The notes beneath the pieces were generated by a model, which did not search any database, had not been told where the DNA came from, and saw only the letters and a list, made by a program, of their open reading frames with translations. From the NCBI GenBank assembly GCA_038063995.1, contig JBBTUA010000007.1:5219-69218 (forward strand): a stretch of DNA of 64,000 bases, written 5' to 3'. The position numbers and the translations under genes are program-made. Positions 1 to 64,000 of the stretch are shown piece by piece. The stretch is from Patescibacteria group bacterium. Its GTDB lineage: Bacteria; Patescibacteriota; Minisyncoccia; 2-02-FULL-40-12. How positions within the stretch are numbered: the first letter of the stretch is position 1; each line of letters starts with the position of its first letter.

Positions 1-35
1 GAAGGAAGTGTACGTTCAAGAGAGAGGAGGACGAG

Positions 36-671
36 ATGGCAGATAAATCGAAAGGGGCTGGTTTTCTGAATCTAAACACGCTTCTTAGCGTGTTGGATCC
101 GGAAAGTCGCAGGCTGGCGCAGACGTGGTGGGTATCTTTGCCCGACGACAGCCCGCTCAAGAGTGAACTCTTCGAAAGAGTTTTCGGAGTTTTCAAGGCT
201 TGGGCGGAAACAAGGGCCAAAGGCATGGGGCCTATCGGCGATGTCATCGAGAAGCTGACTGATATCGGTGACTTTGCAGTCAGGGGTGGATCAAAAAGCG
301 TCAAGGCCGCTCACGACTGGATAGACAGGTTCTACTCGGAAGCAGCTAAGCGAATTGAGAAGGCAGCTGATCCGAAAGCCGAGCTCGGGAAGATCAAACT
401 GGAATTCGAGCTTCGGCGGGATCTTCTCAAAAGTATTGAGGAGGCAAGGAAAGCGGCGGAGCCGGCAAAGCCGGAGAAGGTTTCGTTTGATTGGAGTAAA
501 ATCCAGGAACAATACGAATCTTTTCTCTTGGCTTCTGCTAGATTTACCGCGAAGGCAGTGAATCAAGTAGAAGATACGGCTAAAGACATCGACCAGTGGG
601 CTGGCAATGCGGCAACTCCGATGGTCCGTCGGTTCGGCCGGTTTCTTGAATCGAAGGGGGTGCGGCGATGA
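36..671 (+). CDS. hypothetical protein, GC-rich, first gene of a two-gene GC-rich island
   Basis: 211-aa ORF with much higher GC than the surrounding window; ATGA-overlapped with the next ORF; no motif recognised. Confidence 0.5.
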   Translation: MADKSKGAGFLNLNTLLSVLDPESRRLAQTWWVSLPDDSPLKSELFERVFGVFKAWAETRAKGMGPIGDVIEKLTDIGDFAVRGGSKSVKAAHDWIDRFYSEAAKRIEKAADPKAELGKIKLEFELRRDLLKSIEEARKAAEPAKPEKVSFDWSKIQEQYESFLLASARFTAKAVNQVEDTAKDIDQWAGNAATPMVRRFGRFLESKGVRR

Positions 672-1558
672 TTGAGCTTCTTCAAGCCATCTGGGATGAG
701 ATCATCGTTCGCCTCTGGAACTTCGGTACTCGCACGGCACGATTGGTTATTCGAGTGGCGATTCTCGTGATCGTCTTTGGGGTAGTAGTTCCGCTACTCG
801 TTTGGCCATTCGTACTTCTTGTCGTTTCCTACGCTGGTTGGTACTCCGGGATGAACTGGATTACTGCAGTGACAGCATTTTTGCCACTTGCGGTATTTGT
901 GGTTTTTGCTCTCGCTGCCGGAACTATTCTGATACTGGCTTATCCGCTGGTGTCAGGAGTTCTATTGGTGATTCCGCGGGTTCGATCTATCTTGAGTACT
1001 TTCTTAGTGGCGGTACTTGTTGCCGTCTTCGCTGAACTGGTACTTGGACTTTATCTGTCAGTTTTCCAGGTTTGGAACTGGCCGACACTGATTCCAGTAC
1101 TAGCTCTTATAGTTGCTGTTTTGGGGATGTTCTTGATTCTCAAGCGGCAACTTGGCTGGAGAGGCGGAGGGTGGTTTGTAACAATGCTAGTGGTCGGCAT
1201 CATCGGTATCACCGTTGCCTTTTTCTTCGTCGGAGACAAGTCAAAAGCCGAGGCGCGGGAAACTCGGATGGAGGCTATTCAGGAGCGAGTCGAGGAGTTC
1301 ACGCTCAACGCCGGTGAGGAGGTTTTTACAGCGCTTGTTGGTCCTGGAACTCAACATCGAGTCAGAGCTGATAAGCCTTGGGTTGCTCTTACTCGAGATG
1401 ATCAAAACGGCGCTGTTAAAAGGCCGGATGGAAACTACCGGCCCGAGAAGTACGGTGCCGGCCAGCAAATCGTCTGGCGAGGCGGAGAACCCGAAGGTCC
1501 CCTTTTGGTCAGGGGAGTGGAAAACGGGACCACTCTCCGCTTCGAGAGAGTCCGTTAG
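668..1558 (+). CDS. hypothetical polytopic membrane protein with GC-rich soluble C-terminal domain
   Basis: 296-aa ORF, N-terminal 180 aa strongly hydrophobic; 3'-terminal nucleotides resemble 3' end of the TR-like element at 38380-38410. Confidence 0.5.
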   Translation: MIELLQAIWDEIIVRLWNFGTRTARLVIRVAILVIVFGVVVPLLVWPFVLLVVSYAGWYSGMNWITAVTAFLPLAVFVVFALAAGTILILAYPLVSGVLLVIPRVRSILSTFLVAVLVAVFAELVLGLYLSVFQVWNWPTLIPVLALIVAVLGMFLILKRQLGWRGGGWFVTMLVVGIIGITVAFFFVGDKSKAEARETRMEAIQERVEEFTLNAGEEVFTALVGPGTQHRVRADKPWVALTRDDQNGAVKRPDGNYRPEKYGAGQQIVWRGGEPEGPLLVRGVENGTTLRFERVR

Positions 1559-1566
1559 TTCTTTCA

Positions 1567-1611
1567 GGGGCCGTTTTTGCAGAAATGCGAAAACGGCCCT
1601 TTAAAATTTTA
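1567..1611 (+). terminator. rho-independent terminator
   Basis: stem GGGCCGTTTT / AAAACGGCCC followed by TTTAAAATTTT. Confidence 0.6.
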
Positions 1612-2172
1612 TAAAAATCTTTTCAATTGCTTCGCGACTCCCAATTTCGCCGCTTGTTTTTTAAGGTAAGTCTTGTCTAATTTTTCGCTAGAAATTTTAA
1701 ATACTGATTCAACATCTTCTATATGTCTTGACGAGCCGCCGCTTTTTTCATACCAAATCAGTTTGTTTAAGATTAAATCTTCGGGAGAAATGAAATATAC
1801 TTTTTGATCACCTACTTTTTTAGCAACTCGTCTTCCAAATTCTGTTTTGGCTGTTTTGTTTCCTTTGGTTATCCAAAAATCAACTTTAAGCCCTGTCTCC
1901 GGGTCAATAAAATTAAATTCTCCTTTTCGTTTTAGAGCCTCTTTGGCCGACTCTTCGTCAATGTAGCCGTATTTAGAAATTTTTCTTAAGGCCTCTACTA
2001 ATGGCTTTACTTTTGGCTCTAAAAGATTGATTACAATATCTATATCAAAAGTTGCCCGAGGTCTGCCCCAAACAGAAACAGCAAAACCACCGGTGATATA
2101 ATAATCAATTTCAAACTCGTCTAAAATTGGCGCGACTTTTAAGAGAAGTTTTTCCGGGTTTATTATTTCCAT
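1609..2172 (-). CDS. nucleotidyltransferase-family protein (minimal NTase fold)
   Basis: 187 aa; GGFAVSVWGRPRATFDIDIV motif typical of minimal nucleotidyltransferases. Confidence 0.55.
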   Translation of the reverse strand: MEIINPEKLLLKVAPILDEFEIDYYITGGFAVSVWGRPRATFDIDIVINLLEPKVKPLVEALRKISKYGYIDEESAKEALKRKGEFNFIDPETGLKVDFWITKGNKTAKTEFGRRVAKKVGDQKVYFISPEDLILNKLIWYEKSGGSSRHIEDVESVFKISSEKLDKTYLKKQAAKLGVAKQLKRFL

Positions 2173-2365
2173 TGAGTTTGTTTAGTTTAAGACAGAACAT
2201 TGTCAGATAAGAAGTAAGTTTCAGTTTTTTACTGATTGGCATTTTTCTAAAGATTTCGTCTTGAATTTCTTGGGCGGCTTGCGAAGAGTTTATCGAAACC
2301 GATTTTTTTCTAAGATTTCCAGAGTTCATTAGTTTAATTCTATCAAATCAGTTTTTTGTGTTTTA

Positions 2366-2394
2366 TTGACATTTTTTATTAAGTTTGCTATAAT
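2366..2394 (+). promoter_or_regulatory. consensus sigma70-type promoter
   Basis: TTGACA (2366-2371), 17-nt spacer, TATAAT (2389-2394); GGAGG RBS before ATG at 2446. Confidence 0.6.
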
Positions 2395-2445
2395 ATAAGT
2401 ATTAGGACTTAGATAGAAAACAGGGCCTGGAATCAGGCCATTTCA

Positions 2446-2898
2446 GTGGAGGAAAAGATGGAGAAGTTCTTTGTCAGTTTTGCAGTGGTGGTTTTAGCCG
2501 TTATGAGCCAGGCCTGTGCCACGCTCGGCGCCGGTTCGCTGCCTTACGTGGTAGCGTCAAATGCCGCCCTGCCGTACCAGGTTCTGGCGGCCGGCCAAGC
2601 GGTTCAACCGTACGGCTACGGCTATGGCTACGGCAACGTGCCGGTCTGCCGTCTGCAGGACCTTCAGGGTTTGCCGTCAGTGAGCCAGCCGGTGATTGTC
2701 CGGGTGGACAAAACCCGAGGCCATCGGGTTGCTGATATCGTCAGTGCGGCCACGGTCGGCGCCGGTTTGGGCGGATTTTCCGGCGGCTGGCAGGGCGTAG
2801 CTTACGGTGCTGCTGCCGGTGCAGGCGGCGGTCTGCTCGTGAGCAATCACGAGTATGACTACTGCGTGTACCTTCCGGTGCCGGCGCCTAAACCTTAG
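2446..2898 (+). CDS. small secreted Gly/Ala-rich protein with YGYGYGYG repeat
   Basis: 150 aa, N-terminal signal-like hydrophobic segment, GC-rich; consensus promoter and RBS upstream. Confidence 0.5.
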   Translation: MEEKMEKFFVSFAVVVLAVMSQACATLGAGSLPYVVASNAALPYQVLAAGQAVQPYGYGYGYGNVPVCRLQDLQGLPSVSQPVIVRVDKTRGHRVADIVSAATVGAGLGGFSGGWQGVAYGAAAGAGGGLLVSNHEYDYCVYLPVPAPKP

Positions 2899-2917
2899 CG
2901 GCCCGGTACCGTGCATC

Positions 2918-2960
2918 TTCATGGGAGGACCTTTGATTCATCATCGGTCCTTCCTTTTTC
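2918..2960 (+). terminator. probable terminator hairpin
   Basis: GGGAGGACC..GGTCCTTCC stem followed by TTTTTCATT. Confidence 0.4.
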
Positions 2961-3017
2961 ATTGTGGAAAACTTATTAGTATCAGTTCTTTTTTACATAT
3001 ATAATTCTTAATAAATA

Positions 3018-3380
3018 ATGGATTTGTTTTTTATTATTGCTCAAACCGGATCTGACGATTTTCTCGGAGTAAAGGATTTTACGGTTCAGCGCATTGCGAA
3101 CATCATCACCGGTTTTGCCTGTTGGCTTATCGGCATAGTGCTTGTGATAATGGTCATATTTTTGATTTGGGCAGGGATGAGATATTTTTTGGCCATAGGC
3201 AATGAGACAAAGGTGGCCGAGGCCACAAAAAATTTGACTTGGACTTTGGTCGGGATTTTAGTGATTCTTGGGACTAATGTGATTATTGCTACAGTGGCCA
3301 ATGCCTTGGGCGGCAATTATTCTTATCTGCCTTTAAAATGTAATCCGGTAAAAGCCGCAGAATTAAGATGTCAAAATTAG
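3018..3380 (+). CDS. pilin-like small membrane protein, paralog 1 of 5 (TrbC/VirB2-like, CPR T4SS-pilin-type family)
   Basis: two TM segments; shared C-terminal motif ..G(I)MY..AG.N...KKA..W(F)KN.LIG.FIILAVG.II.TI.NIV. Confidence 0.45.
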   Translation: MDLFFIIAQTGSDDFLGVKDFTVQRIANIITGFACWLIGIVLVIMVIFLIWAGMRYFLAIGNETKVAEATKNLTWTLVGILVILGTNVIIATVANALGGNYSYLPLKCNPVKAAELRCQN

Positions 3381-3712
3381 AAATTTCTCAAATCATAATT
3401 CCCCCACCGCCGGTTCAAGGACGGGGTTTGACTTTATCTGAATTTGGACAACTTATAGCCATTGTCGGTTCATTTTTGCAAACTATTGCAGTTTTATTGG
3501 CCATCATCGCTATTATTGTTTCCGGAATTATGTATATGAAAGCCGGAGCAAATCCGGATTCAGCAAAAAAAGCTTTGGCCTGGTTCAAAAACGCTTTAAT
3601 CGGTGCTTTTATTATTCTGGCTGTTGGACTAATTATAAATACCATTGCCAATATAGTTACCAGACAATTTTTTTGCCGGTTCAGCGTTTTCGGCCAATGT
3701 ATAATTCAATGA
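3368..3712 (+). CDS. pilin-like small membrane protein, paralog 2
   Basis: SGIMYMKAGANPDSAKKALAWFKNALIGAFIILAVGLIINTIANIV. Confidence 0.5.
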   Translation: MSKLEISQIIIPPPPVQGRGLTLSEFGQLIAIVGSFLQTIAVLLAIIAIIVSGIMYMKAGANPDSAKKALAWFKNALIGAFIILAVGLIINTIANIVTRQFFCRFSVFGQCIIQ

Positions 3713-4005
3713 TTATTAGCCAGCAATTTCAATTGCCGCCTCCGGATCCGATAACATACGGCAGTGTTAATCTATTTCTTGAAAAAACCGCTTTTTTTCT
3801 TTTCACGGCCGGAATTACTTTGGGGGTGATTACTTTGGTAGTTTCCGGAATTATGTATTTTTGGGCCGGTTCTGACACCGAAGCCAAAAAAGCCAAAGGC
3901 TGGTTTAAAAACGGGATAATCGGAACTTTTGTTATTCTTGCTTTTGGAGTAATAATTAAGACAATTGATATAATTGTAAGGGGAGGATTTTTTACTATAC
4001 CTTGA
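3673..4005 (+). CDS. pilin-like small membrane protein, paralog 3
   Basis: SGIMYFWAGSDTEAKKAKGWFKNGIIGTFVILAFGVIIKTIDIIV. Confidence 0.5.
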   Translation: MPVQRFRPMYNSMIISQQFQLPPPDPITYGSVNLFLEKTAFFLFTAGITLGVITLVVSGIMYFWAGSDTEAKKAKGWFKNGIIGTFVILAFGVIIKTIDIIVRGGFFTIP

Positions 4006-4008
4006 TTT

Positions 4009-4335
4009 ATGTCTAATTTTTTAGCGCAAATCAGCCAGTGGCAGCTTCCGTCTTTGCCGGGCCAGCCTTTAACTTCAATAGGGATTTTAGGTATTTTAAC
4101 TTTTCTGGCTAATTTTTTGATTGCCGCCGGAATAATTTTGGCGATAATCGTGATTGTTTGGAGCGGAGTCATGTATTTGAAATCCGGTTCAAATGAAAAG
4201 GCAGTAGATAAAGCCAAAGGCTGGTTTAAAAACGGGATAATCGGTGCGTTCATAATTCTGGCTGTTGGCGTGATAATTCTGACGCTTTATAATATAATAG
4301 TAACCAGGACATTCTTTGGTCCATTTGGACCTTAG
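4009..4335 (+). CDS. pilin-like small membrane protein, paralog 4
   Basis: SGVMYLKSGSNEKAVDKAKGWFKNGIIGAFIILAVGVIILTLYNIIV. Confidence 0.5.
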   Translation: MSNFLAQISQWQLPSLPGQPLTSIGILGILTFLANFLIAAGIILAIIVIVWSGVMYLKSGSNEKAVDKAKGWFKNGIIGAFIILAVGVIILTLYNIIVTRTFFGPFGP

Positions 4336-4370
4336 TTTTAGGTCGATTATTAAATAAATTAAATAAAAAA

Positions 4371-4727
4371 ATGATTAAAAAATATTTAATAATTTCAGCG
4401 GCGGCAATGGTATTAGCTTTGCCATTACTAGCTTTAGCCCAATTGCCTGTCCCGACAATTCCGACTGTTCCGGGAACAAGTCTGTCTGAAATAGAAAGTA
4501 TAATCAGGAGAATTGCCCAGTTTTTTATGATCATTGGCGTTATTTTAGCCGTGATCTATATAATTTGGGGCGGAATAAAATGGATGAGTGCCGGAAGCGA
4601 TCCGAAAGCAGCAGATGAAGCTAAAATGAGAATGAGACAGGGTGCTTGGGGAGCATTGATCATTCTTGCCGTCGGACTTATTCTCCAAACTCTTGCCGGA
4701 ATTGTTACAAGAGTATTCTTCCAATAA
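4371..4727 (+). CDS. pilin-like small membrane protein, paralog 5 (with signal peptide)
   Basis: GGIKWMSAGSDPKAADEAKMRMRQGAWGALIILAVGLILQTLAGIV. Confidence 0.5.
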   Translation: MIKKYLIISAAAMVLALPLLALAQLPVPTIPTVPGTSLSEIESIIRRIAQFFMIIGVILAVIYIIWGGIKWMSAGSDPKAADEAKMRMRQGAWGALIILAVGLILQTLAGIVTRVFFQ

Positions 4728-5293
4728 TTATTGAGATTCTCCTTTTAGTTCTTTTGGTTTTGTTTGAAGCCGTATTTTTGTCTTTTGCGGTTTTTGTTTT
4801 GGTTTCCGGTTTTATTTCCCAAGCCAGAGGCGCTCCTTATGTTCCTCTGCCCAAAAAATCGATTAAGGGTATTTTAGCTTTCGCTGATTTAAAAGGGGAT
4901 GGCAGATTTTATGATTTGGGTTGCGGCGACGGCCGGGTTTTGATCGAGGCAGTCAAAGGATTCGGAATTAAAAAGGCAATCGGTTATGAAATTTCTCCCT
5001 GGCCGTATTTCAAAGGGAGATTTTTGGTCCGTTCAAACGGATTGAAAGAAAAAATCACTATTTTAAAGAAGGACTTTTTGGAAGCCGATTTTAAACAGGC
5101 TGATGTCGTGTTTATTTATTTGTACCCGAAAATTGTTCAAAAACTAGTTCCTAAATTCAAAGAAGAGTTGTATTACGGTTCGAAAATAATTTCAGTAAGT
5201 TTCCCGATACAGGAGCCTGAAAATTTCAATCTCCGGTTGATAAAAACCGGGAAAATTGATAAATTTAATACGTTTCTTTATCAGAAAGTATAG
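4646..5293 (+). CDS. class I SAM-dependent methyltransferase with N-terminal TM segment
   Basis: DLGCGDGR motif (SAM motif I); annotated start overlaps upstream gene; true start probably a TTG/ATT near 4730-4760. Confidence 0.6.
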   Translation: MGSIDHSCRRTYSPNSCRNCYKSILPIIIEILLLVLLVLFEAVFLSFAVFVLVSGFISQARGAPYVPLPKKSIKGILAFADLKGDGRFYDLGCGDGRVLIEAVKGFGIKKAIGYEISPWPYFKGRFLVRSNGLKEKITILKKDFLEADFKQADVVFIYLYPKIVQKLVPKFKEELYYGSKIISVSFPIQEPENFNLRLIKTGKIDKFNTFLYQKV

Positions 5294-5376
5294 GCTCCTG
5301 TGGCGGAATTGGCTATACGCGCGTGGCTTAGGACCACGTCCCGAAAGGGGTGCAGGTTCGAGTCCTGCCAGGAGCA
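5294..5376 (+). tRNA. tRNA-Leu (anticodon TAG)
   Basis: 7-bp acceptor GCTCCTG/CAGGAGC, 3-bp D stem, anticodon loop CTTAGGA, long variable arm, T loop TTCGAGT; 83 nt. Confidence 0.8.
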
Positions 5377-5385
5377 TTTAAACAA

Positions 5386-5412
5386 ATAAAAGCCCGCCTA
5401 ATAAGGCGGGCG
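5386..5412 (-). terminator. terminator hairpin serving hsp20 (minus strand)
   Basis: GCCCGCC TAATAA GGCGGGC; on the minus strand it is followed by TTTTATTTGTTT. Confidence 0.5.
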
Positions 5413-5502
5413 TTATATCCGGGCCCCAAGCAGCCCTTCACTACTCGCTTGGTCGTTGGGATGAAGAACATTATTATTTAATTTATTTCTTGATCCCGCG
5501 GA

Positions 5503-5535
5503 CGGCCCCAAGCGAGAAGTGAGGGGCCGATTTTA
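5503..5535 (+). terminator. terminator hairpin after tRNA-Leu
   Basis: GGCCCC..GGGGCC stem followed by GATTTTATTTTG. Confidence 0.4.
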
Positions 5536-5874
5536 TTTTGAAAATTTCGGCAGTGTTATCGTAAGTATTCCGTTTTTCAAAGTCGCTTTTGCTTCGTCTG
5601 GGTTTATTTCTTCGGGTAAAATCACTTTTCTTGAAAATGCTCCCCAGTTCAGTTCTTTATAAAAATAGTTTTTCCCTTTTTCCTCTTCTTCGTCTTGTCT
5701 TACTCCTTTTATTATTACTGAATCGTTTGTTATCGCTATATCGAGGTCTTTTCCTGTGACTCCGGCAATTGCCGATTTTATGACGATTTCATTGCTTCTT
5801 TGGAAAATATCGAGTGTCAGTATTCCAGTTTCTTTTTCTTCCTCCAATTCTTTATCGAGATCCTTCTTCATCAA
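5533..5874 (-). CDS. Hsp20/alpha-crystallin family small heat-shock protein
   Basis: 113 aa; ..GILTITLPK.. C-terminal alpha-crystallin domain pattern. Confidence 0.75.
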   Translation of the reverse strand: MMKKDLDKELEEEKETGILTLDIFQRSNEIVIKSAIAGVTGKDLDIAITNDSVIIKGVRQDEEEEKGKNYFYKELNWGAFSRKVILPEEINPDEAKATLKNGILTITLPKFSK

Positions 5875-5925
5875 TTTGATAGTATAATATCATTTTCCTC
5901 TAATCAATTGCCAAGTCAATACAAA

Positions 5926-6642
5926 TTATGTTGATACACTCTGGATAAGCTGTTTATGCCGCTGTTTTAGCCTGTCGAAAAGTATAAGCAAAGAGACCAT
6001 CATTCCCAAAAGAAGTACGGTATTTCCTGGCAAAGCCGCGCTCGGGTCTATAAAAATTAAATAATTAAAGATTAAATGGAGAAATGAGGCCAAAATTAGT
6101 CCAAAAGCAACAATTTGTTTTTTGAAATGGTAAAAAAACCAGGCAAGACCCAAGAAGTAGCCGACTATTCCCGAAGCAAGGGCATGAAGCAATGTTGCTC
6201 CGGTGAATCTAAGAGCGATGATTCCAAAAGTCGCGGCAAAGCCTTCGGGATAGATTTTGAAAGCGATAAGTATATTTTCCATAGCCGCAAAGCCTAAAGC
6301 CGCGGCAATCATATAGATTATCGAATCGTGGGGTTCGTCAAAATCCGGTTTTGCCACGACCGAATGCCGAACAACCCAGTACTTCATATATTCTTCGATA
6401 AAAGCAGCCAAAGTGAAAAATGCGACGGCGCTGGAAACCACTCCTCTGAAAATGCTCGAAGCCGCGGCTTCGAGCATTACCACGACCGGAGCAATAACTA
6501 TGCCGAATAGAAAAACCTTTACGATAAGATATTTTGGTTCCGGTCTCGAATCTTTTGTGAGAAAAATCAAAAGCCAGACTATGCTTGGCAAGAGGCCGAG
6601 AATAACAAGAAAAACATTTGTGGGTATGTTTATTTGGGCCAT
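5926..6642 (-). CDS. PrsW-family intramembrane metalloprotease (putative)
   Basis: polytopic; EEYMKYW and GFAAMEN motifs; start moved to internal Met (MAQINIPT) to avoid 120-nt overlap with valS. Confidence 0.5.
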   Translation of the reverse strand: MAQINIPTNVFLVILGLLPSIVWLLIFLTKDSRPEPKYLIVKVFLFGIVIAPVVVMLEAAASSIFRGVVSSAVAFFTLAAFIEEYMKYWVVRHSVVAKPDFDEPHDSIIYMIAAALGFAAMENILIAFKIYPEGFAATFGIIALRFTGATLLHALASGIVGYFLGLAWFFYHFKKQIVAFGLILASFLHLIFNYLIFIDPSAALPGNTVLLLGMMVSLLILFDRLKQRHKQLIQSVST

Positions 6643-8771
6643 TGTTCGACTAAAAGCATTTTTTTGTTTTTTATAGGCAGTTTTGACCAGATTTCTTCGG
6701 TTAAAAAAGGCATAAATGGATGGAGAAGTTTTAACTGATTCGCCAGAAGCCACAAAAGAACTTCAGTTTTTTGAATTTTGTCATTTGAATTTTGGATTTT
6801 TTGTTTCGCATCTTCTATATAAATGGAGGCAAAGCGATTCCAGAAAAAGCTGTAAATTTCGCTTACAGCCTGGCTGAACCTGAATTTATTTATATTTTCC
6901 TGTGCAAGCGGAATAAGTCTTTTGAGTTCTTCAATAAATTCTTTATCCATTGTATCAAGTTTTGAAGGCAGTTTTAACTCATAGCCGTCTTCTTTCGCTA
7001 AAGCTTTGGAGGACTCGCCGATTTGTATTAAAACAAATCGGCTCGCGTTCCAGATTTTATTGGCGAATTTTCTGCCGGCATCGATAACGTCTTCGTTGAA
7101 TCTTATATCTTGGATGCCGGTTGTTTGAAAAGCTAAACCAAAACGGAGAGCGTCAGCTCCATATTTTTCGATTAAGACGAGAGGATCAATGCCTGTTCCA
7201 AGACTTTTAGACATTCTTTGGCCTTCTTTGGTCAGAACCGTAGCGTGAATATATACATCTTTGAATGGTGGTTTTCCAGTGAATTCCAAACCTGAAAAAA
7301 TCATTCTTGCTTGCCATAAATAACGGATGCCTCGATCCGAAGTAATGAAATCAGTCGGATAATATTCAGTTAAGTCTTTTGTCTTTTCCGGCCAACCTAA
7401 AACCGCAAACGGCCAAAGGGCAGAAGAGAACCAGGTGTCTAAAACATCTTCTTCGCCTTCAATAGGAATTTTATGTCCCCACCAAATCTGCCTTGAAATA
7501 TTCCAATCATGCATATTATCAAGCCAAGTGATCATATCTTCTTTCCATTTTTCAGGATGAATACGGACAGAACCGGTTGTGATTGCTTTTTTTGCCAATT
7601 CAGCAAGTTCCCTCATTTTTAAAAACCATTGTTTTGAATAGAGAGGTTCAATTATTGTTCCGCATCTTTCACAGTGGCCGATGTTATGGACCAATTCCTC
7701 GATTTTTTCGATCAGCCCCAGCTCATTCAGCTTTTCAATGACTTTTTGGCGGCAATCTTTTGTTGAAAGCCCTTGGCAGAGCAGACCGGCCTTTTCGGTC
7801 ATCTTTCCGTTTTTATCGATTATCTCTAAAACTTCGAGATTGCGGCGCTGGGAAATTTCAAAATCTTCGACTGAATGGGCCGGAGTCACTTTTACCGCGC
7901 CGGTCCCGAAAGAGATATCAATTGATTCGTCGGCGATTATCGGGATTTCCCGATCTTGGATCGGCAGAATTACTTTTTTGCCGATTAGATTTTTATATCT
8001 TTCATCATTGGGATTTACGGCTACTGCAGTGTCGCCAAGCATTGTTTCGGGCCTTGTAGTCGCTACGACTACATATTCTGTTTGCCGGTCCTCCGAAGCT
8101 TTAGCGAAGGAGGACTCTCTCACCAATGGGTATCTTATGAAATATAACTTTCCTTCCGTTTCTTTGTATTCAACCTCTAAATCAGAAATGGCGCTTTGGC
8201 ATCTTGGACACCAATTTATTACTCGATAACCTTGGTATATCCAATCCTTCTTTTTATAATGGTTAAACGCTTCAGAGACCGCTTTCTGGTAGTTTTCGTC
8301 CATTGTAAATCTTAGGCGCGACCAATCAACCGAAAGGCCTAATTTTTTAAACTGTTCTAGAATTTTTCCTCCAGATTTTTCTTTCCACTGCCAGACCCTT
8401 TCCAGGAATTTTTCCCGGCCAAGGTTCTGACGGGTAAGCCCCTCCTTTTTTAATTCTTTTTCAACGACATTCTGGGTGGCAATCCCGGCATGGTCGATTC
8501 CCGGCACCCAAAGCGTTTGATAACCCTGCATCCTTTTCATCCTTATGATTATATCAGCCAAGGTGTTTTCAAGAGCGTGGCCGATATGAAGTTCGCCGGT
8601 AATGTTTGGAGGAGCAATGCAAGAAACAAATTTTCGTGATGTAAACCTATCCTCCTTCGCTGAAGCTACGGAGGACAGTCCTTCTGGACTGAAAAAGCCG
8701 CTTTCTTCCCAGAGCTTATAGATTCGGTCTTCAACTTCATTTGGATTATAAGCTTTTGACAGTTCAGTCAT
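6630..8771 (-). CDS. valS: valine--tRNA ligase
   Basis: PPNITGELHIGHA HIGH region, KMSKS motif; carries two in-frame copies of the cgaag/cttcg repeat (8089-8117, 8648-8674). Confidence 0.85.
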   Translation of the reverse strand: MTELSKAYNPNEVEDRIYKLWEESGFFSPEGLSSVASAKEDRFTSRKFVSCIAPPNITGELHIGHALENTLADIIIRMKRMQGYQTLWVPGIDHAGIATQNVVEKELKKEGLTRQNLGREKFLERVWQWKEKSGGKILEQFKKLGLSVDWSRLRFTMDENYQKAVSEAFNHYKKKDWIYQGYRVINWCPRCQSAISDLEVEYKETEGKLYFIRYPLVRESSFAKASEDRQTEYVVVATTRPETMLGDTAVAVNPNDERYKNLIGKKVILPIQDREIPIIADESIDISFGTGAVKVTPAHSVEDFEISQRRNLEVLEIIDKNGKMTEKAGLLCQGLSTKDCRQKVIEKLNELGLIEKIEELVHNIGHCERCGTIIEPLYSKQWFLKMRELAELAKKAITTGSVRIHPEKWKEDMITWLDNMHDWNISRQIWWGHKIPIEGEEDVLDTWFSSALWPFAVLGWPEKTKDLTEYYPTDFITSDRGIRYLWQARMIFSGLEFTGKPPFKDVYIHATVLTKEGQRMSKSLGTGIDPLVLIEKYGADALRFGLAFQTTGIQDIRFNEDVIDAGRKFANKIWNASRFVLIQIGESSKALAKEDGYELKLPSKLDTMDKEFIEELKRLIPLAQENINKFRFSQAVSEIYSFFWNRFASIYIEDAKQKIQNSNDKIQKTEVLLWLLANQLKLLHPFMPFLTEEIWSKLPIKNKKMLLVEQWPK

Positions 8772-8792
8772 AAATCCATTCTACCTTAAAAT

Positions 8793-9929
8793 TCACCAAC
8801 TTTTAATTTTCAGATTTGGCTCGGCTTTTATTTCTTTCAATTTTTTTGCTCCTTTATTTTTAAATTTGTAGAATCCGGCCAGAGCGATCATCGCTGCATT
8901 GTCGCCGGTATATTGAAAATCCGGCTGGGAGTAGGCGACCCCCATTTTTTTCGCTTCCTTTTCAAGGGTTTTTCTCAAAAGTTTGTTGGCCGAAACTCCT
9001 CCTGAAAGAAAAATTGATTTGGCTTTGAAATTTTTTGCCGCGCTGACCGTTTTTTTAACCAAAACATCTATTACCGCCTGCTGGAATTCGCGGCAGATCT
9101 GATTGATCAGATTTTCGTCCAATTTTATTTTCTTTTCTTCGAATTCTCTCAATTTATAAAGGACCGAGGTCTTAAGTCCGGAAAATGAAAAATTGTAATT
9201 GCCGGAATTGATCATTGGTCTTGGAAATTCAATTTTGATTTTTGATTTTTGATTTTTGATTTTTGCGGCGCGAAGCGACACGACAGGTCCTCCCGGGTAT
9301 CCAAGATTCATCATTTTCGCAACTTTATCAAATGCTTCGCCTGCCGCATCATCCATGGTTTCGCCGATAAGTTTGTATTTTCCGTGATTAGACATCAGTA
9401 CAAGTTGAGTATGTCCGCCTGAAACAATCAGATTTAGGGCCGGAAATATCTTTTTTGAAAATTGTAAATTGGAATTTGAAAATTCTCCAACTGGTTTTAA
9501 CCAGTTGGAGAATATGTGTCCTTCCAAATGATTTACTGGAATAAAAGGTTTATTCCAAAGTTTGGCAATATCTTCGGCAAAGTGTATTCCTTTCCATAAG
9601 GCGATTTCAAGGCCCGGGCCTTGGGTTACGGCAACCAAGTCTATATCTGCCATTTTTGTTTTCGCTTTGACTAGGGCTTTTTTGAAAACCGGCGCCAAAT
9701 TTTTTTCGTGTTCTCTCGCGGCTAAAGAAGGAACAACTCCGCCAAAAGGAGAATGGATTTTTATTTGGGATGAAACAATGTTGCTTAAAACTTTTATTGT
9801 TTCTTGCCCTTCCGAAGCTTTACTGTGTCCCTCCGTAGCCTTTGGCGAAGGAGGACGCGAAGGAGGGTTTTCTTTAAGCACTGCGACTGAAGTCTCGTCG
9901 CAAGATGTTTCGATTCCGAGGATAAACAT
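8793..9929 (-). CDS. tsaD: tRNA N6-adenosine threonylcarbamoyltransferase TsaD
   Basis: MFILGIETSCDETSVAVL N-terminus, Kae1/YgjD fold; low-complexity insert PPSRPPSPKATEGHSKASEGQ encoded by repeat copies (9808-9868). Confidence 0.85.
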   Translation of the reverse strand: MFILGIETSCDETSVAVLKENPPSRPPSPKATEGHSKASEGQETIKVLSNIVSSQIKIHSPFGGVVPSLAAREHEKNLAPVFKKALVKAKTKMADIDLVAVTQGPGLEIALWKGIHFAEDIAKLWNKPFIPVNHLEGHIFSNWLKPVGEFSNSNLQFSKKIFPALNLIVSGGHTQLVLMSNHGKYKLIGETMDDAAGEAFDKVAKMMNLGYPGGPVVSLRAAKIKNQKSKIKIEFPRPMINSGNYNFSFSGLKTSVLYKLREFEEKKIKLDENLINQICREFQQAVIDVLVKKTVSAAKNFKAKSIFLSGGVSANKLLRKTLEKEAKKMGVAYSQPDFQYTGDNAAMIALAGFYKFKNKGAKKLKEIKAEPNLKIKSW

Positions 9930-10024
9930 GGTTTAGATTCTATCATTTTATCTTTAATTATCAACTTTTTAGTATTGAACTCGCGATATTTATTTGTTAG
10001 CATATAATCATTAGTTTATATTAC

Positions 10025-10096
10025 GGCCCCATCGTCTAACAGTTAGGACAGCTTTCTTTCAAGAAGCAAATAGGGGTGCGACTCCCCTTGGGGCTG
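10025..10096 (+). tRNA. tRNA-Glu (anticodon TTC), atypical D and T loops
   Basis: acceptor GGCCCCA/TGGGGCT, anticodon loop CTTTCAA; D loop lacks GG and T loop reads TGCGACT (G at position 55). Confidence 0.55.
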
Positions 10097-10097
10097 C

Positions 10098-10784
10098 ATG
10101 AATCCTAGGAAAGATTATCAAACGGCTTTAGCACTTCGTTTAGAAGGGAAAACTTACGGAGAGATAAGGTCTATTTTTGGAATCCCAAAATCTACTCTTA
10201 GTGTTTGGTTTTCTAAATTAAAGGTTGGCAAAAAAGCTCAAAAGATTCTTGAGTCAAAAAGAAAGAATGGCTATTTCAAATTAGTCGAATTTAATAAAAT
10301 TAGGACACTAAATATTAAAGAAGAGAATGAGACAATTAGGAAAGATTATGAATCTAAAATTAGTAGATTAAGCAACCGAGAACTAATGATACTTGGAGCC
10401 GCTTTATACTGGGGAGAAGGTTATAAAAATTTCAAACTTAAAAAAGGGTACTACCCGTATGTTTGTTTTGGTAATTCTGATCCCTTAATGGTAAAAGTAT
10501 TTATAAGTTTTCTAGAAAGAATTCTAAAAATTGATAGAGACGAAATTAAATGCCAGATTATGATTTATCCAAGCATTAATCCTTCAGAAGCACTTAAATA
10601 TTGGCAGAATACTACAAAAATTCCAATTGAAAATTTTAGAACACAAATGACCGTTAGTCGTGCGAGTCAAGGGAAAAGGCCATGGAATCTGCTTCCATAC
10701 GGAACTCTACAAATGCGTCTTAATAAACGACAAAATTTTTTCAAAATTAAAGGTTTAATTGATGGTGTTATAAAAGGAGTTTAA
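10098..10784 (+). CDS. HTH-domain protein of unknown function immediately 3' of tRNA-Glu (possible homing-endonuclease/mobile-element relic)
   Basis: N-terminal resolvase-like HTH (KTYGEIRSIFGIPKSTLSVWF); LMILGAALYWGEGYK loosely LAGLIDADG-like; very AT-rich. Confidence 0.4.
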   Translation: MNPRKDYQTALALRLEGKTYGEIRSIFGIPKSTLSVWFSKLKVGKKAQKILESKRKNGYFKLVEFNKIRTLNIKEENETIRKDYESKISRLSNRELMILGAALYWGEGYKNFKLKKGYYPYVCFGNSDPLMVKVFISFLERILKIDRDEIKCQIMIYPSINPSEALKYWQNTTKIPIENFRTQMTVSRASQGKRPWNLLPYGTLQMRLNKRQNFFKIKGLIDGVIKGV

Positions 10785-10909
10785 TAAGTACTTTAAAATT
10801 CTATCTGTTGATAACTTACTCAATTTATTGCGATATAATAATTATAAGTGTCGCCCTCTTGGCGAATGGTCGAGAAATCTAATTAATTAAAATTTTTTAT
10901 ACAAATTTT

Positions 10910-11086
10910 ATGGCTAAACTTACTTATGCTCTGGTAATTATTGGAAGCCTTAACTGGGGGCTGGTAGGACTGGCTGGCTATGACGTGGTGGCTGCTATAT
11001 TTGGTGATGCAAGCGCAGTTTCAAGAGTTATTTATGTTTTGGTTGGATTGAGCGCCCTTTGGATGCTTTTCTCCGGCCGGAAATAG
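10910..11086 (+). CDS. DUF378-family small membrane protein
   Basis: 58 aa, not in ORF track (<60 aa): MAKLTYALVIIGSLNWGLVGLAGYDVVAAIFG matches the DUF378 signature. Confidence 0.6.
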   Translation: MAKLTYALVIIGSLNWGLVGLAGYDVVAAIFGDASAVSRVIYVLVGLSALWMLFSGRK

Positions 11087-11100
11087 TAAGAGCAGTTCTA

Positions 11101-11139
11101 AAATAAAACAGCCCATAAACTTAGGGCTGTTTTATTTTG
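11101..11139. terminator. bidirectional terminator hairpin
   Basis: AAAACAGCCC ataaactta GGGCTGTTTT with T-tracts on both sides; lies between convergent DUF378 gene and rplT. Confidence 0.55.
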
Positions 11140-11479
11140 CAGTTTCGACTACTTTTTTGAAAACTTCCGGATACCCTTCAGCGAGTTCGGCCAATACCTT
11201 TCTGTCTAATTGAATATTGGCCCTTTTTAAATTATTGATGAATTTGCTGTAATTGATATCGCCGTTCATTCTTGTCGCTGCGTTAATTTTGATCTGCCAC
11301 AGTCTTCGCATATTTCTTTTCTTTTGCTTGCGGCCGATAAAGGCGTTGCGCCAAGCATGATAAAGGGCTTCTTTGGCCGCCCGATACTTTGATTTTCTGG
11401 ACCATTTAAAACCCTTGGCTGCTTTAAGCAGTTTTTTCCTTCTTTTATTTGCAATTGTCCCCCGCTTGACTCTGGTCAT
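11132..11479 (-). CDS. rplT: 50S ribosomal protein L20
   Basis: MTRVKRGTIANKRRKKLLKAAKGF N-terminus. Confidence 0.9.
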   Translation of the reverse strand: MTRVKRGTIANKRRKKLLKAAKGFKWSRKSKYRAAKEALYHAWRNAFIGRKQKKRNMRRLWQIKINAATRMNGDINYSKFINNLKRANIQLDRKVLAELAEGYPEVFKKVVETAK

Positions 11480-11670
11480 GGCAGTAGCTGTTTCACCGCT
11501 TTTTCATCGGATTTGGCTATCAAAAATTCTTTGCGGTCCTTTCTGCTTTTTTTGCTAGATTCTTTGGCTTCAAAGTGATTCATTTTTGTGCTGCGTCTCA
11601 ATAACTTTCCCGTGCCAGTCACTTTAATGCGCTTAACCATCGCTTTTTTCGGTCTAAAGCCTTTTGACAT
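11476..11670 (-). CDS. rpmI: 50S ribosomal protein L35
   Basis: MSKGFRPKKAMVKRIKVTGTGKLLRR. Confidence 0.85.
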   Translation of the reverse strand: MSKGFRPKKAMVKRIKVTGTGKLLRRSTKMNHFEAKESSKKSRKDRKEFLIAKSDEKAVKQLLP

Positions 11671-12211
11671 TTCTTTTTACTATTATATTCAAACTTCGTC
11701 CCTGCGATTTTATCTGGCTTTCCGGTTCAAACGGCTCTTTTATGAATTCTAGAAATTTTTTTATCTTTTCTCTTCCTAGGTCTTTCATCACCATTTGCCG
11801 CCCTCTTAATTGAAGCTCGATCTGAACTTTATCCCCTTTCTTTAAAAACTCGTCTATCTTTTTTGATTTGATCTCCAGATCGTGTTCGCCCGTGGTCAAG
11901 CCTATTTTTATGGTCTTTACTTCGGTCTTTGCTCCTTTGGCTTTTTTTCTTTCGCTTTTTTCCCTTTCATAAAGCCATTTGCCGTAATCCATTATCTTGG
12001 CAATCGGCGGGTTTTGCTGGGGAGCGATCTCAACCAGGGTAAGATTTTTTTCTTGGGCCATTCTTATGGCTTCTGCCGTATTTAAAACGCCGAGCTTTTG
12101 ACCGTTCTCATCGATTACTAAAACTTGAGGCGCTTTAATTTGATAATTTGATCGGGGTCGCCTGAAGATAGCCAATGGATTCAGTTTAGCACCGGATCGT
12201 GGAATATTCAA
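11654..12211 (-). CDS. infC: translation initiation factor IF-3
   Basis: conserved IF3 N- and C-domains; canonical infC-rpmI-rplT order; true start may be a non-ATG (ATT) codon internal to the ORF. Confidence 0.8.
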   Translation of the reverse strand: MNIPRSGAKLNPLAIFRRPRSNYQIKAPQVLVIDENGQKLGVLNTAEAIRMAQEKNLTLVEIAPQQNPPIAKIMDYGKWLYEREKSERKKAKGAKTEVKTIKIGLTTGEHDLEIKSKKIDEFLKKGDKVQIELQLRGRQMVMKDLGREKIKKFLEFIKEPFEPESQIKSQGRSLNIIVKRNVKRL

Positions 12212-12217
12212 GCAACT

Positions 12218-12580
12218 TTGCCCATTCGCAATATTCGTGGTATAGTTAAATTAGCTATTTTGAAAGGGGGTGATTTGATGGCAACCGGATTTTACAAAGC
12301 ACAGTTTTTTGTTCCTGATCGCGTGCTTATTGAAGAAGTAGATTTGGTTGTCTGGGTCGTTGAGTACGAGATAGAATACTATTTCAAAAACGGTGCTCTG
12401 TTCGATATTCCTTCAAAAAAAGAGGCTCTCGAACAGAAATACGGATTGCCCGTTTATGTGAAATTGGTTGCGGTTCCAAAAGTCAGAATCGCTCCAGTTT
12501 CTCAAGTTCAGACCCAGGTTCGTCGCCGCCCCTGGCTTGGTTCGATGATCCATCGAATCAGCACTTTCTTTAATTTCTGA
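12218..12580 (+). CDS. hypothetical protein
   Basis: 120-aa ORF upstream of smpB; no motif recognised. Confidence 0.3.
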   Translation: MPIRNIRGIVKLAILKGGDLMATGFYKAQFFVPDRVLIEEVDLVVWVVEYEIEYYFKNGALFDIPSKKEALEQKYGLPVYVKLVAVPKVRIAPVSQVQTQVRRRPWLGSMIHRISTFFNF

Positions 12581-12650
12581 AGCCGCCGCGTTCTCCGTGA
12601 GAACTTGGCGGCTTTTGCGTTTTTATAGCTTAGCTGATTTAATTATTTTA

Positions 12651-13094
12651 ATGACATACGCCGAAAACAGAAAAGCTTGGCATGATTATGAGATCATTGA
12701 AACTTTTGAAGCCGGAATAGTTCTTGAAGGACACGAGGTAAAATCGGTGAAGACCGGAAAAATATCTATTGCAGGCTCGTATATTAAAATTTCAGACGGA
12801 GAGGTTTTTTTAGTTGGTTCAACTATTTCTCCCTACCAACCGAAAAACACGCCCAAAGATTATGATTCCCAGCGAAACAGAAAACTGCTTTTGAACAAAA
12901 AAGAAATAGATGGTTTGATTGGCAAGTCAAAAGAGAAAGGATTGACAGTCGTGCCTTTAAAGGCGTATAATAAGAAAGGTAGAATCAAGATTGAGATAGG
13001 GTTGGCTAAAGCAAGAAAGAAAAGAGATAAAAGAGACGTCATAAAGAAAAAGGAAGAGCAAAGAAAGATCGAAAGAACGCTTAAACAGTATTAA
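12651..13094 (+). CDS. smpB: SsrA-binding protein SmpB
   Basis: NRKAWHDYEIIETFEAGIVLEGHEVKSVK; start set at internal Met MTYAENRKA. Confidence 0.85.
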   Translation: MTYAENRKAWHDYEIIETFEAGIVLEGHEVKSVKTGKISIAGSYIKISDGEVFLVGSTISPYQPKNTPKDYDSQRNRKLLLNKKEIDGLIGKSKEKGLTVVPLKAYNKKGRIKIEIGLAKARKKRDKRDVIKKKEEQRKIERTLKQY

Positions 13095-13123
13095 CTCGAT
13101 ATTTCGATATATCATTAAATTGC

Positions 13124-13474
13124 GGGGGTGCAAGTTTCGACGGAACTTTCAAAAGAAAAATTGCTGGTTGTGCATGGCTGTAATCACATAAAAAGTTCAG
13201 CCAACAAATAGGTGCAAACTATAAACCTGCACTTGCTTACGCCTAAAAGCGCGTAGGCCGCTTTATCTGCAATGTTCTCGGTAGCAGAATAGAGCGTCAG
13301 ACACCGAGAGAACAAACAGGAGTTTATGCCTAATAAGCTCTTGAGCACCTTTTATTCAGTTAGGCGCTCGGAGATTTTGTCGGCTTTTGACTCCGGGCTT
13401 AAACAAACCGGCTACATCAGCTAAACATTTTTCTGGCGATTTTCCCGGACGGGGGTCCAATCTCCCCACCTCCA
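13124..13474 (+). ncRNA. ssrA: tmRNA (SsrA)
   Basis: immediately 3' of smpB; tRNA-like ends GGGGGTG/CACCTCC with G3-U70 pair; T arm GGGGGTCCAATCTCCCC; internal tag-peptide frame ending ..ANYKPALAYA-TAA (stop at 13243-13245). Confidence 0.8.
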
Positions 13475-13952
13475 CTTCTACGCTAAAGCTTCGAAGTGCA
13501 CGGCACTGAGAAGGTTTACAAAACTCCAAAATTATTTGGAGTTTTGTTTTTGCGTAGAAGTGCCCTGCGTAGCTTTATGCGAAGCAGGGCTTACCTTATA
13601 ATTCAGTTGTGTATTACATCTATATCCTCCAAAGTAAAAAAGACAAAAGTTTCTATACTGGTTTTACAGAGGACCTAAATAAAAGAATCAAAGACCATAA
13701 CTGGTATACTGCTTCGCTAAAGCTACGCAGTACAAGTGAAGTCAGATACACCAGAAGCAAAGCACCATTTGAGTTAGTCTGGTATTGTGCTTTCAAGAGC
13801 AAAAAGAAAGCTCTTGATTTTGAAAAATACTTGAAACAAGGTTCGGGCTTTGCTTTTGCAAGAAAAAGATTAACCTAAAGCGGCGAGGCGCTCGTGCTGC
13901 GTAGCGAAGCCACTTCGCAGAGCAGCGAGAGGCAAAGCCAATCTCCCCACCT
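13475..13952 (+). mobile_element. small islet integrated at the tmRNA 3' end, bounded by a 15-nt direct repeat
   Basis: CCAATCTCCCCACCT occurs at 13457-13471 (inside tmRNA) and again at 13938-13952; islet carries a GIY-YIG gene and four copies of the cgaag/cttcg hairpin repeat. Confidence 0.5.
13609..13878 (+). CDS. GIY-YIG domain protein (COG2827/YhbQ-like small endonuclease), with an in-frame repeat insertion
   Basis: MYYIYILQSKKDKSFYTGFTEDLNKRIKDHN is a GIY-YIG signature; segment WYTASLKLRSTSE is encoded by a repeat copy at 13708-13729. Confidence 0.65.
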   Translation: MYYIYILQSKKDKSFYTGFTEDLNKRIKDHNWYTASLKLRSTSEVRYTRSKAPFELVWYCAFKSKKKALDFEKYLKQGSGFAFARKRLT

Positions 13953-14020
13953 GATTTCTTACCAAATAAGCGTATAATTCTGCCACCAGAGTTTTCCTCT
14001 CCTACGATGCTTACTCCGTT

Positions 14021-14788
14021 TTAAAAAAATCTGTTAATAAACTCCTCGTAGAACTGAAGTCTGCTAAAATAGCCTATTAAGAAACTAAATACAGAAGAAA
14101 ATTGATTACTGACCAGCAAAAATCCAAGAGCAATTAAGAAAACGCCCGCGATTTTATTTACAGTGTTTATTATTCCACTCCAACGGCTAAAAGCAGTAAA
14201 GGCCTTGCCTATAAGAAGAGCAGTTAATAGAAATGGGATAGCCAAGCCTATAGAAAAAACAATCAGTAAGAAAGTGCCTTGGACTATGGTGGCCGAATTT
14301 GCAGCAAGAAGCAGGATCGAACCCAATAATGGCCCGACGCAAGGCGACCAGCCAAGAGCAAAAAGAGCTCCGATTCCAAATGAATTAACTCTGCTTGCCG
14401 ATTCTAAAAGTTTGGGGACTCTGATTTGCTTTTCGGTATTTAAAAAACCTATTTTAAGCCAGCCCAATAAGAATAATCCGAATAATATAATTAAAACGCC
14501 GCCAATTCTCTGAATTAAAAGGCGGATTACCGCAATTTTCCCTAAAAATGAAAAAGATATTCCAAATAGAACGAAAATCAAGGAGAACCCCAAGACATAA
14601 AAAAGGGCATTAGAAAATATCCGCCACCGATAATTTTTAAGCTTTTCTATATTGTTTAAATCCGCACCTCTGACTCCGGAAATCACTCCTAAAAAAGCCG
14701 GGACGAGCGGCAAGGTGCAGGGCGCAAAAAAGGTGAGTACACCGGCGATAAAGGATGAAATAATTAAGGCTAAACCAAATTCAATCAT
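14021..14788 (-). CDS. ccdA: cytochrome c biogenesis / thiol-disulfide transporter CcdA (DsbD transmembrane-domain family)
   Basis: polytopic; paired Cys in TM (APCTLPLVPAFLG). Confidence 0.7.
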   Translation of the reverse strand: MIEFGLALIISSFIAGVLTFFAPCTLPLVPAFLGVISGVRGADLNNIEKLKNYRWRIFSNALFYVLGFSLIFVLFGISFSFLGKIAVIRLLIQRIGGVLIILFGLFLLGWLKIGFLNTEKQIRVPKLLESASRVNSFGIGALFALGWSPCVGPLLGSILLLAANSATIVQGTFLLIVFSIGLAIPFLLTALLIGKAFTAFSRWSGIINTVNKIAGVFLIALGFLLVSNQFSSVFSFLIGYFSRLQFYEEFINRFF

Positions 14789-14789
14789 A

Positions 14790-15335
14790 TTAGAGGATTT
14801 TTTGAACTTTTCCTTCTAGTTCTTGTTCAGTCAACGGACCCAATTTAATATCTCTGATTACTCCGTTTTTATCTATAAATAAGCTGTAAGGCATCGCAAA
14901 GCCGCCGTACTCCTTATATATAGAATCCTTTTTATCTAAAAGAAGAATCATTTTATTGGTAACGCCAACTTTGTCAGAAAATTCATTAGCCGTTTCAAGA
15001 CTTTCACCCCTATTAACAGCTATGGTTTCGTATTGCGCTGCATATTTTTCTTGTACTCTCGCCATTAACGGCATTTCGTCAACGCAGAATGGACACCAGG
15101 AAGCCCAGAAATTCACAAAAACTCCTTTTTGTCCTTTGAAGTCTGAAAGCGATACGGTTTTACCGGTATAGTCAGTTAACTGAAAATTCGGAGCAATGTT
15201 GCCTATCTTAGTTCCTATTTTTAGCTGTGAATCACTGGTTTGGTCTAAATCCGCAGATTCTTTACTGTTCAAACCAAAAATCAAAATCAAAACTCCAGCC
15301 GTGATTAAAAATAGTATAATAAGCAGCTTTTTCAT
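14790..15335 (-). CDS. TlpA/ResA-like membrane-anchored thioredoxin-fold thiol-disulfide oxidoreductase
   Basis: WCPFC active site (VFVNFWASWCPFCVDEMP); N-terminal TM anchor; adjacent to ccdA. Confidence 0.75.
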   Translation of the reverse strand: MKKLLIILFLITAGVLILIFGLNSKESADLDQTSDSQLKIGTKIGNIAPNFQLTDYTGKTVSLSDFKGQKGVFVNFWASWCPFCVDEMPLMARVQEKYAAQYETIAVNRGESLETANEFSDKVGVTNKMILLLDKKDSIYKEYGGFAMPYSLFIDKNGVIRDIKLGPLTEQELEGKVQKIL

Positions 15336-15347
15336 ATTTTTCTTATT

Positions 15348-15731
15348 CTAAAAAAGCTGATAACTTCCTCCGCCGGTAAAAAATATTGCCGCATTCGCCG
15401 CTAATAAAATCAGATCAAATTCCCAACCGGTTTTATCTGTAGCTGAAAACCCGGTTTGCCATTTAGCCGTTTTGAAATAAATTGCTCCAAGCATAACAAT
15501 ACCCAGCAATATAGAAGCTGATTGCATATTGAAACCTAAAATCAAGGCAAGGCTTGAAAGTGTTTCAACTATACCCAGGACGAAGATCGCACCCCCGGGC
15601 ATACCCATCATTTGACCCATCATTTTGGCTTTCATCAGTTTAGGCAGGCCGTGATACAAAAAAACAACAGCCACGACCAAACGCAAGATGAATAGGCCGA
15701 GATCGGCATTTATCAAAGCTGATAGACCCAT
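15348..15731 (-). CDS. DoxX-family membrane protein
   Basis: 127 aa, four TM; LRLVVAVVFLYHGLPKL DoxX-like motif. Confidence 0.6.
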   Translation of the reverse strand: MGLSALINADLGLFILRLVVAVVFLYHGLPKLMKAKMMGQMMGMPGGAIFVLGIVETLSSLALILGFNMQSASILLGIVMLGAIYFKTAKWQTGFSATDKTGWEFDLILLAANAAIFFTGGGSYQLF

Positions 15732-15809
15732 TTTTATTTAATTAAGAAAGAGATTTTCTGTTTTGGTTTTTCAACCCAGAAATTACCCCGTTCTTAATTC
15801 GTTAACGAC

Positions 15810-16790
15810 TTACTTGAAAAGTTCGGTTTCAGGATGAACCGCCAGCCAGCTAAACCAAAATCCTCCGATATACGGCAGGGGTTCGCGTTTAGCGCCGATA
15901 AACATCCGCACCTCGCCTTCTATTTTCTTTTGAATAAAAATTTGTTCGCCATTAAATATATCTTTTGTCTCGCCAATAGTTATGGCGCTTGAGTGATATG
16001 CTTTATATTTCCCTTTTACCTGAATGCCCAAGATAAATTCTTTCGGGTGTAGTCGATTATCGTTAAAAGAAGCGCCAAAAGAGACATTATTCGAAGTGTA
16101 GTAGTCTCCATATGGGTCATAACCGTAATTTCTGATAATTCCGGTATCTTTGGAAAGAACTTTGGTATTAGGATGGAGTTTTTTCCAGTCTTTATATCTA
16201 ATTATATCTGATGGCAGGATTCTTAATTTAGTTCCGGTAAATTCACCAACAATAGCTTCGCCTAATACTTGGGACCAAAGTGATTCATTTTTGGGATCAT
16301 CTGTCCGGTTATACATAACCAGATTTGATTTCCAGAGTTTGCCGGAAGTGCCAAACTCTACCGTTTGTCCTTCTAATTTTCTTTCAAAAACGATACCGGT
16401 TAAACAAAGAGGGCAATGAGTAATTAATACTGGCTGGCTACCTACTGTATCATTAACTATTTCATGCCAGACTAATATCTGGTAAGGATAAAATCGACAG
16501 TCTTGCCCCGAGCCTGTCGAGGGGTCGTTTCCTACGCACAATCCCGTGCCCGTTTCTTCGTTATTTAAAAATCCATCCGCTTCCTCAATGGATAAAAATT
16601 TGGGATTATCAATGGAGGGGATCCCGTCTTTAGGCGGACCGCCGGATATAATTTCATCCAAAGGAACCGAATGCTTTACTCCGTCAGTTATAAAAGTTTT
16701 TTTATCGGATAAAATTGAATTGGAATCAACAGACATAAAGTAAATTCCAACTGCTACTGCGATAAGAGTTATTGGAATAATCCATTTCAT
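15810..16790 (-). CDS. membrane-anchored hypothetical protein with CPLC motif (DUF3179-like?)
   Basis: start moved to Met-27 (MKWIIPITLIAV) to remove overlap; N-terminal TM then soluble domain with THCPLCLTG. Confidence 0.5.
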   Translation of the reverse strand: MKWIIPITLIAVAVGIYFMSVDSNSILSDKKTFITDGVKHSVPLDEIISGGPPKDGIPSIDNPKFLSIEEADGFLNNEETGTGLCVGNDPSTGSGQDCRFYPYQILVWHEIVNDTVGSQPVLITHCPLCLTGIVFERKLEGQTVEFGTSGKLWKSNLVMYNRTDDPKNESLWSQVLGEAIVGEFTGTKLRILPSDIIRYKDWKKLHPNTKVLSKDTGIIRNYGYDPYGDYYTSNNVSFGASFNDNRLHPKEFILGIQVKGKYKAYHSSAITIGETKDIFNGEQIFIQKKIEGEVRMFIGAKREPLPYIGGFWFSWLAVHPETELFK

Positions 16791-16809
16791 TAAATTAGGG
16801 TACGGAATT

Positions 16810-17160
16810 TTACTTTCTATACAAATAATACAGCGCAAGCGGAGCGCCCCAGTTAGTCCAGCGTTCAAAGAAATCCCAGACAGGGTCAGGGCCGAGGGGC
16901 CAACGGATTAAAGCCGTCCACAGCCCCCAAAAAGCCATCCAAAGGATCAATGGCCTGATTGGTTTTACTAAAACCGTTATTGCGAGAGCAATGTCTATTA
17001 TTCCTACTATGAGCAGTAATGTTGCTATCGTTTCCGGATTCGTGATGCCGAACGGCTCAAAATATTTAAACCATCCTTCTTTTCCCTGAAGCGCAAAAAT
17101 GCCATGCCCCAAGAACTCGCCAAAGACCGCAACGCGCAAAATCCATATTATTTTATTCAT
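16810..17160 (-). CDS. small integral membrane protein
   Basis: 116 aa, four predicted TM helices. Confidence 0.5.
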   Translation of the reverse strand: MNKIIWILRVAVFGEFLGHGIFALQGKEGWFKYFEPFGITNPETIATLLLIVGIIDIALAITVLVKPIRPLILWMAFWGLWTALIRWPLGPDPVWDFFERWTNWGAPLALYYLYRK

Positions 17161-17164
17161 AGTT

Positions 17165-18229
17165 TTATTTCATCTCTTCGAGCTTAACTTTTGTTTTTAG
17201 AGTTTCGCTGCCGTTTCTCAAGAGAGTGATTTCGATTTCTTCGCCGATTTTGCACTCCTGCACTAAATCGGCCAGTTCTGATTTTTCATCAAGTTTTTTG
17301 CCGTTTATTTCGAAAATTAAATCATTTTCCTTTATTCCCGCTTTGTCCGCCGGACTGCCCGGGATTACTGCTTTGGAATCCGGAAAATGGTCGCTTAAAA
17401 CCAATGCTCCGGAGTCTGCTCCAAGTTCGTATTGCTCTTTCAATTTTTTATTAAGCATTACATAGCGAAGTCCCAAATATGGTCTTTCTATCCGCCCGTA
17501 TTTTAAAATGTCGTCTAAATCTTTTTTTGCCCAGTTAATCGGCAGAGCAAAACCGATATTCTGGGCGCCGAAGATTATGGCCGTGTTTATTCCGACCACC
17601 TCGCCTTCGGTATTGATCAAAGGCCCTCCGGAATTTCCCTGATTTATGGCTACGTCAGTTTGCATTACTCCTCTTAGCACTTCTGTTTCCTGGCCGTCTC
17701 CCAAAGATGCCGCGATCCGGCGCGACAAGCCGGAAATTATTCCTTTGGAAACGCTATTGGTGAACATTCCCAAGGCTGTGCCGATGGCCACGGCCGTTTG
17801 CCCGATTTGGACTTTAGAAGAGTCTCCAAGCATCGCTTCAGGCAGGCCTCTTACTTTTATTTTTAAAATGGCGATGTCGTTGAGCGGATCGTTTGATAAA
17901 ACCTGGGCCGGGTATTCGTTGTCTCCGGCTAAAACCGTATATTCGGCTTCTTTATCATGGACAACATGCTTATTGGTGAGGATGAGGCTGTGTTCATTGT
18001 TTGAATGGACCACGAATCCGGAACCGCCGCCGATTTGGACTGATTGTTCTTTTAGTTTGTTTTGATCTTTTTCATCTGCTTTTTCTTCGGGGATGATAAA
18101 TTCAAAAGGTCCGAAAGGAGAAGCCATTATTCTTTTGGTTTTGGGGAGATGCTTTGAAATGATAACGCTCACCACCGAAGGAGAAACTTTTTTAACTGCT
18201 TCAATGATTGTTTTTTCTTCGCTTAGCAT
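17165..18229 (-). CDS. HtrA/DegP-family serine protease with PDZ domain
   Basis: catalytic triad context TNKHVV .. D .. GNSGGPLIN; C-terminal PDZ. Confidence 0.85.
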   Translation of the reverse strand: MLSEEKTIIEAVKKVSPSVVSVIISKHLPKTKRIMASPFGPFEFIIPEEKADEKDQNKLKEQSVQIGGGSGFVVHSNNEHSLILTNKHVVHDKEAEYTVLAGDNEYPAQVLSNDPLNDIAILKIKVRGLPEAMLGDSSKVQIGQTAVAIGTALGMFTNSVSKGIISGLSRRIAASLGDGQETEVLRGVMQTDVAINQGNSGGPLINTEGEVVGINTAIIFGAQNIGFALPINWAKKDLDDILKYGRIERPYLGLRYVMLNKKLKEQYELGADSGALVLSDHFPDSKAVIPGSPADKAGIKENDLIFEINGKKLDEKSELADLVQECKIGEEIEITLLRNGSETLKTKVKLEEMK

Positions 18230-18232
18230 ATT

Positions 18233-19894
18233 GTGATATATTTTAAACTAATGAAGAAGCAAATTCAAGAATTTCTTAGAAAAGAGCACCCGGATATTGA
18301 TTTTGCCGTTTCCTACCCGCCTGAAGGCCTTGGCGACTACTCAACCAACATCGCCTTTCTACTTGCCCGCCAAAGCCTTGGCGAAGGCGGGTTGGCTAAA
18401 AAAACCGGCGGAAATCCGCAAAAACTTGCCTTGAGCATAGTCGAAGGGTTAAGAAACGAATTCAAAAATCAATTTGAAAAAATCGAAATCGCAAAAAACG
18501 GGTTTATAAATTTTTATCTATCTAAAAAGTATTTATTGGATAATCTTTCCGAGGTTCTGAAATTTCCGGATATTGGAAAGAGCAAGACGGTTATAGTTGA
18601 ATATTCCCAGCCCAATATTGCCAAAGTGATGCATGTCGGGCATCTCCGTTCAACGGTTCTGGGCGACGCCCTGGCCAATATCTATGAAGCTTTAGGTTAT
18701 AAAGTTATTCGCTGGAATTATTTGGGCGATTGGGGAACTCAATTCGGGAAATTGATTTCGGCTTATAAGATGTGGGGCAAAGAAGAAGAAGTTAAGACAA
18801 ATCCAATTGAAACTTTAAATGATCTCTATGTAAGATTCCACGACGAATTGAAAAACCGTCCGGAACTGGAAGAAAAAGGGAGAGAAGAATTTAAGAAGCT
18901 CGAAGAAGGAGATGAAGAAAACAGAAAATTATGGAAGTGGTTTAAAAATGAGTCTTTGAAAGAATTTGAAAAGATTTACAGGATTTTAGGAGTTAAATTC
19001 GATACTTATACAGGTGAGAGTTCTTTTGAGAAGGATTTAAAACCTTTAGTCGAAGAATTGCGAAATAAAGGAATAGCCAAAGAGAGCCAAGGCGCTGTTA
19101 TTATTTCTTTGGATCAATTCAATTTGCTTCCAGCCTTGATTCAAAGATCTGACGGAGCAAGCTTGTATCTGACTCGCGATATTGCCGCCTTGAAATACCG
19201 AATCAAAGAATACAAGCCGGAAAAAATTCTTTATGTCGTCGGAAACGAGCAGTCGCTTCATTTTGATCAGCTTAAGGCGATTGCTAAAATCTCGGGCTTA
19301 GATGAAACAGAAATCAGTCATATTAAATTTGGGCTTATTCTCGGAAAAGATAAAAAGAAATTGTCGAGCAGAGAGGGCGGAGCCGTGCCAATAAAAGAAT
19401 TGATAGATAAAGCGGTCGAACTTTCCGGAAAAGCTGTCGGGATCAGCGCGTTAAAATATTTTATTTTAAAAGAGCACCGCTTGAGCGATATAGTTTTTGA
19501 CTGGGATAGAATCCTTAATTTGAAAGGAGACAGCGGTCCTTATCTTCAATATACTTACGCCCGTTTGGCCAGCATTAAGAGTAAAGCCGGGACCATCTCG
19601 AAATCTAAAAATTTAGAATCACTGAATAAAGAAATTGATGTTTCCCTAATGAAAAAAATGATTAAATTTCCCGAGATTCTTACCCTGACCGTCGAGAATA
19701 ACCTTACGAATATCTTAACTCTGTACCTTTATGAGCTTTGCAATTTGATCAATAGATTTTATGAATCGGTTCCAGTCTTAAAGGAAGATGATGAGAAAAT
19801 TAGAAATGCCCGGCTGGGGCTGGTCAGTTTAATGATTCAAATTTTAGAAAAAGGTTTTAATCTTTTAGGAATCGAGGCCCCGGAGAGGATTTAA
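18233..19894 (+). CDS. argS: arginine--tRNA ligase
   Basis: HVGHLRS HIGH region; ArgRS add-1 N-domain and DALR anticodon-binding domain. Confidence 0.9.
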   Translation: MIYFKLMKKQIQEFLRKEHPDIDFAVSYPPEGLGDYSTNIAFLLARQSLGEGGLAKKTGGNPQKLALSIVEGLRNEFKNQFEKIEIAKNGFINFYLSKKYLLDNLSEVLKFPDIGKSKTVIVEYSQPNIAKVMHVGHLRSTVLGDALANIYEALGYKVIRWNYLGDWGTQFGKLISAYKMWGKEEEVKTNPIETLNDLYVRFHDELKNRPELEEKGREEFKKLEEGDEENRKLWKWFKNESLKEFEKIYRILGVKFDTYTGESSFEKDLKPLVEELRNKGIAKESQGAVIISLDQFNLLPALIQRSDGASLYLTRDIAALKYRIKEYKPEKILYVVGNEQSLHFDQLKAIAKISGLDETEISHIKFGLILGKDKKKLSSREGGAVPIKELIDKAVELSGKAVGISALKYFILKEHRLSDIVFDWDRILNLKGDSGPYLQYTYARLASIKSKAGTISKSKNLESLNKEIDVSLMKKMIKFPEILTLTVENNLTNILTLYLYELCNLINRFYESVPVLKEDDEKIRNARLGLVSLMIQILEKGFNLLGIEAPERI

Positions 19895-20287
19895 AAATAC
19901 AAAAACAAATAAAGCTGCTCCGAGAATATCCATCAGCAGATCATTTATTGTATCGTCCAGATTGCCCATACAGCAGATTACTCTGTATTTATTGTAAAAA
20001 TAATCTCCAAATAATTTAGTGCCTAAATATTCCGAGAATTCCCAAATTACTCCGATAAAAACCGTTATGCTCACTAAAATGAGAACCTTTTTAAGTCTTG
20101 GACTGCCGGGATTGCCGATTTTCAAATGTTTGAGGTAGCCCGCAAAAAACATAGCTACAAAAAAACCGCCGGAGAAATGAAGAATCGGGTCAACATTAAA
20201 AGCCTTGAAGATATAATCAACATCCGCAACCATAAAAAGGATATTGATCAAGAAAATCAGAGCCAAAAATAAAATTGCTGTTTTCAT
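19865..20287 (-). CDS. small membrane protein (VanZ-like?)
   Basis: 140 aa, four TM; weak VanZ-like pattern. Confidence 0.4.
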   Translation of the reverse strand: MKTAILFLALIFLINILFMVADVDYIFKAFNVDPILHFSGGFFVAMFFAGYLKHLKIGNPGSPRLKKVLILVSITVFIGVIWEFSEYLGTKLFGDYFYNKYRVICCMGNLDDTINDLLMDILGAALFVFVFLNPLRGLDS

Positions 20288-20313
20288 AGAAATATACTAA
20301 TAATTATAATATT

Positions 20314-23300
20314 GTGTCTGAATCTAATCTAGCTAAAATCGAAGAAAAAATCCAGAAATTCTGGGAAGCTAACAATATCCCAGAAAAAATCTTCGGCCAC
20401 AGAAAAGGAGGGAAGAAATTCGTTTTTTACGAAGGGCCGCCGACGGCAAACGGAATGCCCCATCTAGGGCATTTTGAAACCCGGGCCTTCAAAGATCTTT
20501 TCATCCGTTTTAAAACTATGGCTGGTTTTTTTGTCTCGCGAAAAGCCGGGTGGGACACCCATGGTTTGCCGGTTGAAATAGAAGTTGAAAAAGAACTTGG
20601 TTTGAAATCAAAAAAAGAAATCGAAGAATACGGGATTTCTAAATTCAACAAAAAAGCAAAAGAATCGGTCTGGCGCTACAAGGCCGAGTGGGAAAAATTT
20701 TCAAAGCGGATGGGTTTTTGGCTTGATTTTGAAAATCCTTACATTACTTATGACAATGATTATATCGAAACTCTCTGGCATATCATACAAAAGTTCGACA
20801 AAAAAAAGTTTTTGTATAAAGGCCATAAAGTTTTGCCTTGGTGTCCGCGCTGCGGCACGGCTTTGTCGAGTCATGAGGTGGCGTTAGGTTATGAAAATAT
20901 CACTGAAGATTCGGTTTATGTCAAGTTTAGATTAAAACCGGACCCAAAAATCGGTGGTTTTGAAACAGATGATAAAACTTATATTTTAGCCTGGACTACA
21001 ACTCCCTGGACTCTTCCCGGAAATGTCGCTTTGGCTGTCGGTGAAAAAATCGATTATGCAGTGGTTCGTAAAGACAATGAAAACTTTATTTTGGCGAAGG
21101 ATTTGGCAGGTAAAGTTCTAAATAAACCGTATCAGATTGAAAAAGAAATAACAGGTAAAGACTTGGTTGGTTTGGAATACGAGCCGTTATTTAAAATCAA
21201 AGAACTTCAGTCGGAGAAATCATACAAAATCTATCCGGCTGATTTTGTTTCGACCGAAGAAGGAACAGGCGTAGTTCATACCGCAGTGATGTATGGAGAA
21301 GACGATTATCAGTTGGGCGAAAAGATCGGCCTGCCAAAATATCATACCGTTGATAAGGAAGGGAAATTTACCAACGATGTTCCGGAACTTGCGGAAAAGT
21401 TTGTAAAAGACGCTGATAAAGATATTATTTATTATCTCAAAGATAAAAATCTTTTACTCAAAGTTGAATCCTATTCTCACGATTATCCTTTTTGCTGGCG
21501 GTGTAAGACCCCGCTTCTTTATTACGCGACTGATTCCTGGTTTGTTAAGACCACAGCCGTTAAAAAAAATCTTATTGCCAACAACAAAAAAATAAACTGG
21601 GTTCCCTCTTATATTAAAGAGGGCCGTTTCGGACAATGGCTTAATGAAGTGAAAGACTGGGCGTTTTCGCGGGACCGCTATTGGGGGACACCCTTGCCGG
21701 TTTGGGAATGCAAGGAATGCCGCAATTATTCGGTTATAGGCTCATTGGAAGAACTTGAAAAATATCGTTATCGGAAGCCAAACAAGTATTTTATTCTGCG
21801 TCACGGTGAAAGCCAGAAAAATAATTTTGGAGGCAAAGAAATAAACAGCACTAAATTAGAAACCGATAAATACGATTTGACCGAAAGAGGAACTGATCAG
21901 GCGGGAAAAGTCGTCGGGAAATTAAAAAAAGAAAAGATCGATTTAATTTTTGCTTCTCCTTTTTTGAGGACAAAAAGAACAGCCCAGATAATCGGAGAAG
22001 AATTGGGGATCGAGATGAAAATAGATTATCGTTTGAAGGAAATGGACCATGGCAGTGTATGCGAAGGCAGAGATTATTATGCTTGTATTCCCAGGGAAGA
22101 ATATCCGAATACAGATTTTAACACCAAATTCGGAATGGATGGTGAGAGCCGGAATGAAGTCAGAAAGAGAGTTTTATCTTTCATCAGAGAAACAGGCGAT
22201 CAATACGAAGGCAAGAATATTTTGATTGTAAGTCATGGTGATCCTTTGTGGCTGATGGAAGGTATGTCAAAAAATTTCAGCGAACAGGAGCTCTTCTTGG
22301 CAAAAAAGAATCAGATTCTGGATATAAAAGATGGGGCAATGATTCTGCTTAAGCCCGGAGAAATGAGAATATTGGAGTTTGATAACTTCCCGCGCGACGA
22401 ATTCGGGAATCTGGATCTGCATCGGCCTTACATAGATGAGGTTTTATTGAAATGTCCAAAGTGCGGCGGCGAGATGAAAAGAATTCCGGAGGTGACGGAT
22501 GTCTGGTTTGATTCCGGAGCAATGCCTTTTGCGCAACTGCACTATCCTTTTGAAAATAAAAAAGAATTCAAAGAAAATTTCCCGGCTGATTTTATTACCG
22601 AAGGAGTGGATCAAACTCGCGGCTGGTTTTATACATTATTGGCTGTTTCCACGCTTTTAGATTTTGGCCCGCCTTACAAAAATGTCATTTCTTTGGGTTT
22701 TGCTTTGGATAAAAACGGCAGAAAGATGTCCAAATCGATCGGTAACGTGATCACCCCTAATTACGTAATTGATAAATTCGGTTCTGATGTCGGGCGGTGG
22801 TGGTTTTATAAAGTTAATCAAGCCGGGGAGTCTAAAAGTTTTAAAGAAGAAGAGCTTAAACAAACAGAAAACGGGTTTGTCCGGGTTTTGATGAATTCTT
22901 TAAGGTTTTGGGAACTGTATAAAAATGATGAGCAGTCAGGGGTTAACTTTCACAAATTAGATAAAAAAAATAATCTGTCGGTACTCGATAGCTGGCTTTT
23001 ATCAAAATTCAACAATTTGATTAAGTCGGTTACAGATTCTCTAGATAATTATGATTCAACGTCTTCCAGCCGGGAGATTGAAAAGTTTGTTATCGAAGAT
23101 TTATCAAATTGGTGGATCAGAAGAAGCCGTGAAAAGTTCCAGTCAGAGGGAAATTCAGCTCAAAAAGATTTGTTAAGATTCATTCTTTTAGAGGCGGCAA
23201 AACTTATTGCGCCATTTGTTCCGTTTTTGGCTGAATATCTGTATCAAGAGATAAGCATTCACCCCGTTAGAAGTCGCGCTCGCGCTGAAGGCGCGAGTCC

Positions 23301-23895
23301 TGAAGGGACCGCTGGCGCGGCTATTTCTAACGGGGTTCATTTTCACAATTGGCCGAAAGAAAACAAAAAACTGACTGATAAAAAGCTCGAGGAAGAAATG
23401 GAGCTAGTCAGAAAGATTGCGAGTCTTGGATTGGCGGCCAGGAAAGAAGCAGGAGTCAAAGTGAGGCAGCCCCTGGCTAAATTAGAATTTAGAACACAGA
23501 ATATAGAATTTAGTAAAGAATTGCTTGATTTAATCAAAGAAGAAGTGAATGTAAAAGAAGTAAAGTTTGAAAAAGGCGGAAAAGAAGAAGTTATTTTGGA
23601 TACTAAAATTACGCCGGCTTTGCGGCAGGAGGGCTGGGTGAGAGAATTTATAAGGATGATACAAGACGCAAGAAAAGATGCCGGCTATGAATACGATCAA
23701 AAAGTCAGAACTTTTTGGTTTTCTGAAGATAGAGAATTAAAGGAGGCGATTTTGCGGGAAAACGATTTCATAAAACAAAAAACAGTTTTAAAAGAGTTGA
23801 ATGAATCAAGGCATAACTCCAAATTTGCTTATGATGTTGAAAAAGAAGAAGAGATCGAATCAGGTAGAAAAATTTGGCTCGGATTAATCAAATGA
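20314..23895 (+). CDS. ileS: isoleucine--tRNA ligase carrying an embedded histidine-phosphatase (PGAM-superfamily) domain
   Basis: HIGH-type region (PPTANGMPHLGH), KMSKS, zinc knuckles (WCPRCGT; CPKCGG); about 190 aa inserted between ..SLEELEKYR and DLHRPYIDE containing RHGES .. SHGD (about 21780-22360). Confidence 0.9.
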   Translation: MSESNLAKIEEKIQKFWEANNIPEKIFGHRKGGKKFVFYEGPPTANGMPHLGHFETRAFKDLFIRFKTMAGFFVSRKAGWDTHGLPVEIEVEKELGLKSKKEIEEYGISKFNKKAKESVWRYKAEWEKFSKRMGFWLDFENPYITYDNDYIETLWHIIQKFDKKKFLYKGHKVLPWCPRCGTALSSHEVALGYENITEDSVYVKFRLKPDPKIGGFETDDKTYILAWTTTPWTLPGNVALAVGEKIDYAVVRKDNENFILAKDLAGKVLNKPYQIEKEITGKDLVGLEYEPLFKIKELQSEKSYKIYPADFVSTEEGTGVVHTAVMYGEDDYQLGEKIGLPKYHTVDKEGKFTNDVPELAEKFVKDADKDIIYYLKDKNLLLKVESYSHDYPFCWRCKTPLLYYATDSWFVKTTAVKKNLIANNKKINWVPSYIKEGRFGQWLNEVKDWAFSRDRYWGTPLPVWECKECRNYSVIGSLEELEKYRYRKPNKYFILRHGESQKNNFGGKEINSTKLETDKYDLTERGTDQAGKVVGKLKKEKIDLIFASPFLRTKRTAQIIGEELGIEMKIDYRLKEMDHGSVCEGRDYYACIPREEYPNTDFNTKFGMDGESRNEVRKRVLSFIRETGDQYEGKNILIVSHGDPLWLMEGMSKNFSEQELFLAKKNQILDIKDGAMILLKPGEMRILEFDNFPRDEFGNLDLHRPYIDEVLLKCPKCGGEMKRIPEVTDVWFDSGAMPFAQLHYPFENKKEFKENFPADFITEGVDQTRGWFYTLLAVSTLLDFGPPYKNVISLGFALDKNGRKMSKSIGNVITPNYVIDKFGSDVGRWWFYKVNQAGESKSFKEEELKQTENGFVRVLMNSLRFWELYKNDEQSGVNFHKLDKKNNLSVLDSWLLSKFNNLIKSVTDSLDNYDSTSSSREIEKFVIEDLSNWWIRRSREKFQSEGNSAQKDLLRFILLEAAKLIAPFVPFLAEYLYQEISIHPVRSRARAEGASPEGTAGAAISNGVHFHNWPKENKKLTDKKLEEEMELVRKIASLGLAARKEAGVKVRQPLAKLEFRTQNIEFSKELLDLIKEEVNVKEVKFEKGGKEEVILDTKITPALRQEGWVREFIRMIQDARKDAGYEYDQKVRTFWFSEDRELKEAILRENDFIKQKTVLKELNESRHNSKFAYDVEKEEEIESGRKIWLGLIK

Positions 23896-23909
23896 TATAT
23901 TTAACCTAA

Positions 23910-25607
23910 ATGGAAAGAAGGCTAATCATTAGTTTGTTTATTTTATTGATTCTGGGAACAGTGATTTTTTTGCTTTATCAGGCCAGATTCAAGGAAGGCC
24001 AGGTTTTTTTGAAAATAGAAGTACAGGAAGAAGCGGCAAGCGGCGAAGAAATAGAATACAAAGTTATCGTTGAAAACAGAAATAATTTTAATTTAACCGA
24101 CTCGAAATTATCATTCTTTTATCCTGAAGATTCCACTCCTTTAAGGGACGGCGAGCCCTTAGATTCTTTACTGGCCAATCTTGATTTGGGGACTTTTGAA
24201 CAAAGAAGCGAAAAAGAGTTTTTATTTAAAGCGATAATCACGGGAGAGAAAGGCGAGAATAAAAAAGCAAAAGCTGTCTTAACCTACTCCCCTTCAAACT
24301 TTCGTTCAGTTTTTCAAAAAACTGAAGAAGCGATAACAACTATTTCCAGAGTTTCTGTTTCTGTCAGTCTAAGCGCGCCGCCCAATATTTTATCCGGCCA
24401 AACGGTCACCGTGTTTGTCGATTTAAGGAATGAGACAGAAAAAGATTTACAGGATCTGCAGCTTGCACTTTCGTATCCTGAAGGCTTCATTTTTAAAAAA
24501 GCGATGCCTTCACCGAATGAAAGAAATGGTATCTTTAACATTGCTTCAATTAAGGCTGGCGAGGGCGTCAGAGTAAGTGTTGAAGGCGAAATTTCAGGAT
24601 TTGAAAAAGAAGGCAAAACATTTTCTGCCGTATTAAGAAAGAAAACAGGCGATCAATTCTTTGATCTGCAAAAATCAGAGGTGCTGCTCACTATTTCTTC
24701 TCCGCTTATTAGAAGCGAAGTTTTAATAAATGATTCAAAAAGTTTTGCAGCTAAGGCGGGAGATCGGTTAAAATATACAATAAAATTTTCCAACGATTCC
24801 AACTATAATTTTTCAGCCCTTGAATTAAGAGCGGCTTTGGACGGCCAAATGTTTGACTTCGCCACATTAAAAACCAATGACGGGTTTTTTGACCAGAATT
24901 CCCGGACTATTTTGTGGAATGCCGCCGCTTCAGATGATTTAGGAAATTTGCCGCCTCGAGGCAGTGGAGAAGTTTCTTTTGAGGTAAATGTAAAGCAGGA
25001 TTTCCCAAAAACTTTCGGCAAAAGCTATTCGTTAAAAGTCACCTCTTTAATTCAGATTTCTTCTGTCCCGCCGGATTTTGATTTAGATAAGGTTACTTCG
25101 TCTGCCGAGATGATGGTAAAAGTTGGATCAAAGGTCAGTTTTACAGCAAAGGCTTTTTACAATGATCAGGCGGTTCAAAATTCCGGGCCGGTTCCTCCCC
25201 GGGTTGGCCAAAAAACGACATATACGATACATTGGAAGATAGTTAATGAAGGGAATGATTTGACGAATGCAAGAGTAGAAAGTTTTTTGCCGCCGGGAGT
25301 CAGCTGGGAAAATGAATTCAAGCTTACGCCGTCTCAGTCTCAAATAAGATATGATCCGAGCTTAGGCAGAGTAAGCTGGTTGATTACCACGGTTCCGGCC
25401 GGGACAGGCGCAGTTTCCAATGTTTTTGAAGCTATTTTCCAAATAGGAATTACGCCAAGCATAAATCAAGTCGGCCAGGCTCCGGAAATAACTAAAGAAT
25501 CCAGTTTCGAGGCAACAGATAATTTTACCAAAGAAAAAATTAATTTAAGCCAGCCCGCGATCAATACGCAGACAGTAAGCGATTCGCCGGGAACAGTGGC
25601 AAACTAG
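23910..25607 (+). CDS. hypothetical membrane-anchored large extracytoplasmic protein
   Basis: 565 aa; N-terminal TM then beta-rich repetitive domains; no catalytic motif recognised. Confidence 0.55.
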   Translation: MERRLIISLFILLILGTVIFLLYQARFKEGQVFLKIEVQEEAASGEEIEYKVIVENRNNFNLTDSKLSFFYPEDSTPLRDGEPLDSLLANLDLGTFEQRSEKEFLFKAIITGEKGENKKAKAVLTYSPSNFRSVFQKTEEAITTISRVSVSVSLSAPPNILSGQTVTVFVDLRNETEKDLQDLQLALSYPEGFIFKKAMPSPNERNGIFNIASIKAGEGVRVSVEGEISGFEKEGKTFSAVLRKKTGDQFFDLQKSEVLLTISSPLIRSEVLINDSKSFAAKAGDRLKYTIKFSNDSNYNFSALELRAALDGQMFDFATLKTNDGFFDQNSRTILWNAAASDDLGNLPPRGSGEVSFEVNVKQDFPKTFGKSYSLKVTSLIQISSVPPDFDLDKVTSSAEMMVKVGSKVSFTAKAFYNDQAVQNSGPVPPRVGQKTTYTIHWKIVNEGNDLTNARVESFLPPGVSWENEFKLTPSQSQIRYDPSLGRVSWLITTVPAGTGAVSNVFEAIFQIGITPSINQVGQAPEITKESSFEATDNFTKEKINLSQPAINTQTVSDSPGTVAN

Positions 25608-25633
25608 AATACAGAATTTAGAATTTAGAGTAG
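25605..25633. repeat. AGAATATAGAA-family repeat
   Basis: TAGAATACAGAATTTAGAATTTAGAG between hypothetical gene and glyQS. Confidence 0.6.
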
Positions 25634-25635
25634 TT

Positions 25636-26919
25636 ATGGAAGATAAGCTGAATAAAATAGTTTCGCTTGCCAAAAGGCGCGGTTTTATTTTTCCGGGTTC
25701 GGAAATTTACGGGGGGTTAAGCGGTTTTTATGATTTTGGCCCGCTTGGGGCGGAACTGAAATTTAATATCAAGCAGGAATGGTGGATTTCGGTTGTAAGG
25801 GCCCGGGATGATGTAGTCGGTTTAAGCGCCGCTATAATAATGAATCCAAAAGTCTGGCAGGCCTCCGGCCATCTTGATGGCGGCTTTACTGATGTTTTGG
25901 TTGAATGCAAGAAATGCCACCAGAGATTTAAGGCAGATGACTTCGTTCCGGTCTGCGAGAATTGCGGAAGCAAAGAATTTACTGAGCCGCGTCGTTTTAA
26001 CATTATGTTTAAAACTTTTGTCGGACCCGCTGAAGATTCTGCGGCCGTTGTTTATTTGAGACCCGAAACTACTGCCGGGATTATGGTGAATTTTAAAAAT
26101 ATCATTGATACAATGCGGGTTAAAATTCCTTTTGGAATCGCCCAAATCGGAAAAGCTTTTAGAAACGAGATTAATCCAAAAGATTACATTTTTAGAACCC
26201 GGGAGTTCGAACAGATGGAGCTCGAATATTTTGTTAAACCCGGTGAAGACGGGAACGCTTTTACTGAATGGGTAAATAGGAGACTTAGCTGGTATGATGA
26301 TTTAGGATTGAAAAATGTTCGCAAAAGAGAACAGTCGAAAGAAGAAAGAGCTCACTATTCGAGCGCGACAGTTGATATAGAGTATGAATTTCCTTTCGGC
26401 TGGAAGGAAATTGAGGGCATTGCCAATCGGACCGATTTTGATTTGAAAACCCACTCTAAACATTCAGGAAAAGATCTTTCCTACACCGACGATTCCGGCG
26501 AAAACTTTATTCCTTATGTTATTGAGCCTTCAGCCGGCGTTGATCGGCTGGCCTTGGCTTTTCTATGTGATGCTTATTACGAAGATAAGGATCGCATTGT
26601 TTTAAAACTCCATCCGAAATTAGCGCCGTATAAAGTTGCTGTGTTTCCTCTTTTGGCCAACAAGCCGGAATTGGTTAAAAAAGCCAGACAAGTTTATAAA
26701 GATTTAAAAACGACAGGGTTAAATGTTGCCTGGGATGATCGGGGAAATATCGGCAAAAGATATTATTCGCAGGATGAGATTGGCACGCCTTGGTGTGTAA
26801 CAATCGATCATCAAACTTTGGAAGATGATACAGTTACAGTTAGAGATCGGGACACGACTAAACAGGAGAGAGTATTAATTAGCGACTTGAAGAAATATTT
26901 CGAAGAAAAATTAAGATGA
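25636..26919 (+). CDS. glyQS: glycine--tRNA ligase (dimeric type)
   Basis: class II motifs (GxAxRNEI; anticodon-binding C-domain); N-terminus RGFIFPGSEIYGGLSGFYDFGPLG. Confidence 0.85.
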   Translation: MEDKLNKIVSLAKRRGFIFPGSEIYGGLSGFYDFGPLGAELKFNIKQEWWISVVRARDDVVGLSAAIIMNPKVWQASGHLDGGFTDVLVECKKCHQRFKADDFVPVCENCGSKEFTEPRRFNIMFKTFVGPAEDSAAVVYLRPETTAGIMVNFKNIIDTMRVKIPFGIAQIGKAFRNEINPKDYIFRTREFEQMELEYFVKPGEDGNAFTEWVNRRLSWYDDLGLKNVRKREQSKEERAHYSSATVDIEYEFPFGWKEIEGIANRTDFDLKTHSKHSGKDLSYTDDSGENFIPYVIEPSAGVDRLALAFLCDAYYEDKDRIVLKLHPKLAPYKVAVFPLLANKPELVKKARQVYKDLKTTGLNVAWDDRGNIGKRYYSQDEIGTPWCVTIDHQTLEDDTVTVRDRDTTKQERVLISDLKKYFEEKLR

Positions 26920-28193
26920 ACCAAGATTTTCTTCTTCATCAATACGAGAACGGTTTGCGATTAGTAGTTGTGCCGATGAAAAGCACCAAAACGGTAACGG
27001 TTTTGGTTTTGGTCGGCACCGGCTCACGCTACGAAACCAAGGAAATAAACGGCATCTCCCATTTTTTGGAGCATATGATGTTTAAAGGCACGCAAAAGAG
27101 GCCGCAGTCCCTGGACATCAGCCAGGAGCTTGATGCAATCGGCGCTGAATACAATGCCTTTACCTCAAAAGAATACACGGGTTATTATGCTAAGGCTTCA
27201 AGCGATAATTTAAATCTAGTCACCGACGTCATTTCTGATATTTTTTTGAACTCAAAGCTTGACGGGGCCGAAATCGAAAAGGAGCGCGGCGTGATAATTG
27301 AAGAAATAAATATGTATTTAGATGATCCGCCCCGCCATGTCGGCGATTTGTTTGAAAAGCTTCTCTACGGGGACCAGCCAGTCGGATGGAACGTGGCCGG
27401 AGAAAAAGAAATCATAAAGAAATTGGCCCGCGATAATTTTGTCGATTATTTTAATTCGCATTACGTGGCTAAAGACACTATTATTGCTGTGGCCGGGAAT
27501 GTTGATAAGGAGCAAGTCAGAAACGAGCTAGTTCCGAAATTTTTCAAGGATTCAAGAGTGGGCCAAAAGCTGGATCGGCTGGCAGTTTTGGAATCGCAAG
27601 ATAAGCCCGAAGTTTTACTTGAGCATAAGAAGACTGACCAGACCCATTTTATATTAGGCGTTCGGGCTTTTGATATGTTTTCGCCTAAAAGCGAAGCGGC
27701 GCAAGTTTTATCAGTGATTCTTGGCGGCGGGATGAGCTCACGTTTATTTATCGAAATCAGGGAAAAGCACGGCCTCTCTTATTATGTAAGGTCTGGTTTT
27801 GACGCCTATACTGACCATGGCTATTTTGCCAGTTCATCGGGGGTAGATAATAACAGGGTGGAAAAAGCGGTATCCGTAATTTTGAATGAATACAGGAAAC
27901 TTAAAGATGAATCAGTATCTGAAAAAGAATTGAAAAAAGCCAAGGAATTCATAAGAGGCCGGTTGGCCATTGCCCTTGAACAATCTGACGATTTGGCCGG
28001 TTTTTACGCTAATCAGTGGCTTTTAAAAAACCAGACTTTGACACCTGAAGAGAAATTAGATAAAATAATGAAAGTCAGGGCTGAAGATATCCAAGAAGTT
28101 GCAAGCGAAATCTTCCGTCCGGAAAAACTTAACCTTGCCTTGATCGGGCCGTTTGAAGATAAAGATAAATTCGAGAAACTTTTAGAAGTTTAA
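26916..28193 (+). CDS. M16-family zinc peptidase (insulinase-like)
   Basis: inverted zinc motif HFLEHMMFKGT. Confidence 0.8.
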   Translation: MNQDFLLHQYENGLRLVVVPMKSTKTVTVLVLVGTGSRYETKEINGISHFLEHMMFKGTQKRPQSLDISQELDAIGAEYNAFTSKEYTGYYAKASSDNLNLVTDVISDIFLNSKLDGAEIEKERGVIIEEINMYLDDPPRHVGDLFEKLLYGDQPVGWNVAGEKEIIKKLARDNFVDYFNSHYVAKDTIIAVAGNVDKEQVRNELVPKFFKDSRVGQKLDRLAVLESQDKPEVLLEHKKTDQTHFILGVRAFDMFSPKSEAAQVLSVILGGGMSSRLFIEIREKHGLSYYVRSGFDAYTDHGYFASSSGVDNNRVEKAVSVILNEYRKLKDESVSEKELKKAKEFIRGRLAIALEQSDDLAGFYANQWLLKNQTLTPEEKLDKIMKVRAEDIQEVASEIFRPEKLNLALIGPFEDKDKFEKLLEV

Positions 28194-28203
28194 ATATTTA
28201 AAT

Positions 28204-29256
28204 ATGCCTAGCGACGAGCGCCAAATGTTTGATATTTCAACCGCCACTATTTTTAGATTCGTTTTAATCGTCTTGTTTTTTATTTTGCTTTATCAAGTGA
28301 GGCAGGTCATTTTTATTCTGCTTTTTGCCATTGTTGTCGCCTCGGCAGTCAATCCTTTTGCAAAGTGGCTTGACCGCAAAAGAATTCCCCGGATTCTCGG
28401 AATTTTAGTTTTATACCTTACGATATTTCTTCTGGCTGTTTTCATACTGACTCTGGCCATTCCATTTTTTTCGCAGGAGGTCGGAGAACTTACCGAAGAT
28501 CTTCCTAAATTTATCGCTCAAATAACCGCTTCGTTGGAAGCGATTAAAAGCGAGACCGGAAGTTTTGATATAATCAGCCAGCTTCAGGGAATTTTGGATA
28601 GTTTGTCCCAGTTTTTGCAGGAGTCAAGCCAATCCGCAGTCGGGCTGATCATAAATATTTTCGGAGGAATAATTTCTTTCGCCGGAGTCATAGTGATATC
28701 TTTTTATCTTTCGGTGATGAGAGGAGGGATTGATCATTTTCTTAAATCAGTTGTTCCGGACAAGTACGAAAAATACACTTTGGATTTGTGGCATCGTTCT
28801 GAAAGAAATCTTGGCCGTTGGTTCCAGGCCCAATTGCTTTTGTCTTTGATCGTCGGCTTGATGACTTTTGTCGCTCTGTCGATATTAGGCGTCAAGTTTG
28901 CTCTTGTTTTAGCTGGTTTGATTATGGTTTTGGAACTTGTGCCAAATGTCGGTCCGGTTTTGGCGGCTATTCCGGCTGTTGGTTTGGCTTTTTTTCAGTC
29001 TCCTTCTTTGGGTTTTTGGACGCTTGGAGTTTATATCCTTATTCAACAGGTTGAGAATCATGTTTTGACCCCTTTGATTATGGGAAAAAGTCTTGGAATA
29101 AATCCTGTAGCTGTCATAATCGCTTTGCTTGTCGGTTTCAATCTCGCCGGAATCATAGGAATGATTTTGGCCGTGCCTGTGGCCACGGTAGTTGTTGAGT
29201 GGTTTAACGATATTGCCGAGAAGAAAGAAAAAGCCAGAGCGGTCGGCGCCACTTAG
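28204..29256 (+). CDS. AI-2E family transporter (PerM/UPF0118)
   Basis: 8 TM; family-typical soluble insert between TM helices. Confidence 0.7.
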   Translation: MPSDERQMFDISTATIFRFVLIVLFFILLYQVRQVIFILLFAIVVASAVNPFAKWLDRKRIPRILGILVLYLTIFLLAVFILTLAIPFFSQEVGELTEDLPKFIAQITASLEAIKSETGSFDIISQLQGILDSLSQFLQESSQSAVGLIINIFGGIISFAGVIVISFYLSVMRGGIDHFLKSVVPDKYEKYTLDLWHRSERNLGRWFQAQLLLSLIVGLMTFVALSILGVKFALVLAGLIMVLELVPNVGPVLAAIPAVGLAFFQSPSLGFWTLGVYILIQQVENHVLTPLIMGKSLGINPVAVIIALLVGFNLAGIIGMILAVPVATVVVEWFNDIAEKKEKARAVGAT

Positions 29257-29275
29257 AACTTAAAGCAAAAATATT

Positions 29276-29947
29276 TTGGCTATTTTATATATAGTTGCCA
29301 CTCCGATCGGCAACTTAAAAGATGCAACTTTTCGCGCAATCGAAACCTTGAAAGAGGTTGATTTTATTTTGGCTGAAGACACGCGTGAAACTTTTAAACT
29401 TTTAAATTTTTATAGCATAAAGAAACCGCTTGTTTCTTATTTTCAGCATTCAAAAATAAGCAAAGTCGAATATATCTTGAATTTATTGAAGCAAGGCAAG
29501 AACTTGGCTTTAGTTTCAGATGCCGGAACGCCCGGGATAAATGATCCGGGAGGAAAGTTAATCAGCGAGGTTATTAAACGTTTTGGAGATTCGGTTCAGA
29601 TTGTTCCTGTGCCTGGGCCAAATGCCGCCATAACAGCTTTAAGCATATCCGGTTTTAATGTCGATAAATTTTTATTTCTGGGTTATCCGCCTCATAAAAA
29701 AGGCAGAAAAAAGTTTTTTGTGGAAATTGCAGAATCAAAATACCCGGTCGTATTTTACGAGTCGGTCCATCGGATCCTAAAGACTTTGAAAGAATTATCG
29801 AATTTTGAAAATCTCAAAAACAGAGATATTATCGTCTGCCGCGAATTGACCAAAAAATTCGAAACTATATACCGCGGAAAAATTTCTGAAATTCTACCTC
29901 AAATTGAGAAAGAAAATCTCGGGGAGTTTGTAGTTATTATCAGCTAG
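29276..29947 (+). CDS. rsmI: 16S rRNA (cytidine1402-2'-O)-methyltransferase RsmI
   Basis: ILYIVATPIGNLKDATFRAIETLKEVDFILAEDTRET tetrapyrrole-methylase fold. Confidence 0.85.
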   Translation: MAILYIVATPIGNLKDATFRAIETLKEVDFILAEDTRETFKLLNFYSIKKPLVSYFQHSKISKVEYILNLLKQGKNLALVSDAGTPGINDPGGKLISEVIKRFGDSVQIVPVPGPNAAITALSISGFNVDKFLFLGYPPHKKGRKKFFVEIAESKYPVVFYESVHRILKTLKELSNFENLKNRDIIVCRELTKKFETIYRGKISEILPQIEKENLGEFVVIIS

Positions 29948-29978
29948 ATTTTTTGACATAAATTGATATTATTGGTTA

Positions 29979-31463
29979 ATGAGCAAGTTTTACATTACGA
30001 CAGCCATAGATTATACCAATGATCGGCCTCATTTAGGCCATGCTTTGGAAAAAGTTCAGGCTGATGTCTTGGCTCGGTATCATCGTTTGAGGGGCGATGA
30101 TGTTTTTTTCTTGACTGGGACAGATGAGCACGGCGCCAAGATTGTTAAAGCGGCTAAGTTAGCCGGCAAAGAACCAAAAGAGTTTGTTGATGAAATTTCA
30201 GAGTATTTCAAAAATTTATTGAAAGAGTTGAATATCTCAAATGACGATTTTATTAGAACAACAGATCAGAAAAGGCACTGGCCGGCAGTCCAGAAATTTT
30301 GGAAAAAACTAAAAGACAACGGTGATTTATATAAGGCAAAATACGAAGGCCTTTACTGTATCGGGCACGAGGCTTTTATAAAAAAAAGCGAATTAAAGAA
30401 CGGTCTTTGCCCAGACCATCAAATTGAGCCGGAAAAAATCAAAGAGGAGAACTATTTTTTTAAGCTTTCTAAATATAAAGATAAAATTAGAGATTTGATT
30501 TCGGAAGATAAAATAAAAATCCAGCCGCAATTTAGAAAAGACGAAGTTTTAAATCTGCTTAAAGAGTCGGAAGACGTTAGTTTTTCTAGGCCGAGAAAAG
30601 ACTTGGAATGGGGCATTCCTGTTCCGGATGATTCGGAACACACCATTTATGTCTGGACAGAAGCTCTCCAAAATTATATCTCCGCCATAAATTACGGCGA
30701 GGAATCGTTTCAGTTAAAAGATCTATGGCCGGCCGATATTCATTTGATTGGAAAAGATATTTTGCGTTTTCACGCCATTATCTGGCCGGCGATGCTGCTA
30801 GCAGCCGGACTAGAAACACCGAAGTCAATTTATGTACACGGGTTCATTACTATTGATGGTCAGAAAATGTCAAAAACAATCGGTAATGTGATTGACCCGT
30901 TTCAATTGGTTAAAAGATACGGAGTTGATCCAGTTCGATATTATTTATTGCGGGAGATTCCATCTTATGAAGACGGCGATTTTTCAATTCAAAAATTTGA
31001 GGCACGCTATAATGCCGATTTGGCAAATAATTTAGGCAATCTGGTGTCGCGGGTGGTCGCATTGATCGAAAAATCTTTTAACAGCAGTTTTGCTTATCAC
31101 CGGAAATTCGTGTCCAAAGAGATCGATGATAAAGTTATCGAAACATGGAAAAAATATAATCAGAACATAAGCGAATTCAAGCTTCATATCGCTCTGGAAA
31201 GTATTTTTTCTCTGATTGATTTTGCAAATTCGTATGTTGACGAACATAAGCCTTGGTCTTTGGCTGATAATCCGGAACATCTAAATGAAGTAATAACTAA
31301 TTTAATTGTGATACTATTGAATATCGCTTGGCTTTTGAAGCCGTTTCTACCGCAGACAAGCGACAGGATTTTTGAAATTATCGGAGCAGATAAAGAAGGC
31401 AAATCTTGGGAAGAGAAGCCGTTTGTGGTGAAGCCCAAGATTTTATTTCCGAAAATCCAATGA
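29979..31463 (+). CDS. metG: methionine--tRNA ligase
   Basis: DRPHLGHALEKVQADV HIGH region; KMSKTIGNVIDP. Confidence 0.9.
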   Translation: MSKFYITTAIDYTNDRPHLGHALEKVQADVLARYHRLRGDDVFFLTGTDEHGAKIVKAAKLAGKEPKEFVDEISEYFKNLLKELNISNDDFIRTTDQKRHWPAVQKFWKKLKDNGDLYKAKYEGLYCIGHEAFIKKSELKNGLCPDHQIEPEKIKEENYFFKLSKYKDKIRDLISEDKIKIQPQFRKDEVLNLLKESEDVSFSRPRKDLEWGIPVPDDSEHTIYVWTEALQNYISAINYGEESFQLKDLWPADIHLIGKDILRFHAIIWPAMLLAAGLETPKSIYVHGFITIDGQKMSKTIGNVIDPFQLVKRYGVDPVRYYLLREIPSYEDGDFSIQKFEARYNADLANNLGNLVSRVVALIEKSFNSSFAYHRKFVSKEIDDKVIETWKKYNQNISEFKLHIALESIFSLIDFANSYVDEHKPWSLADNPEHLNEVITNLIVILLNIAWLLKPFLPQTSDRIFEIIGADKEGKSWEEKPFVVKPKILFPKIQ

Positions 31464-33772
31464 TTAAATACAATCCGCAAAAAATCGAAAAAAAGTGGCA
31501 GAAGGAGTGGGAAAAGAAGAAGCTTTATCAAGCAAAAGATAAAGTTAAAGGCAAAAAGAACTTTTATCATTTAACAATGTTTCCTTATCCTTCCGGTGAT
31601 CTTCATATGGGCCATTGGTACAATTATGCGCCTTCAGATGTATATGCTCGCTTCAAACGGATGCAAGGTCTGAATGTGATGTCGCCTATCGGCTTTGACG
31701 CATTTGGTCTACCCGCCGAAAACGCAGCCATAAACAGGAATCTTGATCCGAAAATTTGGACTTACAGCAATATAAAGTCAATGAAGAAACAGCTTGATTC
31801 AATCGGCGTTTCTTTTGATTGGTCTCGAGAGGTGATTACCGCCGAGCCCGATTATTACAAATGGACCCAATGGATTTTTTTGAAACTATACGAAGTCGGT
31901 TTGGCGAAAAAAGAAAAAGTTTTAGCTAATTGGTGCCCGCACTGCAAGACTATTTTGGCTAACGAGCAGGTTCAGGACGGCCGCTGCGAAAGATGCGATA
32001 CTGTTGTGGAACAAAAACTGCTTGAGCAGTGGTTTTTTAAAATTACTGATTATGCTCAAAAACTTTTGGACGGCCTTGAAAAAATCGATTGGCCGGAAAC
32101 TACTAAAATTTTGCAAAGAAATTGGATTGGCCGGTCTGAAGGGGCGCAGATAGAATTTAGAATTGAGAATTCAGAATATAGAATTAAGGTTTTTACTACA
32201 AGGCCTGACACGATATTCGGGGCAACTTTTATGGTTTTGGCGCCTGAACACGAGTTGGTTAAAAAAATTACCAAAGATGCCCAATTGGGTCAGGTGAATA
32301 ATTACTTAGAGAAAACGAAAAAGAAAACAGAATTGGAGCGGATAGCTGAAGTCAAAGAAAAGACCGGAGTTTTTACCGGCGCCTACGCTTTTAATCCCGC
32401 AACCAAAGAAAAGATACCGATTTGGATTTCTGATTTTGTTTTGCCTCATTACGGAACAGGCGCGATTATGGCGGTTCCAGCTTACGATGAGAGAGATTTG
32501 GAATTTGCCGAAAAATTCGGCCTGCCAGTAAGAAAAATTGATCTGGACGATAAAATTCTAAGCGAACTTGAAAAAAGGGGATTAGCTGAAAGAAAGACAA
32601 GTTATCGGCTTCATGATTGGATAATCAGTCGCCAGCGCTACTGGGGAGCGCCGATTCCGATGATTTATTGCCAGAAGTGCGGAATTATACCTGTCCGGGA
32701 AAAGGATTTGCCGGTTTTGTTGCCCAAAATTAAGGATTATAAGCCGTCCGGCACCGGCGAGTCGCCATTAGCCGAAGTAAAGGACTGGGTCAATGTAAAA
32801 TGCTGGAAATGCTCCGGGCCGGCCCGCCGCGAAACCGATACGATGGATACATTTGTTGATTCGGCCTGGTATTTTTTGCGCTACGCCGACCCCAAAAATA
32901 AAAAAGAGTTTGTTTCAAAAGAAAAATTAAAGGACTGGCTTCCGGTAGATATTTATATTGGCGGTCAGGAACATGCGACCAAACATTTGCTTTACGCCAG
33001 ATTCATAACCAAAGTTTTGTACAACTATGGTTATTTAAATTTTAACGAGCCATTCGTAAAAATGAGGCACCAAGGATTAATTTTGGGTCCTGATGGCAAT
33101 AAAATGTCCAAATCAAGAGGCAATGTGATTGACCCAGACGAAATAGTTAAGAAATTCGGCTCTGATTCGGTGCGTATGTATCTTTGTTTTATGGGCCCTT
33201 ATGAAAACGGCGGGCTTTGGGATCCGAAAGCTATTGTCGGGGTATTCAGATTTCTAAATAGAGTTTGGAATCTGATAAATTCCAAATTTCAAAATTTCAA
33301 AACCCAAAATAAAGAATTGGATAAAATTTTCAATAAAGCGATGAAAAAAATCGGGGAAGATATTGAAAATTTAAGATTCAATACGGCGGTCAGCGAATTG
33401 ATGAAGCTATTAAATGAAATAGAAAACAAAGAGCTGGCCAAAGATCAAATTAAAATATTTTTGAAATTGCTGGCGCCGTTCGCACCTCATCTGACCGAAG
33501 AGCTTTGGCGGGAAGTTCTGAAAAACAAAAAATCAATCCATCTGGAAAAATGGCCTGAATACGATTCGAAATTGATTGAAGAAGAAACGATTTATTTGAT
33601 CGTTCAGATCAACGGCCGGACTCGCGATATTATAAAAGTTCCCCGAGATTTGAATGAATCTCGCGTCCGCGAGCTTGCTCTTTCTTCGGAAAAAATAAAA
33701 AAATATACAGCCGGAAAAGAAATCATCAAATTCATCTATATTTCCAATAAATTGGCTAATATAGTCCTTTAG
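31460..33772 (+). CDS. leuS: leucine--tRNA ligase
   Basis: PYPSGDLHMGHWYNY; KMSKSRGNVIDP; start set at Met-19 (MIKYNPQKIEKKWQ), ATGA-overlapped with metG. Confidence 0.9.
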   Translation: MIKYNPQKIEKKWQKEWEKKKLYQAKDKVKGKKNFYHLTMFPYPSGDLHMGHWYNYAPSDVYARFKRMQGLNVMSPIGFDAFGLPAENAAINRNLDPKIWTYSNIKSMKKQLDSIGVSFDWSREVITAEPDYYKWTQWIFLKLYEVGLAKKEKVLANWCPHCKTILANEQVQDGRCERCDTVVEQKLLEQWFFKITDYAQKLLDGLEKIDWPETTKILQRNWIGRSEGAQIEFRIENSEYRIKVFTTRPDTIFGATFMVLAPEHELVKKITKDAQLGQVNNYLEKTKKKTELERIAEVKEKTGVFTGAYAFNPATKEKIPIWISDFVLPHYGTGAIMAVPAYDERDLEFAEKFGLPVRKIDLDDKILSELEKRGLAERKTSYRLHDWIISRQRYWGAPIPMIYCQKCGIIPVREKDLPVLLPKIKDYKPSGTGESPLAEVKDWVNVKCWKCSGPARRETDTMDTFVDSAWYFLRYADPKNKKEFVSKEKLKDWLPVDIYIGGQEHATKHLLYARFITKVLYNYGYLNFNEPFVKMRHQGLILGPDGNKMSKSRGNVIDPDEIVKKFGSDSVRMYLCFMGPYENGGLWDPKAIVGVFRFLNRVWNLINSKFQNFKTQNKELDKIFNKAMKKIGEDIENLRFNTAVSELMKLLNEIENKELAKDQIKIFLKLLAPFAPHLTEELWREVLKNKKSIHLEKWPEYDSKLIEEETIYLIVQINGRTRDIIKVPRDLNESRVRELALSSEKIKKYTAGKEIIKFIYISNKLANIVL

Positions 33773-33787
33773 TTATTCTCGTAAGGG

Positions 33788-34426
33788 ATGAAAGTAATAG
33801 AAGTTGATCTAAAAAATGATTTCTCAAAAGCGCTGGATGAAACATTCGCTGTTTTGAAATTAGGCGGAGTGATTGTCTATCCGACCGATACTTTATATGG
33901 CCTTGGCACAAACGCGTTGGAGGCCGGGCCGGTTGAGCGGATTTTTAAGATAAAAGCCAGAGCCAAAGACAAGCCTTTGCCGATAATAGTTAAAAATCTT
34001 AACTGGGCCAAAGAGCTCGCCTATATTTATGAGAAGGAGGAAAAAATCTTGAAATCGGTCTGGCCCGGTCCCATTACAGTGATTCTTCCTAAAAAAAATA
34101 TAGTTCCAAGCGCAGTGACCGCCGGTAAAAGCGGAGTGGCTTTAAGAATTTCAAAAAATCATTTTGTAGATAAACTTTTGGGCCGTTTTGGATATCCGTT
34201 AACCGCGACTTCGGCCAATATTTCAGGCGAAGAGCCATCAATGAAAATTTCAGAAATAGTAGAAGTCTTTAAAAATGTTCATAATAAGCCTGACTTGATA
34301 ATTGATGCGGGCGATCTGCCTCAATCCGAGCCGTCGACCGTACTTGACCTTACCAGCGATAAGCCTAAGATATTGCGAGTCGGGCCGGTAAAGCCGGAAA
34401 CCCTAAGGAAGATTTTAGAAATATGA
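33788..34426 (+). CDS. tsaC: L-threonylcarbamoyladenylate synthase (TsaC/YrdC/Sua5 family)
   Basis: GGVIVYPTDTLYGLGTNA YrdC signature. Confidence 0.85.
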   Translation: MKVIEVDLKNDFSKALDETFAVLKLGGVIVYPTDTLYGLGTNALEAGPVERIFKIKARAKDKPLPIIVKNLNWAKELAYIYEKEEKILKSVWPGPITVILPKKNIVPSAVTAGKSGVALRISKNHFVDKLLGRFGYPLTATSANISGEEPSMKISEIVEVFKNVHNKPDLIIDAGDLPQSEPSTVLDLTSDKPKILRVGPVKPETLRKILEI

Positions 34427-35559
34427 TAAAAGATTTGGTAAAAAAAGAGCTTAGCCGCCAGAAAAAAGTAATCAACTTAATTCCTAGCGAAAACTATCCT
34501 TCTAATGATGTTTTGGCTGTTTTGGGTTCGCAATTGACATCAAAATACGCTGAAGGCTATCCGGGAAAAAGATATTATCCGGGGAACGAGATAAATGATC
34601 GGATTGAACTGGAAGTTCAAAGTCTGGCCAAAAAAGTTTTTGGTTTATCCAAAAGTTGGCAGGTGAATGTCCAGCCGTATTCAGGGACCCCGGCCAATAT
34701 CGCCGTTTATCTCGCTTTGCTGAACCCCGGAGATGTTTTAATGGGAATGCGTTTGAACGAAGGCGGGCATTTAAGCCACGGTCATAAAGTAAATTTTTCA
34801 GGGATGTTCTATAAAGTTATCCCATATGGGTTAGATAAAAATGGATTTATTGATTATGGCCAAGTCGAAGAATTGGCAAAAAAACATAGTCCCCAAATTA
34901 TTGTTTCCGGAACCACTGCCTACGCCAGAAAAATAGATTTTAAAAAATTCGGCCAGATTGCCAAATCAGTCGGCGCTTATCATCTGGCAGACATCTCGCA
35001 TATTGCCGGTCTGGTTGCGGCAAAAATTCATCAGCCGCCGTTCCCTTACGCCGATGTTATTACAACAACAACACATAAAACTTTGCGCGGCCCCCGGGGT
35101 GCGATGATTTTTTCAAAATCAAAAGAAGTCGCCGAAAAAATTGATAGAGCTATTTTCCCCGGCATCCAGGGCGGCCCTCATTTAAATACAATTGCGGCGA
35201 TTGGAGTTGCTTTTGAGGAAGCTTTAAAACCAGATTACAAAAATTACATCAAACAAGTCGTTAAAAACGCGCAAGTTCTGGCTGAAGAACTAAAAAAACA
35301 GGGTTTTAATCTTGTTTCCGGCGGAACCGATAATCATCTTATTCTGATTGATTTGAAAAACAAGGGAATTTCCGGAATGGAGGCTCAAGATCGACTTGAG
35401 AAAGCTGGGATAATTGCCAATAGAAACACGGTGCCTGGCGATCAGTCTGCTTTTAATCCAAGCGGTCTGCGTCTTGGCACTCCGGCTGAGACCACCCGCG
35501 GCGCCAAAGAAAAAGATATGATGAAAATAGCCCAAAAAATAGCAGATGTTTTAAAATAA
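34423..35559 (+). CDS. glyA: serine hydroxymethyltransferase
   Basis: THKTLRGPRGAMIF PLP-lysine signature. Confidence 0.85.
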   Translation: MIKDLVKKELSRQKKVINLIPSENYPSNDVLAVLGSQLTSKYAEGYPGKRYYPGNEINDRIELEVQSLAKKVFGLSKSWQVNVQPYSGTPANIAVYLALLNPGDVLMGMRLNEGGHLSHGHKVNFSGMFYKVIPYGLDKNGFIDYGQVEELAKKHSPQIIVSGTTAYARKIDFKKFGQIAKSVGAYHLADISHIAGLVAAKIHQPPFPYADVITTTTHKTLRGPRGAMIFSKSKEVAEKIDRAIFPGIQGGPHLNTIAAIGVAFEEALKPDYKNYIKQVVKNAQVLAEELKKQGFNLVSGGTDNHLILIDLKNKGISGMEAQDRLEKAGIIANRNTVPGDQSAFNPSGLRLGTPAETTRGAKEKDMMKIAQKIADVLK

Positions 35560-35632
35560 AAAACTTCTCATCAAATAGTCTTTATGCTATAAGACTTTCA
35601 GCAACTTATTTTTTTTTCAAAGGAGACGGAGA

Positions 35633-37105
35633 ATGAAAACAGAGTCGGTTCTCGTTAACAACAGAATTCATTTAAAACGGCTTGAGCTGCTTGATCTTCG
35701 ACGGACCGGATCCATCGGCGACATCGTAAGTGCCTTCGAAAAATGCGCGTTCACCGCCGCGATGGTTGGTGAAACAGCAAAGACTTGGTCTTCTTGGTTG
35801 AAGGCAAGAGCTCTCCCAGTGGCAGTTTATGACGGCAAGACCGACAATCGCATCTTCTCTCTTCTAAAGACAATGAAGAATGAAGGTTTGATTGAGGAAG
35901 TCGTGTCGCCGGCGTACTTTGTGGGCTGGAAGAAAAAGACCAAGACCGCGGTTGTGATCGGCACTTTTTCCGAACGCCACGCCGACGCTTTGTACGCTAA
36001 CCTTGAGCGGGCAATCTACATAAATCCTTATGGAATTGCGCCGCCGGGGCTGGTTCGCGACGGATATTACCCCGATGTAATTTTCGCCGATCCCTATTTT
36101 TCTCTTTCGCTTCTTGCCGCGGCCTTAGGGGAATGGCAGGGCGGAAAGGCTGTCGGGGGATGGGAATTTCTTGAGACACTTGATGATCACGAGGGTCTTG
36201 CCGGAGAAGTGAAAGAGGCGGCCAAGATCCTGGAACTGATGGTCAAGGATCCTGACTGCACTGTCCTTCTCACCGTATCCGGGGCAATGACTCCTGCCCA
36301 GATGTCACTTGTTATTTGCGATATGATTGATTTGGGAATGGTTGACGCGGTGCTTACAACGGGCGCGGCTATGGCTCACGGCCTTGTGCCGAGCATTGGC
36401 CTTTGCCATTACAAGTATGATCCAAGAATGGACGATGTCATCTTGAGCAAGCATCGTTTGAATCGGATCACCACTCTTATTGAGCCCGAGACAAACTTTG
36501 ACGCAGTGGAAGAAGTCGTGGATACGGTTTTTCAGACGATGTCCGGAGACGGGCCGAAGAGCTCGATTGAAGTTCACCGTCGAATCGGTGAATACCTTTC
36601 GCGTCAGCATCCAGATGAACGGGGCATTCTCAAATCAGCGTTTGAGAAGGGGATTCCTGTTTGTTCTCCGGCCTTTCAGGATTCAGAGGTCGGGAATGAC
36701 AAGCTGATCCACAACCTCAAACGGAAAGGCGTTTCTCGGGAGCGGATTTTGGTGGATCAGGAGCTTGACACTCTTGAGTTGATTGAGCTGATTCAGCGAA
36801 AACCCCGTATGGCGATTTTTCACGTTGGAGGCGGGACTCCGGGCAATCATGCCCGCAATCTGGCGCCGTTGATTGAAATTGTCATTGAACGTTTGGGGGC
36901 TGATTGTCCGTGGGAAATTCGGAAGATCCGATACGGGGTGAAAATCGCGCCGGACCAAAACTGGCTCGGCAGTTACGGCGGCTGCACTTGGAATGAAGCA
37001 AAATCATGGCGCAAAGCCGAACTGAACGGCCGTTTCGCAGATGTTCACGCTGACGCCACTCTTGTCTGGCCGATTATCGTAAAAGCGGTAATGGAAAAAC
37101 TCTGA
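35633..37105 (+). CDS. deoxyhypusine synthase-like protein (GC-rich)
   Basis: C-terminal HVGGGTPGNHARN .. GSYGGCTWNEAKSWRKA resembles DHS GGGxxKHH .. DSGA..EAxSWGKI region; much higher GC than flanks. Confidence 0.55.
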   Translation: MKTESVLVNNRIHLKRLELLDLRRTGSIGDIVSAFEKCAFTAAMVGETAKTWSSWLKARALPVAVYDGKTDNRIFSLLKTMKNEGLIEEVVSPAYFVGWKKKTKTAVVIGTFSERHADALYANLERAIYINPYGIAPPGLVRDGYYPDVIFADPYFSLSLLAAALGEWQGGKAVGGWEFLETLDDHEGLAGEVKEAAKILELMVKDPDCTVLLTVSGAMTPAQMSLVICDMIDLGMVDAVLTTGAAMAHGLVPSIGLCHYKYDPRMDDVILSKHRLNRITTLIEPETNFDAVEEVVDTVFQTMSGDGPKSSIEVHRRIGEYLSRQHPDERGILKSAFEKGIPVCSPAFQDSEVGNDKLIHNLKRKGVSRERILVDQELDTLELIELIQRKPRMAIFHVGGGTPGNHARNLAPLIEIVIERLGADCPWEIRKIRYGVKIAPDQNWLGSYGGCTWNEAKSWRKAELNGRFADVHADATLVWPIIVKAVMEKL

Positions 37106-37133
37106 TTAAGGAGGTGAATGAAAAGTTGTTGTC

Positions 37134-37163
37134 TTGACAAAAGGCACAACTTTGATATATAAT
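37134..37163 (+). promoter_or_regulatory. sigma70-type promoter for GC-rich ORF A
   Basis: TTGACA at 37134-37139, about 18-nt spacer, TATAAT at 37158-37163; GGAGA RBS before ATG 37241. Confidence 0.5.
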
Positions 37164-37240
37164 ATAAATATACTCAAAAGCCCTGAAATACGGGCTTTCA
37201 GAAAGCAATTCCGCTCTTTGAAAAAAATGGAGAACTGACC

Positions 37241-37990
37241 ATGACTGAACAATTGATCGGTGTGTTGCCGGGCGAGGTGCTTGGCACGCTGGCGGACATC
37301 ATGCTGAAGCTCAAAAACGGCGGCATCACGCCGGACGAGCTCAAGCGGTTCGCTAAACGGGAGAATCCGTTCGACGGAATGCCGTCGGCGACGAAAGTCC
37401 AAGTCGGTTCGGTCGCCCGTTCCGTCGATGAATTCGTGGCCGAGTGGGGCAATTTTTACCGTGAAATCGGCATCGAAGTTGATCTCACAGGCCTTCGAGT
37501 CCCCGAGCGGCGCGAAGGTTTTGACCGGCTCATTGTGGTGGCCAAAGGAATGAGTCCAGAGCGAGCTTATCAGAAATGCCTCGAGCACTTCCGATGCTGG
37601 AAGTATGTCGGAGACCGGAATCTCGACGAGAGCGTATTCGACATCGATTGCCTGGAACGCAAGTACCGCCGATCCGACAACGAAACCTACGCCGTGTGGG
37701 TGCGCGACCGCGAGGAAGCTGACCAGGAATTGAAGAATCGTTCGGCCAACGATCTGGCGGTGGCCAAGATTTCCGGCATCACCCTCGAAGCCCGTGAGCT
37801 TTACGAGCTCAAGTACTTCAAGGAGACCGGAAAGCACCTTGACCGCTACAACTGGACGCTTTGCGCGGGTTCGCGGAGCGTCGATGGCCGTGTGCTGAGG
37901 TCCGGCTGGAACGACGGCAGGTTCTTTCTGGGCTGGTACGATCCCGTCGGCGCCCACGGCGTTCTTCGCTCCCGTGAAGCAGTTTCGTAA
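37241..37990 (+). CDS. GC-rich hypothetical protein; candidate DGR target (VR-like 3' end)
   Basis: 249 aa; last 45 nt upstream of stop (37934-37978) align to TR-like 38358-38402 with 11 mismatches, 9 at template adenines; Trp/Gly/Asn-rich C-terminus. Confidence 0.6.
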   Translation: MTEQLIGVLPGEVLGTLADIMLKLKNGGITPDELKRFAKRENPFDGMPSATKVQVGSVARSVDEFVAEWGNFYREIGIEVDLTGLRVPERREGFDRLIVVAKGMSPERAYQKCLEHFRCWKYVGDRNLDESVFDIDCLERKYRRSDNETYAVWVRDREEADQELKNRSANDLAVAKISGITLEARELYELKYFKETGKHLDRYNWTLCAGSRSVDGRVLRSGWNDGRFFLGWYDPVGAHGVLRSREAVS

Positions 37991-38023
37991 CCTTGTACCT
38001 TTTTTCTTGTAACCTTTCTTCTG

Positions 38024-38072
38024 CAGCCACACTCTAAGGAGGTGATTTCATAGAGTGTGGCTGTTTTGTTTT
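38024..38072 (+). terminator. strong hairpin / terminator downstream of ORF A
   Basis: CAGCCACACTCT .. AGAGTGTGGCTG (12-bp perfect stem) followed by TTTTGTTTT. Confidence 0.7.
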
Positions 38073-38262
38073 CCGAGAATTTATAATAATATAAATGGCT
38101 AATATAACCGGCCCCTAGCGGTATCGGTTTGCCTATCAAAAACGAAACTGCTTGCCTGGTTTTTGTGAAGATTTCCATTTTAAGATGGGATGCTTCTTGA
38201 AAAATTCCGATTGAGATAATCGGCTAACCCAGATAATCTTGAAAAAGATTATCGGTGATTTG

Positions 38263-38440
38263 GATGAAATCAGGCAAAGAAACGGGTTCGCGGAATTTCG
38301 ATGGCAACGTGCCGGGCGTGAACTGGAACGGCAACAACGACGAGATGAAGGTGAATTGGTACAATCCTGACAACGCCAACGACAATCTCCGCTCCCGCGA
38401 GAAGTCTCGAAGAAGAAATCCCGCCTAGTCGCGGGATTTC
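38263..38440 (+). other. DGR template-repeat (TR)-like adenine-rich element with 3' hairpin
   Basis: AAC-rich segment (aactggaacggcaacaacgacgag..gacaacgccaacgacaat) read through by a 54-codon ORF; GC-rich hairpin GAAATCCCGC ctagt GCGGGATTTC at 38415-38440; sits about 100 nt upstream of the RT fragment. Confidence 0.55.
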
Positions 38441-38543
38441 TATTTTTGATTCAAATACTTTATCCAGCCGTTGGTCATTCTGGAGATTTCCTGCAAGTCA
38501 GAATCGAATTCAAGATATTTGTTTTTAATTAAACCAATGCAAC

Positions 38544-38948
38544 GTGACAAGCCAGTTGTTCGCCAATATCTATCTGAACGAACTTGATCAATTTGTAAAG
38601 CATAAATTTAAAATAAAATATTACATCCGTTATTGCGACGATTTCGTAATTCTTGGCGAAAATAGAAACGATTTATTTTTGATGGCTGAGAGAATCAATG
38701 GGTTTTTCAAAGAAAGTTTGAATTTATCTCTTCATTCTGACAAGATAATCATCAAGAAGTATAAACAAGGCATCGATTTTCTCGGATATGTAGTTTTGCC
38801 TTATCACCGCGTTTTAAGGACGAGAACAGAAAGAAGAATATTCAGAAAAATAAACAAAAATAATAATCAGTCCGTTCAATCTTACTTAGGCGTTTTGAAA
38901 CACTGCAATAGTTATGAAGTCAAAAAGAAACTGTTAAAAATATTATGA
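38544..38948 (+). pseudogene. reverse transcriptase C-terminal fragment (motifs 4-7), DGR-type
   Basis: N..TSQLFANIYLNELD (motif 4 with the SQ typical of DGR RTs), YIRYCDDFVIL (YxDD), GIDFLGY; frame opens at a GTG after a stop at 38526, so motifs 0-3 are missing. Confidence 0.75.
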
Positions 38949-39709
38949 TCATCGACGGCAGAAAAATCGCTCAAAAAGTCTTTCAACAAGTTCAGGAGAA
39001 GTTTTTAGAGATTAAAAAGCCGTTGCGGTTAGCCGCAGTTTTGGTGGGTGGCGATCCGGAGCTGAAAAAGTTTTTGGAACTCAAAAAGAAAAGGGCCGAA
39101 GAAATCGGCATTGGATTCAGGATATACGAATTTTCAGAAGACATTGATAACAGCCGGCTGGAAAAAGAATTAAATGATATAGCGATGAACCCGGACATCC
39201 ACGGAATCATTATTGAATTGCCTTTGCCTAAACATTTAGATACTCAAAATATTTTAAATATCATTCCAGAAGAAAAAGATGTTGATGCATTGTCGGGTAA
39301 AAACAAAGTTTTGCCTCCGGCCGTTGAAGCGGTAAGTCAGATTTTTAAAGAATACAAAATTGATCCAAAAGGCAAAAAAGCGGTAGTTTTCGGTCAGGGT
39401 CTTTTAGTCGGAAAACCGGTCAGTCATTGGCTTGCTATTCAAGGAGCGCAAGTTTTAATAATTGATGAATTTACGGAAAATCCGGGGGAATTTTCCAGAG
39501 AGGCCGATATAATAGTTTCCGGAGTCGGACATCCCAATCTTATAACCGGCGATATGGTAAAAGACGGTGCAGTAGTGATTGATTTCGGCAAAGATGTTGA
39601 TTTTGAAAATGTTTCGAAAAAGGCTGGTTTGATTACTCCGCCAACAGGCGGAGTCGGGCCGATAGTCGTAGCCGCGGTTTTAAAGAATCTAGTCGAACTA
39701 TGGAGCTAA
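38945..39709 (+). CDS. folD: bifunctional methylenetetrahydrofolate dehydrogenase/cyclohydrolase
   Basis: MIIDGRKIAQKV ... TPPTGGVGPIVVAAVL; ATGA-overlapped with the RT fragment. Confidence 0.75.
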   Translation: MIIDGRKIAQKVFQQVQEKFLEIKKPLRLAAVLVGGDPELKKFLELKKKRAEEIGIGFRIYEFSEDIDNSRLEKELNDIAMNPDIHGIIIELPLPKHLDTQNILNIIPEEKDVDALSGKNKVLPPAVEAVSQIFKEYKIDPKGKKAVVFGQGLLVGKPVSHWLAIQGAQVLIIDEFTENPGEFSREADIIVSGVGHPNLITGDMVKDGAVVIDFGKDVDFENVSKKAGLITPPTGGVGPIVVAAVLKNLVELWS

Positions 39710-40170
39710 TAATTATTTTTTTAGCTAAATATTTGCCCTATATTCTGTTGGCTGTTTTTTTTGTTTTATTTTTGAAGAAAATAAATTGGAGCTTTCTGTT
39801 TGTTCCTTTGATTTCCGCTTTGATTTCAAGATTTGTTTTTACCGAACTCATCAGATTTTTTTACTTCCGGCCGCGGCCGTTTGTAGAACAGGGGTTTGTT
39901 CCTTTATTTGAGCACGATCCGACTGCTTCTTTTCCTTCGGGACACGCCGCGTTTTTTTTCGCCTTATCGGCCGGAGTTTATTCGTTTAATAAAAAAGCCG
40001 GACTTTGGTTTTTCGCGGCTAGTTTTTTAGTAGGTTTTGCCAGGTTTTTAGCGGGAGTGCATTATTTTTCTGATATTTTAGGAGGGGCAGCCCTTGGAAT
40101 TTTTTCTTTTTGGCTCGTAGAATTTTTAATCGTTCGTTTCTTTAAAAAGACGGTTGATATAGAAAATTAG
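39700..40170 (+). CDS. PAP2-family membrane phosphatase
   Basis: PSGHAAFFFA and SRFVFTELIRFFYFRPRP PAP2 motifs. Confidence 0.7.
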   Translation: MELIIIFLAKYLPYILLAVFFVLFLKKINWSFLFVPLISALISRFVFTELIRFFYFRPRPFVEQGFVPLFEHDPTASFPSGHAAFFFALSAGVYSFNKKAGLWFFAASFLVGFARFLAGVHYFSDILGGAALGIFSFWLVEFLIVRFFKKTVDIEN

Positions 40171-40224
40171 AACAACTTTTATCTTCTTCATAAAATGCAG
40201 TATTCTTGAATTAGTCCGAACGCA

Positions 40225-40312
40225 TTTCGCCGCCTGCGGCGGCGAGAAAGTCCCCCCGCCTGCGTGGCCGAAGCCACTTCGGCGAGGCGAAGGCCCGCGA
40301 AAATTCGGAAAG
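40225..40312. repeat. GC-rich hairpin repeat cluster (cgaagccacttcg family)
   Basis: CGCCGCC tgc GGCGGCG; CCGAAGCCACTTCGG; the same GCGAAGCCACTTCGC core recurs at 13897-13925. Confidence 0.55.
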
Positions 40313-40362
40313 GTGGCGGAGCCGCACGAATGACAATTTCAAGTTTTTCTTTGGCGGCATAC

Positions 40363-41124
40363 TTACTTAATCAAGCCGGAAACCTTGTAAAATATTTTTC
40401 CCTGAATACTTGATTTAGTGATAGGTCCAAAACTGCGAGAATCAAAACTCTTTGTGCGATTATCGCCCAGAACAAAGTATTGATCTTGGTTGAGGGTTAC
40501 GGAACTATCCGGTAATGTTTCGCCATTATAATAACTTTCATTTAACACCTGCCCATTTATGAGAACTTTACCACCTTTTATATCAACTTTTTCTGAAGGC
40601 AATCCGATTATTCTTTTGATTAGAAAAGAGCTTGGTTGCTTTTCGGTACGAAATATAACCACATCACCGCGAGCGAAATTTTTATCAAATTTATTTATCA
40701 AAAGATAATCGCCATTGTTGTATGTTGGGCTCATCGCTTCTCCACTTACAGCAAAAGGTTCAAATACATAGAGCCGAGTAGGAATTACAACAACTAAAGA
40801 AACGATGATGCCAACTATTCCAAACACAACGTAAATTCCTAAAGATTTTTTCCAAGAGCTAAGATAATACTTTTTGAGAAAATAATGAAAAGCAAAAAAT
40901 GAAGCAACTGTAACAATAATATTAGATAGCAAACCTAAATTTATGATACTAAAAATTATTCCAACAATACCACCGGCGATACCAGAAAATATTAAAGTTT
41001 TAACAGAATTTTTATATGTTGGATTTTCTATCTTGAATAATTTTTCTACCCACACCAAAATACCAGCTTCCGCTAGGAATGTTATTATTGCTAGAATTAT
41101 AACCCCTAAAATGAGTAGTGCCAT
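40363..41124 (-). CDS. lepB: signal peptidase I with extended N-terminal membrane domain
   Basis: IKRIIGLPSEKVDIKGGKVLINGQ and GDNRTKSFDSRSFGPI S26 motifs. Confidence 0.8.
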   Translation of the reverse strand: MALLILGVIILAIITFLAEAGILVWVEKLFKIENPTYKNSVKTLIFSGIAGGIVGIIFSIINLGLLSNIIVTVASFFAFHYFLKKYYLSSWKKSLGIYVVFGIVGIIVSLVVVIPTRLYVFEPFAVSGEAMSPTYNNGDYLLINKFDKNFARGDVVIFRTEKQPSSFLIKRIIGLPSEKVDIKGGKVLINGQVLNESYYNGETLPDSSVTLNQDQYFVLGDNRTKSFDSRSFGPITKSSIQGKIFYKVSGLIK

Positions 41125-41183
41125 AAATTATTTATTCGACTTAATGATTAAAAAATTTTCTTTTCTTCTTTCTCCTAAAACAT

Positions 41184-41226
41184 GGTTCGAGCCTTCGCTA
41201 AAGCTATGGATGGGCACAGCGAACCG
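41184..41226. repeat. cgaag/cttcg-family repeat copy in the lepB-toxin intergenic region
   Basis: GGTTCGAG CCTTCGCTAAAGCTATGGA .. CGAACC. Confidence 0.6.
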
Positions 41227-41273
41227 ATATTTTTAACGGGTTCTTTTACAGTTTTGATGTCCATAAACCTTAT

Positions 41274-41531
41274 TTAGTAGGTGCTACTCGTGCGTCGTTT
41301 AATTTCAGAAACGTAAATAATCTTTTTATCTCCGTAGACCTCATAGAGAATTCGATATGAGCCAATGCGTCGTCGCCAGGCGTCTTTTTGCCCTTCAACT
41401 TTTTCAATATCTCCGGCATAAGGGTTATACTGTAATTCTTTTAATGTTTCTCTGATGCGGTCAGCGTCTTTTCTCGAGATGCGTTTAAGGTATTTTTTGG
41501 CATACCCATCAATGAGTACCGTCCAATTCAT
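41274..41531 (-). CDS. RelE/ParE-family type II toxin
   Basis: 85 aa; overlaps the upstream small antitoxin-like gene. Confidence 0.55.
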   Translation of the reverse strand: MNWTVLIDGYAKKYLKRISRKDADRIRETLKELQYNPYAGDIEKVEGQKDAWRRRIGSYRILYEVYGDKKIIYVSEIKRRTSSTY

Positions 41532-41739
41532 TTTCTAATTCTTCAAGAGTTATGTAGTTGCCTTTAGCCAAATTTTTTCGTCCTTTTGCCAGCGTTTTTA
41601 GTTCTGTTTTGGTTGGTTTAAAAGCTTTGGTTGATTTGACTCTTTTTAGCCAAGTCAAAAACTCTTTGTAGGTACTACGCGGGACTGCTACTAAGTCCCC
41701 GTTTTTTTGCAGTTTATTTGGAATAGTTATAGTTGGCAT
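41509..41739 (-). CDS. putative antitoxin partner of the RelE/ParE toxin
   Basis: 76 aa; promoter-proximal, 23-nt overlap with toxin gene. Confidence 0.45.
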   Translation of the reverse strand: MPTITIPNKLQKNGDLVAVPRSTYKEFLTWLKRVKSTKAFKPTKTELKTLAKGRKNLAKGNYITLEELENELDGTH

Positions 41740-41790
41740 GACTTTATAATAACTTTTTCTTTAAAATAAGGCAAGATAATTTAAAACAAA

Positions 41791-41874
41791 TGCCGAGAGA
41801 GGGAGTCGAACCCTCAAGTCCTTGCGGACGACTGATTTTGAATCAGTTGCGGTTGCCAATTTCGCCATCTCGGC
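41791..41874 (-). tRNA. tRNA-Leu (anticodon CAA)
   Basis: reverse complement: acceptor GCCGAGA/TCTCGGC, anticodon loop TTCAAAA, long variable arm, T loop TTCGACT; 84 nt. Confidence 0.8.
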
Positions 41875-41935
41875 TTATGATTGTCAAATTTCAAATCCAT
41901 TGTATCAAAATTTTCAAAGATTTACAATTAAATTA

Positions 41936-42712
41936 ATGGCACGAGTTATAACAACTTGGAATCAAAAAGGAGGGGTTGGAAAATCTACTACTTGTGTGAA
42001 TCTTGGGGCATATTTTGCTGCCCTTGGCAAGCATGTTCTTCTTGTTGATTTGGACTCTCAAGCGAATCTAAGCGCCGGTCTCGGAATAAAAATAGCAAAA
42101 GACCAGTACAGCATTTATCACGCTCTTGTCGCCGACGTTGAGCCGGGCGCTCTTGTCAAAAAAACATCTATTTTCAATCTTGATATTTTACCATCTTCTG
42201 AAAGTTTAGCCGGAGCCAATGTTGAGCTGGTCGGATTTAAAAACCGCGAGCTCCAGCTTAAAAAAGTTTTAAGCAAGATAAAAGACGACTATGATTTCGT
42301 TTTGATCGATTGCCTTCCCTCGGTCGGGGTATTGAGCATTAATGCCTTGGCCGCCTCGGATCATATTTTAATTCCTGTCCAAACCGAATTTTTCGCCTTA
42401 TCCGGTTTGGAAGAACTTCTTACAGTGGTAGATTTGGTTAAAAAATATTTGAACCCCGAACTTAAAATTCTGGGAATCGTTATGACGATGTTTGATAAGA
42501 GAAGCCAGTTGAACAGAGATATTTTAAACCAGGTCCATAAAAGTTTTCCCGGCTATGTTTTCAGTTCTGTAATACCCCGCCAGATCTCTTTTGCCGAAGC
42601 GCCGTCTTACGGGAAAAGCATTCTTCAGCACGATCCATATTCAAAAGGAGCCCGGGCTTACCGCAATCTGGCTCTGGAAGTTTTATCTAAAATTTTTCCG
42701 AGTCCAGTTTAA
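41936..42712 (+). CDS. parA: ParA/Soj-family partition ATPase
   Basis: Walker A WNQKGGVGKSTT; start set at internal Met because the annotated 5' end overlaps the tRNA. Confidence 0.85.
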   Translation: MARVITTWNQKGGVGKSTTCVNLGAYFAALGKHVLLVDLDSQANLSAGLGIKIAKDQYSIYHALVADVEPGALVKKTSIFNLDILPSSESLAGANVELVGFKNRELQLKKVLSKIKDDYDFVLIDCLPSVGVLSINALAASDHILIPVQTEFFALSGLEELLTVVDLVKKYLNPELKILGIVMTMFDKRSQLNRDILNQVHKSFPGYVFSSVIPRQISFAEAPSYGKSILQHDPYSKGARAYRNLALEVLSKIFPSPV

Positions 42713-42717
42713 ATAAA

Positions 42718-43077
42718 ATGAAAGCTAGGGGATTAAAAGCTTTGATTCCGACAAAACCCAGAGTTAAACCTAAAAGAAAAAAGGAGAGCGTTTATTATGT
42801 AGAAATAAAAAAGATCAAGGAAAAGCCTGAAGATATGAAAAGAATTCTAGACCAGAAGATTTTGGAAGAAATGGCTGATTCAATCAGAAAGTACGGAGTA
42901 GTCCAGCCGCTTATTCTGGCTAGGGTTGAAAAGAAAAAGAGAAGAGGTATAAATGTGTATTACGAGCTTGTTTCCGGAAAAAAGCGGCTCATCGCTGCAA
43001 AAGAAGCGGGATTAAAAGTGGTTCCCGCAGTAATCAAAGCCTTACCGAAACAGAATGATAAAAATCTCAAAATCTAG
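42718..43077 (+). CDS. ParB N-terminal-domain-only protein
   Basis: 119 aa; VVQPLILARV and LVSGKKRLIAAKEAGLKVVPAVI ParB/Srx motifs; no DNA-binding or dimerisation domains. Confidence 0.6.
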   Translation: MKARGLKALIPTKPRVKPKRKKESVYYVEIKKIKEKPEDMKRILDQKILEEMADSIRKYGVVQPLILARVEKKKRRGINVYYELVSGKKRLIAAKEAGLKVVPAVIKALPKQNDKNLKI

Positions 43078-44488
43078 GATATTTTTGATTCTGATGTTTG
43101 GATTTATCTTGGGAGTCGGCGCTGGCTCCTTTTTTGATATATCTCAAAGAGCAATTTTGATTTTGGCTATTATAGCGACTTTGTTTTTAACGGTATTTTA
43201 CCGGCGAGGCTCAAGGATTCTGAATTCAAAAATAGCTTTCGCCGCAGTTGTTGCTTTGTTTTTCCTGGCCGGTCTTTTGCGGTTTGAAGTTTTGGAATCG
43301 CAGTCTAAAATCCTGACCAATTTCAATGATATAAACGCGGATATCAAAATACTGGGTTATGTAAATGATGAGCCGCAAAGATTAATTGATAAGCAAAGAT
43401 TGGTTGTTCAAGTTAAAGAAGCAAGAGTGCCGGGCTACGCGGTTTTTATGGATGAAAAAGTTTTAATAACGGCTAATTTGTATCCGGAGTTTGAATACGG
43501 CGATTTTATCTTGGTTGAAGGGAAAATTCAGAGCCCCAAAAAATTTGATAATGATTTTGATTACGCCGCATATCTGGCCAAAGATTCTATTTTTTCATTG
43601 TCGTATTATCCGAGAATCGTGGAAATCTCAAAAGCCGAATTTTTAAGAGAGCCGATGTCCAAGGCAGAAAGTCTGAAGATTTCGTTATTCAGAAAAATAT
43701 TCGCGTTCAAAAAAGATTTTGAGGAATCAATTGAGAAAGCTGTTGCTGAACCTAATGCCTCTCTGATCAATGGCCTTCTTCTCGGTTCGCGGGAAAGCAT
43801 TCCCCAAGATTTGAAAGATGCCTTTAACAAAACCGGGACTACTCATATTTTGGCTATCTCCGGCTACAATATAACGATTATCGCGCTTTATATTTCAGCT
43901 TTGCTTTTATTTTTCATACGCCGGCAGAAGGCTTTTTGGTTTGCGATACTGGCCATAGCTTTATTTGTTATTCTTACCGGTTCTTCTCCTTCGGTTGTGA
44001 GAGCGGCGATTATGGGAAGTCTGGTTTTGCTGGCTTATCGGGAAGGCAGATTTTACAGCGCGTCTAATGCCGTTATTTTTGCCGGGGCAGTGATGATTTT
44101 TTTAAACCCAAGAATTTTGCGTTTTGATTTGGGGTTTCAGCTTTCCTTTCTCGCCACCCTCGGCCTGATTTACATAGCTCCTAAAGTGAAAGAAAAACTG
44201 GAAAAAGTTCCGGAGTTTTGGACTTTCAAGGAGAATTTTATTTCAACGGTTTCCGCCCAGGCCGCGGTTCTGCCCCTGATTCTTTATCAGTTCAAAAGTT
44301 TTTCTTTTGTTTCTTTGCCGGCTAACTTTTTAATTCTGCCGGCTGTGCCTTTAACAATGCTTGCCGGATTTTTAACCGGAGTTGCGGGATTGATTTTCCC
44401 ATGGCTTGGCCAGATTTTCGGCGCGGCGGCCTGGCTTCTTTCGTCTTACGAGATTCTTGTAATAAAGTTTTTCAATTTGTTCGCCTGA
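43055..44488 (+). CDS. comEC: ComEC/Rec2 competence channel (membrane domains only)
   Basis: DUF4131-like N-terminus plus competence domain (HILAISGYNITII). Confidence 0.8.
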   Translation: MIKISKSRIFLILMFGFILGVGAGSFFDISQRAILILAIIATLFLTVFYRRGSRILNSKIAFAAVVALFFLAGLLRFEVLESQSKILTNFNDINADIKILGYVNDEPQRLIDKQRLVVQVKEARVPGYAVFMDEKVLITANLYPEFEYGDFILVEGKIQSPKKFDNDFDYAAYLAKDSIFSLSYYPRIVEISKAEFLREPMSKAESLKISLFRKIFAFKKDFEESIEKAVAEPNASLINGLLLGSRESIPQDLKDAFNKTGTTHILAISGYNITIIALYISALLLFFIRRQKAFWFAILAIALFVILTGSSPSVVRAAIMGSLVLLAYREGRFYSASNAVIFAGAVMIFLNPRILRFDLGFQLSFLATLGLIYIAPKVKEKLEKVPEFWTFKENFISTVSAQAAVLPLILYQFKSFSFVSLPANFLILPAVPLTMLAGFLTGVAGLIFPWLGQIFGAAAWLLSSYEILVIKFFNLFA

Positions 44489-44495
44489 CTTTTTT

Positions 44496-45362
44496 ATGCC
44501 GTTTCGTCAAAAATTAATCCTTGGCTTCGCTTTCTTTTTGATTTTTTCGGTGACTTTAGGTCTTCTTTTATGGCTCGCTAAAGACCAGGAATTAAAAATC
44601 TATTTTTTCGATGTCGGCCAGGGGGATTCGATACTCATTGAGACGGAAAATAAAAAGCAGATTTTGATTGACGGAGGTCCGGATAATTCAATTGTGAAAA
44701 AACTCCCCAAAGCAATGTCTTTTTGGGACAGGACCATTGATTTAGTCATCCTTACTCATCCGGATAAAGATCACATCGCCGGCCTTTTGGAAGTTTTGAA
44801 AAGGTATCAGGTCAAAGGAATAGTTGAAACCGGAGTTAAGTGCGAAAAGCCCGAATGCCTGGTTTGGGAGAATTTAAAAAATAGAGAAGAAGCAGTTATT
44901 GTCTCGCCAAAGCTTGGGGATTCAATAACCTTGGATGAAAATACAAAAATTTTGATCCTCCATCCCTTTGAAAAAGTTTCCGGAGAATATTTTTCAAAAG
45001 CAAATAATACTTCTATCGTGGCCAAACTTACTTACGGAGAACACAAATTTTTATTCACCGGTGATATTGAAAAACAGGTTGAAGAAAAACTGGTCTTGGC
45101 CGGAGTAGATATTGATTCAGACTATTTAAAGACGCCGCATCACGGAAGCAAGACCTCGAGCACGGAAATTTTTCTTGATGCGGTTTCGCCTTTGGCCGCT
45201 TTTATTTCTTTAGGTTTGGATAATTCTTACGGGCATCCTCATAGGGAAGTCACGGAACGGCTTGAAAACAAAGACATAAAATATTATCGTACTGATGCCA
45301 GCGGAACTATTTTATTAAGGTGTAAATTAAACTCGCTATGCCAAGTAGAAACACAAAATTAA
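44496..45362 (+). CDS. MBL-fold metallo-hydrolase (ComEC C-terminal domain as a separate gene)
   Basis: LTHPDKDHIAGL, TPHHGSKTS metallo-beta-lactamase motifs. Confidence 0.8.
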   Translation: MPFRQKLILGFAFFLIFSVTLGLLLWLAKDQELKIYFFDVGQGDSILIETENKKQILIDGGPDNSIVKKLPKAMSFWDRTIDLVILTHPDKDHIAGLLEVLKRYQVKGIVETGVKCEKPECLVWENLKNREEAVIVSPKLGDSITLDENTKILILHPFEKVSGEYFSKANNTSIVAKLTYGEHKFLFTGDIEKQVEEKLVLAGVDIDSDYLKTPHHGSKTSSTEIFLDAVSPLAAFISLGLDNSYGHPHREVTERLENKDIKYYRTDASGTILLRCKLNSLCQVETQN

Positions 45363-45973
45363 AAAAGATGGCTGAACTTTTGGCCGACCCCAAACATCCT
45401 AGAGAGGAAAAAACTTTGGTTTTGATAAAACCGGATGCCGTGAAAAGGGGGTTGATCGGTGAAATAATAAAACGTTTTGAAACGCGGGGGCTTAAAATTA
45501 TAGGCCTGAAGATGATTCATGGAACTAAAAAAGATTTTGACAGGCATTATCCCAGAGGCAAAGAATGGATAACAAATTTAGGGAACAGAACCGTAGAAAC
45601 TTATAAAAAATACAATTATAACTTGAAGAGTGATTTCGGAAGCGAAGATCCTTTTAAAATCGGCCAGATTTTCCGCAACTGGCTGACTGATTTTATGTCT
45701 TCCGGCCCGGTGGTCAAGATTTTAATAGAAGGCGTGCATTCTATTGATGTTGTCAGAAAAATCGTCGGCGACACCCAGCCGCATTTTGCCTTGACCGGGA
45801 CAATCAGAGGAGATTTCAGCGTTGATGCCGCTGCTGCGGCAAATAAGTCTGGCCGGGCAGTCCATAATTTGATTCATGCTTCCGGCAATAAGGAAGAGGC
45901 CAGAAACGAGATAATGCTTTGGTTTAACCCTGACGAGGTCTGCGATTACAAAAGAGTTGAAGAGTTGATTTGA
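45338..45973 (+). CDS. ndk: nucleoside diphosphate kinase (long form with insertion)
   Basis: TLVLIKPDAVKRGLIGEIIKRFE .. NLIHASG active-site region. Confidence 0.7.
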   Translation: MPSRNTKLKKMAELLADPKHPREEKTLVLIKPDAVKRGLIGEIIKRFETRGLKIIGLKMIHGTKKDFDRHYPRGKEWITNLGNRTVETYKKYNYNLKSDFGSEDPFKIGQIFRNWLTDFMSSGPVVKILIEGVHSIDVVRKIVGDTQPHFALTGTIRGDFSVDAAAAANKSGRAVHNLIHASGNKEEARNEIMLWFNPDEVCDYKRVEELI

Positions 45974-46031
45974 ATTCAACGGCTAAACGGGTTTAGCCGT
46001 TTAAAAACAAATACGCCATCCGGATGGCGTA

Positions 46032-46103
46032 TTTGTTTTTTATCGGGCTGTCCGGAATTGAACCGGAATACCTGGACCCCCAGCCCAGTGTAATAACCTT
46101 TAT
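46032..46103 (-). tRNA. tRNA-Pro (anticodon GGG)
   Basis: reverse complement: acceptor CGGGCTG/CAGCCCG, anticodon loop CTGGGGG, T loop TTCAATT; 72 nt. Confidence 0.7.
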
Positions 46104-46321
46104 ACGACAGCCCGGAGCGGAACCTCCTTTATTTTTTTGATTTTTGATTCTTTATGTAAAGTCTTAATGCAATCAGTGCAGATTTTCATTCTCTTTCCGT
46201 TGACTAAAGCCCACTGAAGATTCGGCTTCTGGCGGTAAATTTTTGTCGGATTATAATGGCCGCGAAGAAGTTTTCGCTTTATCGCTTTCATTGGTTTTTT
46301 CCCACAGCGCGGACAACGCAT
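46100..46321 (-). CDS. rpmB: 50S ribosomal protein L28
   Basis: CPRCGKK .. NPTK .. PNLQ .. NGKRMKICTDCIK matches the bL28 pattern. Confidence 0.65.
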   Translation of the reverse strand: MRCPRCGKKPMKAIKRKLLRGHYNPTKIYRQKPNLQWALVNGKRMKICTDCIKTLHKESKIKKIKEVPLRAVV

Positions 46322-46325
46322 AAAA

Positions 46326-46362
46326 TTAGAATATAGAATTTAGAATAGAGAATATAGAATAT
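46326..46362. repeat. AGAATATAGAA-family repeat
   Basis: TTAGAATATAGAATTTAGAATAGAGAATATAGAATAT between rpmB and M50 protease. Confidence 0.65.
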
Positions 46363-46416
46363 TAAAGATTTAAAGGCCATTTTACAGAATACATTAAAAA
46401 TGATATTTTTTCAATA

Positions 46417-47028
46417 ATGGAAGGATTTGTTTTGATTATTTTTCAAATTCTCGTGGTTCTATTTTCAATCGTCATTCACGAGGTAAGCCATGGACTGATG
46501 GCTCATAGCTTGGGTGATCCGACGGCTAAAAACGCGGGCCGCTTAACTTTGAATCCTCTACCTCACTTGGATATTTTCGGTTCGATCCTTCTCCCTTTTC
46601 TTACTTTTACTTTGGGCGGATTTGTTTTCGGCTACGCCAAGCCCGTGCCTTATAATCCCGTATATCTTTCGGACAGAAAATACGGACCGGCCAAAGTGGG
46701 TGTTAGCGGGCCCGCCTCTAATATAATCATTGCTTTGGTTTTCGGTTTGATTTTGAGATTTATGCCAGTTTTTTTGCAATCAACTATTCTGCCCGAACTT
46801 TTTTCTTTCATTGTTTTGATCAACTTGGTCCTGGCGGTTTTTAATCTTTTGCCGGTGCCGCCGCTTGACGGCCATTGGCTGTTGCTTACTTTTATTCCTG
46901 ACCGTTTTTATAATTTTAAAAGATTTTACCTTCAATACGGTTTAGTTCTTTTTATTTTAGTCTTGCTCTTTGTCTTGCCTTTGATTTTCCCTCTGGTTTT
47001 CAAACTGTTTAGGTCGATAGTGGGGTAG
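46417..47028 (+). CDS. site-2 protease-family (M50) intramembrane zinc metalloprotease
   Basis: HEVSHGLMAH HExxH in a TM helix; polytopic. Confidence 0.7.
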   Translation: MEGFVLIIFQILVVLFSIVIHEVSHGLMAHSLGDPTAKNAGRLTLNPLPHLDIFGSILLPFLTFTLGGFVFGYAKPVPYNPVYLSDRKYGPAKVGVSGPASNIIIALVFGLILRFMPVFLQSTILPELFSFIVLINLVLAVFNLLPVPPLDGHWLLLTFIPDRFYNFKRFYLQYGLVLFILVLLFVLPLIFPLVFKLFRSIVG

Positions 47029-47040
47029 GCTTCTTAACCT

Positions 47041-47068
47041 TGACAAAACCTGTGGATTTGCTATAATA
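47041..47068 (+). promoter_or_regulatory. near-consensus sigma70 promoter at the start of a GC-rich island
   Basis: TTGACA 47041-47046, 16-nt spacer, TATAAT 47063-47068. Confidence 0.55.
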
Positions 47069-47232
47069 CAAATATCAAGCTGAAAAAGCTTAAAACAGCA
47101 CTTTTATATAAGAATTACTTACGAGACTCGCCATAGCCTTGTGGCATTAAGGAAAGCTTTAATACTGAAAGGCTATGGCGGCATTCCGTTGCCTAGTTCA
47201 TCCAAAAGGAGGATGACGCCTTGACTTAGATC

Positions 47233-47391
47233 ATGACCGCATCCGGAATGAGTGACGGACAGATCGAGACCGTGGTTGAACAGCTTCGCGCCGCGATGCG
47301 AAAGCATCGGGAGGAGGTCCAGAAAGACGCCGCCCAGCAAGCGCTCGGCGTGGACAATCTCGGTATGAGGATGTTTGTTGTTTTTCGCTAA
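47233..47391 (+). CDS. small GC-rich ORF (52 aa) upstream of target-like ORF B
   Basis: AAGGAGG RBS about 20 nt upstream; not in ORF track (<60 aa). Confidence 0.3.
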   Translation: MTASGMSDGQIETVVEQLRAAMRKHREEVQKDAAQQALGVDNLGMRMFVVFR

Positions 47392-47403
47392 CTCGCGGAA
47401 ACA

Positions 47404-47841
47404 ATGAACAATCTCATCGTCCGGTACGTGAAGGTGGACCGCACCAAGACCCCGGAGCAGATGCTTGAGGCCACGGGCCGGCGACAGTACACCGACGCAG
47501 ACGTGGTCAAGGCCATGCCGAGGGGCGACGGCGACGAAGGAGAGGTCTTTTTCTTCAAGCTCGACCTCTCAAGCCGCGGCGGCCACATCAGCAATGACGA
47601 CATGGAGAAGGAATACGAACTGCGCGGCCTCAAGCCCGCAGACCCGTACAAGCTCTCTCAGGTCAATGTCGACGACCCGGCCTTTGCCGATGAGCACCCC
47701 AACAGCACCCACTGGAAGGATACCAATGGCAGATGGTGTTTTGCCTTGTTCCACCAGTGGGACGGCAGGCGCCGCGTGCGCGTCTACCGCGGCGCCTATG
47801 GCTGGAACGCCTACTGGTGGTTTGCCGGCCTTCGCAAGTAG
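47404..47841 (+). CDS. GC-rich hypothetical protein B; candidate DGR target paralog
   Basis: 145 aa; Trp-rich C-terminus (WDGRRRVRVYRGAYGWNAYWW) weakly similar to the ORF A C-terminus; shares ggctggaacg with ORF A and aactggaacgg with the TR-like element; 270 nt upstream of the RT N-terminal fragment. Confidence 0.5.
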   Translation: MNNLIVRYVKVDRTKTPEQMLEATGRRQYTDADVVKAMPRGDGDEGEVFFFKLDLSSRGGHISNDDMEKEYELRGLKPADPYKLSQVNVDDPAFADEHPNSTHWKDTNGRWCFALFHQWDGRRRVRVYRGAYGWNAYWWFAGLRK

Positions 47842-48114
47842 TCCTTTGACCTTTGTTCCTTTGGTCTCGTTGGCCTTTGGAATTTGGTCCTTGGAACTCT
47901 TGGCCCGCATCTGCTTACAAGCAGATGCAGGCCTTTTTCTTTAAATATGTTAAAATTTTAAACGGCAATAGGTGAATATGCGGAAGATCACGGTTTTTCG
48001 CTACCGAACCCAGTATCCATAAAACCGAGAGTATCTCCGACTAAGGTTTATGAGATAGAGTAGTTTATGAGAACTTAAAAAATGAAGATACTTGGTGTGG
48101 TAAGCTAGGGTATT

Positions 48115-48465
48115 TTGATACTGAATTCGATACAATCCGGAGAGTATTCAACGGATAGTGGCATGGACGGCTTGCCATACGATTCGCCACGTTCAACCAG
48201 TGGTCTGATAGATAATATTATTTGGCTTCACAATGATTTAAAGAACTTTAAATATAATCACGGCGGCTATAAGGCATTCAAAATCAACGACCCGAAACCG
48301 AGAAATATCCATAAGGCAACAGTCAGAGACAGATTATTGTACCATGCTATTTACCGGGTTCTTTATCCTTTTTTTGATAAGACTTTCATTTTTGATTCTT
48401 TTTCTTGCCGAAACAAAAAAGGAACTCACAGAGCTTTAAATAGATTCAGATTTTTTGCATATTAA
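48115..48465 (+). pseudogene. reverse transcriptase N-terminal fragment (motifs 0-2), DGR-type
   Basis: GGYKAFKINDPKPRNIHKATVRDRLLYHAIYRVL .. FDSFSCRNKKGTHRALNR matches GxYxxxxFxIxDPKxRxI, DR..hhA and SYGFRxGRsxHxAl; ORF stops before motif 3. Confidence 0.7.
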
Positions 48466-48553
48466 GTTAAAATTAAAAATAAAATCCTTCAAAGAATAAT
48501 TATTGCCTAATAAAAATCTTTGTGTTAGTATTTTTCTGCTAAATCGAAAACAT

Positions 48554-48964
48554 ATGCCGACTTTCAGGCAGTTATTGAAAAACCCGAGAAAGATTATAAA
48601 GGCGAAGACAAAATCGCCGGCTTTAGCTTTCGGTTTCAACACAAACAAAAATAAGCCGGTTGATTATTTTTCTCCTTTCAAAAGAGGAGTTTGCGTAAAG
48701 GTAACAACCGTGACTCCCAAAAAGCCGAACTCGGCTTTGCGGAAAATCGCCAGAGTCCGTTTGACCAACGGCCAGGAAGTGACCGCATATATTCCCGGAA
48801 TCGGCCATAATCTTCAGGAGCACTCGGTGGTGATGATAAGAGGCGGTCGGGTCAAGGATCTGCCTGGAGTCAGATACCATATTGTAAGGGGGATGCTGGA
48901 CTCGGCTGGAGTGGAAGGCCGGAAACAGCAAAGAAGCAAATACGGAGCAAAGCGCCCGAAATAA
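48554..48964 (+). CDS. rpsL: 30S ribosomal protein S12
   Basis: MPTFRQLLK .. [10 protein letters not shown]; start set at internal Met. Confidence 0.9.
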
Positions 48965-48988
48965 ATTATCAATTCTATATTCTAATCT

Positions 48989-49456
48989 ATGAGACGAGGA
49001 AACGTTCCGAAAAGAAAAATTGAACCAGACATCAAATACGAAAGCGGTTTAGCCGCCAAATTTGTTAATTATGTAATGAAAGACGGGAATAAAACCATTG
49101 CCCGAAAAATTGTTTACGGGGCTTTGGAAAATTCTGAAAAAAAACTCGGCAAAGGAGCTCTCGAAATTCTCGAACAGGCTATAAGAAATGCCGGGCCGGA
49201 AATGGAACTGCGGTCCCGCCGTATCGGAGGCGCCAATTACCAGATTCCTTATCCGGTCAAGCCGGAAAGAAGAATTACTTTGGCCTTGCGCTGGATAATT
49301 GAAGCGGCCAGAGCGAAAAGCGGGCAGTCAATGATAGAAAAATTAACCCAGGAGTTAGCCGATGCTTATTCTAACACCGGAGCGGCGGTTAAGAAAAAGA
49401 TGGATACTCACAGAATGGCTGAAGCAAATAAGGCATTCGCCCATTTTGCCTGGTAG
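48989..49456 (+). CDS. rpsG: 30S ribosomal protein S7
   Basis: MRRGNVPKRKIEPD... Confidence 0.9.
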   Translation: MRRGNVPKRKIEPDIKYESGLAAKFVNYVMKDGNKTIARKIVYGALENSEKKLGKGALEILEQAIRNAGPEMELRSRRIGGANYQIPYPVKPERRITLALRWIIEAARAKSGQSMIEKLTQELADAYSNTGAAVKKKMDTHRMAEANKAFAHFAW

Positions 49457-49460
49457 CAGA

Positions 49461-49497
49461 AAGAATATAGAACAAAGAATATAGAACATAGAACGAG
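49461..49497. repeat. AGAATATAGAA-family repeat, left arm flanking the four-helix-bundle gene
   Basis: AAGAATATAGAACAAAGAATATAGAACATAGAAC. Confidence 0.65.
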
Positions 49498-49498
49498 A

Positions 49499-49846
49499 AT
49501 GACCAACACTTTTAAAGATTTGATAGTTTGGCAAAAGTCTAAACAACTAGCCGTAGAAATCTATAAACTAACAGAAAAGTTCCCCAAGTCAGAATTGTAT
49601 GGTTTAGTAAGTCAGATGCGCCGAGCGGCAATTTCAATTTCATCAAATATAGCCGAAGGCTATAAAAGGTTTCATAGTAAAGAGAAAAAGCAATTGTTTT
49701 CAGTTGCTTCTGGCTCCGGGACTGAATTAGAAAGTCAAATAGAGATAACTAAGGAATTATTCCCAGAAATAGATTTTTCAAAATCTATTTTACTTTTAGA
49801 AGAAATAATGAAAATATTAAACAACTTTGTTAAAAAGTTGTCTTAG
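49499..49846 (+). CDS. four-helix-bundle protein of the 23S rRNA intervening-sequence / Avd family
   Basis: DLIVWQKSKQLAVEIYKLTEKFPKSELYGLVSQMRRAAISISSNIAEG family signature (the family that includes DGR Avd); flanked by inverted AGAATATAGAA repeats; inserted between rpsG and fusA. Confidence 0.75.
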   Translation: MTNTFKDLIVWQKSKQLAVEIYKLTEKFPKSELYGLVSQMRRAAISISSNIAEGYKRFHSKEKKQLFSVASGSGTELESQIEITKELFPEIDFSKSILLLEEIMKILNNFVKKLS

Positions 49847-49850
49847 TTTT

Positions 49851-49886
49851 GAATTCTATATTCTAAGTTCTATATTCTAAATTCTA
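49851..49886. repeat. AGAATATAGAA-family repeat, right arm in inverted orientation
   Basis: GAATTCTATATTCTAAGTTCTATATTCTAAATTCTAT; reverse complement matches the left arm. Confidence 0.65.
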
Positions 49887-52003
49887 TGCCGCGTGATTAT
49901 CCCATTGAGAAAACAAGAAACATTGGCATCATTGCTCATATAGACGCCGGCAAAACAACCGTAAGCGAGCGCATTTTATTTTACACCGGCGTTTCCCACA
50001 AAATCGGAGAAGTTCACGAAGGGGAAGCGATAATGGACTGGATGGAGCAGGAACGGGAGAGAGGCATCACTATCACCGCCGCCGCGACAACGGTTTTTTG
50101 GATTCCCACATATTTAAGAGAAATCCAAAACAGAAAAGAATTTGAATACAAGATAAACATAATTGATACTCCGGGGCACGTTGATTTTACCGTTGAAGTC
50201 GAACGTTCCCTTAGAGTTTTAGACGGAGCAGTAGTTGTTTTTGACGGAGTCGCCGGAGTCGAACCCCAGTCAGAAACCGTTTGGCGTCAGGCTGATAAAT
50301 ATAAAGTTCCCAGAATTTGTTTCGTAAATAAGCTAGATAGGCTTGGCGCTTCGTTTGAACGTTCTTTTCAGTCAATTTTGGCAAGGCTTACCCCAAATGC
50401 GGTAAGGGTGCAGATTCCTGATGGTGAGGAAGACAAATTCACCGGCGTAGCCGATCTTTTGAAAATGAAATTTTACCGTTTTGAGGGCAAGTTCGGCGAG
50501 TCAACCGTTGAAAGTGAAATTCCAGATAATCTGAAAGAAGCAGCCCAGAAATACCATCACGAACTGATTGAAAAAATAGCCGAAAACGACGACGAGCTCA
50601 CGGAACTGTTTTTGGAAGGCAAAGAAATTCCTTTGGAAAGATTAATTGCCTCTTTAAGAAAGTCAGTTTTAAATTATAAATTGGTTCCGGTTTACTGCGG
50701 TTCGGCTTTAAAAAACAAAGGGGTCCAACTGGTTTTGGACGCCGTGATTGATTATCTGCCATCTCCGATCGAGGTTCCGCCGGTCAAAGGGGTTAACCCG
50801 AAAACCGGAGAGGCCGAAGAAAGGCATCCAAAAGACGAGGAGCCCTTTACTGCCTTGGCTTTTAAAGTAGCTACTGATCCTTATGTCGGTCAGCTTACCT
50901 TTTTCCGCGTTTATTCAGGAATTTTAAAAGCCGGTTCTTATGTTTTGAATGTAACCAAAAACGAAAAAGAAAGAATCGGCCGGATTTTGCGGATGCATGC
51001 CAATGAAAGACAGGAATTGTCCGAAGTTTATGCCGGCAACATCGCGGCCACGGTCGGTTTGAAATCCACCCGGACCGGCGATACGCTTGCCGATCCCGGT
51101 TGGCCGGTTATTTTGGAGGAAATAGTTTTTCCGGAGCCGGTCATATCTTTAAGAATCGAACCCAAGACAAAAGCTGACCAGGAAAAAATGTCTCTGGCTT
51201 TAAAACGTTTGTCTGATGAAGATCCGACTTTCAGAATCAGGAGCGACAGCGAAACAGGCGATACAGTCATTTCAGGAATGGGCGAATTGCATCTTGAAAT
51301 CATTGTTGACCGGATGAAAAGGGAATTTGGAGTCGTGGCTAATATCGGCCGGCCTCAAGTTGCTTACAAAGAAACAATCCAAGGTTCAACAGAAGTTGAG
51401 GGAAAATATATACGCCAGTCGGGTGGAAGAGGTCAATACGGCCATGTTTGGCTGCGCCTTGAACCACTTGAGCAAGGTAAGGGTTTTGAGTTTGTGGATG
51501 CTATAAAAGGAGGGACGATTCCGGATGAATTTATTCCAGCCATTGAAAAAGGAATTATGGAGGCTAAGGAGAAAGGAGTTTTAGCCGGTTATCCGATGAC
51601 TGATTTTAAAGCGACAGTGTATGACGGTTCTTTTCATGAGGTTGATTCTTCGGAGATTGCTTTTAAAATCGCTGCTTCTTCGGCTTTTCAAGATGGGGCC
51701 AAGCGCTCGAAACCAGTTATCCTCGAACCGATTATGAAATTGGAAGTCATAGTTCCGGAAAAGTTTATGGGCGAAACAACCGGAGATCTTTCAAGCCGCC
51801 GGGGCCAGATTCTGAATATTTCAGATCGCGAGAACTTGAATCTTAAAGTAATTGATGCTAAAGTTCCTCTTGGCGAAATGTTCGGTTATGCCACAGTTTT
51901 GCGTTCGCTTACCGAAGGCAGAGGCACATTTACTATGGAATTTTCAAACTATGAAGTGGTGCCGCAAAACGTGGCTGATCAAATTGCCGCCGGCAAAAAA
52001 TGA
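49886..52003 (+). CDS. fusA: elongation factor G
   Basis: [10 protein letters not shown]1 motif; EF-G domains II-V. Confidence 0.9.
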
Positions 52004-52248
52004 ATGACGAAATAAAAAATTTGGTTTCCAAACTTGGAGCCTTAGCCATATTAGAAGAAGGCGAGCCGAAGTTTGTGATTCTGTCTTACGAAAAGGCCAA
52101 AAGCCTAATTATCCACAAAAACATTGACAATTCCGTATATTCTGATAAAGATAGTAGTGAAGAGATAGATAGATTGAATAGGGAGATTCTTATCTTGAAA
52201 GAAGAAGTGGCCCAAAAGGAAAGGGAATTATCAGTAGGTAATTTATAG
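52000..52248 (+). CDS. hypothetical small protein between fusA and tuf (weak Phd/YefM-like N-terminus)
   Basis: 82 aa; [18 protein letters not shown] then coiled-coil; ATGA-overlapped with fusA. Confidence 0.35.
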
Positions 52249-52328
52249 GCAAAATATGATAACTTCGGAAAAGCTATTTTTTTTCGCTCATCAGAAGTTA
52301 TAAAATTTTCCTAAAATTTTTAAAGAAT

Positions 52329-53534
52329 ATGGCCGAAAAATTTGAAAGAGGCAAGATTCACGTCAACATCGGAACAATAGGTCACGTTGACCATGGCAAG
52401 ACCACATTAACTGCGGCAATGCTTCATGTTGCCGGAGAATTGCTTAATGATGAAGGCTATAAAGCCAGGGTTGAGAAAGTTGATCAAATCGACAAGGCTC
52501 CCGAGGAAAAAGCTAGAGGAATTACCATTGCTTTGCACCATTCGGAATTAGAAACTCCTAAAAGGCATTATGCTCATGTCGATGCTCCCGGACACGCCGA
52601 CTACATTAAGAATATGATCACCGGCGCGGCCCAGATGGACGGAGCCGTTTTGGTTGTTTCGGCGCCCGACGGTGCCATGCCTCAAACTAGAGAGCATATA
52701 TTGCTGGCCCGTCAGGTTGGGGTGCCTTCAATAATCGTCTTTTTGAATAAAATAGACCAGGTTCAGGATCCTGAATTGATTGATCTGGTTGAAACCGAAA
52801 TCAGAGAGCTTTTGAACAAGTATCAATATCCCGGCGACACTACGCCGGTGATCCGCGGTTCAGGATTAAAGGCTTTGGAAGCCAAGTCAAAAGATGACCC
52901 GGCGGTAGCTCCGATTCGGGAACTTTTAAAAACCATAGACGAATACATTCCTGATCCGGTCAGAGATACCGAAAAGCCTTCTCTTATGCCCATTGAAGAC
53001 GTCTTTTCAATCGAAGGGCGAGGCACCGTGGTAACGGGAAAAGTAGAAAGAGGCAGAATAAAACTTAACGAAGAAATTGAAATTGTCGGAATAAGGCCTA
53101 CCCAAAAAACCATAGTCACTGGGGTAGAAATGTTTAACAAACAGTTGGATGAAACCATCGCCGGAGATAATGTCGGTTTGCTTTTGAGGGGAGTAAAGAA
53201 AGAAGATGTTTCGCGCGGGCAGGTAATTGCCAAGCCCGGCTCAATTACTCCTCATACCGAATTCGAGGCTGAAATTTATATTTTGACGAAAGAAGAGGGC
53301 GGACGCCATACCCCGTTCTTTGCCGGTTATAAGCCGCAATTTTATGTCAGAACAACTGATGTCACCGGCGAAGTAATTCTTCCTGAAGGAACCGAAATGG
53401 TAATGCCCGGCGACACCGTGAATTTGAAAATTAAATTAATTGCTCCAATCGCCTTGGAAGAAAAGATGAGATTTGCCATCAGAGAAGGAGGCAAGACAGT
53501 CGGTGCAGGAGTGGTGACAAAAATAAGTAAATGA
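52329..53534 (+). CDS. tuf: elongation factor Tu
   Basis: [13 protein letters not shown]; full-length EF-Tu. Confidence 0.95.
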
Positions 53535-53578
53535 TAGGACTTACTCTCTAGCGGGTAAGTCCTTTTGGTTCCTTAACT

Positions 53579-53923
53579 ATGACTTCGAGTCCGGCAAAGA
53601 AGAAAGAAGAAGGAAAAAATGAACAGCGGATAAGGATTCGTTTGAAAGCTTTTGATAGCCGCATTATTGACCGGTCAGTCAAGCAGATCATGGAGACTTT
53701 GGAAAAAATGGATGTTCAGGTCATCGGGCCGGTGCCGTTGCCCACCGAAATATCAAAATTCACGGTTAATCGATCAACCTTTGTCCATAAAGACAGCCGT
53801 GAGCAGTTTGAAATGAGGATTCACAAAAGGCTGATTGAGATTCAAAACCCCACGCCGAAAATAATCGATGCTTTGATAAATTTAAGTCTGCCAGCGGGAG
53901 TAGATATTGAAATCAAGATGTAA
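53579..53923 (+). CDS. rpsJ: 30S ribosomal protein S10
   Basis: [11 protein letters not shown] core, with a short Lys-rich N-terminal extension. Confidence 0.9.
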
Positions 53924-53951
53924 ATTGATTTCAATATCTGTTCCTGAAATA

Positions 53952-54091
53952 TATATGGATAGGAATCCATATATTTACGGCATTCGATTGTAATAAGTAA
54001 TTACTTATTACAATCTCTTTTGTAAATATGAACAGATTTTATAAAATTTAATTTTTTTTAGCGATTTTAGCGAGCCCCGCTAAGCGGGGCT
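53952..54091 (+). promoter_or_regulatory. structured rpsJ-rplC intergenic region with three hairpins/palindromes
   Basis: TATATGGAT agga ATCCATATA (53952-53973); perfect 28-bp palindrome ATTGTAATAAGTAA/TTACTTATTACAAT (53987-54014); GCCCCGC taa GCGGGGC then TTTAATTT (54069-54098). Confidence 0.5.
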
Positions 54092-54100
54092 TTAATTTAT

Positions 54101-54538
54101 ATGGCAACAGTTCAAGGCAAGAAAATAGGAATGACCCAATTTTTTAGAGAGGATGAAGCAGTCCCGGTCACTTTAATAGAAGCTGATTTTGGAGAAGAGC
54201 TTGAAATAAAAGAGGGCGACAAAGTTAAGGTGAGGGGAATTTCAAAAGGAAAGGGTTTTCAGGGAGTGGTAAAGAGGCACGGTTTTTCGGGTTTGCCGGG
54301 AAGCCACGGCCATAAAGGAATGGAAAGAGCGCCCGGTTCGATTGGCCAGAGATTCCCCCAGCATACTTTAAAAGGAATGAGAATGGCCGGCCATATGGGC
54401 GCGGCTAATATAACCGTCAGAAATCTTGAAGTGGTTAAGATAGATAAAGAAATCAAAGTCATAGCTTTAAAAGGAGCGGTGCCCGGAAGAAGAGGGACAA
54501 TGCTGGAAATTTCTAATTATGCAAATAAACTTATTTAA
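54101..54538 (+). CDS. rplC: 50S ribosomal protein L3 (short form)
   Basis: MATVQGKKIGMTQFF. Confidence 0.8.
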   Translation: MATVQGKKIGMTQFFREDEAVPVTLIEADFGEELEIKEGDKVKVRGISKGKGFQGVVKRHGFSGLPGSHGHKGMERAPGSIGQRFPQHTLKGMRMAGHMGAANITVRNLEVVKIDKEIKVIALKGAVPGRRGTMLEISNYANKLI

Positions 54539-55184
54539 TCAAAATGCAGAAATAATCGGAAAAGTGGAATTGAATGACTCGATTTTCGGCGTTGAAATGA
54601 ATCCTGATTTGATGCATCAGGTTATTGTCGCTCAGGCAGCCAATTCAAGGTCTATTTTAGCCCATGCAAAAGGAAGAAGCGAAGTAAGGGGCGGCGGCAA
54701 AAAACCTTGGCGCCAGAAAGGAACCGGCCGGGCAAGACACGGTTCGATCCGCTCTCCGATTTGGAAAGGAGGAGGCGTGACTCATGGGCCTTTGAAAGAA
54801 AAAGTTTATTCCCAAAAAATAAATAAAAAAGCAAAACAGAAAGCTTTGTTTATGGCTTTGAGCTCGAAAGTAAAAGACGGTCAAGTCGCTGTTATTGATT
54901 CGGTTTTGCTGGACGAAGCCAAGACTAAAAAAATGAAAGAGATTTTCGATAAAGTTTCCAATATTCTGGAGGGCTACAAGAAAAATAAAAAAAATCAGGA
55001 TTCGATTTTACTGGTTCAACCCTCTTCGGACAAAAAAATTTTCCGGGCCGTCAGGAATCTGGTTTTTGCCAAAGCGGTCCGGGCTGATAATTTGAATATT
55101 TCGGAAATTTTGGAAAAAAAATATTTAGTTTTGCTTAAAGATGCAATTCCGGTAATTGAAAAAACATATCTTAAAAATATTTAA
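54519..55184 (+). CDS. rplD: 50S ribosomal protein L4
   Basis: GGGKKPWRQKGTGRARHGS. Confidence 0.9.
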   Translation: MQINLFNQNAEIIGKVELNDSIFGVEMNPDLMHQVIVAQAANSRSILAHAKGRSEVRGGGKKPWRQKGTGRARHGSIRSPIWKGGGVTHGPLKEKVYSQKINKKAKQKALFMALSSKVKDGQVAVIDSVLLDEAKTKKMKEIFDKVSNILEGYKKNKKNQDSILLVQPSSDKKIFRAVRNLVFAKAVRADNLNISEILEKKYLVLLKDAIPVIEKTYLKNI

Positions 55185-55203
55185 ATTTTTAAATATATTC
55201 CAT

Positions 55204-55578
55204 ATGGCTTTATTTAAAAAAACAAAAAAAGATGAAAAAGTTGAATCAAAAGAAAAAACTACTGAAAAAAAAGTGGCGGATTTGCCTGAAGACAAAGACC
55301 CTAAGCTTTATGAGGTTATAAAAAAACCGATAGTGACCGAAAAGGCAGTCAATTCTTCGGGGAGCGGCAAGTATGTTTTTATGGTTTCTAAAAAAGCAAA
55401 TAAAACCGAAGTGGGTAAGGCCATTGAAAGGCTTTACGATGTCAAAGTAAGAGCTGTAAATATATCCAATGTCACCGGCAAAAAAAGACAGCTCGGCCGT
55501 TTTGAGGGATGGAAGCCTGGTTTTAAAAAAGCGGTCGTTGCTTTAGAAAAAGGATTTTCAATAGATATTCATACATAA
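55204..55578 (+). CDS. rplW: 50S ribosomal protein L23
   Basis: start at internal Met following the TTTAAATAT..CATATG motif; Lys-rich N-terminal extension. Confidence 0.8.
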   Translation: MALFKKTKKDEKVESKEKTTEKKVADLPEDKDPKLYEVIKKPIVTEKAVNSSGSGKYVFMVSKKANKTEVGKAIERLYDVKVRAVNISNVTGKKRQLGRFEGWKPGFKKAVVALEKGFSIDIHT

Positions 55579-55582
55579 TTCA

Positions 55583-56407
55583 ATGAAACACTATAAACCA
55601 ATAACTCCGGGGAGAAGACAGATGACCGGATACGATTTTAAAGGCTTATCAAAAGCCAGACCTTTGAGATCTTTGGTTATAGATTTGAAAAAGAATCCGG
55701 GGCGGGCTTCAAACGGAAGAATAACTTCAAGGCATAAGGGCGGCGGCCACAAAAAACTTTACAGGCTTATTGATTTCAAACAAAACAGATTTGATATTCC
55801 GGCTCGCGTTCAATCAATAGAATACGATCCTTACCGAAGCGCGAGAATCGCTTTAGTCAGCTATGTTGATGGAGAAAAAAGATATATTTTATCGCCTGAC
55901 GGCCTCAAGTCTGGAGATAAGATTCAATCATTTTCCGGCAAAGGAGGGATTGATATTGGAAACAGGATGAAATTAAAATTTATTTCCCAAGGGACTCTGG
56001 TTCATAATATCGAAATCAATCCGGGCCAAGGCGGCAAAATCGTCAGATCAGCCGGCACATCCTGTCAGGTTTTGGCCACAGAAGGCAGATATACTCAATT
56101 GAAAATGCCTTCCGGTGAAATAAGAATGTTTTTGTCGGAAAGCCGGGCTTCAATAGGCCAGGTTTCGAATCCGGAGCATATTCATATCAATTTTGGGAAA
56201 GCCGGCCGCTCAAGGTGGAAAGGCATTCGGCCGCGGGTCAGAGGTTCGGCTATGAATCCAGTTGATCATCCTCATGGCGGCGGCGAAGGAGCCCAGCCGA
56301 TAGGTTTATCCGGCCCTAAAACACCTTGGGGAAAGCCTGCCCGCGGAGTTAAAACCAGAAAGAGAAAAAAGAGATCAAGTAGATTAATTTTGAAGCGAAG
56401 AAAATGA
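55583..56407 (+). CDS. rplB: 50S ribosomal protein L2
   Basis: HPHGGGEG. Confidence 0.95.
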   Translation: MKHYKPITPGRRQMTGYDFKGLSKARPLRSLVIDLKKNPGRASNGRITSRHKGGGHKKLYRLIDFKQNRFDIPARVQSIEYDPYRSARIALVSYVDGEKRYILSPDGLKSGDKIQSFSGKGGIDIGNRMKLKFISQGTLVHNIEINPGQGGKIVRSAGTSCQVLATEGRYTQLKMPSGEIRMFLSESRASIGQVSNPEHIHINFGKAGRSRWKGIRPRVRGSAMNPVDHPHGGGEGAQPIGLSGPKTPWGKPARGVKTRKRKKRSSRLILKRRK

Positions 56408-56444
56408 AAATATTTAAATATTTAAATATTTAAACTTTTTATTT
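56408..56444 (+). promoter_or_regulatory. TTTAAATATTTAAAT intergenic motif upstream of rpsS
   Basis: aaaatatttaaatatttaaatatttaaac; same motif family at 55185-55203, 56787-56824, 58100-58151, 58790-58830, 59197-59212, 59519-59537, 60303-60342, 60745-60776. Confidence 0.6.
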
Positions 56445-56786
56445 ATGTCCAGATCACTCAAAAAAGGCCCATATGTTGATCCAAAACTGATGAAGAAAAT
56501 CAGCCGTCTTAAGCAAGGAGATAAAGCAGTTATTAAAACCTGGTCCAGAGATTCTACTATTGTTCCTGAAATGGTTGGTTTCACTTTCGGAGTGCATAAC
56601 GGCAAAATTCATATTCCTGTTTTCATTACCGAGGAGATGGTCGGGCATAAATTGGGAGAATTCAGTTTGACCAGAAAATTCGTGAGGCACGGAGGAAAGA
56701 TGCAGAGAGAGATTGAGGCCCAAGCCAAATTAAGGGAAATAGAGGCGGCTAAAGCTGCAAAGGCCACCGAAGAAATTAAAAAATGA
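56445..56786 (+). CDS. rpsS: 30S ribosomal protein S19
   Basis: [12 protein letters not shown]. Confidence 0.9.
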
Positions 56787-56824
56787 TGTTTAAATATTTA
56801 AATGTTTAAATATATAAATTATAT

Positions 56825-57376
56825 ATGCCGCAAATTACCGCAAAACTTAATTATTTGAGAATCGCTCCCCGAAAAGTAAGGGCTGTGGTTGATTTGATCA
56901 AGGGCTTGGATGTTGATTTGGCTGAAGCTCAGTTGAGGTATCTGACAAGACGGCCAGCCAAACCTTTGCTTAAACTTTTGAATTCTGCCGTGGCTAACGC
57001 CCGCCAGAACGCCGGGCTCAATAAGAATCATCTTTACATTAAAGAGATTACCGTAGATGAAGGGATGAAATTGAAAAGGTATAAACCAAAGGGTTTCAGT
57101 CTTATTATGCCGATTCAGAAAAAAACATCTCATATAAGAATAGTTTTGGACGAGCTTTCTGAAGAAACAAAGAAAAAGAAAGACGAGCTTATAGCCAAAA
57201 TGCCGAAATTAGAAGCAGTTAAAGAAAAACCAGCGGATTTGAAAGTTGAAAAAGAAGCAAAAGCCGAAAAACCGAGATTTGGAAAAGAAAAACAAATTCC
57301 AAGTACGCAAAAGAAAAGCAGGTTCGGCGAGATAAAGACTTTAGGTCGGAGGATTTTTAGAAGAAAAGCGGTATGA
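56825..57376 (+). CDS. rplV: 50S ribosomal protein L22 with Lys/Glu-rich C-terminal extension
   Basis: NYLRIAPRKVRAVVDLIKG. Confidence 0.85.
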   Translation: MPQITAKLNYLRIAPRKVRAVVDLIKGLDVDLAEAQLRYLTRRPAKPLLKLLNSAVANARQNAGLNKNHLYIKEITVDEGMKLKRYKPKGFSLIMPIQKKTSHIRIVLDELSEETKKKKDELIAKMPKLEAVKEKPADLKVEKEAKAEKPRFGKEKQIPSTQKKSRFGEIKTLGRRIFRRKAV

Positions 57377-57385
57377 AATAATGAA

Positions 57386-57466
57386 TAGCTCTCCTTCGCT
57401 AAAGCTTCGGAGGAGCACTTCTTCGCTAGAAGAAATGCTTGCACTTCGAAGCTCCGAAGGAGCGAA
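57386..57466. repeat. nested inverted-repeat element (cgaag/cttcg family) inserted between rplV and rpsC
   Basis: TCCTTCGCTAAAGCTTCGGAGGAG followed by CACTTCTTCGCT .. AGCGAAGAAGTG inverted repeats. Confidence 0.7.
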
Positions 57467-57469
57467 GAA

Positions 57470-58099
57470 GTGGGACAAAAAACTTCACCAATTTCAATGA
57501 GAATAGGTTTTACCCAGGATTGGCGCTCCCGGTATTTTTCCGAACGCGAAATGATCAAGTACCTTAAAGAGGATGTAAAGATCCGCCAGTTTTTGGAGAA
57601 GAAATTAAGATTTATGAATGTAGATCGGATTGAGATCGAGAGAACCGCCGGCCAGCTGAAAGTCATTATTTTCACCTCGCGGCCCGGTTTGATTATCGGC
57701 CGGGCAGGAAGCGGAAGCGAAGAGCTTAAAAAAGAAATTGACAAGCTTATCAAAAGCTCTGTTCCTGTAAGGATTGAAATTCAGGAATATAGAAATTCTG
57801 AAAGTTCTGCGGCTATTATGGCTGAACAGATTATTGAGAGAATCGAAAAAAGAGTGCCTTTCCGCAGGGTAATAAAACAGGCATTGTCGAAAATAATCTC
57901 TAACCGGGAGGTAAAAGGGGCAAAGATCGAAATTAAAGGCCGTTTGGACGGAGCCGAGATAGCCAGAACCGAGCATTTAGAGCAGGGTTTGATGCCTCTT
58001 CAGAAATTGACCGCTGATATCGATTTTGCTAAAAATACTGCTTACACCACCTATGGAACAGTAGGGGTGAAGGTATGGATATACAAAAGGAATATTTAA
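57470..58099 (+). CDS. rpsC: 30S ribosomal protein S3
   Basis: (GTG start) GQKTSPISMRIGF; KH domain. Confidence 0.9.
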   Translation: MGQKTSPISMRIGFTQDWRSRYFSEREMIKYLKEDVKIRQFLEKKLRFMNVDRIEIERTAGQLKVIIFTSRPGLIIGRAGSGSEELKKEIDKLIKSSVPVRIEIQEYRNSESSAAIMAEQIIERIEKRVPFRRVIKQALSKIISNREVKGAKIEIKGRLDGAEIARTEHLEQGLMPLQKLTADIDFAKNTAYTTYGTVGVKVWIYKRNI

Positions 58100-58151
58100 A
58101 CAAAAATATATTTAAATGTTTAAATATTAAAAGTATTTAAATATATTCATT

Positions 58152-58559
58152 ATGGCTATTCAACCAAGAAGAATAAAACATCCAAAAGTTCATAAAGGCC
58201 GGCTTAAAAAATTTGCAAGCCGCGGTTTGAATCTGGCTTTCGGTTCTTTCGGTTTAAAGTCATTGGAATCAAGCTGGGTGAAAGTTAATCAGATTGAAGC
58301 GGCCCGCAGGACGCTTTTAAGATATCTTCAAAAGGGCGGAAAGATATGGATCAGAGTTTTTCCGGATAAACCGAGAACCGCAAGAAGTCCGGAGCTTGGA
58401 ATGGGAGGCGGAGCCGGCGCATTAAGCCATTTTGTCGCTCCAGTCGAAGCAGGCAGAATTTTGTTCGAGTTGGACGGCATTCCGGAAGAGACCGCCAAAG
58501 AAGCCCTGGAATTGGCCAGTCATAAATTGCCGGTTAAAACAAGATTTATTAAACGATGA
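58152..58559 (+). CDS. rplP: 50S ribosomal protein L16
   Basis: [14 protein letters not shown]. Confidence 0.9.
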
Positions 58560-58789
58560 TTAAGAGAAAATTAAAAGGATTAGTTGTTTCTGACAAAATG
58601 GATAAGACCATTGTTGTTTCAATTATCCGTTTGAAGAAGCACCCGAAATACAAAAAATATTTCAAGGTGACAAAAAGATTCAAGGCTCACGATCAAAATA
58701 ATGAGTATCACATCGGAGACAAAGTTTTAGTCGAAGAAACAAGGCCGATTTCAAAAGAGAAGAGATGGAAAGTAATAGGAAAAGTTTAA
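58556..58789 (+). CDS. rpsQ: 30S ribosomal protein S17 (no L29 gene between rplP and rpsQ)
   Basis: [16 protein letters not shown]. Confidence 0.85.
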
Positions 58790-58830
58790 ATGAGAATATT
58801 TAAATATTTAGACATTTAAATGTATTCGGC

Positions 58831-59196
58831 ATGATTCAATTGAGAAGCATCATATCAGTAGCAGATAATTCGGGCGCCAAAATAATAGGCGTGATTAGGG
58901 TTTTAAAAGGGCATAAAGGGAAATACGGGGAAATCGGAGACATTGTGGTCGGTTCAGTTAAAGAGGCTGAACCGAGAAAAGCAATTAAGAAAAAAGATAT
59001 AGTTCACGCTTTGATCGTAAGACAGAGAAAGCCGTTAAGAAGAAAAGACGGCTCATATGTCAGATTTGACGATAACGCCGTAGTCATAATAGAAGGCAAA
59101 GAGCCGAAAGCAACGAGAATTTTCGGGCCTATCGCCAGAGAGGTTAAGGAAAGAGGTTTTAGTACGATTGCTTCAATGGCCGAGGAACTTGTTTGA
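58831..59196 (+). CDS. rplN: 50S ribosomal protein L14
   Basis: MIQLRSIISVADNSGAK. Confidence 0.95.
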   Translation: MIQLRSIISVADNSGAKIIGVIRVLKGHKGKYGEIGDIVVGSVKEAEPRKAIKKKDIVHALIVRQRKPLRRKDGSYVRFDDNAVVIIEGKEPKATRIFGPIAREVKERGFSTIASMAEELV

Positions 59197-59212
59197 GTTT
59201 AAATATTTAAAT

Positions 59213-59518
59213 ATGAAGATTAGAGCAGGCGACACAATAATAATGATTACTGGAAAAGACCGGGGCAAAACCGGCAAAATTTTACGTTCTTTTCCCCAAG
59301 AAAATAAAGTTGTTGTGGAAGGGTTGAATTTAGTTAAAAAACATCAAAGGCCGCGCCGCCAGGGGCAGAAAGGCGAAATTATATCATTGCCTAGTTCAGT
59401 TGGTATTTCAAAAGTTATGCTTGTCTGCCAGCATTGCAAAAAGCCTTCCCGTATGGGCTTAAAGCATCAAGATGGGAAAAAAATAAGAGTTTGCAAAAGA
59501 TGTAAAGGAGAAAACTGA
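59213..59518 (+). CDS. rplX: 50S ribosomal protein L24 with C-terminal zinc-ribbon-like CxxC..CxxC
   Basis: MKIRAGDTIIMITGKDRGKTGKI; start at internal Met after the TTTAAATAT motif. Confidence 0.85.
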   Translation: MKIRAGDTIIMITGKDRGKTGKILRSFPQENKVVVEGLNLVKKHQRPRRQGQKGEIISLPSSVGISKVMLVCQHCKKPSRMGLKHQDGKKIRVCKRCKGEN

Positions 59519-59537
59519 AAATATTAAACATTTAAAT

Positions 59538-60086
59538 ATGTCAAGATTACTTCAAAATTATAAAGAAAAAACAGCCCCTGCTATGCAGGCTAAATTTGGG
59601 TATAAAAATATAATGGCTGTGCCCAGAATTTCAAAAGTCGTAATCAACGTGGGTTCCGGCAAAGCAGATTCTGATCCAAAATTGAAGGATAGAATTCAGA
59701 AAGATTTAGCTGCCGTTACCGGCCAACGGCCGGCTATAAAAAAAGCGAGGAAGTCAATTTCCGGATTCAAGGTCCGAGAGGGAATGATTGTCGGTTTAAC
59801 TTCTACATTGAGAGGAAAAAGAATGTATGATTTTTTGGAGCGGTTGATATCTATCGCTTTACCAAGATCGCGCGATTTTCGTGGAATCAGCACCAAATCA
59901 TTTGACCATAAAGGAAGCTTGAACATCGGATTAAGGGAGCAGATAATTTTTCCCGAAGTGTCTTATGAATCATCAAAGGATATTTTTTCTTTTCAGATTA
60001 CCGTCGCCACTACAGCCAAAACCAAACAAGAAGGAATCGAGCTTTTAAAATTTATGGGATTTCCGCTTACAGAAGCAAAAATCTGA
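59538..60086 (+). CDS. rplE: 50S ribosomal protein L5
   Basis: RLLQNYKEK .. NIMAVPRISKVVIN. Confidence 0.9.
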   Translation: MSRLLQNYKEKTAPAMQAKFGYKNIMAVPRISKVVINVGSGKADSDPKLKDRIQKDLAAVTGQRPAIKKARKSISGFKVREGMIVGLTSTLRGKRMYDFLERLISIALPRSRDFRGISTKSFDHKGSLNIGLREQIIFPEVSYESSKDIFSFQITVATTAKTKQEGIELLKFMGFPLTEAKI

Positions 60087-60116
60087 TATTTCGAAATTCC
60101 GATATATCTAAATCGT

Positions 60117-60302
60117 ATGGTTAAAAAATCATTATTTGCCAGATTAGAAAAACCGAGAAAGTATAAAATCCGAACAAGGAATCATTGTTTTATTTGCGGA
60201 AGAACCAAAGGCTATATGAGAAAGTTCGGATTATGCAGAATACATTTTCGGGAATTGGCGTCAAGAGGTGAAATTCCGGGAGTAAAAAAATCATCATGGT
60301 AA
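60117..60302 (+). CDS. rpsN: 30S ribosomal protein S14 type Z (zinc-binding)
   Basis: 61 aa; [18 protein letters not shown]. Confidence 0.9.
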
Positions 60303-60342
60303 TAATGACGTTTAAATATTTAAATATTTAAATATATTCGAT

Positions 60343-60744
60343 ATGGATACAATTTCAGACTTTTTCATCAGAATAAAAAATGCTTACCTGGCTAAAAAAG
60401 ACCGGGTGGTTATTCCTTTTTCAAGAATGAAATATCAGTTAGCCGAGATTTTAGAAAAAAAAGGTTTTATTTCCGCTGTAAGGAAAAAGAAAAGAATAAA
60501 GAAAAACGGATATGGCGAGATTCTGCTTGATTTGAAGTTGAAATATGACCATAATGAATCGCCCCTTAATGATATAAAGCTTGTTTCCAGGCCCAGCCGA
60601 AGGATTTATTTGAAAAAAGATGAAATTAAACCAGTGAGAGACGGGTATGGAATATTAATAATTTCAACCTCTCGGGGTATTATGACCGGCGAAGAGGCTA
60701 AAGAACTGGGCCTTGGCGGCCAGGCCATCGCCGAGGTATGGTAA
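60343..60744 (+). CDS. rpsH: 30S ribosomal protein S8
   Basis: DTISDFFIRIKNA. Confidence 0.9.
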   Translation: MDTISDFFIRIKNAYLAKKDRVVIPFSRMKYQLAEILEKKGFISAVRKKKRIKKNGYGEILLDLKLKYDHNESPLNDIKLVSRPSRRIYLKKDEIKPVRDGYGILIISTSRGIMTGEEAKELGLGGQAIAEVW

Positions 60745-60776
60745 TTACAACATTTAAACATTTAAATATATTAAGT

Positions 60777-61340
60777 ATGTCACGGATCGGAAAACAGCCA
60801 ATTAAAATTCTGCCAGACACTCAAGTTAAAATTGAAGGCGGTTTTATCTATGTAAAAGGGCCTAAGGGTGAGATGGTCAAGCCGATAAATAAATCGGTTA
60901 ATGTCGAGATCGCGGAAGGAGAAATACGGGTTAGTCCGAAAAGCACTTCTAAAGAAGCAAGGGCTCTTTGGGGCACTTATCGCGCTTTGATAAATAATAT
61001 GATAAAGGGAGCAAAGGATGGTTTCGAAAAGGTTTTAGTTTATGAAGGAATCGGATTCAAATCAGAAGTAAAGCAGGATTCATCGGCTGAATCGGGAAAA
61101 GTTATTCAGCTTAACGTCGGTTTTACTCATCCGGTAATAGTTCCGGCGCCTAAAGGCATTGATTTTAAAACAGAGAAAAACCAGATAACGGTTTCTGGCG
61201 CGGATAAAGAACTGGTTGGCCAGACAGCCGCGAATATTAGAAAAGTTAAGCCGCCAGAGCCTTATAAGGGCAAGGGAATCAGGTATAAAGATGAAGTGAT
61301 ATTAAGAAAAGCCGGTAAAAAAGCAGTGACCACTGGATAG
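60777..61340 (+). CDS. rplF: 50S ribosomal protein L6
   Basis: MSRIGKQPIKI; start at internal Met. Confidence 0.9.
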   Translation: MSRIGKQPIKILPDTQVKIEGGFIYVKGPKGEMVKPINKSVNVEIAEGEIRVSPKSTSKEARALWGTYRALINNMIKGAKDGFEKVLVYEGIGFKSEVKQDSSAESGKVIQLNVGFTHPVIVPAPKGIDFKTEKNQITVSGADKELVGQTAANIRKVKPPEPYKGKGIRYKDEVILRKAGKKAVTTG

Positions 61341-61394
61341 AATATAGAACACAGAATATAGAATCTGATTCTATATTCTAAATTCTACATTCCA
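61339..61394. repeat. AGAATATAGAA-family palindromic repeat between rplF and rplR
   Basis: GAATATAGAACACAGAATATAGAAT ctga TTCTATATTCTAAATTCTA; a 20-mer is shared with the ileS coding copy at 23481-23515. Confidence 0.7.
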
Positions 61395-61395
61395 A

Positions 61396-61722
61396 ATGGA
61401 TAGCAAAACAAAACGGGAAAAAAGAATAATAAGACATAAACGCGTAAGAGCTGTTATTAAAGGAACGGCAGCGCGGCCGAGGCTTTCTGTTTTCCGTTCA
61501 AACAAACACATTTATGCCCAGTTGATTGATGATACAAAAGGAATAACTTTGCTTAGCTCTAGCGATAAAAAATCGACTGCTTTAAAAATAGGAGAAGATT
61601 TGGCAAAGAAAGCGGTTGAAAAAGGAATAAAAGAGGTCGTTTTTGACCGAGGCGGCTATAAATATCATGGCCGAGTCAAGGATATTGCTGAAGGAGCAAG
61701 AAGCGGCGGTCTAAAATTATGA
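61396..61722 (+). CDS. rplR: 50S ribosomal protein L18
   Basis: [18 protein letters not shown]. Confidence 0.9.
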
Positions 61723-62255
61723 ATAAAGAAAATCCTATTGTAAATACTTCCAGCCCGGTTTTAGAAGGAGCCAAATCGGAAAAAGAAATTATTGCCCGGT
61801 TGGATAATAGAGAGGTTCAAGAGTATGAGCAGAAAGTTTTAGATATTGCCAGAGTGACCAGAGTCACGAAAGGAGGAAAGAGATTTACTTTCCGGGCGGC
61901 CATTATTATTGGCAATAAGGCCGGAAAAGTCGGATTTGGAATCGGAAAAGGCGCTGATGTGGCTCAATCAGTTGAAAAAGCCTTTAAGCAGGCAAAAAAG
62001 CATTTGATCAATGTGATCTTTAAAGATACAAGCATTCCTCATAGAATCGAAGCAAAAATGAATAGCGCCGTGGTATTTTTAAAGCCCGCGCCTCGCGGAA
62101 GCGGAGTAAGGGCCGGCGGGCCGATGAGAGTTATTGCGAAACTGGCCGGCATAGAAGATATCAGCGGAAAAATAATTTCCAAAACAAACAACAAAATAAA
62201 TATCGCTAAAGCGACAATAGAAGCGTTGAAGAAGTTAAGAGTTAAAAGTTCATAA
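61719..62255 (+). CDS. rpsE: 30S ribosomal protein S5 (no L30 gene follows)
   Basis: [16 protein letters not shown]. Confidence 0.9.
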
Positions 62256-62303
62256 AGTTTGTAAAGTTATAAAGTTTTTACTTTATGAACTTGTAACTAA
62301 ATT

Positions 62304-62753
62304 ATGCAATTACACGAAATAAAACCTTCAATCAAAAGAAAAAATAAAAAGCGCGTCGGCCGGGGAGGAAAGCGCGGAACTTATTCGGGCAAGGGTTTGA
62401 AAGGCCAGAAATCCCGCGCCGGAGCCGGAATAAAGCCGGGTTTTCGGGGAGGAGACACGCCGCTTTGGAAAAAATTCCACAAATCCCGAGGCGCCACGAA
62501 AAAGCTTGAAATAAAAAAGCTCGGTTTTCAGCTTAGAAATCCGAAACCCGCGATAGTGAATCTCAAAGATTTAAATAAAAGATTTGCCGACGGCGAAGTG
62601 GTTTCGCCAAAAACCTTGTTTGAGAAAAAACTGGTGAAAAGCACAAGAAGGGGAGTTAAGATATTGGGGAAAGGAGAACTTCGCAAAAAGCTGGTTTTTA
62701 AAAATGTTCTAATGTCCCAATCAGCTAAAGAAAGATTAAAGAATGACAGATAA
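62304..62753 (+). CDS. rplO: 50S ribosomal protein L15
   Basis: GRGGKRGTYSGKG. Confidence 0.9.
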   Translation: MQLHEIKPSIKRKNKKRVGRGGKRGTYSGKGLKGQKSRAGAGIKPGFRGGDTPLWKKFHKSRGATKKLEIKKLGFQLRNPKPAIVNLKDLNKRFADGEVVSPKTLFEKKLVKSTRRGVKILGKGELRKKLVFKNVLMSQSAKERLKNDR

Positions 62754-64000
62754 ATTTTTAAAGTTATTCAAAATTCCTGATTTGAGAAAAAGATTAATTT
62801 TTATAGTTGCCCTTCTTGTTGTTTTTCGAATAGCCGCCGCAATTCCTATTCCCGGAATCGATACTTCAAGGCTTGCCCAGTTTTTTAGCCAGAACCAGCT
62901 TTTCGGCTTGATCAGCCTTTTTACCGGAGGAGGGCTTGAAACTCTTTCGATCGTTATGCTTGGAGTCGGCCCTTACATTACCGCTTCGATCATTATGCAG
63001 CTTTTAACAATGATTTTCCCCCAGCTTGAGCAAATGTATAAATACGAAGGCGAAGCCGGAAGGCAGAAATTTAACCAGTATTCCAGGCTTTTAACTTTTC
63101 CTTTGGCTTTTTTGCAGGGGTTCGGTTTTTTGACATTGCTTTCGCGGCAAGGCGTCATCGGCGTTTTGTCTTTAAACCAGTGGTTTATCTCTTTGCTGGT
63201 GGTTACTAGCGGAACTATATTTGTAATGTGGCTTGGCGAGTTGATTTCGGAAAAAAATCTTGGCAATGGAATCTCCCTTCTTATTTTTGCCGGCATTGTC
63301 GCTCAAGGGCCCCAGGCAATCAGACAGCTTTATTTCGGCTATGACCCAAGCCAGCTTTTTACTTACATCGGTTATTTCATTTTAGCCCTTGTGATCATAG
63401 GCGGAGTGGTTTATATCACCGAGGCCCAGCGCCAGATTCCGATAAATTACGCTAAAAGAGTCAGAGGTTTTAAAATGTACGGCGGAGTCTCGACTTACCT
63501 GCCGCTTCGGGTGAATCAAGCCGGCGTCATACCAATTATTTTTGCTTTATCGATTCTTCTTTTCCCCGGCATGGTGGCTAATTTCTTTGTCGGCTCGAAT
63601 ATTGCTTTCCTTTCCAATCTGGCCAGAAGCTTTAATATTTTTTTGAATAATCAGTTGATCTACGGATTATTGTATTTTGTTTTGGTTGTCGGATTCACTT
63701 ATTTTTACACGGCGGTTACTTTTGATCCGAAATCAATTTCGGAGAATATTCAGAAACAGGGCGGTTATATTCCCGGCATCAGGCCTGGACCTTCCACTGC
63801 CCAATTTTTAACCCATCTGCTTAACCGGATTACTCTTGTGGGAGCGGTATTTCTCGGTTTGATAGCGGTTTTGCCTTCTCTTGTTCAGGTTTTCACGGGC
63901 ATCACCGCTTTTACTCTCGGCGGCACTTCGCTTTTGATTTTGGTTTCCGTGGCCCTGGAAATGATGAAGCAGATCGAAGGCCAGCTCTCGATGTATGAAT
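62742..64000 (+). CDS. secY: preprotein translocase SecY (3'-partial, runs off window)
   Basis: MTDKFLKLFKIPDLRKRLIFIVALLVVFRIAAAIPIPGID; frame stays open to the window end. Confidence 0.85.

Follow-up and report, generated by a model that had tools for sequence, protein, structure and literature searches.

A stretch of 64,000 nt from a groundwater Patescibacterium, referred to here as the window, raises the question of what the AGAATATAGAA repeats scattered along it are, and how they relate to a small four-helix-bundle gene that two of them enclose between the ribosomal-protein-operon genes rpsG and fusA. We propose, as a moderately probable answer, that the repeats are the arms of an element of the intervening sequence (IVS) type with an S23p four-helix-bundle ORF, whose arms pair around the gene, and with ORF-less hairpins, solo arms and coding arrays as derivatives.

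Heptamer arrays and the rpsG-fusA cassette

The AGAATATAGAA blocks consist of tandem heptamers that read as (TAG/NAG plus 4 nt)n on one strand and as (4 nt plus CTA)n on the other, and such arrays are present in nine places in the window (all coordinates refer to the plus strand). Allowing at most one mismatch, AGAATATAGAA occurs 25 times in the window against an expectation of 2.35, a number that none of 100 shuffles reached. All blocks listed in the first-pass annotation were recovered within a few bases of where it had placed them; an array in leuS (32151-32185) and a short reverse arm (48965-48988) were absent from it. The 20-mer TAGAACACAGAATATAGAAT, which it had noticed both in ileS and in the copy at 61339, is indeed exact at 23490 and 61345, and a third exact copy is located in a relative (L005:9807). 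The unit type is common to all arrays within one genome, and the family is not restricted to the window, members being found in other genomes. A second repeat family, (TTTAAATA)n, occupies other spacers.

The cassette between rpsG and fusA is delimited by two of these arrays. Its 5' arm (49454-49498) contains six heptamers (TAGCAGA, AAGAATA, TAGAACA, AAGAATA, TAGAACA and TAGAACG) in a phase set from the rpsG stop codon, and a gap of 3 nt separates them from the ATG of the four-helix-bundle gene (49499-49846; 115 aa). The 5' arm returns in reverse complement as the 3' arm, an (NNNNCTA)5 array at 49847-49888 whose final CTA overlaps the fusA ATG at 49886. The inverted pair that had been described as bracketing the gene (49461/49851) is located at 49462/49854, with arms of 25 nt that are 92% complementary and 367 nt apart. 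In the minimum free energy fold predicted for 49440-49900 (-112.5 kcal/mol, z -5.45) the arms pair around the ORF. In its anatomy, the element combines a 5' arm of about five heptamers, with NAG (mostly TAG here) at a fixed 7-nt phase, with a 3' arm that is the reverse complement; the ORF begins a few nt past the 5' arm, and the whole sits exactly between the co-directional rpsG and fusA, from the stop codon of the former to the start codon of the latter.

The four-helix-bundle gene matches PF05635 (1.5e-32, 112 bits), TIGR02436 (111 bits) and PDB entry 2GSC (2.5e-17), and is by these matches a member of the S23p or "23S rRNA IVS protein" family. It had been labeled as Avd-family, a label that does not hold: the DGR Avd model scores 21 bits against a cut-off of 80, and neither a TR/VR-like repeat nor an adjacent RT was found. 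Compared to its orthologue in L209 the gene has a dN/dS of 0.06 (0.11 for rpsG and 0.04 for fusA), which indicates a functional protein that strong purifying selection maintains.

Sequence comparison with relatives, in which the site is empty, filled or decayed, identifies the cassette as an insertion into the str operon. The rpsG and fusA genes are 6 nt apart in L004 and overlap in L006, both cassette-free, and L209 has an intact cassette at this site. In L005 both arms are kept and the ORF is internally deleted (~220 nt). The earlier suspicion that the gene was inserted at this junction together with its inverted repeats is thus borne out. The number of units per arm varies between lineages, and the orthologous cassette of L209 is composed of TAGTAA-type units in both arms, those of the window being TAGAAT/TAGAAC.

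Hairpin, solo arms and coding arrays

The ORF-less hairpin between rplF and rplR, the solo arms at 25605, 46327 and 48965 and the arrays inside ileS and leuS are derivatives of the element. The hairpin (61338-61395), recognized before as a self-complementary copy between the L6 and L18 genes, has arms at 61338-61364 and 61368-61395 around a CTG loop; its 5' arm begins on the rplF stop codon TAG and the rplR ATG follows at 61396. The orthologous hairpin of L005 differs in unit number (fold -30.4 kcal/mol, z -6.0), and z-scores of the hairpins range from -3.9 to -7.5. In the window hairpin, the antisense strand pairs better than the sense strand (-28.5 versus -18.1 kcal/mol).

Among the solo arms, the forward arm at 25605-25632 (TAGAATA, CAGAATT, TAGAATT and TAGAGTA) begins on the TAG stop codon of a DUF11 gene and stops 3 nt short of the ATG of the next gene, which encodes a class-II aminoacyl-tRNA synthetase. 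When folded alone it is unstructured, and L210 and L212 have an arm in the same position that is built from different unit sequences. The second forward arm (46327-46362), with five units, is located 55 nt upstream of an M50 peptidase gene and has its counterpart in L005 (8051-8078). The short reverse, CTA-type arm at 48965-48988, ATTATCAATTCTATATTCTAATCT, directly precedes the rpsG ATG and is 91% complementary to 46325-46346 and 77% to 49462-49483.

The ileS array (23483-23517; TAGAATT, TAGAACA, CAGAATA, TAGAATT and TAGTAAA) is translated as LEFRTQNIEFS, confirming the in-frame LEFRTQNIEF reported previously; the unit in frame is CAG rather than TAG. The array causes no net insertion compared to a solved IleRS and sits in a linker that is hypervariable among relatives and there contains other short in-frame tandem repeats, which differ between lineages and include one of period 8. 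The leuS array (32151-32185; TAGAATT, TAGAATT, GAGAATT, CAGAATA and TAGAATT) encodes IEFRIENSEYRI with GAG as the in-frame unit and is colinear with the LeuRS of T. thermophilus. Similar to Rickettsia palindromic elements, both copies are in frame in structurally permissive, variable segments of essential genes, yet they are tandem heptamers of ~35 nt instead of palindromes and add no net length when compared to homologues of solved structure. A partner arm is missing from the solo arms and the coding arrays, which either need another explanation or are decay products.

Arms around related genes in other phyla

In a survey of 72 non-redundant loci from several phyla, picked by protein similarity alone, (TAG N4) arrays of at least three units are present upstream of the gene in 58 loci (81%), compared to 6 of 119 control ORFs from the same contigs (5%); the 72 loci include numerous related CPR elements and hence are not fully independent. 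Downstream (N4 CTA) arrays of at least three units occur in 46 loci (64%) versus 4 controls (3%), and both arms together in 41 loci (57%) versus a single control (<1%). The opposite polarity is limited to 8 and 1 loci of the 72, respectively. Heptamer-phased inverted arms are thus the usual boundary of the S23p gene family in the phyla sampled, and not, as had been supposed, an independent mobile repeat family that captured the gene.

Among 30 unit types in these loci, 26 contain AG and 20 contain TAG, and the most frequent unit number is five. The four spacer bases vary between loci while the two arms remain complementary in sequence: allowing a single mismatch, the 5' and 3' units are reverse complements of each other in 28 of 35 loci, and arms differ from their own partners by 1.20 mismatches on average versus 2.21 for permuted partners, none of 200 permutations reaching the observed value. 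Duplex energies agree, with a mean of -37.3 kcal/mol for own arms and -27.4 for arms from other loci. Across loci, pairing is slightly better in sense than in antisense (energy, p 0.009; G-U count, p 0.085). In the window cassette antisense pairing is better (-40.2 versus -37.3), the sense mismatches of both hairpin and cassette being C-A; the window arms thus pair at least as well in antisense, so pairing is not strand-specific.

Of 68 loci, 50 have an upstream ORF on the same strand that terminates at the 5' arm or close to it, and in 15 of these the stop codon is the first TAG. A downstream ORF of this kind is present in 18 loci, and in 17 of them its ATG is positioned -1 to +16 nt from the last CTA. 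Co-orientation with neighboring genes is not above the genomic background. The same plan is present in cultured organisms (Nostoc, Aulosira, Stanieria, Geminocystis, Picosynechococcus and Riemerella), between cas10 and cmr3 in the case of Picosynechococcus, and in Azospirillum lipoferum it occurs inside the 23S rRNA as a true rRNA IVS. Exceptions are Pseudanabaena, with direct arrays on both sides, and Gemmatirosa, with direct arrays of period 8.

Nature and action of the arms

The IVSs of 23S rRNA (Coxiella, Leptospira, Brucella, Xanthomonas, Azospirillum) provide the closest parallel to the proposed IVS-type element, small insertions of this kind having first been described in 23S rRNA. They carry an ORF of the same family (PF05635/TIGR02436) within a long stem formed by terminal inverted repeats. 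The IVS of Coxiella burnetii has tandem GACAGAT heptamers 5' of its S23p ORF, in a copy number that varies between strains, and a 28-bp terminal stem; the first repeat is the site of RNase III cleavage (PMC4990558). Tandem heptamers in the 5' arm, directly 5' of the ORF and variable in copy number, are thus common to both, and the Azospirillum IVS even has the same heptamer-phased arms. Coxiella AuQ01 and L005 alike have retained the stem around an ORF that is decaying through internal deletion. The cassette differs in its location between protein genes (rpsG/fusA) instead of in helix 9, 25 or 45 of the 23S rRNA, and in arms that abut stop and start codons, with TAG-phased units giving stops in all frames. 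Moreover, its ORF is under strong purifying selection (dN/dS 0.06), whereas that of Coxiella was judged expendable.

In the operon transcript, the two arms of such an element would pair into a duplex of ~25-35 bp enclosing the ORF. By analogy with rRNA IVSs, we infer that RNase III would cut this duplex, with the result that the cistrons on either side would come apart and the downstream start codon would be preceded by an A/U-rich leader without SD. Three TAG-phased units provide a stop codon in every frame, so insertion at a gene end would terminate upstream translation cleanly, and this may be the reason why the element is tolerated in essential operons. Recombination between same-unit arrays within one genome is one possibility for its spread. 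The arms may act at the RNA or at the DNA level. Template-switch repair could maintain arm complementarity without selection on an RNA stem. Arm pairing leaves the invariant NAG unexplained.

A rather unlikely alternative, compatible with arm pairing, is that a ring oligomer, either an S23p pentamer or another RNA-binding protein, recognizes the (NAG N4)n arms in single-stranded RNA. Its binding would regulate how the cassette ORF and adjacent genes are translated. It would account for a NAG fixed at a 7-nt phase with the other four bases free and for a fixed polarity, with the NAG arm 5' of the ORF in 58 loci versus 8 with the opposite arrangement; the array ends a few nt from the ORF start, so binding would cover the initiation region. 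Period-7 NAG also matches the regularly spaced NAG triplets of known sites: TRAP binds (G/U)AG repeats and HutP binds UAG-N4-UAG-N4-UAG, the period here corresponding to the HutP UAG plus its 4-nt spacer. As in the arrays described here, NAG recurs in those sites at constant spacing next to a start codon, and the protein family associated with the present arrays is likewise reported to form a toroidal homo-oligomer, yet the S23p fold is unrelated and the present arrays usually have a complementary partner. No S23p is known to bind RNA. The commonest unit number is five, and the S23p of Xanthomonas is a toroidal homopentamer according to Lin (2006), as cited in PMC4990558.

The solo arms also fit such binding: they are unstructured, and those directly before start codons are conserved in position across lineages. 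A similar case is that of the TAACTGA arrays preceding fusA, pheS and r-protein genes, which have been proposed to be targets of a post-transcriptional regulator (PMC4679880). The TAACTGA repeats of marine Beggiatoaceae, cyanobacteria and Bacteroidetes (MacGregor 2015, PMC4679880) are likewise tandem heptamers, of 2-6 units. Like the arms here they lie a few nt from start codons without SD, create stops in all three forward frames, are found within r-protein operons as well as ahead of fusA and of a gene for an aminoacyl-tRNA synthetase, and have occasional in-ORF copies and a patchy phylogenetic distribution. Their unit sequence is different, they are nearly all direct and solo (one inverted case) and no link with a four-helix-bundle gene is reported for them (PMC4679880), whereas the arrays here are mainly complementary pairs. 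Protein binding is further opposed by L005, where the arms are kept without an ORF, and by the ORF-less hairpins, which are vastly reduced, to plain stems. The all-frame stop codons may alternatively account for the T of TAG in CPR, and common descent may explain why unit type correlates with protein clade.

Unlikely as well is a DNA-level mobile element of the MITE or foldback-transposon type, in which the inverted arrays would be terminal inverted repeats or foldback ends, moved by a recombinase or transposase encoded elsewhere or by homologous recombination between arrays, and the four-helix-bundle gene would be cargo or an accessory factor. Presence/absence polymorphism at the orthologous site, ~70% identical proteins in distant lineages including Ignavibacterium, and the many unrelated contexts (r-protein operons, cas operons, rRNA) agree with mobility. 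So do the window arms, which pair no less well in antisense than in sense, and the unit type shared per genome and the 20-mer at three sites are as array-to-array recombination or conversion would give. However, filled and empty rpsG-fusA sites reveal no target-site duplication and no transposase was found in or adjoining the cassette; 30 unit types and an unconserved arm sequence are unlike the ends of a sequence-specific transposase; and the fixed polarity of the NAG arm relative to the ORF, together with the exact abutment of the element to stop and start codons, points to expression-level constraints. Intergenic heptamers are also known from cyanobacterial STRRs and from the GGGAATC/GGGGAYT arrays of Xanthomonas and Nostoc (Rehm 2015, PMC4692102), ~70 of which form convergent (inverted) pairs in Xanthomonas; array length varies among related genomes while the single or inverted-pair type is preserved. 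Those arrays are read as G-quadruplex formers, in contrast to the ones here, and have no NAG phase and no reported gene association (PMC4692102).

It is very improbable that the arrays are functionless SSRs generated by slippage and accumulating in A/T-rich spacers, even if no long SSR class is more common in prokaryotes than heptamers, which are over-represented there (Mrazek 2007, as cited in PMC4679880 and PMC4692102). Unit numbers that vary between lineages, the lineage-specific tandem repeats of the ileS linker (one of period 8) and the (TTTAAATA)n family in other spacers would fit slippage, but this process yields no reverse-complementary partner array at fixed polarity (both arms in 57% of loci versus <1% of controls) and leaves unexplained the arm covariation, the invariant NAG and the positional conservation across genomes of 70-88% protein identity; the control comparisons largely refute it. 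Hardly credible is a role as promoter -10-like boxes driving internal operon transcription starts: TAGAAT agrees with the -10 consensus (TATAAT) in all but one of its 6 positions and a simple scan returned two weak 9/12 TAGAAT sites, 46310-46339 (+) and 49881-49853 (-), but units of other loci (TAGCGTT, TAGGGTA, CAGGAGT, AAGGTTT and others) are not -10-like, reverse arms precede fusA and rplR, no -35 partner above 9/12 was found, and the arrays have no relation to the sole strong promoter in their vicinity (47040-47067).

An S23p cassette between rpsG and fusA

The cassette between rpsG and fusA is best read as an element of the intervening sequence (IVS) type with an S23p gene, living in protein-coding operons. 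Such elements and the S23p ORFs they carry were recognised around 1990, and neither a function nor a way of moving has been assigned to them since; in genome annotation, PF05635 genes turn up very widely under the names "four helix bundle protein" or "S23 ribosomal protein". The repeat blocks reported in the first-pass annotation were all recovered in the window; allowing up to one mismatch, AGAATATAGAA is found there 25 times (expected 2.35), a count that none of 100 shuffles reached. According to Tandem Repeats Finder and a phase scan of the window, the true repeat unit is a heptamer, NAGAAYN on one strand (mostly TAGAATA, TAGAACA or CAGAATA) and the complementary sequence on the opposite strand. 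Among the nine array sites of the window are the inverted pair that forms the cassette arms (49454-49498 and 49847-49888), a hairpin in the rplF|rplR spacer (61338-61395), solo arms at 25605-25632 and 46327-46362, a short reverse solo arm before rpsG (48965-48988), and in-frame arrays in ileS (23483-23517) and leuS (32151-32185), the last of which had been overlooked. Pfam confirms the genes for S12, S7, EF-G, L6, L18, S8, S5, IleRS, LeuRS and one class-II synthetase in the window, and Rfam returned no known RNA family at the array sites.

The placement of the arrays runs from stop to start. Forward arms begin at the stop codon of the gene upstream (TAG at 25605 for a DUF11 gene, at 49454 for rpsG and at 61338 for rplF), and reverse arms reach the next start codon, the final CTA of 49847-49888 having its A in common with the fusA ATG. 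Between array end and ATG there are 0-3 nt at 25636, 49499, 49886 and 61396, the SD being replaced by the array. A promoter reading of the arrays was rejected. A second spacer-filling family, made of tandem octamers (TTTAAATA)n, lies directly 5' of many SD-less ribosomal-protein start codons of the window (28189-28205, 55175-55196, 56408-56434, 56789-56819, 58108-58144, 58795-58821, 59198-59214 and 60311-60335); its unit is self-complementary and the arrays form weak hairpins, with z about -2.5 in two of the three tested.

The bracketed ORF (49499-49846, 115 aa) is an S23p or "23S rRNA IVS protein" gene, matching PF05635 at 112.4 bits (cut-off 33.8; 1.5e-32) and TIGR02436 at 111.3 bits (cut-off 24), with XCC0516 (PDB 2GSC, 2.5e-17) as a solved relative. 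The label "Avd-like" that it had been given therefore holds only at the superfamily level: DGR Avd identity was rejected at 21.4 bits for NF033474 DivGenRetAVD (cut-off 80) and 27.5 bits for the bAvd Pfam model (cut-off 40), and a TR/VR-like direct repeat is absent from 44000-54000. The neighbours of the cassette are rpsG and fusA, and the sole sign of a reverse transcriptase, about 1 kb upstream, is a group II fragment scoring below threshold. Between the window and L209, a contig carrying the orthologous cassette, dN/dS is 0.06 for the four-helix-bundle ORF, 0.11 for rpsG and 0.04 for fusA; where it is intact, the ORF codes for a functional protein.

The window genome is a Parcubacteria-type MAG from Hainich groundwater, and contigs of relatives chosen via EF-G similarity were compared with it. 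The rpsG-fusA site is empty in L004 (EF-G 88% identical), where 6 nt separate the two genes, and in L006 (86%), where they overlap, and such arrays are absent from both contigs throughout 13-22 kb. The same site is filled in L209 with an intact cassette whose four-helix-bundle protein is 81% identical, and in L005 (EF-G 86%, same aquifer) both arms surround what is left of the ORF, roughly 75 nt from its 5' end and roughly 50 nt from its 3' end. The cassette is thus an insertion at this junction, as the first-pass annotation had supposed, and its arms persist after loss of the ORF. ORF-less hairpins plausibly arise through an internal deletion like that in L005, a contig in which the rplF|rplR hairpin is likewise present, its unit numbers being different. 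Unit counts vary in the cassette as well, the 5' arm of L005 being two units longer than that of the window, which has six phased units, and the 3' arms of L005 and L209 being shorter than the window's. In L209 both arms carry TAGTAA-type units versus TAGAAT/TAGAAC in the window, a switch that is a compensatory change at one site. The cassette does not fit the pattern of a MITE or a transposon with terminal inverted repeats: comparison of filled and empty rpsG-fusA sites gave no target-site duplication, the cassette contains no transposase gene and the arms come in 30 unit types.

Several minor features accompany this region. A relative with 82% identity (L007, 1-126) carries, 5' of fusA, inverted (TTACGAA/TAAAGAA)n heptamer arrays round a short GC-containing hairpin, an ORF-less element with a different unit at the site equivalent to that of the window cassette. 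Just 5' of rpsL, a 116-aa ORF (48115-48465) resembles the N-terminal part of group II intron reverse transcriptases at a score below the model cut-off and is probably a remnant; about 1 kb upstream of it lies a perfect sigma-70 promoter (47040-47067, TTGACA-16-TATAAT with TG), followed by a G+C-richer stretch with no recognisable gene. Between fusA and tuf, a conserved 82-aa ORF (52000-52248) has no Pfam or NCBIfam match, and genes of 73-126 aa are called at this position in every related contig examined.

Arm grammar across the S23p family

When 185,579 species genomes were scanned for four AGAAY units spaced at period 7, the matches listed included arrays in many phyla, often as inverted pairs and even at 60-70% G+C. 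In this sample, again among the matches listed, four-helix-bundle genes of Flavobacterium, Saprospiraceae and Vicinamibacterales have arrays as their immediate flanks, and one contig holds two copies of such a gene, each with its own complementary heptamer pair. Across 120 AGAAY-array loci among the matches listed, phmmer with a single sequence found one extra four-helix-bundle gene, and an iterated HMM gave five loci. Because these loci had been chosen by repeat pattern, the sample was superseded by one chosen on protein similarity only.

More than 2,500 homologues of the window's four-helix-bundle protein exist, many of them sharing about 70% identity across lineages, and a metagenome scan provided 80 loci, 72 of them non-redundant. 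At least three (TAG N4) units lie upstream in 58 of the 72 loci (81%), at least three (N4 CTA) units downstream in 46 (64%), and both in 41 (57%), with the opposite polarity seen upstream in 8 and downstream in 1; the corresponding numbers for 119 control ORFs from the same contigs are 6 upstream, 4 downstream and 1 with both. A pattern-agnostic check with a period-7 detector, in which no motif is assumed, distinguished 30 unit types of period 7, including TAGAAAA, TAGTAAG, TAGCGTT, TAGGGTA, TAGCTTT, TAGGCAA and TAGTGCG; AG is present in 26 and TAG in 20 of the 30. In 28/35 loci the 3' unit equals the reverse-complemented 5' unit or departs from it at one position, and arms differ from their own partners by a mean of 1.20 mismatches versus 2.21 for permuted partners (equalled in 0/200 permutations). 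Duplex energies follow the same order, at -37.3 kcal/mol for own arms, -27.4 for arms of other loci and -22.5 for shuffled arms, and the commonest unit number per array is five. In 50/68 loci an upstream ORF terminates at the 5' arm or close to it, its stop being the first TAG in 15 of these; 18 loci have a downstream ORF, and in 17 of them the distance of its ATG from the final CTA is -1 to +16 nt. Element orientation relative to neighbouring genes equals the genomic background.

Heptamer-phased arms belong to the gene family and not to this genome. Restriction of the repeat to this window, which had been considered in the first-pass annotation, does not hold, as the arms flank four-helix-bundle genes in many lineages. 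Many cassettes (L129-L208, metagenome loci) follow a gene whose product ends in ...D(F/L)S(I/V)(L/M)A(Y/F)YWTG*, a conserved tail that suggests either a gene family preferred as host or a locus that has been duplicated repeatedly in CPR genomes. At another locus (L090, 4003-4533), a longer four-helix-bundle-like gene of 177 aa sits exactly between two tRNA genes, which is another non-coding-RNA-linked habitat of the family.

Ten loci of cultured organisms, fetched after tblastn of plasmids, share this arm plan with two exceptions. On plasmids, the units are (CAGGAGT)n in Nostoc punctiforme and Aulosira, (GGAAAAG)n in Geminocystis and (AAGGTTT)n in Riemerella, with CAGAGGG-type inverted arms in Stanieria; Nostoc PCC 7120 has a CTCTGCC-type 3' arm only, no matching 5' arm being seen beside an ISL3 transposase gene. 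In Azospirillum lipoferum, (CAGAGGA/CGGAGGA)n arrays lie inside 23S rRNA. The exceptions, both on plasmids, are Gemmatirosa, with direct arrays of period 8, and Pseudanabaena (L214), with direct arrays on either side of a gene between cas6 and cas4; on a Picosynechococcus plasmid (L219), inverted arms of GGAGATA type lie between cas10 and cmr3. Where PF05635 genes occur in cas loci, they had earlier been taken as possibly CRISPR-associated (PMC3936711); the four-helix-bundle genes of cas loci look like the same intercistronic insertions, which advises caution over guilt-by-association inferences for PF05635 genes.

The closest kind to the window cassette is the S23p-encoding rRNA IVS, which has the same ORF family, a stem round the ORF and heptamers ahead of it, but the window element lies between rpsG (PF00177) and fusA and not in 23S or 16S rRNA; Rfam detected no rRNA in the window. 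In Coxiella burnetii, tandem GACAGAT heptamers of strain-variable copy number precede the S23p ORF of the 23S IVS, the terminal stem is 28 bp long, RNase III cuts at the first of the repeats, and in one strain a large part of the ORF is deleted (PMC4990558). That paper is the sole link between heptamers and S23p in the full-text literature searched, which does not state a general arm rule for S23p genes or describe a family-wide heptamer-phased, co-varying arm grammar. The solo arms of the window are much like the TAACTGA arrays of Beggiatoaceae, heptamers within a few nt 5' of SD-less start codons, but have TAGAATA, TAGAACA and CAGAATA as units. TAACTGA arrays stand directly before start codons with stops in all frames, are found within r-protein operons as well as ahead of fusA and pheS, and lack a known function (PMC4679880); GGGAATC arrays of Xanthomonas form about 70 convergent pairs (PMC4692102).

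S23p-type genes have a common grammar of inverted arms phased at 7 bases, with NAG invariant, four co-varying spacer bases and stop-to-start placement, and on this basis the rRNA IVS seems to be one setting of a wider class of intercistronic elements. The grammar provides a rule for annotating ORF-bearing elements together with the hairpins and solo arms derived from them, which lack the ORF, as well as a candidate link to the as yet unexplained arrays of heptamers in cyanobacteria, Beggiatoaceae, Bacteroidota and Xanthomonas.

Pairing of the arms and its alternatives

The cassette arms are 92% complementary over 25 nt, and the MFE fold of 49440-49900 pairs them round the ORF (-112.5 kcal/mol, z -5.45), the hairpins folding with z -3.9 to -7.5. 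The elements are placed between co-directional genes. By analogy with rRNA IVSs, which are excised by RNase III, the arms are predicted to pair in the operon transcript into a duplex that this enzyme would cut. Cleavage would separate the cistrons on either side from each other, with an A/U-rich, SD-less leader remaining. TAG-phased units would offer a stop in all three frames, so that an insertion at a gene end would be self-terminating.

Three observations keep two rivals of this pairing model alive: the outcome of the strand test, the invariant NAG and the conservation of solo arms. The (NAG N4)n arms might be protein-binding arrays, which we regard as possible though not probable; pairing leaves the invariant NAG unexplained, and the solo arms keep their position in L210 and L212, contigs of other genomes, where they have no partner arm. 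A role of the inverted arrays in DNA-level recombination or mobility appears unlikely. It draws on the strand test, in which the advantage of sense over antisense pairing across loci was marginal (energy, p 0.009; G-U counts, p 0.085) and the window's own structures paired better as the antisense strand.

A more specific form of protein binding is conceivable, to which we give little credence at present. The arms resemble TRAP/HutP RNA operators in presenting NAG triplets at constant spacing, and those operators are bound by a ring-shaped homo-oligomer; for S23p such a ring is putative, by extension from the homologue XCC0516, a toroidal homopentamer according to a work cited in PMC4990558. 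S23p could then be a ring-shaped RNA- or DNA-binding protein that accommodates one NAG per subunit in an array of about five NAG-N4 units, and gene and arrays together would be a self-regulating intercistronic module, spread through rRNA genes, CRISPR-cas and ribosomal-protein operons of many phyla. If true, this would account for many unexplained heptamer arrays (STRR, TAACTGA, Xanthomonas inverted pairs) and answer the 35-year-old puzzle of the role of the IVS ORF.

Coding copies in ileS and leuS

Simple insertion of the ileS and leuS copies, in the manner of the in-frame insertions of Rickettsia, was rejected since both proteins are colinear with solved homologues: LeuRS GAQIEFRIENSEYRIKVFT aligns gap-free with T. 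thermophilus GAEILFPVEGKEVRIPVFT, and IleRS departs only by gaps of one or two residues. The in-frame unit of each coding array is CAG or GAG, not TAG. The ileS site is a linker variable in length and sequence among close relatives, with in-frame (AAAGTTTC)n of period 8 in L210, and in-frame (CAATTTC)n and (CAATTTT)n plus palindromic inserts in L211 and L212, two further contigs. An exact 20-mer is common to the ileS array of the window, the rplF|rplR hairpin and the cassette arm of L005, which suggests sequence exchange between arrays of one family. Where the family had been called "mobile or recombinogenic", the common 20-mer backs the second word and is not direct evidence of transposition.

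A palindromic repeat with core AATCGAGGATCCTCGAT occurs in frame in the ileS linker of one relative and in the rpsG-fusA spacer of another, and the ileS site of L212 has a different, GC-rich palindrome (palindromes at L211 6465-6623, L212 7085-7228 and, in a third contig, L008 9690-10000). The window further contains a tmRNA gene (13124-13477; Rfam RF00023, 94 bits) and four tRNA genes, at 5294, 10025, 41791(-) and 46043(-). Its IleRS (20314-23895) has an inserted histidine-phosphatase domain (His_Phos_1) at aa 493-647, an insertion present in 120/120 Parcubacteria IleRS homologues among the matches listed, and the LeuRS of L004 carries a NUDIX domain.

Follow-up and report, generated by a model that had tools for sequence, protein, structure and literature searches.

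Probable remains of two separate diversity-generating retroelement cassettes in a groundwater Patescibacteria genome

The prototype diversity-generating retroelement (DGR), that of Bordetella phage BPP-1 (mtd-avd-TR-brt), is phage-borne and transfers information from a template repeat (TR) to a variable region (VR) in an adenine-specific manner. The TR-(avd)-RT architecture, in which avd is an accessory gene and RT the reverse transcriptase, has been described as class B3 (Wu et al. 2018, PMC5758913), and a CPR-restricted 'DGR clade 2' has also been delineated (Roux et al. 2021, PMC8144416). Across 372 surveyed DGRs regarded as putatively functional, non-adenine differences reached 11 at most in a single target (PMC5758913). 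For some DGRs, both trans action of avd, TR and RT and remote targets have been documented (Wu et al. 2018, PMC5758913).

Here we analyzed a 64-kb stretch of DNA (the window) from a groundwater Patescibacteria genome. What survives in the window very probably stems from two separate chromosomal cassettes, each of the Patescibacteria (CPR) type and each inactivated by deletions. Each is an element of an already known kind that has undergone ordinary gene decay. The likeness to CPR DGRs of class B3/clade 2 is close: the RT fragments are 80-84% identical to the RTs of intact cassettes, the order is likewise target-TR-avd (reverse strand)-RT, a small target gene carries the VR at its very 3' end, the TR is AAC-rich, and hairpins follow both the VR and the TR. 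Compared with intact CPR DGRs, however, the window copies have neither an intact RT nor an intact avd. At locus 1, non-adenine substitutions and length changes have set TR and VR (TR1 and VR1) apart; locus 2 also lacks an intact TR, and its target (T2) and RT remnant carry nonsense mutations. Adenine-specific TR-to-VR transfer is shared with the BPP-1 DGR. In contrast to that element, the window cassettes are chromosomal and inactive, avd of their type lies 3' of the TR on the opposite strand, and their targets are small, cytoplasmic-looking and without a Pfam domain. The order target-avd-TR-RT, which an earlier note on this DNA had taken as canonical, does not apply to this clade.

The complete cassettes of relatives, arranged as target(+)-TR(+)-avd(-)-RT(+) and showing adenine-only TR/VR mismatches, include counterparts of both locus 1 (L001) and locus 2 (L009, L005 and L010). 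L001, a relative from the same aquifer, has the order SHMT/glyA-target-TR-avd(-)-intact 308-aa RT-folD-PAP2; its TR and VR align over 125 nt without gaps, and 22 of the 23 mismatches fall on TR adenines. In the canonical cassettes L005, L008 and L010, mismatches are confined, or nearly so, to adenines; the number of non-adenine TR/VR mismatches in intact relatives is 0-1. The target genes of the intact relatives are GC-rich, and a poly-G tract is conserved at the 5' end of their RTs. In an intact cassette of this type, the TR would be transcribed first. From the TR RNA, the RT together with Avd would make cDNA, misincorporating bases opposite adenines; this cDNA would then take the place of the VR, at the target gene's 3' end, and so re-randomise a ligand-binding surface. 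Features mapped in the window are listed in Table 1.

Table 1. Features of the two DGR-derived loci (positions within the window)
Feature	Position	Strand	Details
Promoter-like site 5' of target 1	37134-37163	+	TTGACA-18-TATAAT, 12/12 matches
Target gene 1 (T1)	37241-37990	+	249 aa, intact ORF
Relic variable region VR1	37866-37989	+	T1 3' end
Hairpin	38024-38063		perfect 12-bp stem, 16-nt loop with AAGGAGGTGAT, then T-run
Template repeat TR1	38283-38411	+	still present
Terminator-like hairpin	38414-38441		11-bp stem, between TR1 and convergent avd remnant
3' remnant of cassette avd	38440-38538	-	GLIKNKYLEFDSDLQEISRMTNGWIKYLNQK, then stop; tblastn E=8e-10
Locus 1 deletion junction	38533-38540		alignment to L001
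RT C-terminal fragment	38541-38948	+	motifs 4-7 and thumb; P0001 codons 172-308
Promoter-like site 5' of target 2	47040-47067	+	TTGACA-16-TATAAT with TG, 12/12 matches
Target gene 2 (T2)	47233-47841	+	family of ~200-210 aa
Relic variable region VR2	47740-47837	+	corresponds to VRs of L009, L010
Terminator-like hairpin 3' of T2	47907-47928
TR2 stub	48183-48203	+	TTCGCCACGTTCAACCAGTGG; first ~21 nt of template repeat
Internal RT fragment	48204-48484	+	motifs 1-2a; P0005 codons ~43-135

A single deletion of ~840 bp would account for the present state of locus 1 (glyA ... folD), leaving the target, the TR, the avd tail and the C-terminal half of the RT. The alignment to L001 consists of two blocks (L001 6344-7677 with window 37204-38532, 77% identity, and L001 8515-10025 with window 38539-40013), so ~837 bp (L001 7678-8514) are gone from the window. 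This stretch held two-thirds of avd (the 5' part), the junction between avd and RT, and codons 1-171 of the RT. The accessory gene persists as a remnant of ~31 codons, of which 38452-38523 matches the C-terminus of the L001 Avd (tblastn, 79% identity over 24 aa). The ORF at 38544-38948, previously read as the C-terminal half of an RT, indeed encodes motifs 4-7, including NVTSQLFANIYLNELD (motif 4, with the SQ dipeptide), YCDD and GIDFLGY, and matches Pfam RVT_1 (E=5e-8). Its frame opens past TAA 38526-38528, five codons before the motif 4 N and not six as first counted.

The target of locus 1 belongs to a family of hypothetical proteins found in Patescibacteria only and shares 63% identity with its counterpart in the intact L001 DGR (pN/pS ~0.24). 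An intact ORF downstream of a consensus promoter, T1 is probably still expressed and useful. Its structure match is a weak, non-significant C-type-lectin hit (3whd, E 0.7); the order of secondary-structure elements is common to T1 and T2. The 12-bp-stem hairpin reported earlier 3' of the target ORF is present and is kept in L001 with two compensatory changes (C-G to T-A); it likely serves as the target terminator and/or as a cruciform for DGR target recognition. Upstream of the RT fragment, the A/AAC-rich segment proposed as a TR proved to be one, with refined boundaries. TR1 (36 A in 129 nt) is 81% identical to the L001 TR, the enclosing ORF 38255-38428 contains 7 AAC and 5 AAT codons, and the stem of the hairpin that follows is identical in L001.

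Tabulated by template base, the mismatches between TR1 and VR1 occur at 22 of 33 adenines versus 18 of 90 non-adenine positions (Fisher p=2e-6), preserving the suspected bias to TR adenines. When both strands of the 64-kb window were searched, VR1 was the unique TR1 match with ≤3 non-adenine mismatches per 45 nt. For the 45-nt core that had originally suggested mutagenic homing, the bias stands (9 of 13 mismatches at TR adenines, Fisher p=4e-4), but the coordinates were one base off and the reader's alignment was out of register; the correct pairing is VR 37935-37979 with TR 38358-38402. The near identity at non-adenine positions and the equal length of TR and VR seen in a working DGR are not found at locus 1: the alignment carries a 6-nt and a 1-nt indel, and the non-adenine mismatches total ~18-21. 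These changes hit both copies (13 in VR1, 8 in TR1). Mutagenic homing at locus 1 appears to have ceased before the RT deletion.

At locus 2 (M50 peptidase ... rpsL), deletions have left only 21 nt of the TR and nothing of avd, and have trimmed the RT to codons ~43 to ~135. Nonsense mutations now break the target as well as what is left of the RT. The L009 cassette (M50-T2 homologue-TR-bAvd(-)) aligns over its positions 36-2094 to window 46143-48197. T2 has >460 Patescibacteria homologues and a predicted C-type-lectin-like fold; an in-frame TAA (47392-47394) breaks it into 52 + 145 aa. The larger piece corresponds to ORF 47404-47841, which had been described as a second GC-rich target gene paralogous to T1. 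It is GC-rich (61%) and lies upstream of the RT fragment (ORF 48115 begins 273 nt downstream), but paralogy with T1 is not detectable (no blastp match; hhalign probability 2.4%). The TR2 stub matches VR2 of the window and, in L009 and L010, the TR at its 5' end; the sequence missing at 48203/48204 comprises the remainder of TR2, avd and the first ~42 RT codons. The part of ORF 48115-48465 that lies 5' of 48204 is translated TR leader plus TR stub, not RT. The following 48205-48462 encodes RT codons ~43-128 and, as noted before, ends prior to motif 3; a nonsense mutation (AAA to TAA) occupies 48463-48465, and RT homology fades at ~48480-48484, immediately 5' of rpsL. No avd remnant was found at locus 2.

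Neither locus encodes a working RT. A complete RT with all catalytic motifs is missing from both; motif 3 (the LKCDIKKFF region, with a catalytic aspartate) is absent from the entire window, which contains no RT segments besides the two fragments. Membership of both fragments in the DGR clade is supported by the nearest full-length RTs (P0001, P0005 and the RTs of L008 and L010), which flank TR/VR pairs with adenine-only mismatches, and by the SQ dipeptide of motif 4. For both fragments the best solved structure is 8ub7_A, a 328-aa RT which we take to be the Bordetella phage bRT (sequence IGSLTSQ, YMDD); group II intron RTs rank lower. A group II intron or retron RT was rejected: the NCBIfam group-II model gives 34-63 bits, below its cut-off of 300, and at Rfam gathering thresholds the window shows no RNA family of group II introns or retrons. 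Anatomy, homologies, synteny, deletions and TR/VR drift could be traced, in line with the earlier view that they are DGR-derived and degenerate. The ancestors of both cassettes were presumably once active, and both targets are left as 'frozen' variants.

The earlier note had favored a single DGR with its RT split by rearrangement, the 5' half having moved ~10 kb to a place beside a second target. The fragments are roughly complementary, one with N-terminal and the other with C-terminal motifs, and each lies downstream of a GC-rich target-like ORF. However, this extremely unlikely scenario is already refuted because the nearest RT relatives of the fragments differ. Identity of the C fragment is 81-82% with P0001/P0002 and ~50% with the N-fragment clade, whereas that of the N fragment is 80-84% with P0007/P0042/P0005 and 54-62% with P0001/P0002; by these identities, the two evidently derive from different RT lineages. 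Moreover, both loci have their own colinear counterpart among the complete cassettes of relatives, a stretch of ~35 codons that includes motif 3 occurs in neither fragment nor anywhere in the window, and there is a separate TR stub at locus 2 and a separate avd tail at locus 1. Mis-assembly, the other possibility raised, would attribute the truncated genes to chimeric joins of paralogous DGR copies. DGR repeats and strain variation are able to break or mis-join metagenome assemblies, yet contigs from different replicates and different pipelines (ENA ERZ1292643 and ERZ1292627; Logan ERR3858113 and ERR3858114; one NCBI MAG) are 100% identical to the window over both junctions (n=3 for locus 1, n=4 for locus 2), and one contig spans both loci. 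This leaves an artefact with practically no probability.

Two further alternatives concern locus 1. The target/TR pair might still be working, with RT and Avd supplied in trans; the analysis covered the 64-kb window, and an intact DGR elsewhere in the genome could in principle be their source. TR1, the flanking hairpins, the target ORF and the consensus promoter are all intact, the adenine bias remains significant, and trans action and remote targets have precedents in other DGRs (Wu et al. 2018, PMC5758913). Nevertheless, we consider such service unlikely: the non-adenine mismatches between TR1 and VR1, quite apart from the two indels, exceed the survey maximum of 11 (PMC5758913). VR1, like VR2, is invariant among the consensus sequences of independent assemblies (n=3 and n=4, respectively), and no further RT exists within the window. 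DGR RTs also require cognate RNA flanks, which are partly deleted at locus 1. It is very unlikely, too, that selection has preserved the RT C fragment, whether as an independent protein or as a leader whose translation is coupled to that of folD. Its frame is open over 134-139 codons, it is annotated by NCBI as protein P0037, its stop codon and the start of folD overlap (ATGA), and in comparison with L001 it shows a pN of 0.094, with pS saturated at 0.75. However, the overlap is ancestral, since the intact L001 RT overlaps folD likewise. The sole start is a GTG within motif 4 with no evident ribosome-binding site, and catalytic motif 3 is lacking. The low pN, somewhat surprising for an old pseudogene, is equally explained by a relatively recent deletion.

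The four-helix-bundle gene at 49499-49846 had been assigned to the family that includes Avd and counted as part of the DGR. The first assignment holds at the level of family and clan, with full-length matches to PF05635 (1.5e-32, 112 bits versus a cut-off of 33.8) and TIGR02436 (2.6e-32), but the scores for the Avd models proper stay below curated cut-offs (PF22296 bAvd, 27.5 versus 40 bits; NF033474 DivGenRetAVD, 21.4 versus 80 bits). The second does not hold. In its 80 closest genomic relatives, no RT lies within 2.5 kb, and blastp found no significant similarity to cassette Avds (best E at least 0.17), which match one another at 1e-10 to 1e-40. Its neighbours are rpsG and fusA, and both rpsL and rpsG lie between it and the RT remnant. 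With DGR Avd it shares the clan-level fold only. It is a 23S-rRNA-IVS-family four-helix-bundle gene unrelated to the DGRs here, alike to the 23S rRNA IVS protein/TIGR02436 family, and its best solved relative is XCC0516 (2gsc).

The two RT fragments in the window are not the halves of one gene, as the earlier note had supposed when it read the stretch as a single DGR with a split RT, because their nearest relatives differ. The N fragment is 80-84% identical to its nearest relatives (the RT proteins P0007, P0042 and P0005), to which the C fragment shows only about 50% identity. Conversely, the nearest relatives of the C fragment (P0001 and P0002, 81-82%) match the N fragment at 54-62%. We based the two-lineage assignment on this nearest-neighbour contrast rather than on the rank anticorrelation of identities, since the latter is inflated by the way the hits were selected. 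PDB entry 8ub7 is taken here to be bRT, going by features of its sequence. About 35 codons are missing between the fragments, among them motif 3 and its catalytic aspartate, and no other part of the window supplies them, so that a functional RT could not be made from it, not even by fragment complementation. Mis-assembly, the other option raised earlier, is not the explanation: independent contigs show 100% identity to the window across the two junctions and the two VRs. They belong to two Logan assemblies, one NCBI MAG and two ENA assemblies made from different replicates, and one contig covers both loci. The window is part of a groundwater Patescibacteria genome, its proteins are publicly named 'MAG: Patescibacteria group bacterium', and contigs identical to it originate from well H51 of the Hainich aquifer. 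Most of the features listed in the earlier note are thus present, and it is their interpretation that had to be revised. The window holds two independent DGR cassettes that underwent ordinary decay in a reduced Patescibacteria genome, and the seemingly exotic split RT is a misreading. Coordinates of the features are collected in the table below.

Features of the two decayed cassettes, tandem arrays in the window and poly-G tracts in related cassettes
Feature	Position	Description
Locus 1	37134-38948	
T1 promoter-like site	37134-37163	12/12 match to sigma-70 consensus TTGACA/TATAAT
T1 ORF	37241-37990	249 aa, 58% GC; 3' part homologous to TR1
VR1	37866-37989	end of T1; homologous to 38283-38411
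Hairpin 3' of T1	38024-38063	kept in L001 with two compensatory stem changes
TR1	38283-38411	36 A in 129 nt; 7 AAC and 5 AAT codons in enclosing ORF; 11-bp hairpin next
avd remnant	38440-38538	minus strand; C-terminal avd codons
RT C fragment	38541-38948	motifs 4-7
Locus 2	47040-48484	
T2 promoter-like site	47040-47067	12/12 match to sigma-70 consensus TTGACA/TATAAT
T2	47233-47841	in-frame TAA at 47392-47394 (E, Q or K in relatives); ORF 47404-47841 is the downstream part
VR2	47740-47837	
TR2 stub	48183-48203	first ~21 nt of TR, TTCGCCACGTTCAACCAGTGG
Short tandem arrays upstream of start codons	49852-49887, 46318-46371, 32150-32185, 23483-23522; 56403-56439, 56779-56822, 58105-58158, 58799-58841, 60301-60354	
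Poly-G tract	L001 7937-7952; L005 6003-6012; L010 7431-7439	G16 in L001

The nearest full-length RT to the C fragment (P0001, 81% identity) is carried by L001, a contig from the same aquifer with a matching neighbourhood, in which SHMT/glyA is followed by the target, TR, avd (reverse strand), RT (308 aa), folD and PAP2. TR and VR of L001 align without gaps over 125 nt and 22 of their 23 mismatches fall at TR adenines; L001 is a canonical DGR, and evidently an active one. Positions 6344-7677 of L001 correspond to window positions 37204-38532, and positions 8515-10025 to 38539-40013. The gap between the two blocks means that 837 bp are absent from the window; in L001, this segment comprises two-thirds of avd (the 5' part), its junction with RT, and RT codons 1-171. 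Microhomology at the junction amounts to a CAAT/CAATG motif at most, with the only 77%-identical L001 serving as the yardstick. The tail of avd can still be recognized by a tblastn match to the L001 Avd (38452-38523, 79% identity over 24 aa, E=8e-10). Between glyA and T1, the window also has a 490-aa deoxyhypusine-synthase-like gene (35633-37105; Pfam DS 4e-64, 51% GC) with an N-terminal extension of ~180 aa, which is missing at the syntenic L001 locus.

In the full TR1/VR1 alignment, mismatches affect 22 of 33 template adenines versus 18 of 90 other positions (Fisher p=2e-6), and the lengths differ by one 6-nt and one 1-nt indel. The 45-nt ungapped block noticed earlier within this pair is real, but its VR coordinates were one base off; 37935-37979 pairs with 38358-38402, with 13 mismatches, 9 of them at adenines. 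According to a four-way comparison, 13 of the non-adenine differences arose in VR and 8 in TR, and the 6-nt deletion belongs to the VR1 copy. Overall, ~20% of non-adenine sites differ between TR1 and VR1. An active DGR would have overwritten such changes, and among 372 DGRs surveyed as putatively functional, no target had more than 11 non-adenine differences (PMC5758913). When both strands of the whole 64-kb window were searched, allowing up to three non-adenine mismatches per 45 nt, TR1 had no VR besides VR1, and at the same threshold the GC-rich ORFs at 36-1558, which the earlier note had proposed to align with TR, gave no match. Nor did blastn of the whole window against itself reveal a second adenine-biased repeat pair. 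GC-rich ORFs without a family assignment (1-1558 and 2446-2898, 52-62% GC; not targets of TR1) include one at 668-1558 that is a multi-pass membrane protein by sequence. The 16-nt loop (38036-38051) of the hairpin 3' of T1 holds a perfect Shine-Dalgarno-like AAGGAGGTGAT, which is kept in L001 (~7186-7202) and is followed by no ORF.

Locus 2 has counterparts of its own, complete cassettes in which the target is a homologue of T2. L009, which codes for an M50 peptidase, target, TR and bAvd (reverse strand), is syntenic with the M50 gene of the window (46417-47028), and its positions 36-2094 form one continuous alignment with window positions 46143-48197. In L010 and L011, the order is target, TR, bAvd (reverse strand) and RT. 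TR/VR mismatches are located at adenines in all 18 cases for L010 and in nearly all for L009, and L005 and L008 follow the same pattern. The TR2 stub matches VR2 of the window as well as the beginning of TR in L009 and in L010, and after the stub the sequence jumps directly into RT codon ~43. RT homology stops at ~48480-48484, immediately upstream of rpsL, and within the remnant a lysine codon has become TAA (48463-48465). The ORF at 48115-48465, previously described as the N-terminal half of an RT, does enclose an internal RT piece, but the rest of it is TR leader and TR stub; the ORF is thus a chance fusion of the three.

Neither T1 nor T2 has a Pfam or NCBIfam domain, and T2 belongs to a family of >460 Patescibacteria homologues, almost all of ~200-210 aa. 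The predicted structure of T1 is confident from residue ~60, its last ~155 residues have helices and strands in the order predicted for T2, and a structure search with T1 produced only a weak C-type-lectin match. At the sequence level, we rejected paralogy between T1 and the second GC-rich ORF, which had been assumed earlier: blastp gives no match and the hhalign probability is 2.4%. Outside VR, pN/pS is ~0.24 for T1 versus L001 and ~0.18 for T2 versus L009, with synonymous sites near saturation; both targets were thus under purifying selection through most of the divergence. Both relic targets have kept perfect 12/12 promoters, a strength unusual for genes of unknown function.

For the RT fragments, pN is 0.094 versus L001 and 0.119 versus L005 (pS 0.62-0.75), and this low non-synonymous divergence argues that they could not have drifted for long. 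If established knowledge of DGRs is applied to the anatomy of the loci, then in an intact cassette the RT together with Avd would reverse-transcribe the TR RNA, misincorporating opposite adenines. The resulting cDNA would replace VR, with the conserved 3' end of the repeat, and perhaps also the hairpin further downstream (38024-38063 in the window), serving as guides. Such machinery is gone from the window, where the targets would persist as fixed variants. Since the RT fragments are little diverged while TR1 and VR1 differ at so many non-adenine sites, the simplest reading, which we offer tentatively, is that mutagenic homing at locus 1 ended first and the deletion came later. A recent deletion might also account for the still uninterrupted frame of the RT remnant (134 codons).

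The window cassettes fall into the DGR clade that is restricted to CPR (Roux et al. 2021), and their TR-(avd)-RT architecture corresponds to the known class B3 (Wu et al. 2018, PMC5758913). Unlike a functional DGR, they lack a complete RT, avd, and TR/VR identity at non-adenine sites. Both are relics of a known kind of element, and the RT C fragment is already annotated publicly as 'RNA-directed DNA polymerase', so the relics in themselves are of low interest. The result is mainly corrective in that a split RT is replaced by the decay of two DGRs. It does provide a clean and well-anchored case of DGR death, with an intact syntenic counterpart at hand for each locus: the avd-RT core is deleted, TR and VR have diverged, and a once-hypervariable target is 'frozen' behind a strong promoter.

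The gene at 49499-49846, which the earlier note had counted with the DGR as an Avd-like gene, turned out to be unrelated to either cassette. It is a full-length member of PF05635 (1.5e-32) and TIGR02436 (2.6e-32) and scores below the curated cut-offs of bAvd and DivGenRetAVD. The Avds of L001, L005, L009 and L011 match each other at E values of 1e-10 to 1e-40, versus at least 0.17 for this gene. In species-representative genomes, no RT lies within 2.5 kb of any of its 80 closest relatives, and a single one of these (L041) shares the rpsG/fusA context, which led us to reject an RT-rpsL-rpsG-avd architecture. Ribosomal protein genes have been reported within five CPR DGRs (Wu et al. 2018, PMC5758913). 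The gene is small and promiscuous and has inserted into the str operon between rpsG and fusA, and labelling any four-helix-bundle gene of the 23S-rRNA-IVS type close to an RT as 'Avd' is unsafe. Relatives from this family are scattered over Patescibacteria, Omnitrophota, Planctomycetota and others, often in multiple copies per genome.

Two side observations, if they hold up, may outweigh the relics in worth, as they would inform the regulation of these elements and the marking of their targets. The GC observation covers the two window targets and L001, L005, L008, L009, L010 and L096-L175, and the G tract is located in L001, L005, L010 and most of L096-L175. For GC content, we considered 37 cassettes with adenine-biased TR/VR pairs and derived the segment profile from 34 of them. 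Mean GC is 50% in the target outside VR, 62% in VR, 52% in TR, 34-35% in RT and avd, and 40% in the flanks (the GC of the window's genome is ~41%). GC3 of the target outside VR averages 58% and peaks at 84% in T2 of the window. DGR targets of this Patescibacteria clade are compositional islands, and their GC-richness is general in the clade; the DGR surveys searched yielded no discussion of it. A gradient towards VR was rejected, as the two ORF halves are enriched alike (~50% each) and GC changes sharply at the ORF ends. An adenine-specific 'ratchet' fails, since at third positions T is depleted as well as A, with C the most enriched base. Expression-linked codon bias is unlikely, given that GC3 of fusA, glyA and folD is only ~0.38-0.42.

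The second observation is a homopolymeric tract of G (G7-G16, mostly G9-G10) that 54 of 75 cassettes of the clade carry at the 5' end of RT, ~10 nt from the start of the divergent avd. It always encodes Gly-Gly-Gly by GGG codons, although only 18% of the glycine codons of these RT genes are GGG; 249 kb of sequence flanking the same loci contain no other G or C run of at least 8. Both the presence of the tract and its conservation as a nucleotide sequence are thereby shown. It looks like a contingency tract and is a candidate for slipped-strand phase variation, but it is improbable, in our estimate, that it acts as a slipped-strand contingency switch turning the hypermutation machinery on and off and that, as an unstable site, it could have seeded both window deletions. 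The upstream RT frame is closed at 6 of the 54 tracts, including the G16 of L001, and both deletions span the tract position at the avd-RT junction; their end-points lie elsewhere, and tract length does not differ between the near-identical contigs compared (L005/L006/L007, L010/L011, L109/L110 and L162/L164).

Elsewhere in the window (41274-41739, minus strand), a gene of the ParE toxin family (PF05016) is preceded by a small partner ORF; the two adjoin tRNA-Leu and parA/parB and likely constitute a toxin-antitoxin pair. Short tandem arrays directly precede a number of start codons: some consist of 4-5 copies of (A/T)TTCTA(A/T)A, as in the array right in front of the fusA ATG, and several ribosomal-protein genes are preceded by 3-4 copies of TATTTAAA. 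These arrays may be 5'-leader or translation-initiation elements.

Follow-up and report, generated by a model that had tools for sequence, protein, structure and literature searches.

A family of A/T-only tandem repeats in the stop-start junctions of the S10-spc ribosomal protein cluster of a groundwater Parcubacteria genome

Half of the gaps between the ribosomal protein genes of the S10-spc cluster in the window, by which we mean the entire 64,000-nucleotide stretch of a groundwater Parcubacteria genome that was analysed, hold arrays of tandem copies of TATTTAAA, an 8-base self-complementary unit composed of A and T only. Our leading interpretation, which we hold with moderate confidence, is that these arrays represent a lineage-specific, fast-evolving tandem repeat family that resides in the stop-start junctions of this cluster, that has no sequence-specific role, and that would be tolerated because the downstream cistrons are translated by termination-reinitiation.

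TTTAAAT arrays in the S10-spc cluster

Within the arrays, TTTAAA cores are joined by a YR dinucleotide (unit TATTTAAA), so that each array is its own reverse complement. The sequence TTTAAATRTTTAAAT was matched 12 times, where dinucleotide shuffles predict 0.02 matches. TTTAAAT occurs 18 times in the 701 nt of S10-spc spacers, which have a GC content of 21.7%, and twice in the remaining 6,605 nt of intergenic sequence, and the double unit TTTAAAYRTTTAAA was found nine times in S10-spc spacers and never in other intergenic or coding DNA. Within the window, these counts speak against the possibility, raised in the first-pass annotation, that the motif is equally common in other intergenic DNA. 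The enrichment close to start codons, for which it proposed a test, is present within the window: TTTAAAY lies at most 20 nt from the start codon of 9 of the 18 S10-spc genes and of 2 of the 59 other genes (Fisher p = 1.3e-5). Gene identities were checked with NCBIfam. The array sequence is the same in three assemblies, which excludes an assembly artefact, and the existence and enrichment of the arrays are established. Equally established is their restriction to the cluster, as nine of the ten arrays in the window are located inside it, the exception being the array at 28189-28203. The infC-rpmI-rplT operon in the window has no TTTAAAT arrays, and the str operon in the window carries another repeat family. 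With a period of 8 and one to four units per junction, the arrays fall within the definition of a microsatellite or simple sequence repeat (head-to-tail units of at most 9 nt, with a copy number that varies among relatives).

It had been claimed that the motif precedes almost every gene of the cluster. This is an overstatement: among the 18 genes located 3' of rpsJ, rplW, rpsS, rplV, rplP, rplN, rplX, rplE, rpsH and rplF are array-bearing, and the spacers preceding rplC, rplD, rplB, rpsC, rpsQ, rpsN, rplR, rpsE and rplO have no TTTAAAT array. All nine spacers originally named do contain TTTAAAT-type units. The arrays are as follows:

55177-55199, + strand: rplW (L23) array, two units, one clean and one degenerate; L4 stop TAA (55182-55184) within the first unit; ATG at 55204
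56404-56434, + strand: rpsS (S19) array, three units; ATGA head overlaps the L2 stop TGA; mini-ORF 56404-56433 ends 11 nt 5' of ATG 56445
56783-56815, + strand: rplV (L22) array, three units with TG linkers; ATGA head overlaps the S19 stop; mini-ORF 56783-56809 ends 15 nt 5' of ATG 56825
58092-58147, + strand: rplP (L16) array, four units; S3 stop TAA (58097-58099) within the first unit; ATG at 58152
58785-58830, + strand: rplN (L14) array; S17 stop TAA within the first unit
59197-59212, + strand: rplX (L24) array, two units that make up the entire 16-nt spacer and adjoin the ATG
59519-59537, + strand: rplE (L5) array, a degenerate unit (ATTAAAC) and a clean unit; adjoins the ATG
60305-60338, + strand: rpsH (S8) array, three units; ATGA head 2 nt 3' of the S14 stop; mini-ORF MTFKYLNI with stop (60305-60331) ends 11 nt 5' of ATG 60343
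60751-60772, + strand: rplF (L6) array, two units with CA linkers; ATG at 60777
28189-28203, + strand: lone array outside the cluster, two units adjoining ATG 28204 of an AI-2E/YtvI-like permease gene

Where counted, the spacers have two or three units, except for rplP with four; rplW and rplE each have one clean and one degenerate unit. The first-pass statement that the motif ends about 8-12 nt before the start does not hold: the last unit directly adjoins the ATG at rplX and rplE (0 nt), and lies 9 nt from it at rplW, rplP, rplN, rpsH and rplF, 10 nt at rpsS (where the unit is TTTAAAC) and 13 nt at rplV. From an alternative ATG at 60738, the L6 frame reads through the rplF array without a stop, and gene callers differ between a product of 200 aa and one of 187 aa. 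The TAA stop codons of L4, S3 and S17 are part of the first unit of the array that follows, and a three-unit array has TAA in all three frames.

Turnover among relatives and sister repeat families

The comparison set comprised ten related Parcubacteria clusters plus the window (11 genomes), and 80 control clusters of other bacteria. The relatives carry arrays at other junctions, and all 17 of their double-unit matches are inside the S10-spc cluster; no double unit was found in the approximately 10 kb of DNA flanking each relative's locus or in the 80 control clusters. In the comparison of orthologous spacers proposed in the first-pass annotation, arrays recur within the cluster, and orthologous junctions can be overlaps or hold another element. 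The 178 junctions of the 11 genomes include 60 overlaps or gaps of 0-5 nt and 102 gaps of at least 16 nt. One and the same junction may consist of an overlap or 1-5 nt in one genome and of 16-130 nt in another, and it is either tight or filled with an array or a quite different element such as a hairpin repeat. For example, the L16 junction is an overlap in seven of the nine relatives with both genes, and the S3 junction contains three units in L089, L091 and L095, one unit in L088 and L093, and no unit at all in the window. At three of the four junctions that can be compared, L084, the closest of the relatives with 85-95% protein identity, carries a TTCGATAT family. Turnover among relatives is therefore established for the arrays. 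The assertion that operon-internal spacers are usually shorter is only partly correct: the range in this clade extends from tight to long and element-filled, and long spacers bearing a Shine-Dalgarno (SD) sequence are also found in low-GC Clostridia. The S19 arrays of the window and L095 are 93% identical, and their flanking coding DNA is 77-78% identical, which suggests constraint, homogenisation or transfer.

At least seven families of short-period, self-complementary repeats, the TTTAAAT arrays among them, are present at these junctions. Other spacers in the window hold the following elements:

57377-57469, + strand: rpsC spacer, 93-nt GC-rich structured element (-39 kcal/mol) with a terminal AAGGAG-N7-GTG
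60087-60116, + strand: rpsN spacer, a different family with TTCGAAAT/CGATATATC palindromes
61341-61395, + strand: rplR spacer, GAATATAGAA/TTCTATATTC hairpin (-17.6 kcal/mol, z = -6), kept at the same junction in L085
62256-62303, + strand: rplO spacer, AAGTTTGTAAAG hairpin (z = -2.8)

The rpsN-spacer family occupies several junctions in L084, L085, L089 and L090, and at the rplO junction all eight relatives with both genes are tight, with 1 nt or an overlap there. Near-identical hairpins of 88-105 nt precede L22, S3 and L24 in L096, and a 45-nt element is located 5' of five genes in L017. Inverted repeats of GAATATAGAA also flank an ORF for a 23S-IVS protein between rpsG and fusA.

Since there are at least seven such families, and since arrays appear, disappear or give way to other elements from one relative to the next, we favour the view, one of several offered by the first-pass annotation, that a small palindromic repeat has colonised the spacers. 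Among hairpin-forming repeats with a period of 7-8 nt, a broader class that colonises these junctions in SD-free Parcubacteria, the arrays are best read as the simplest member. They may have originated by slipped-strand expansion of tight TAA...ATG junctions, as is suggested by the range of one to four units, by stops lying inside the first unit (L4, S3, S17) and by ATGs adjoining the last unit (L24, L5, 28204). Local copy-and-paste between neighbouring junctions may also have contributed: the copying visible in the sister families of L096 and L017, and the tail ATATATTC that is common to window arrays (rplW, rplP and rpsH), would favour it. MITEs measure about 100-400 bp and have terminal inverted repeats and a target-site duplication; the arrays measure 15-55 nt and lack distinct termini, and the ATG...ATG that flanks 7 of 18 may represent a duplication or a coincidence. 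No transposase domains were detected with Pfam among 40 window ORFs scanned (1-45.4 kb) or in the Pfam calls for 48.8-64 kb.

Start sites, RNA structure and possible roles of the arrays

SD cores (GGAG, GAGG or AGGA) are absent from all nine array spacers, in agreement with the first-pass annotation. This absence is not specific to them, since SD cores at -18 to -5 were found for 6 of 77 window genes, equal to the background of 7.1%. Likewise, 0-2 of 19 ribosomal protein genes have an SD in this clade, as compared to 14-18 of 19 in Firmicutes (Bacillus was among the controls). The anti-SD (CCTCCT) has been lost in about half of the Parcubacteria (PMC9297842). Neither the window nor any other locus examined contains a 16S gene. 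Upstream regions are AT-rich, and 54% of the genes have A at -3.

The arrays could be A/U-rich translational enhancers that occupy the SD position and replace the SD for ribosomal protein genes, with bS1 or an altered 16S 3' tail, for example, binding to them. This idea draws on the lack of SDs and the reported anti-SD loss, on the limitation of the arrays to very highly expressed genes, on the S19 array being better conserved than its flanks, and on a position some 9 nt 5' of the ATG that is fixed in eight genomes, the last unit being 8-10 nt from the ATG in 18 of 24 spacers and exactly 9 nt in 11. On the other hand, the unit adjoins the ATG in two cluster spacers and at 28204, and arrays are missing at the highly expressed SD-less genes tuf, fusA, rpsL, rpsG, rpsJ and rplC, and at 57 of the 59 other genes. 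Orthologues in close relatives have unrelated elements (some of them GC-containing and strongly folded) or no spacer. Moreover, the predicted accessibility of start codons is not raised by the arrays (0.47 versus 0.47). The SD substitution considered in the first-pass annotation finds no support as a general or indispensable mechanism, since the motif is nearly absent from the 59 other SD-less genes and orthologues in relatives do without it. A local enhancer role is possible in view of the tight 9-nt spacing, but we regard an SD-replacing enhancer as distinctly unlikely.

A second possibility is that the arrays punctuate the polycistronic transcript, cleavage in AU-rich single strands or in hairpins yielding mRNAs with short leaders. 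Such mRNAs would suit this organism, as its lone genes have an extended -10 (TGnTAnnnT) 6-9 nt 5' of the ATG, as in leaderless mRNAs. RNase E has a loose preference for RN↓WUU, which each array unit fits. Furthermore, 65% of the clade's long spacers fold significantly, their stems spanning the stop-to-start gap, and the GAATATAGAA inverted repeats around the 23S-IVS-protein ORF have the arrangement that RNase III processes in rRNA. However, array RNAs fold weakly (0 to -8.4 kcal/mol, z of +0.8 to -2.7), and their 6-14 A-U/G-U pairs fall short of the strength and length of a classical RNase III site. The turnover of junction elements argues against processing as it does against the enhancer, and we consider a punctuation role quite improbable. 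Stability is balanced between sense and antisense (47:45). An Rfam scan of the window at gathering thresholds found tRNAs and tmRNA only and no array family, and an E-value scan of 48400-62800 produced no match with an E-value of 0.2 or less and none that fell on the arrays. Weak folds, balanced strands, unchanged accessibility and the lack of an Rfam match give no sign of a specific RNA function.

Internal σ70-type promoters, with one transcript per gene, are a very improbable explanation. A promoter scan did find TTTAAA/TTAAAA-N16-17-TATATT 5' of rplW, rplP and rpsH, and ATTACA-N17-TATATT 5' of rplF. Yet all four are 9/12 matches in very AT-rich DNA, where the regional count of 46 compares with 32 +/- 6.6 in shuffles (about 2 sd). 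Promoter identity was rejected because the -10-like hexamer ends 4 nt before the ATG, where likely real leaderless promoters leave 6-8 nt, and because a -10 would not fit where arrays adjoin the ATG. In addition, palindromic arrays would fire in both directions. Intrinsic terminators were not called on the arrays, terminator-like sites being located only after tuf and before rplC.

The geometry of the junctions raises a further alternative, namely that the arrays were selected as designed intercistronic bridges. The ATG(A) head would capture the terminating ribosome, a dummy peptide M-x-(I)-F-K-Y/H-L-N-I/V would be made, and an in-frame TAA would release the ribosome 10-15 nt before the ATG for a restart there. 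Indeed, mini-ORFs of 8-9 codons that end 10-15 nt before the start occur in the window (S19, L22, L14 and S8) and in L089, L091 and L095. Between S17 and L14, the stop is followed directly by a mini-ORF encoding MRIFKYLDI (58790-58819) and, again directly, by one encoding MYSA (58820-58834), whose stop TGA overlaps the L14 ATG (ATGA), forming a gapless chain TAA-ATG...TAA-ATG...ATGA. An ATG at -3 to +3 of the upstream stop was found in 7 of 18 arrays versus 8 of 84 other long spacers (p = 0.005 in a post hoc test), and in 7 of 14 arrays of at least three units (p = 0.0009). The arrays are also enriched for TGA as upstream stop, the last unit keeps a fixed spacing to the ATG, and internal cistrons in a genome without SDs need another route to initiation. 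It should be noted, however, that the test followed the observation of the pattern, that a head ATG is missing from half of the arrays, and that any ATG before a three-unit array must give a short ORF, because TAA is present in all frames. At orthologous junctions, overlaps or gaps of 1-5 nt suffice, and a bridge is therefore dispensable. Selection for such a bridge thus appears unlikely.

The tolerated repeat family that we favour would draw on the same geometry. The downstream cistron would be translated by termination-reinitiation rather than SD-directed entry, across an AU-only, weakly folded array that has TAA in three frames at three units and often opens with an ATG that overlaps the preceding stop. 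On termination, the ribosome may restart at the head ATG, translate the 8-9-codon mini-ORF, stop some 10-15 nt before the true ATG and restart once more. The array sequence itself would have no specific role. The peak in the distance between last unit and ATG is not obviously predicted by a purely neutral element, although insertion next to the stop, before an original 4-5-nt spacer, could produce a 9-nt peak. The enrichments of head ATGs and TGA stops are both predicted by a designed bridge, and the restriction to S10-spc is compatible with an operon-specific regulator. The fixed 9-nt spacing and the ATG(A) head that creates 8-9-codon mini-ORFs leave a functional reading open.

Comparison with known systems

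In the clade, nearly every gap holds a structured element and the downstream mRNAs look leaderless or short-leadered, as in the early transcript of phage T7 with its intercistronic RNase III hairpins and in mitochondria with their tRNA or stem-loop punctuation; the TTTAAAT arrays, however, fold too weakly, and the cleavage analogy is more apt for the sister hairpin families. SD-independent initiation in Bacteroidota and Cyanobacteria and the bS1-dependent A/U-rich enhancers of E. coli share the missing SD, the AT-rich upstream regions and the frequent A at -3, but are genome-wide compositional biases, whereas the arrays are discrete, confined to one operon and give no gain in accessibility.

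Adhin and van Duin (1990) reportedly proposed a scanning model of termination-reinitiation between cistrons, and Yamamoto et al. (2016) are said to have described 70S scanning between cistrons. This is the route proposed here across an SD-less gap, and the clade has the corresponding ATGA and TAAATG junction geometry. In contrast to known cases, which involve short plain spacers, a repeat with the capacity to encode a mini-ORF occupies the gap here.

The contingency-locus microsatellites of Haemophilus, Neisseria and Mycoplasma resemble the arrays in consisting of head-to-tail units before start codons, with one to four copies among relatives and slippage as a plausible origin. They differ in that the array unit is an 8-nt palindrome, that the hosts are essential ribosomal protein genes rather than surface or virulence genes, and that there is no sign of phase variation.

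Lastly, the arrays can be set beside REP/BIME, ERIC and Correia (NEMIS) elements, from which they differ in being 15-55 nt long and A/T-only, with 8-nt tandem units and no GC stem, and in residing in one operon at a set distance from start codons. REP/BIME have a GTAG/CTAC head and a RAYT (IS200/IS605-like) transposase, whereas the arrays have no such head and no RAYT or IS200-type transposase was found in the ORFs scanned in the window. REP/BIME are imperfect palindromes that form a stable stem-loop; the arrays are self-complementary by construction, with the weak RNA folds given above. Moreover, REP/BIME are dispersed in extragenic DNA and the arrays are confined, as the distributions in the window and the relatives indicate. 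Nevertheless, the arrays share with these elements that they are short, self-complementary, multi-copy, located between co-transcribed genes and variably present among relatives, and their sister families have plainly been copied between junctions.

The TTTAAAT arrays and their surroundings in the window

The TTTAAAT-type motif that the first-pass annotation had reported in nine spacers of the S10-spc cluster was found in all nine of them. TTTAAATRTTTAAAT matches the window 12 times against 0.02 matches expected, TTTAAAT has 18 occurrences within the S10-spc spacers (701 nt, GC 21.7%) versus two in the remaining intergenic DNA (6,605 nt), and the double unit TTTAAAYRTTTAAA is present nine times in the cluster spacers, with no copy in other intergenic DNA or in coding DNA of the window. 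Moreover, 9 of 18 cluster genes have a TTTAAAY no more than 20 nt from their start, versus 2 of 59 other genes (p = 1.3e-5). These counts show that the motif is not equally frequent in AT-rich spacers, and that its enrichment near S10-spc starts is real. The view that the motif precedes almost every gene of the cluster was too broad, as this is true for half of them only. Likewise, the final unit is often 9 or 10 nt away from the start codon, in line with the proposed 8-12 nt, but distances of 0 or 13 nt also occur. The linker joining the TTTAAA cores is always YR (TA, TG, CA or CG), and in three arrays the upstream stop codon falls inside the first unit. The arrays at L23, L24 and L6 contain no stop in the frame of the gene that follows. 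For gene callers, such repeats are a practical hazard that misleads start prediction. The starts of L6 (200 or 187 aa), L2, S3 and S10 are called differently in identical DNA (gene calls of L001 versus L002).

The window belongs to a Patescibacteria/Parcubacteria MAG obtained from groundwater at Hainich, and its DNA is identical to contig CAYHYT010000005 of GCA_964361065.1 and to two other assemblies. As the locus is 100% identical in the three assemblies, strain-level copy-number variation is not visible among them; the nearest other genome has an L4 identity of 85%. According to NCBIfam, the cluster order is S10, L3, L4, L23, L2, S19, L22, S3, L16, S17, L14, L24, L5, S14(Z), S8, L6, L18, S5, L15, SecY, and neither L29 nor L30 was identified in it. 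Loss of uL29 has been described for some lineages (Tsurumaki et al. 2022, PMC9297842); L29 is still present in L096, a relative further off. uL3 of the window has only 145 aa. Further features are listed below. The two GC-rich islands among them may be foreign DNA, and conservation of the DnaA-box-like word is probably due to its being coding.

Further features of the window
1-2000: GC-rich island (48%; about 40% elsewhere) with two genes, the one at 36-671 having a clear Shine-Dalgarno (SD) sequence
20314-23895: class I aminoacyl-tRNA synthetase, Ile/Val/Leu type, 1193 aa, with a histidine-phosphatase domain (PF00300) inserted at residues 493-647
36000-38950: GC-rich island (53%) with a deoxyhypusine-synthase-like gene that has an SD, a 308-aa ORF lacking annotation and a fragment of a reverse transcriptase (38544-38948)
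49457-49885: ORF of the 23S-rRNA-intervening-sequence-protein family (PF05635, 49499-49846), between rpsG and fusA
52000-52248: small ORF of 82 aa between fusA and tuf, kept in all relatives, no Pfam match; its DNA holds a perfect, conserved TTATCCACA word (DnaA-box-like)
53924-54100: S10-L3 spacer with several hairpins
57377-57469: GC-rich element of about 93 nt
58556-58559: uL29 gap, where the rplP and rpsQ genes overlap by ATGA
60738-60777: region of the differently called L6 start
62255-62304: uL30 gap between rpsE and rplO

Turnover of junctions and the wider class of repeats

Ten related clusters were gathered via their L4 homologues (L4 identity 61-85%) and the orthologous junctions were mapped. 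The 178 junctions include 34 overlaps, 26 distances of 0-5 nt and 102 spacers of at least 16 nt. Comparison of orthologous spacers revealed that one and the same junction can vary radically, being tight in one genome and filled by an array or another element in the next. For example, the junction before L15 spans 48 nt in the window, whereas each of the eight relatives with both genes has an overlap or a single nucleotide there, the junction before L16 measures 52 nt in the window and is an overlap in seven of nine such relatives, and the junction before S8 ranges from 1 nt in the L089 cluster via 40 nt in the window to 130 nt in L085. TTTAAAT arrays were also found in L084, L089, L090, L091 and L095, at junctions that are partly shared and partly different. 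None were found outside the S10-spc cluster in the relatives, and none in 80 control clusters, which were distant-taxa loci among the listed matches to the universal L2 peptide DHPHGGGE. In L084, the closest relative, the TTCGATAT family occupies the L23 and S19 junctions where the window has arrays, while the S19 spacer of the more distant L095 is 93% identical to that of the window, with flanks at 77-78%. The window and its ten relatives show that junctions of the S10-spc operon, the most highly expressed one, exist in two states in SD-free lineages, tightly coupled or repeat-occupied. No individual gene depends on having an array, and array turnover is rapid.

The arrays are part of a wider class. 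Every cluster spacer of the window that reaches 16 nt or more is a repeat or a hairpin, and no fewer than seven families, built of 7-8-nt units in inverted arrays, were recognised across the clade (TTCGATAT, GAATATAGAA, TACGAAT/TACAAAT, TAGTTAA, AATAGC, CCAAAT and AACGCTA). In the window and the ten relatives, these junction repeats are fast-evolving, self-complementary families that keep a constant spacing to the ATG. Of the long spacers in the clade, 65% have a fold z below -2, and the stems typically open within a few nt past the stop and close some 0-12 nt ahead of the ATG. Copy-and-paste spread is evident in sister families from copies at separate junctions of the L096 genome that are near-identical along 90 nt, and from a 45-nt TTCGCATTATTAAATTTTAAATTCGCATTATTCGCGAATACTA element before L4, L2, L22, L14 and L18 in L017 (Wolfebacteria). 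The latter locus also has GTTATAAGTTATAGG repeats ahead of five further genes. The phenomenon extends beyond the clade of the window, other SD-free lineages having their own families at the same junctions (L017, L027 of the Uhrbacteria, L073 and L096). Shared 11-mers between spacers were rejected as an index of colonisation, since SD-using bacteria share SD-containing words among their spacers. Altogether, the one-of-several-families pattern and the turnover among relatives favour the earlier suggestion of a small palindromic repeat colonising spacers.

Several other elements were observed at junctions. The element of about 93 nt is strongly folded (-39 kcal/mol, z = -4.2) and nearly unchanged in four genomes. 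Every copy ends in ...CCGAAGGAGCGAAGAA-GTG, all five genes that follow a copy start with GTG, and their orthologues without the element all start with ATG. The only canonical-looking SD of the cluster (AAGGAG-N7) lies within this element, which looks like a mobile cassette bringing its own start codon. The module ...TTGTAGCTRTTCGCTTCGCTCAYAGACAA...GGC-ATG recurs immediately 5' of different genes as a hairpin ending a few nt from the ATG, often as the 3' part of a GC-rich composite element of 120-195 nt. The PF05635 ORF is flanked on both sides by GAATATAGAA / TTCTATATTC inverted repeats, which are kept in L085 where the ORF is degraded, and which also form an ORF-less hairpin before rplR. Lastly, the S10-L3 spacer is long (114-204 nt) and holds several hairpins in the window and in most relatives examined, and its last hairpin, a GC stem with a T-run (54072-54092), ends a few nt ahead of the rplC ATG. 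Relatives share this GC stem and the GCTTTAGCG box in front of it, and the spacer has no Rfam match; it may be an S10 operon attenuator.

Copies of two junction elements
About 93-nt element, window: 57377-57469
About 93-nt element, L090: before S7
About 93-nt element, L094: before S7 and S3
About 93-nt element, L093: before S14
TTGTAGCTRTTCGCTTCGCTCAYAGACAA module, L085: S7, tuf, S8
TTGTAGCTRTTCGCTTCGCTCAYAGACAA module, L088: S8
TTGTAGCTRTTCGCTTCGCTCAYAGACAA module, L091: tuf, S8
TTGTAGCTRTTCGCTTCGCTCAYAGACAA module, L093: tuf, S19, L5
TTGTAGCTRTTCGCTTCGCTCAYAGACAA module, L094: S8
TTGTAGCTRTTCGCTTCGCTCAYAGACAA module, L095: L14

Candidate roles of the arrays

The arrays had also been proposed to substitute for SD-based initiation. 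They are indeed devoid of SD sequences, but this is not particular to them. SD cores are present upstream of 6 of 77 window genes, which equals the background of 7.1%, and ahead of 0-2 of 19 S10-cluster genes in the clade of the window, one Wolfebacteria locus and two Uhrbacteria loci, as compared with 14-18 of 19 in Firmicutes controls. Together with the reported anti-SD loss, CCTCCT being detectable in only 48% of Parcubacteria (PMC9297842), this identifies the lack of SD as a trait of the organism and not of the array spacers. As the arrays are, in addition, absent or replaced at orthologous junctions, the reading as a conserved SD substitute does not hold. The generic upstream region in the window is AT-rich with an A at -3. 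Several lone genes (for example those with starts at 8771(-), 9929(-), 23910, 29979, 41739(-), 46417 and 13609) have an extended -10 (TGnTAnnnT, e.g. aaaatgaTAGAAT) 6-9 nt ahead of the ATG, a position that suggests leaderless mRNAs.

Other roles were examined as well. An RNA hairpin was rejected because the folds of array RNA are weak, with energies of 0 to -8.4 kcal/mol and z scores between +0.8 and -2.7, and because sense and antisense stabilities are equal over 102 spacers, which leaves no G·U signature of RNA-level selection; no G/C arm asymmetry marking such selection was found in these long spacers either. No Rfam family matched the arrays. A role in accessibility or as an insulator was rejected since no gain was predicted, the unpaired probability calculated around the start being 0.47 in array genes as well as in other genes, and 0.54 in the other cluster genes. 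Promoter-like matches precede four genes with a small regional excess, but their geometry is wrong for promoters, as the -10 ends only 4 nt from the ATG.

Two regularities argue for some constraint on the arrays. Firstly, the last TTTAAAY is located 8-10 nt from the ATG in 18 of 24 array spacers from eight genomes, and exactly 9 nt in 11. Secondly, long arrays tend to have a head ATG that overlaps or adjoins the upstream stop, as in 7 of 18 arrays versus 8 of 84 other long spacers (p = 0.005, post hoc), thereby creating mini-ORFs, for instance MKIFKYLNI*, whose ends lie 10-15 nt ahead of the real start; at the S17-to-L14 junction they form a gapless chain. A selected mini-ORF relay is possible. 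Both regularities can also be by-products: an element inserted past the stop, ahead of an original spacer of 4-5 nt, would end up at about 9 nt, and with its 8-nt period a three-unit array has a TAA in each reading frame, so that any ATG before it must give a short ORF.

It seems unlikely to us that lineage-specific repeat cassettes fill the S10-spc gaps on purpose, as punctuation for ribosome handover or cleavage in anti-SD-less Parcubacteria. The cassettes would then comprise hairpins drawing stop and start together as well as TTTAAAT arrays headed by an ATG and carrying TAA in every frame of their body; ribosomes would pass from cistron to cistron via the mini-ORF relay or hairpin juxtaposition, or the cassettes would mark cleavage into short-leader mRNAs. 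Such a system would be a new route to internal cistrons without SD pairing. A local enhancer or processing role, the latter also raised in the first-pass annotation, is possible. Most likely, the arrays are tolerated because downstream cistrons would be reached through termination-reinitiation.

Relation to known systems

How internal genes of long operons are translated without SD and anti-SD is an unsolved question, and the one study found to report anti-SD loss in Parcubacteria left its consequence open (PMC9297842). No prior description of the junction repeats was found in the searchable literature. If neutral, they clearly exemplify how repeats colonise the junctions of streamlined genomes; if functional, they point to a testable SD-independent mechanism of reinitiation or processing. 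The best description of the arrays is that of a self-complementary A/T microsatellite family of junctions, which together with several other repeat families colonises the ribosomal-protein operon of SD-free Parcubacteria between stop and start codons. Compared with its sister families, the TTTAAAT array is a special case in that its own unit is palindromic.
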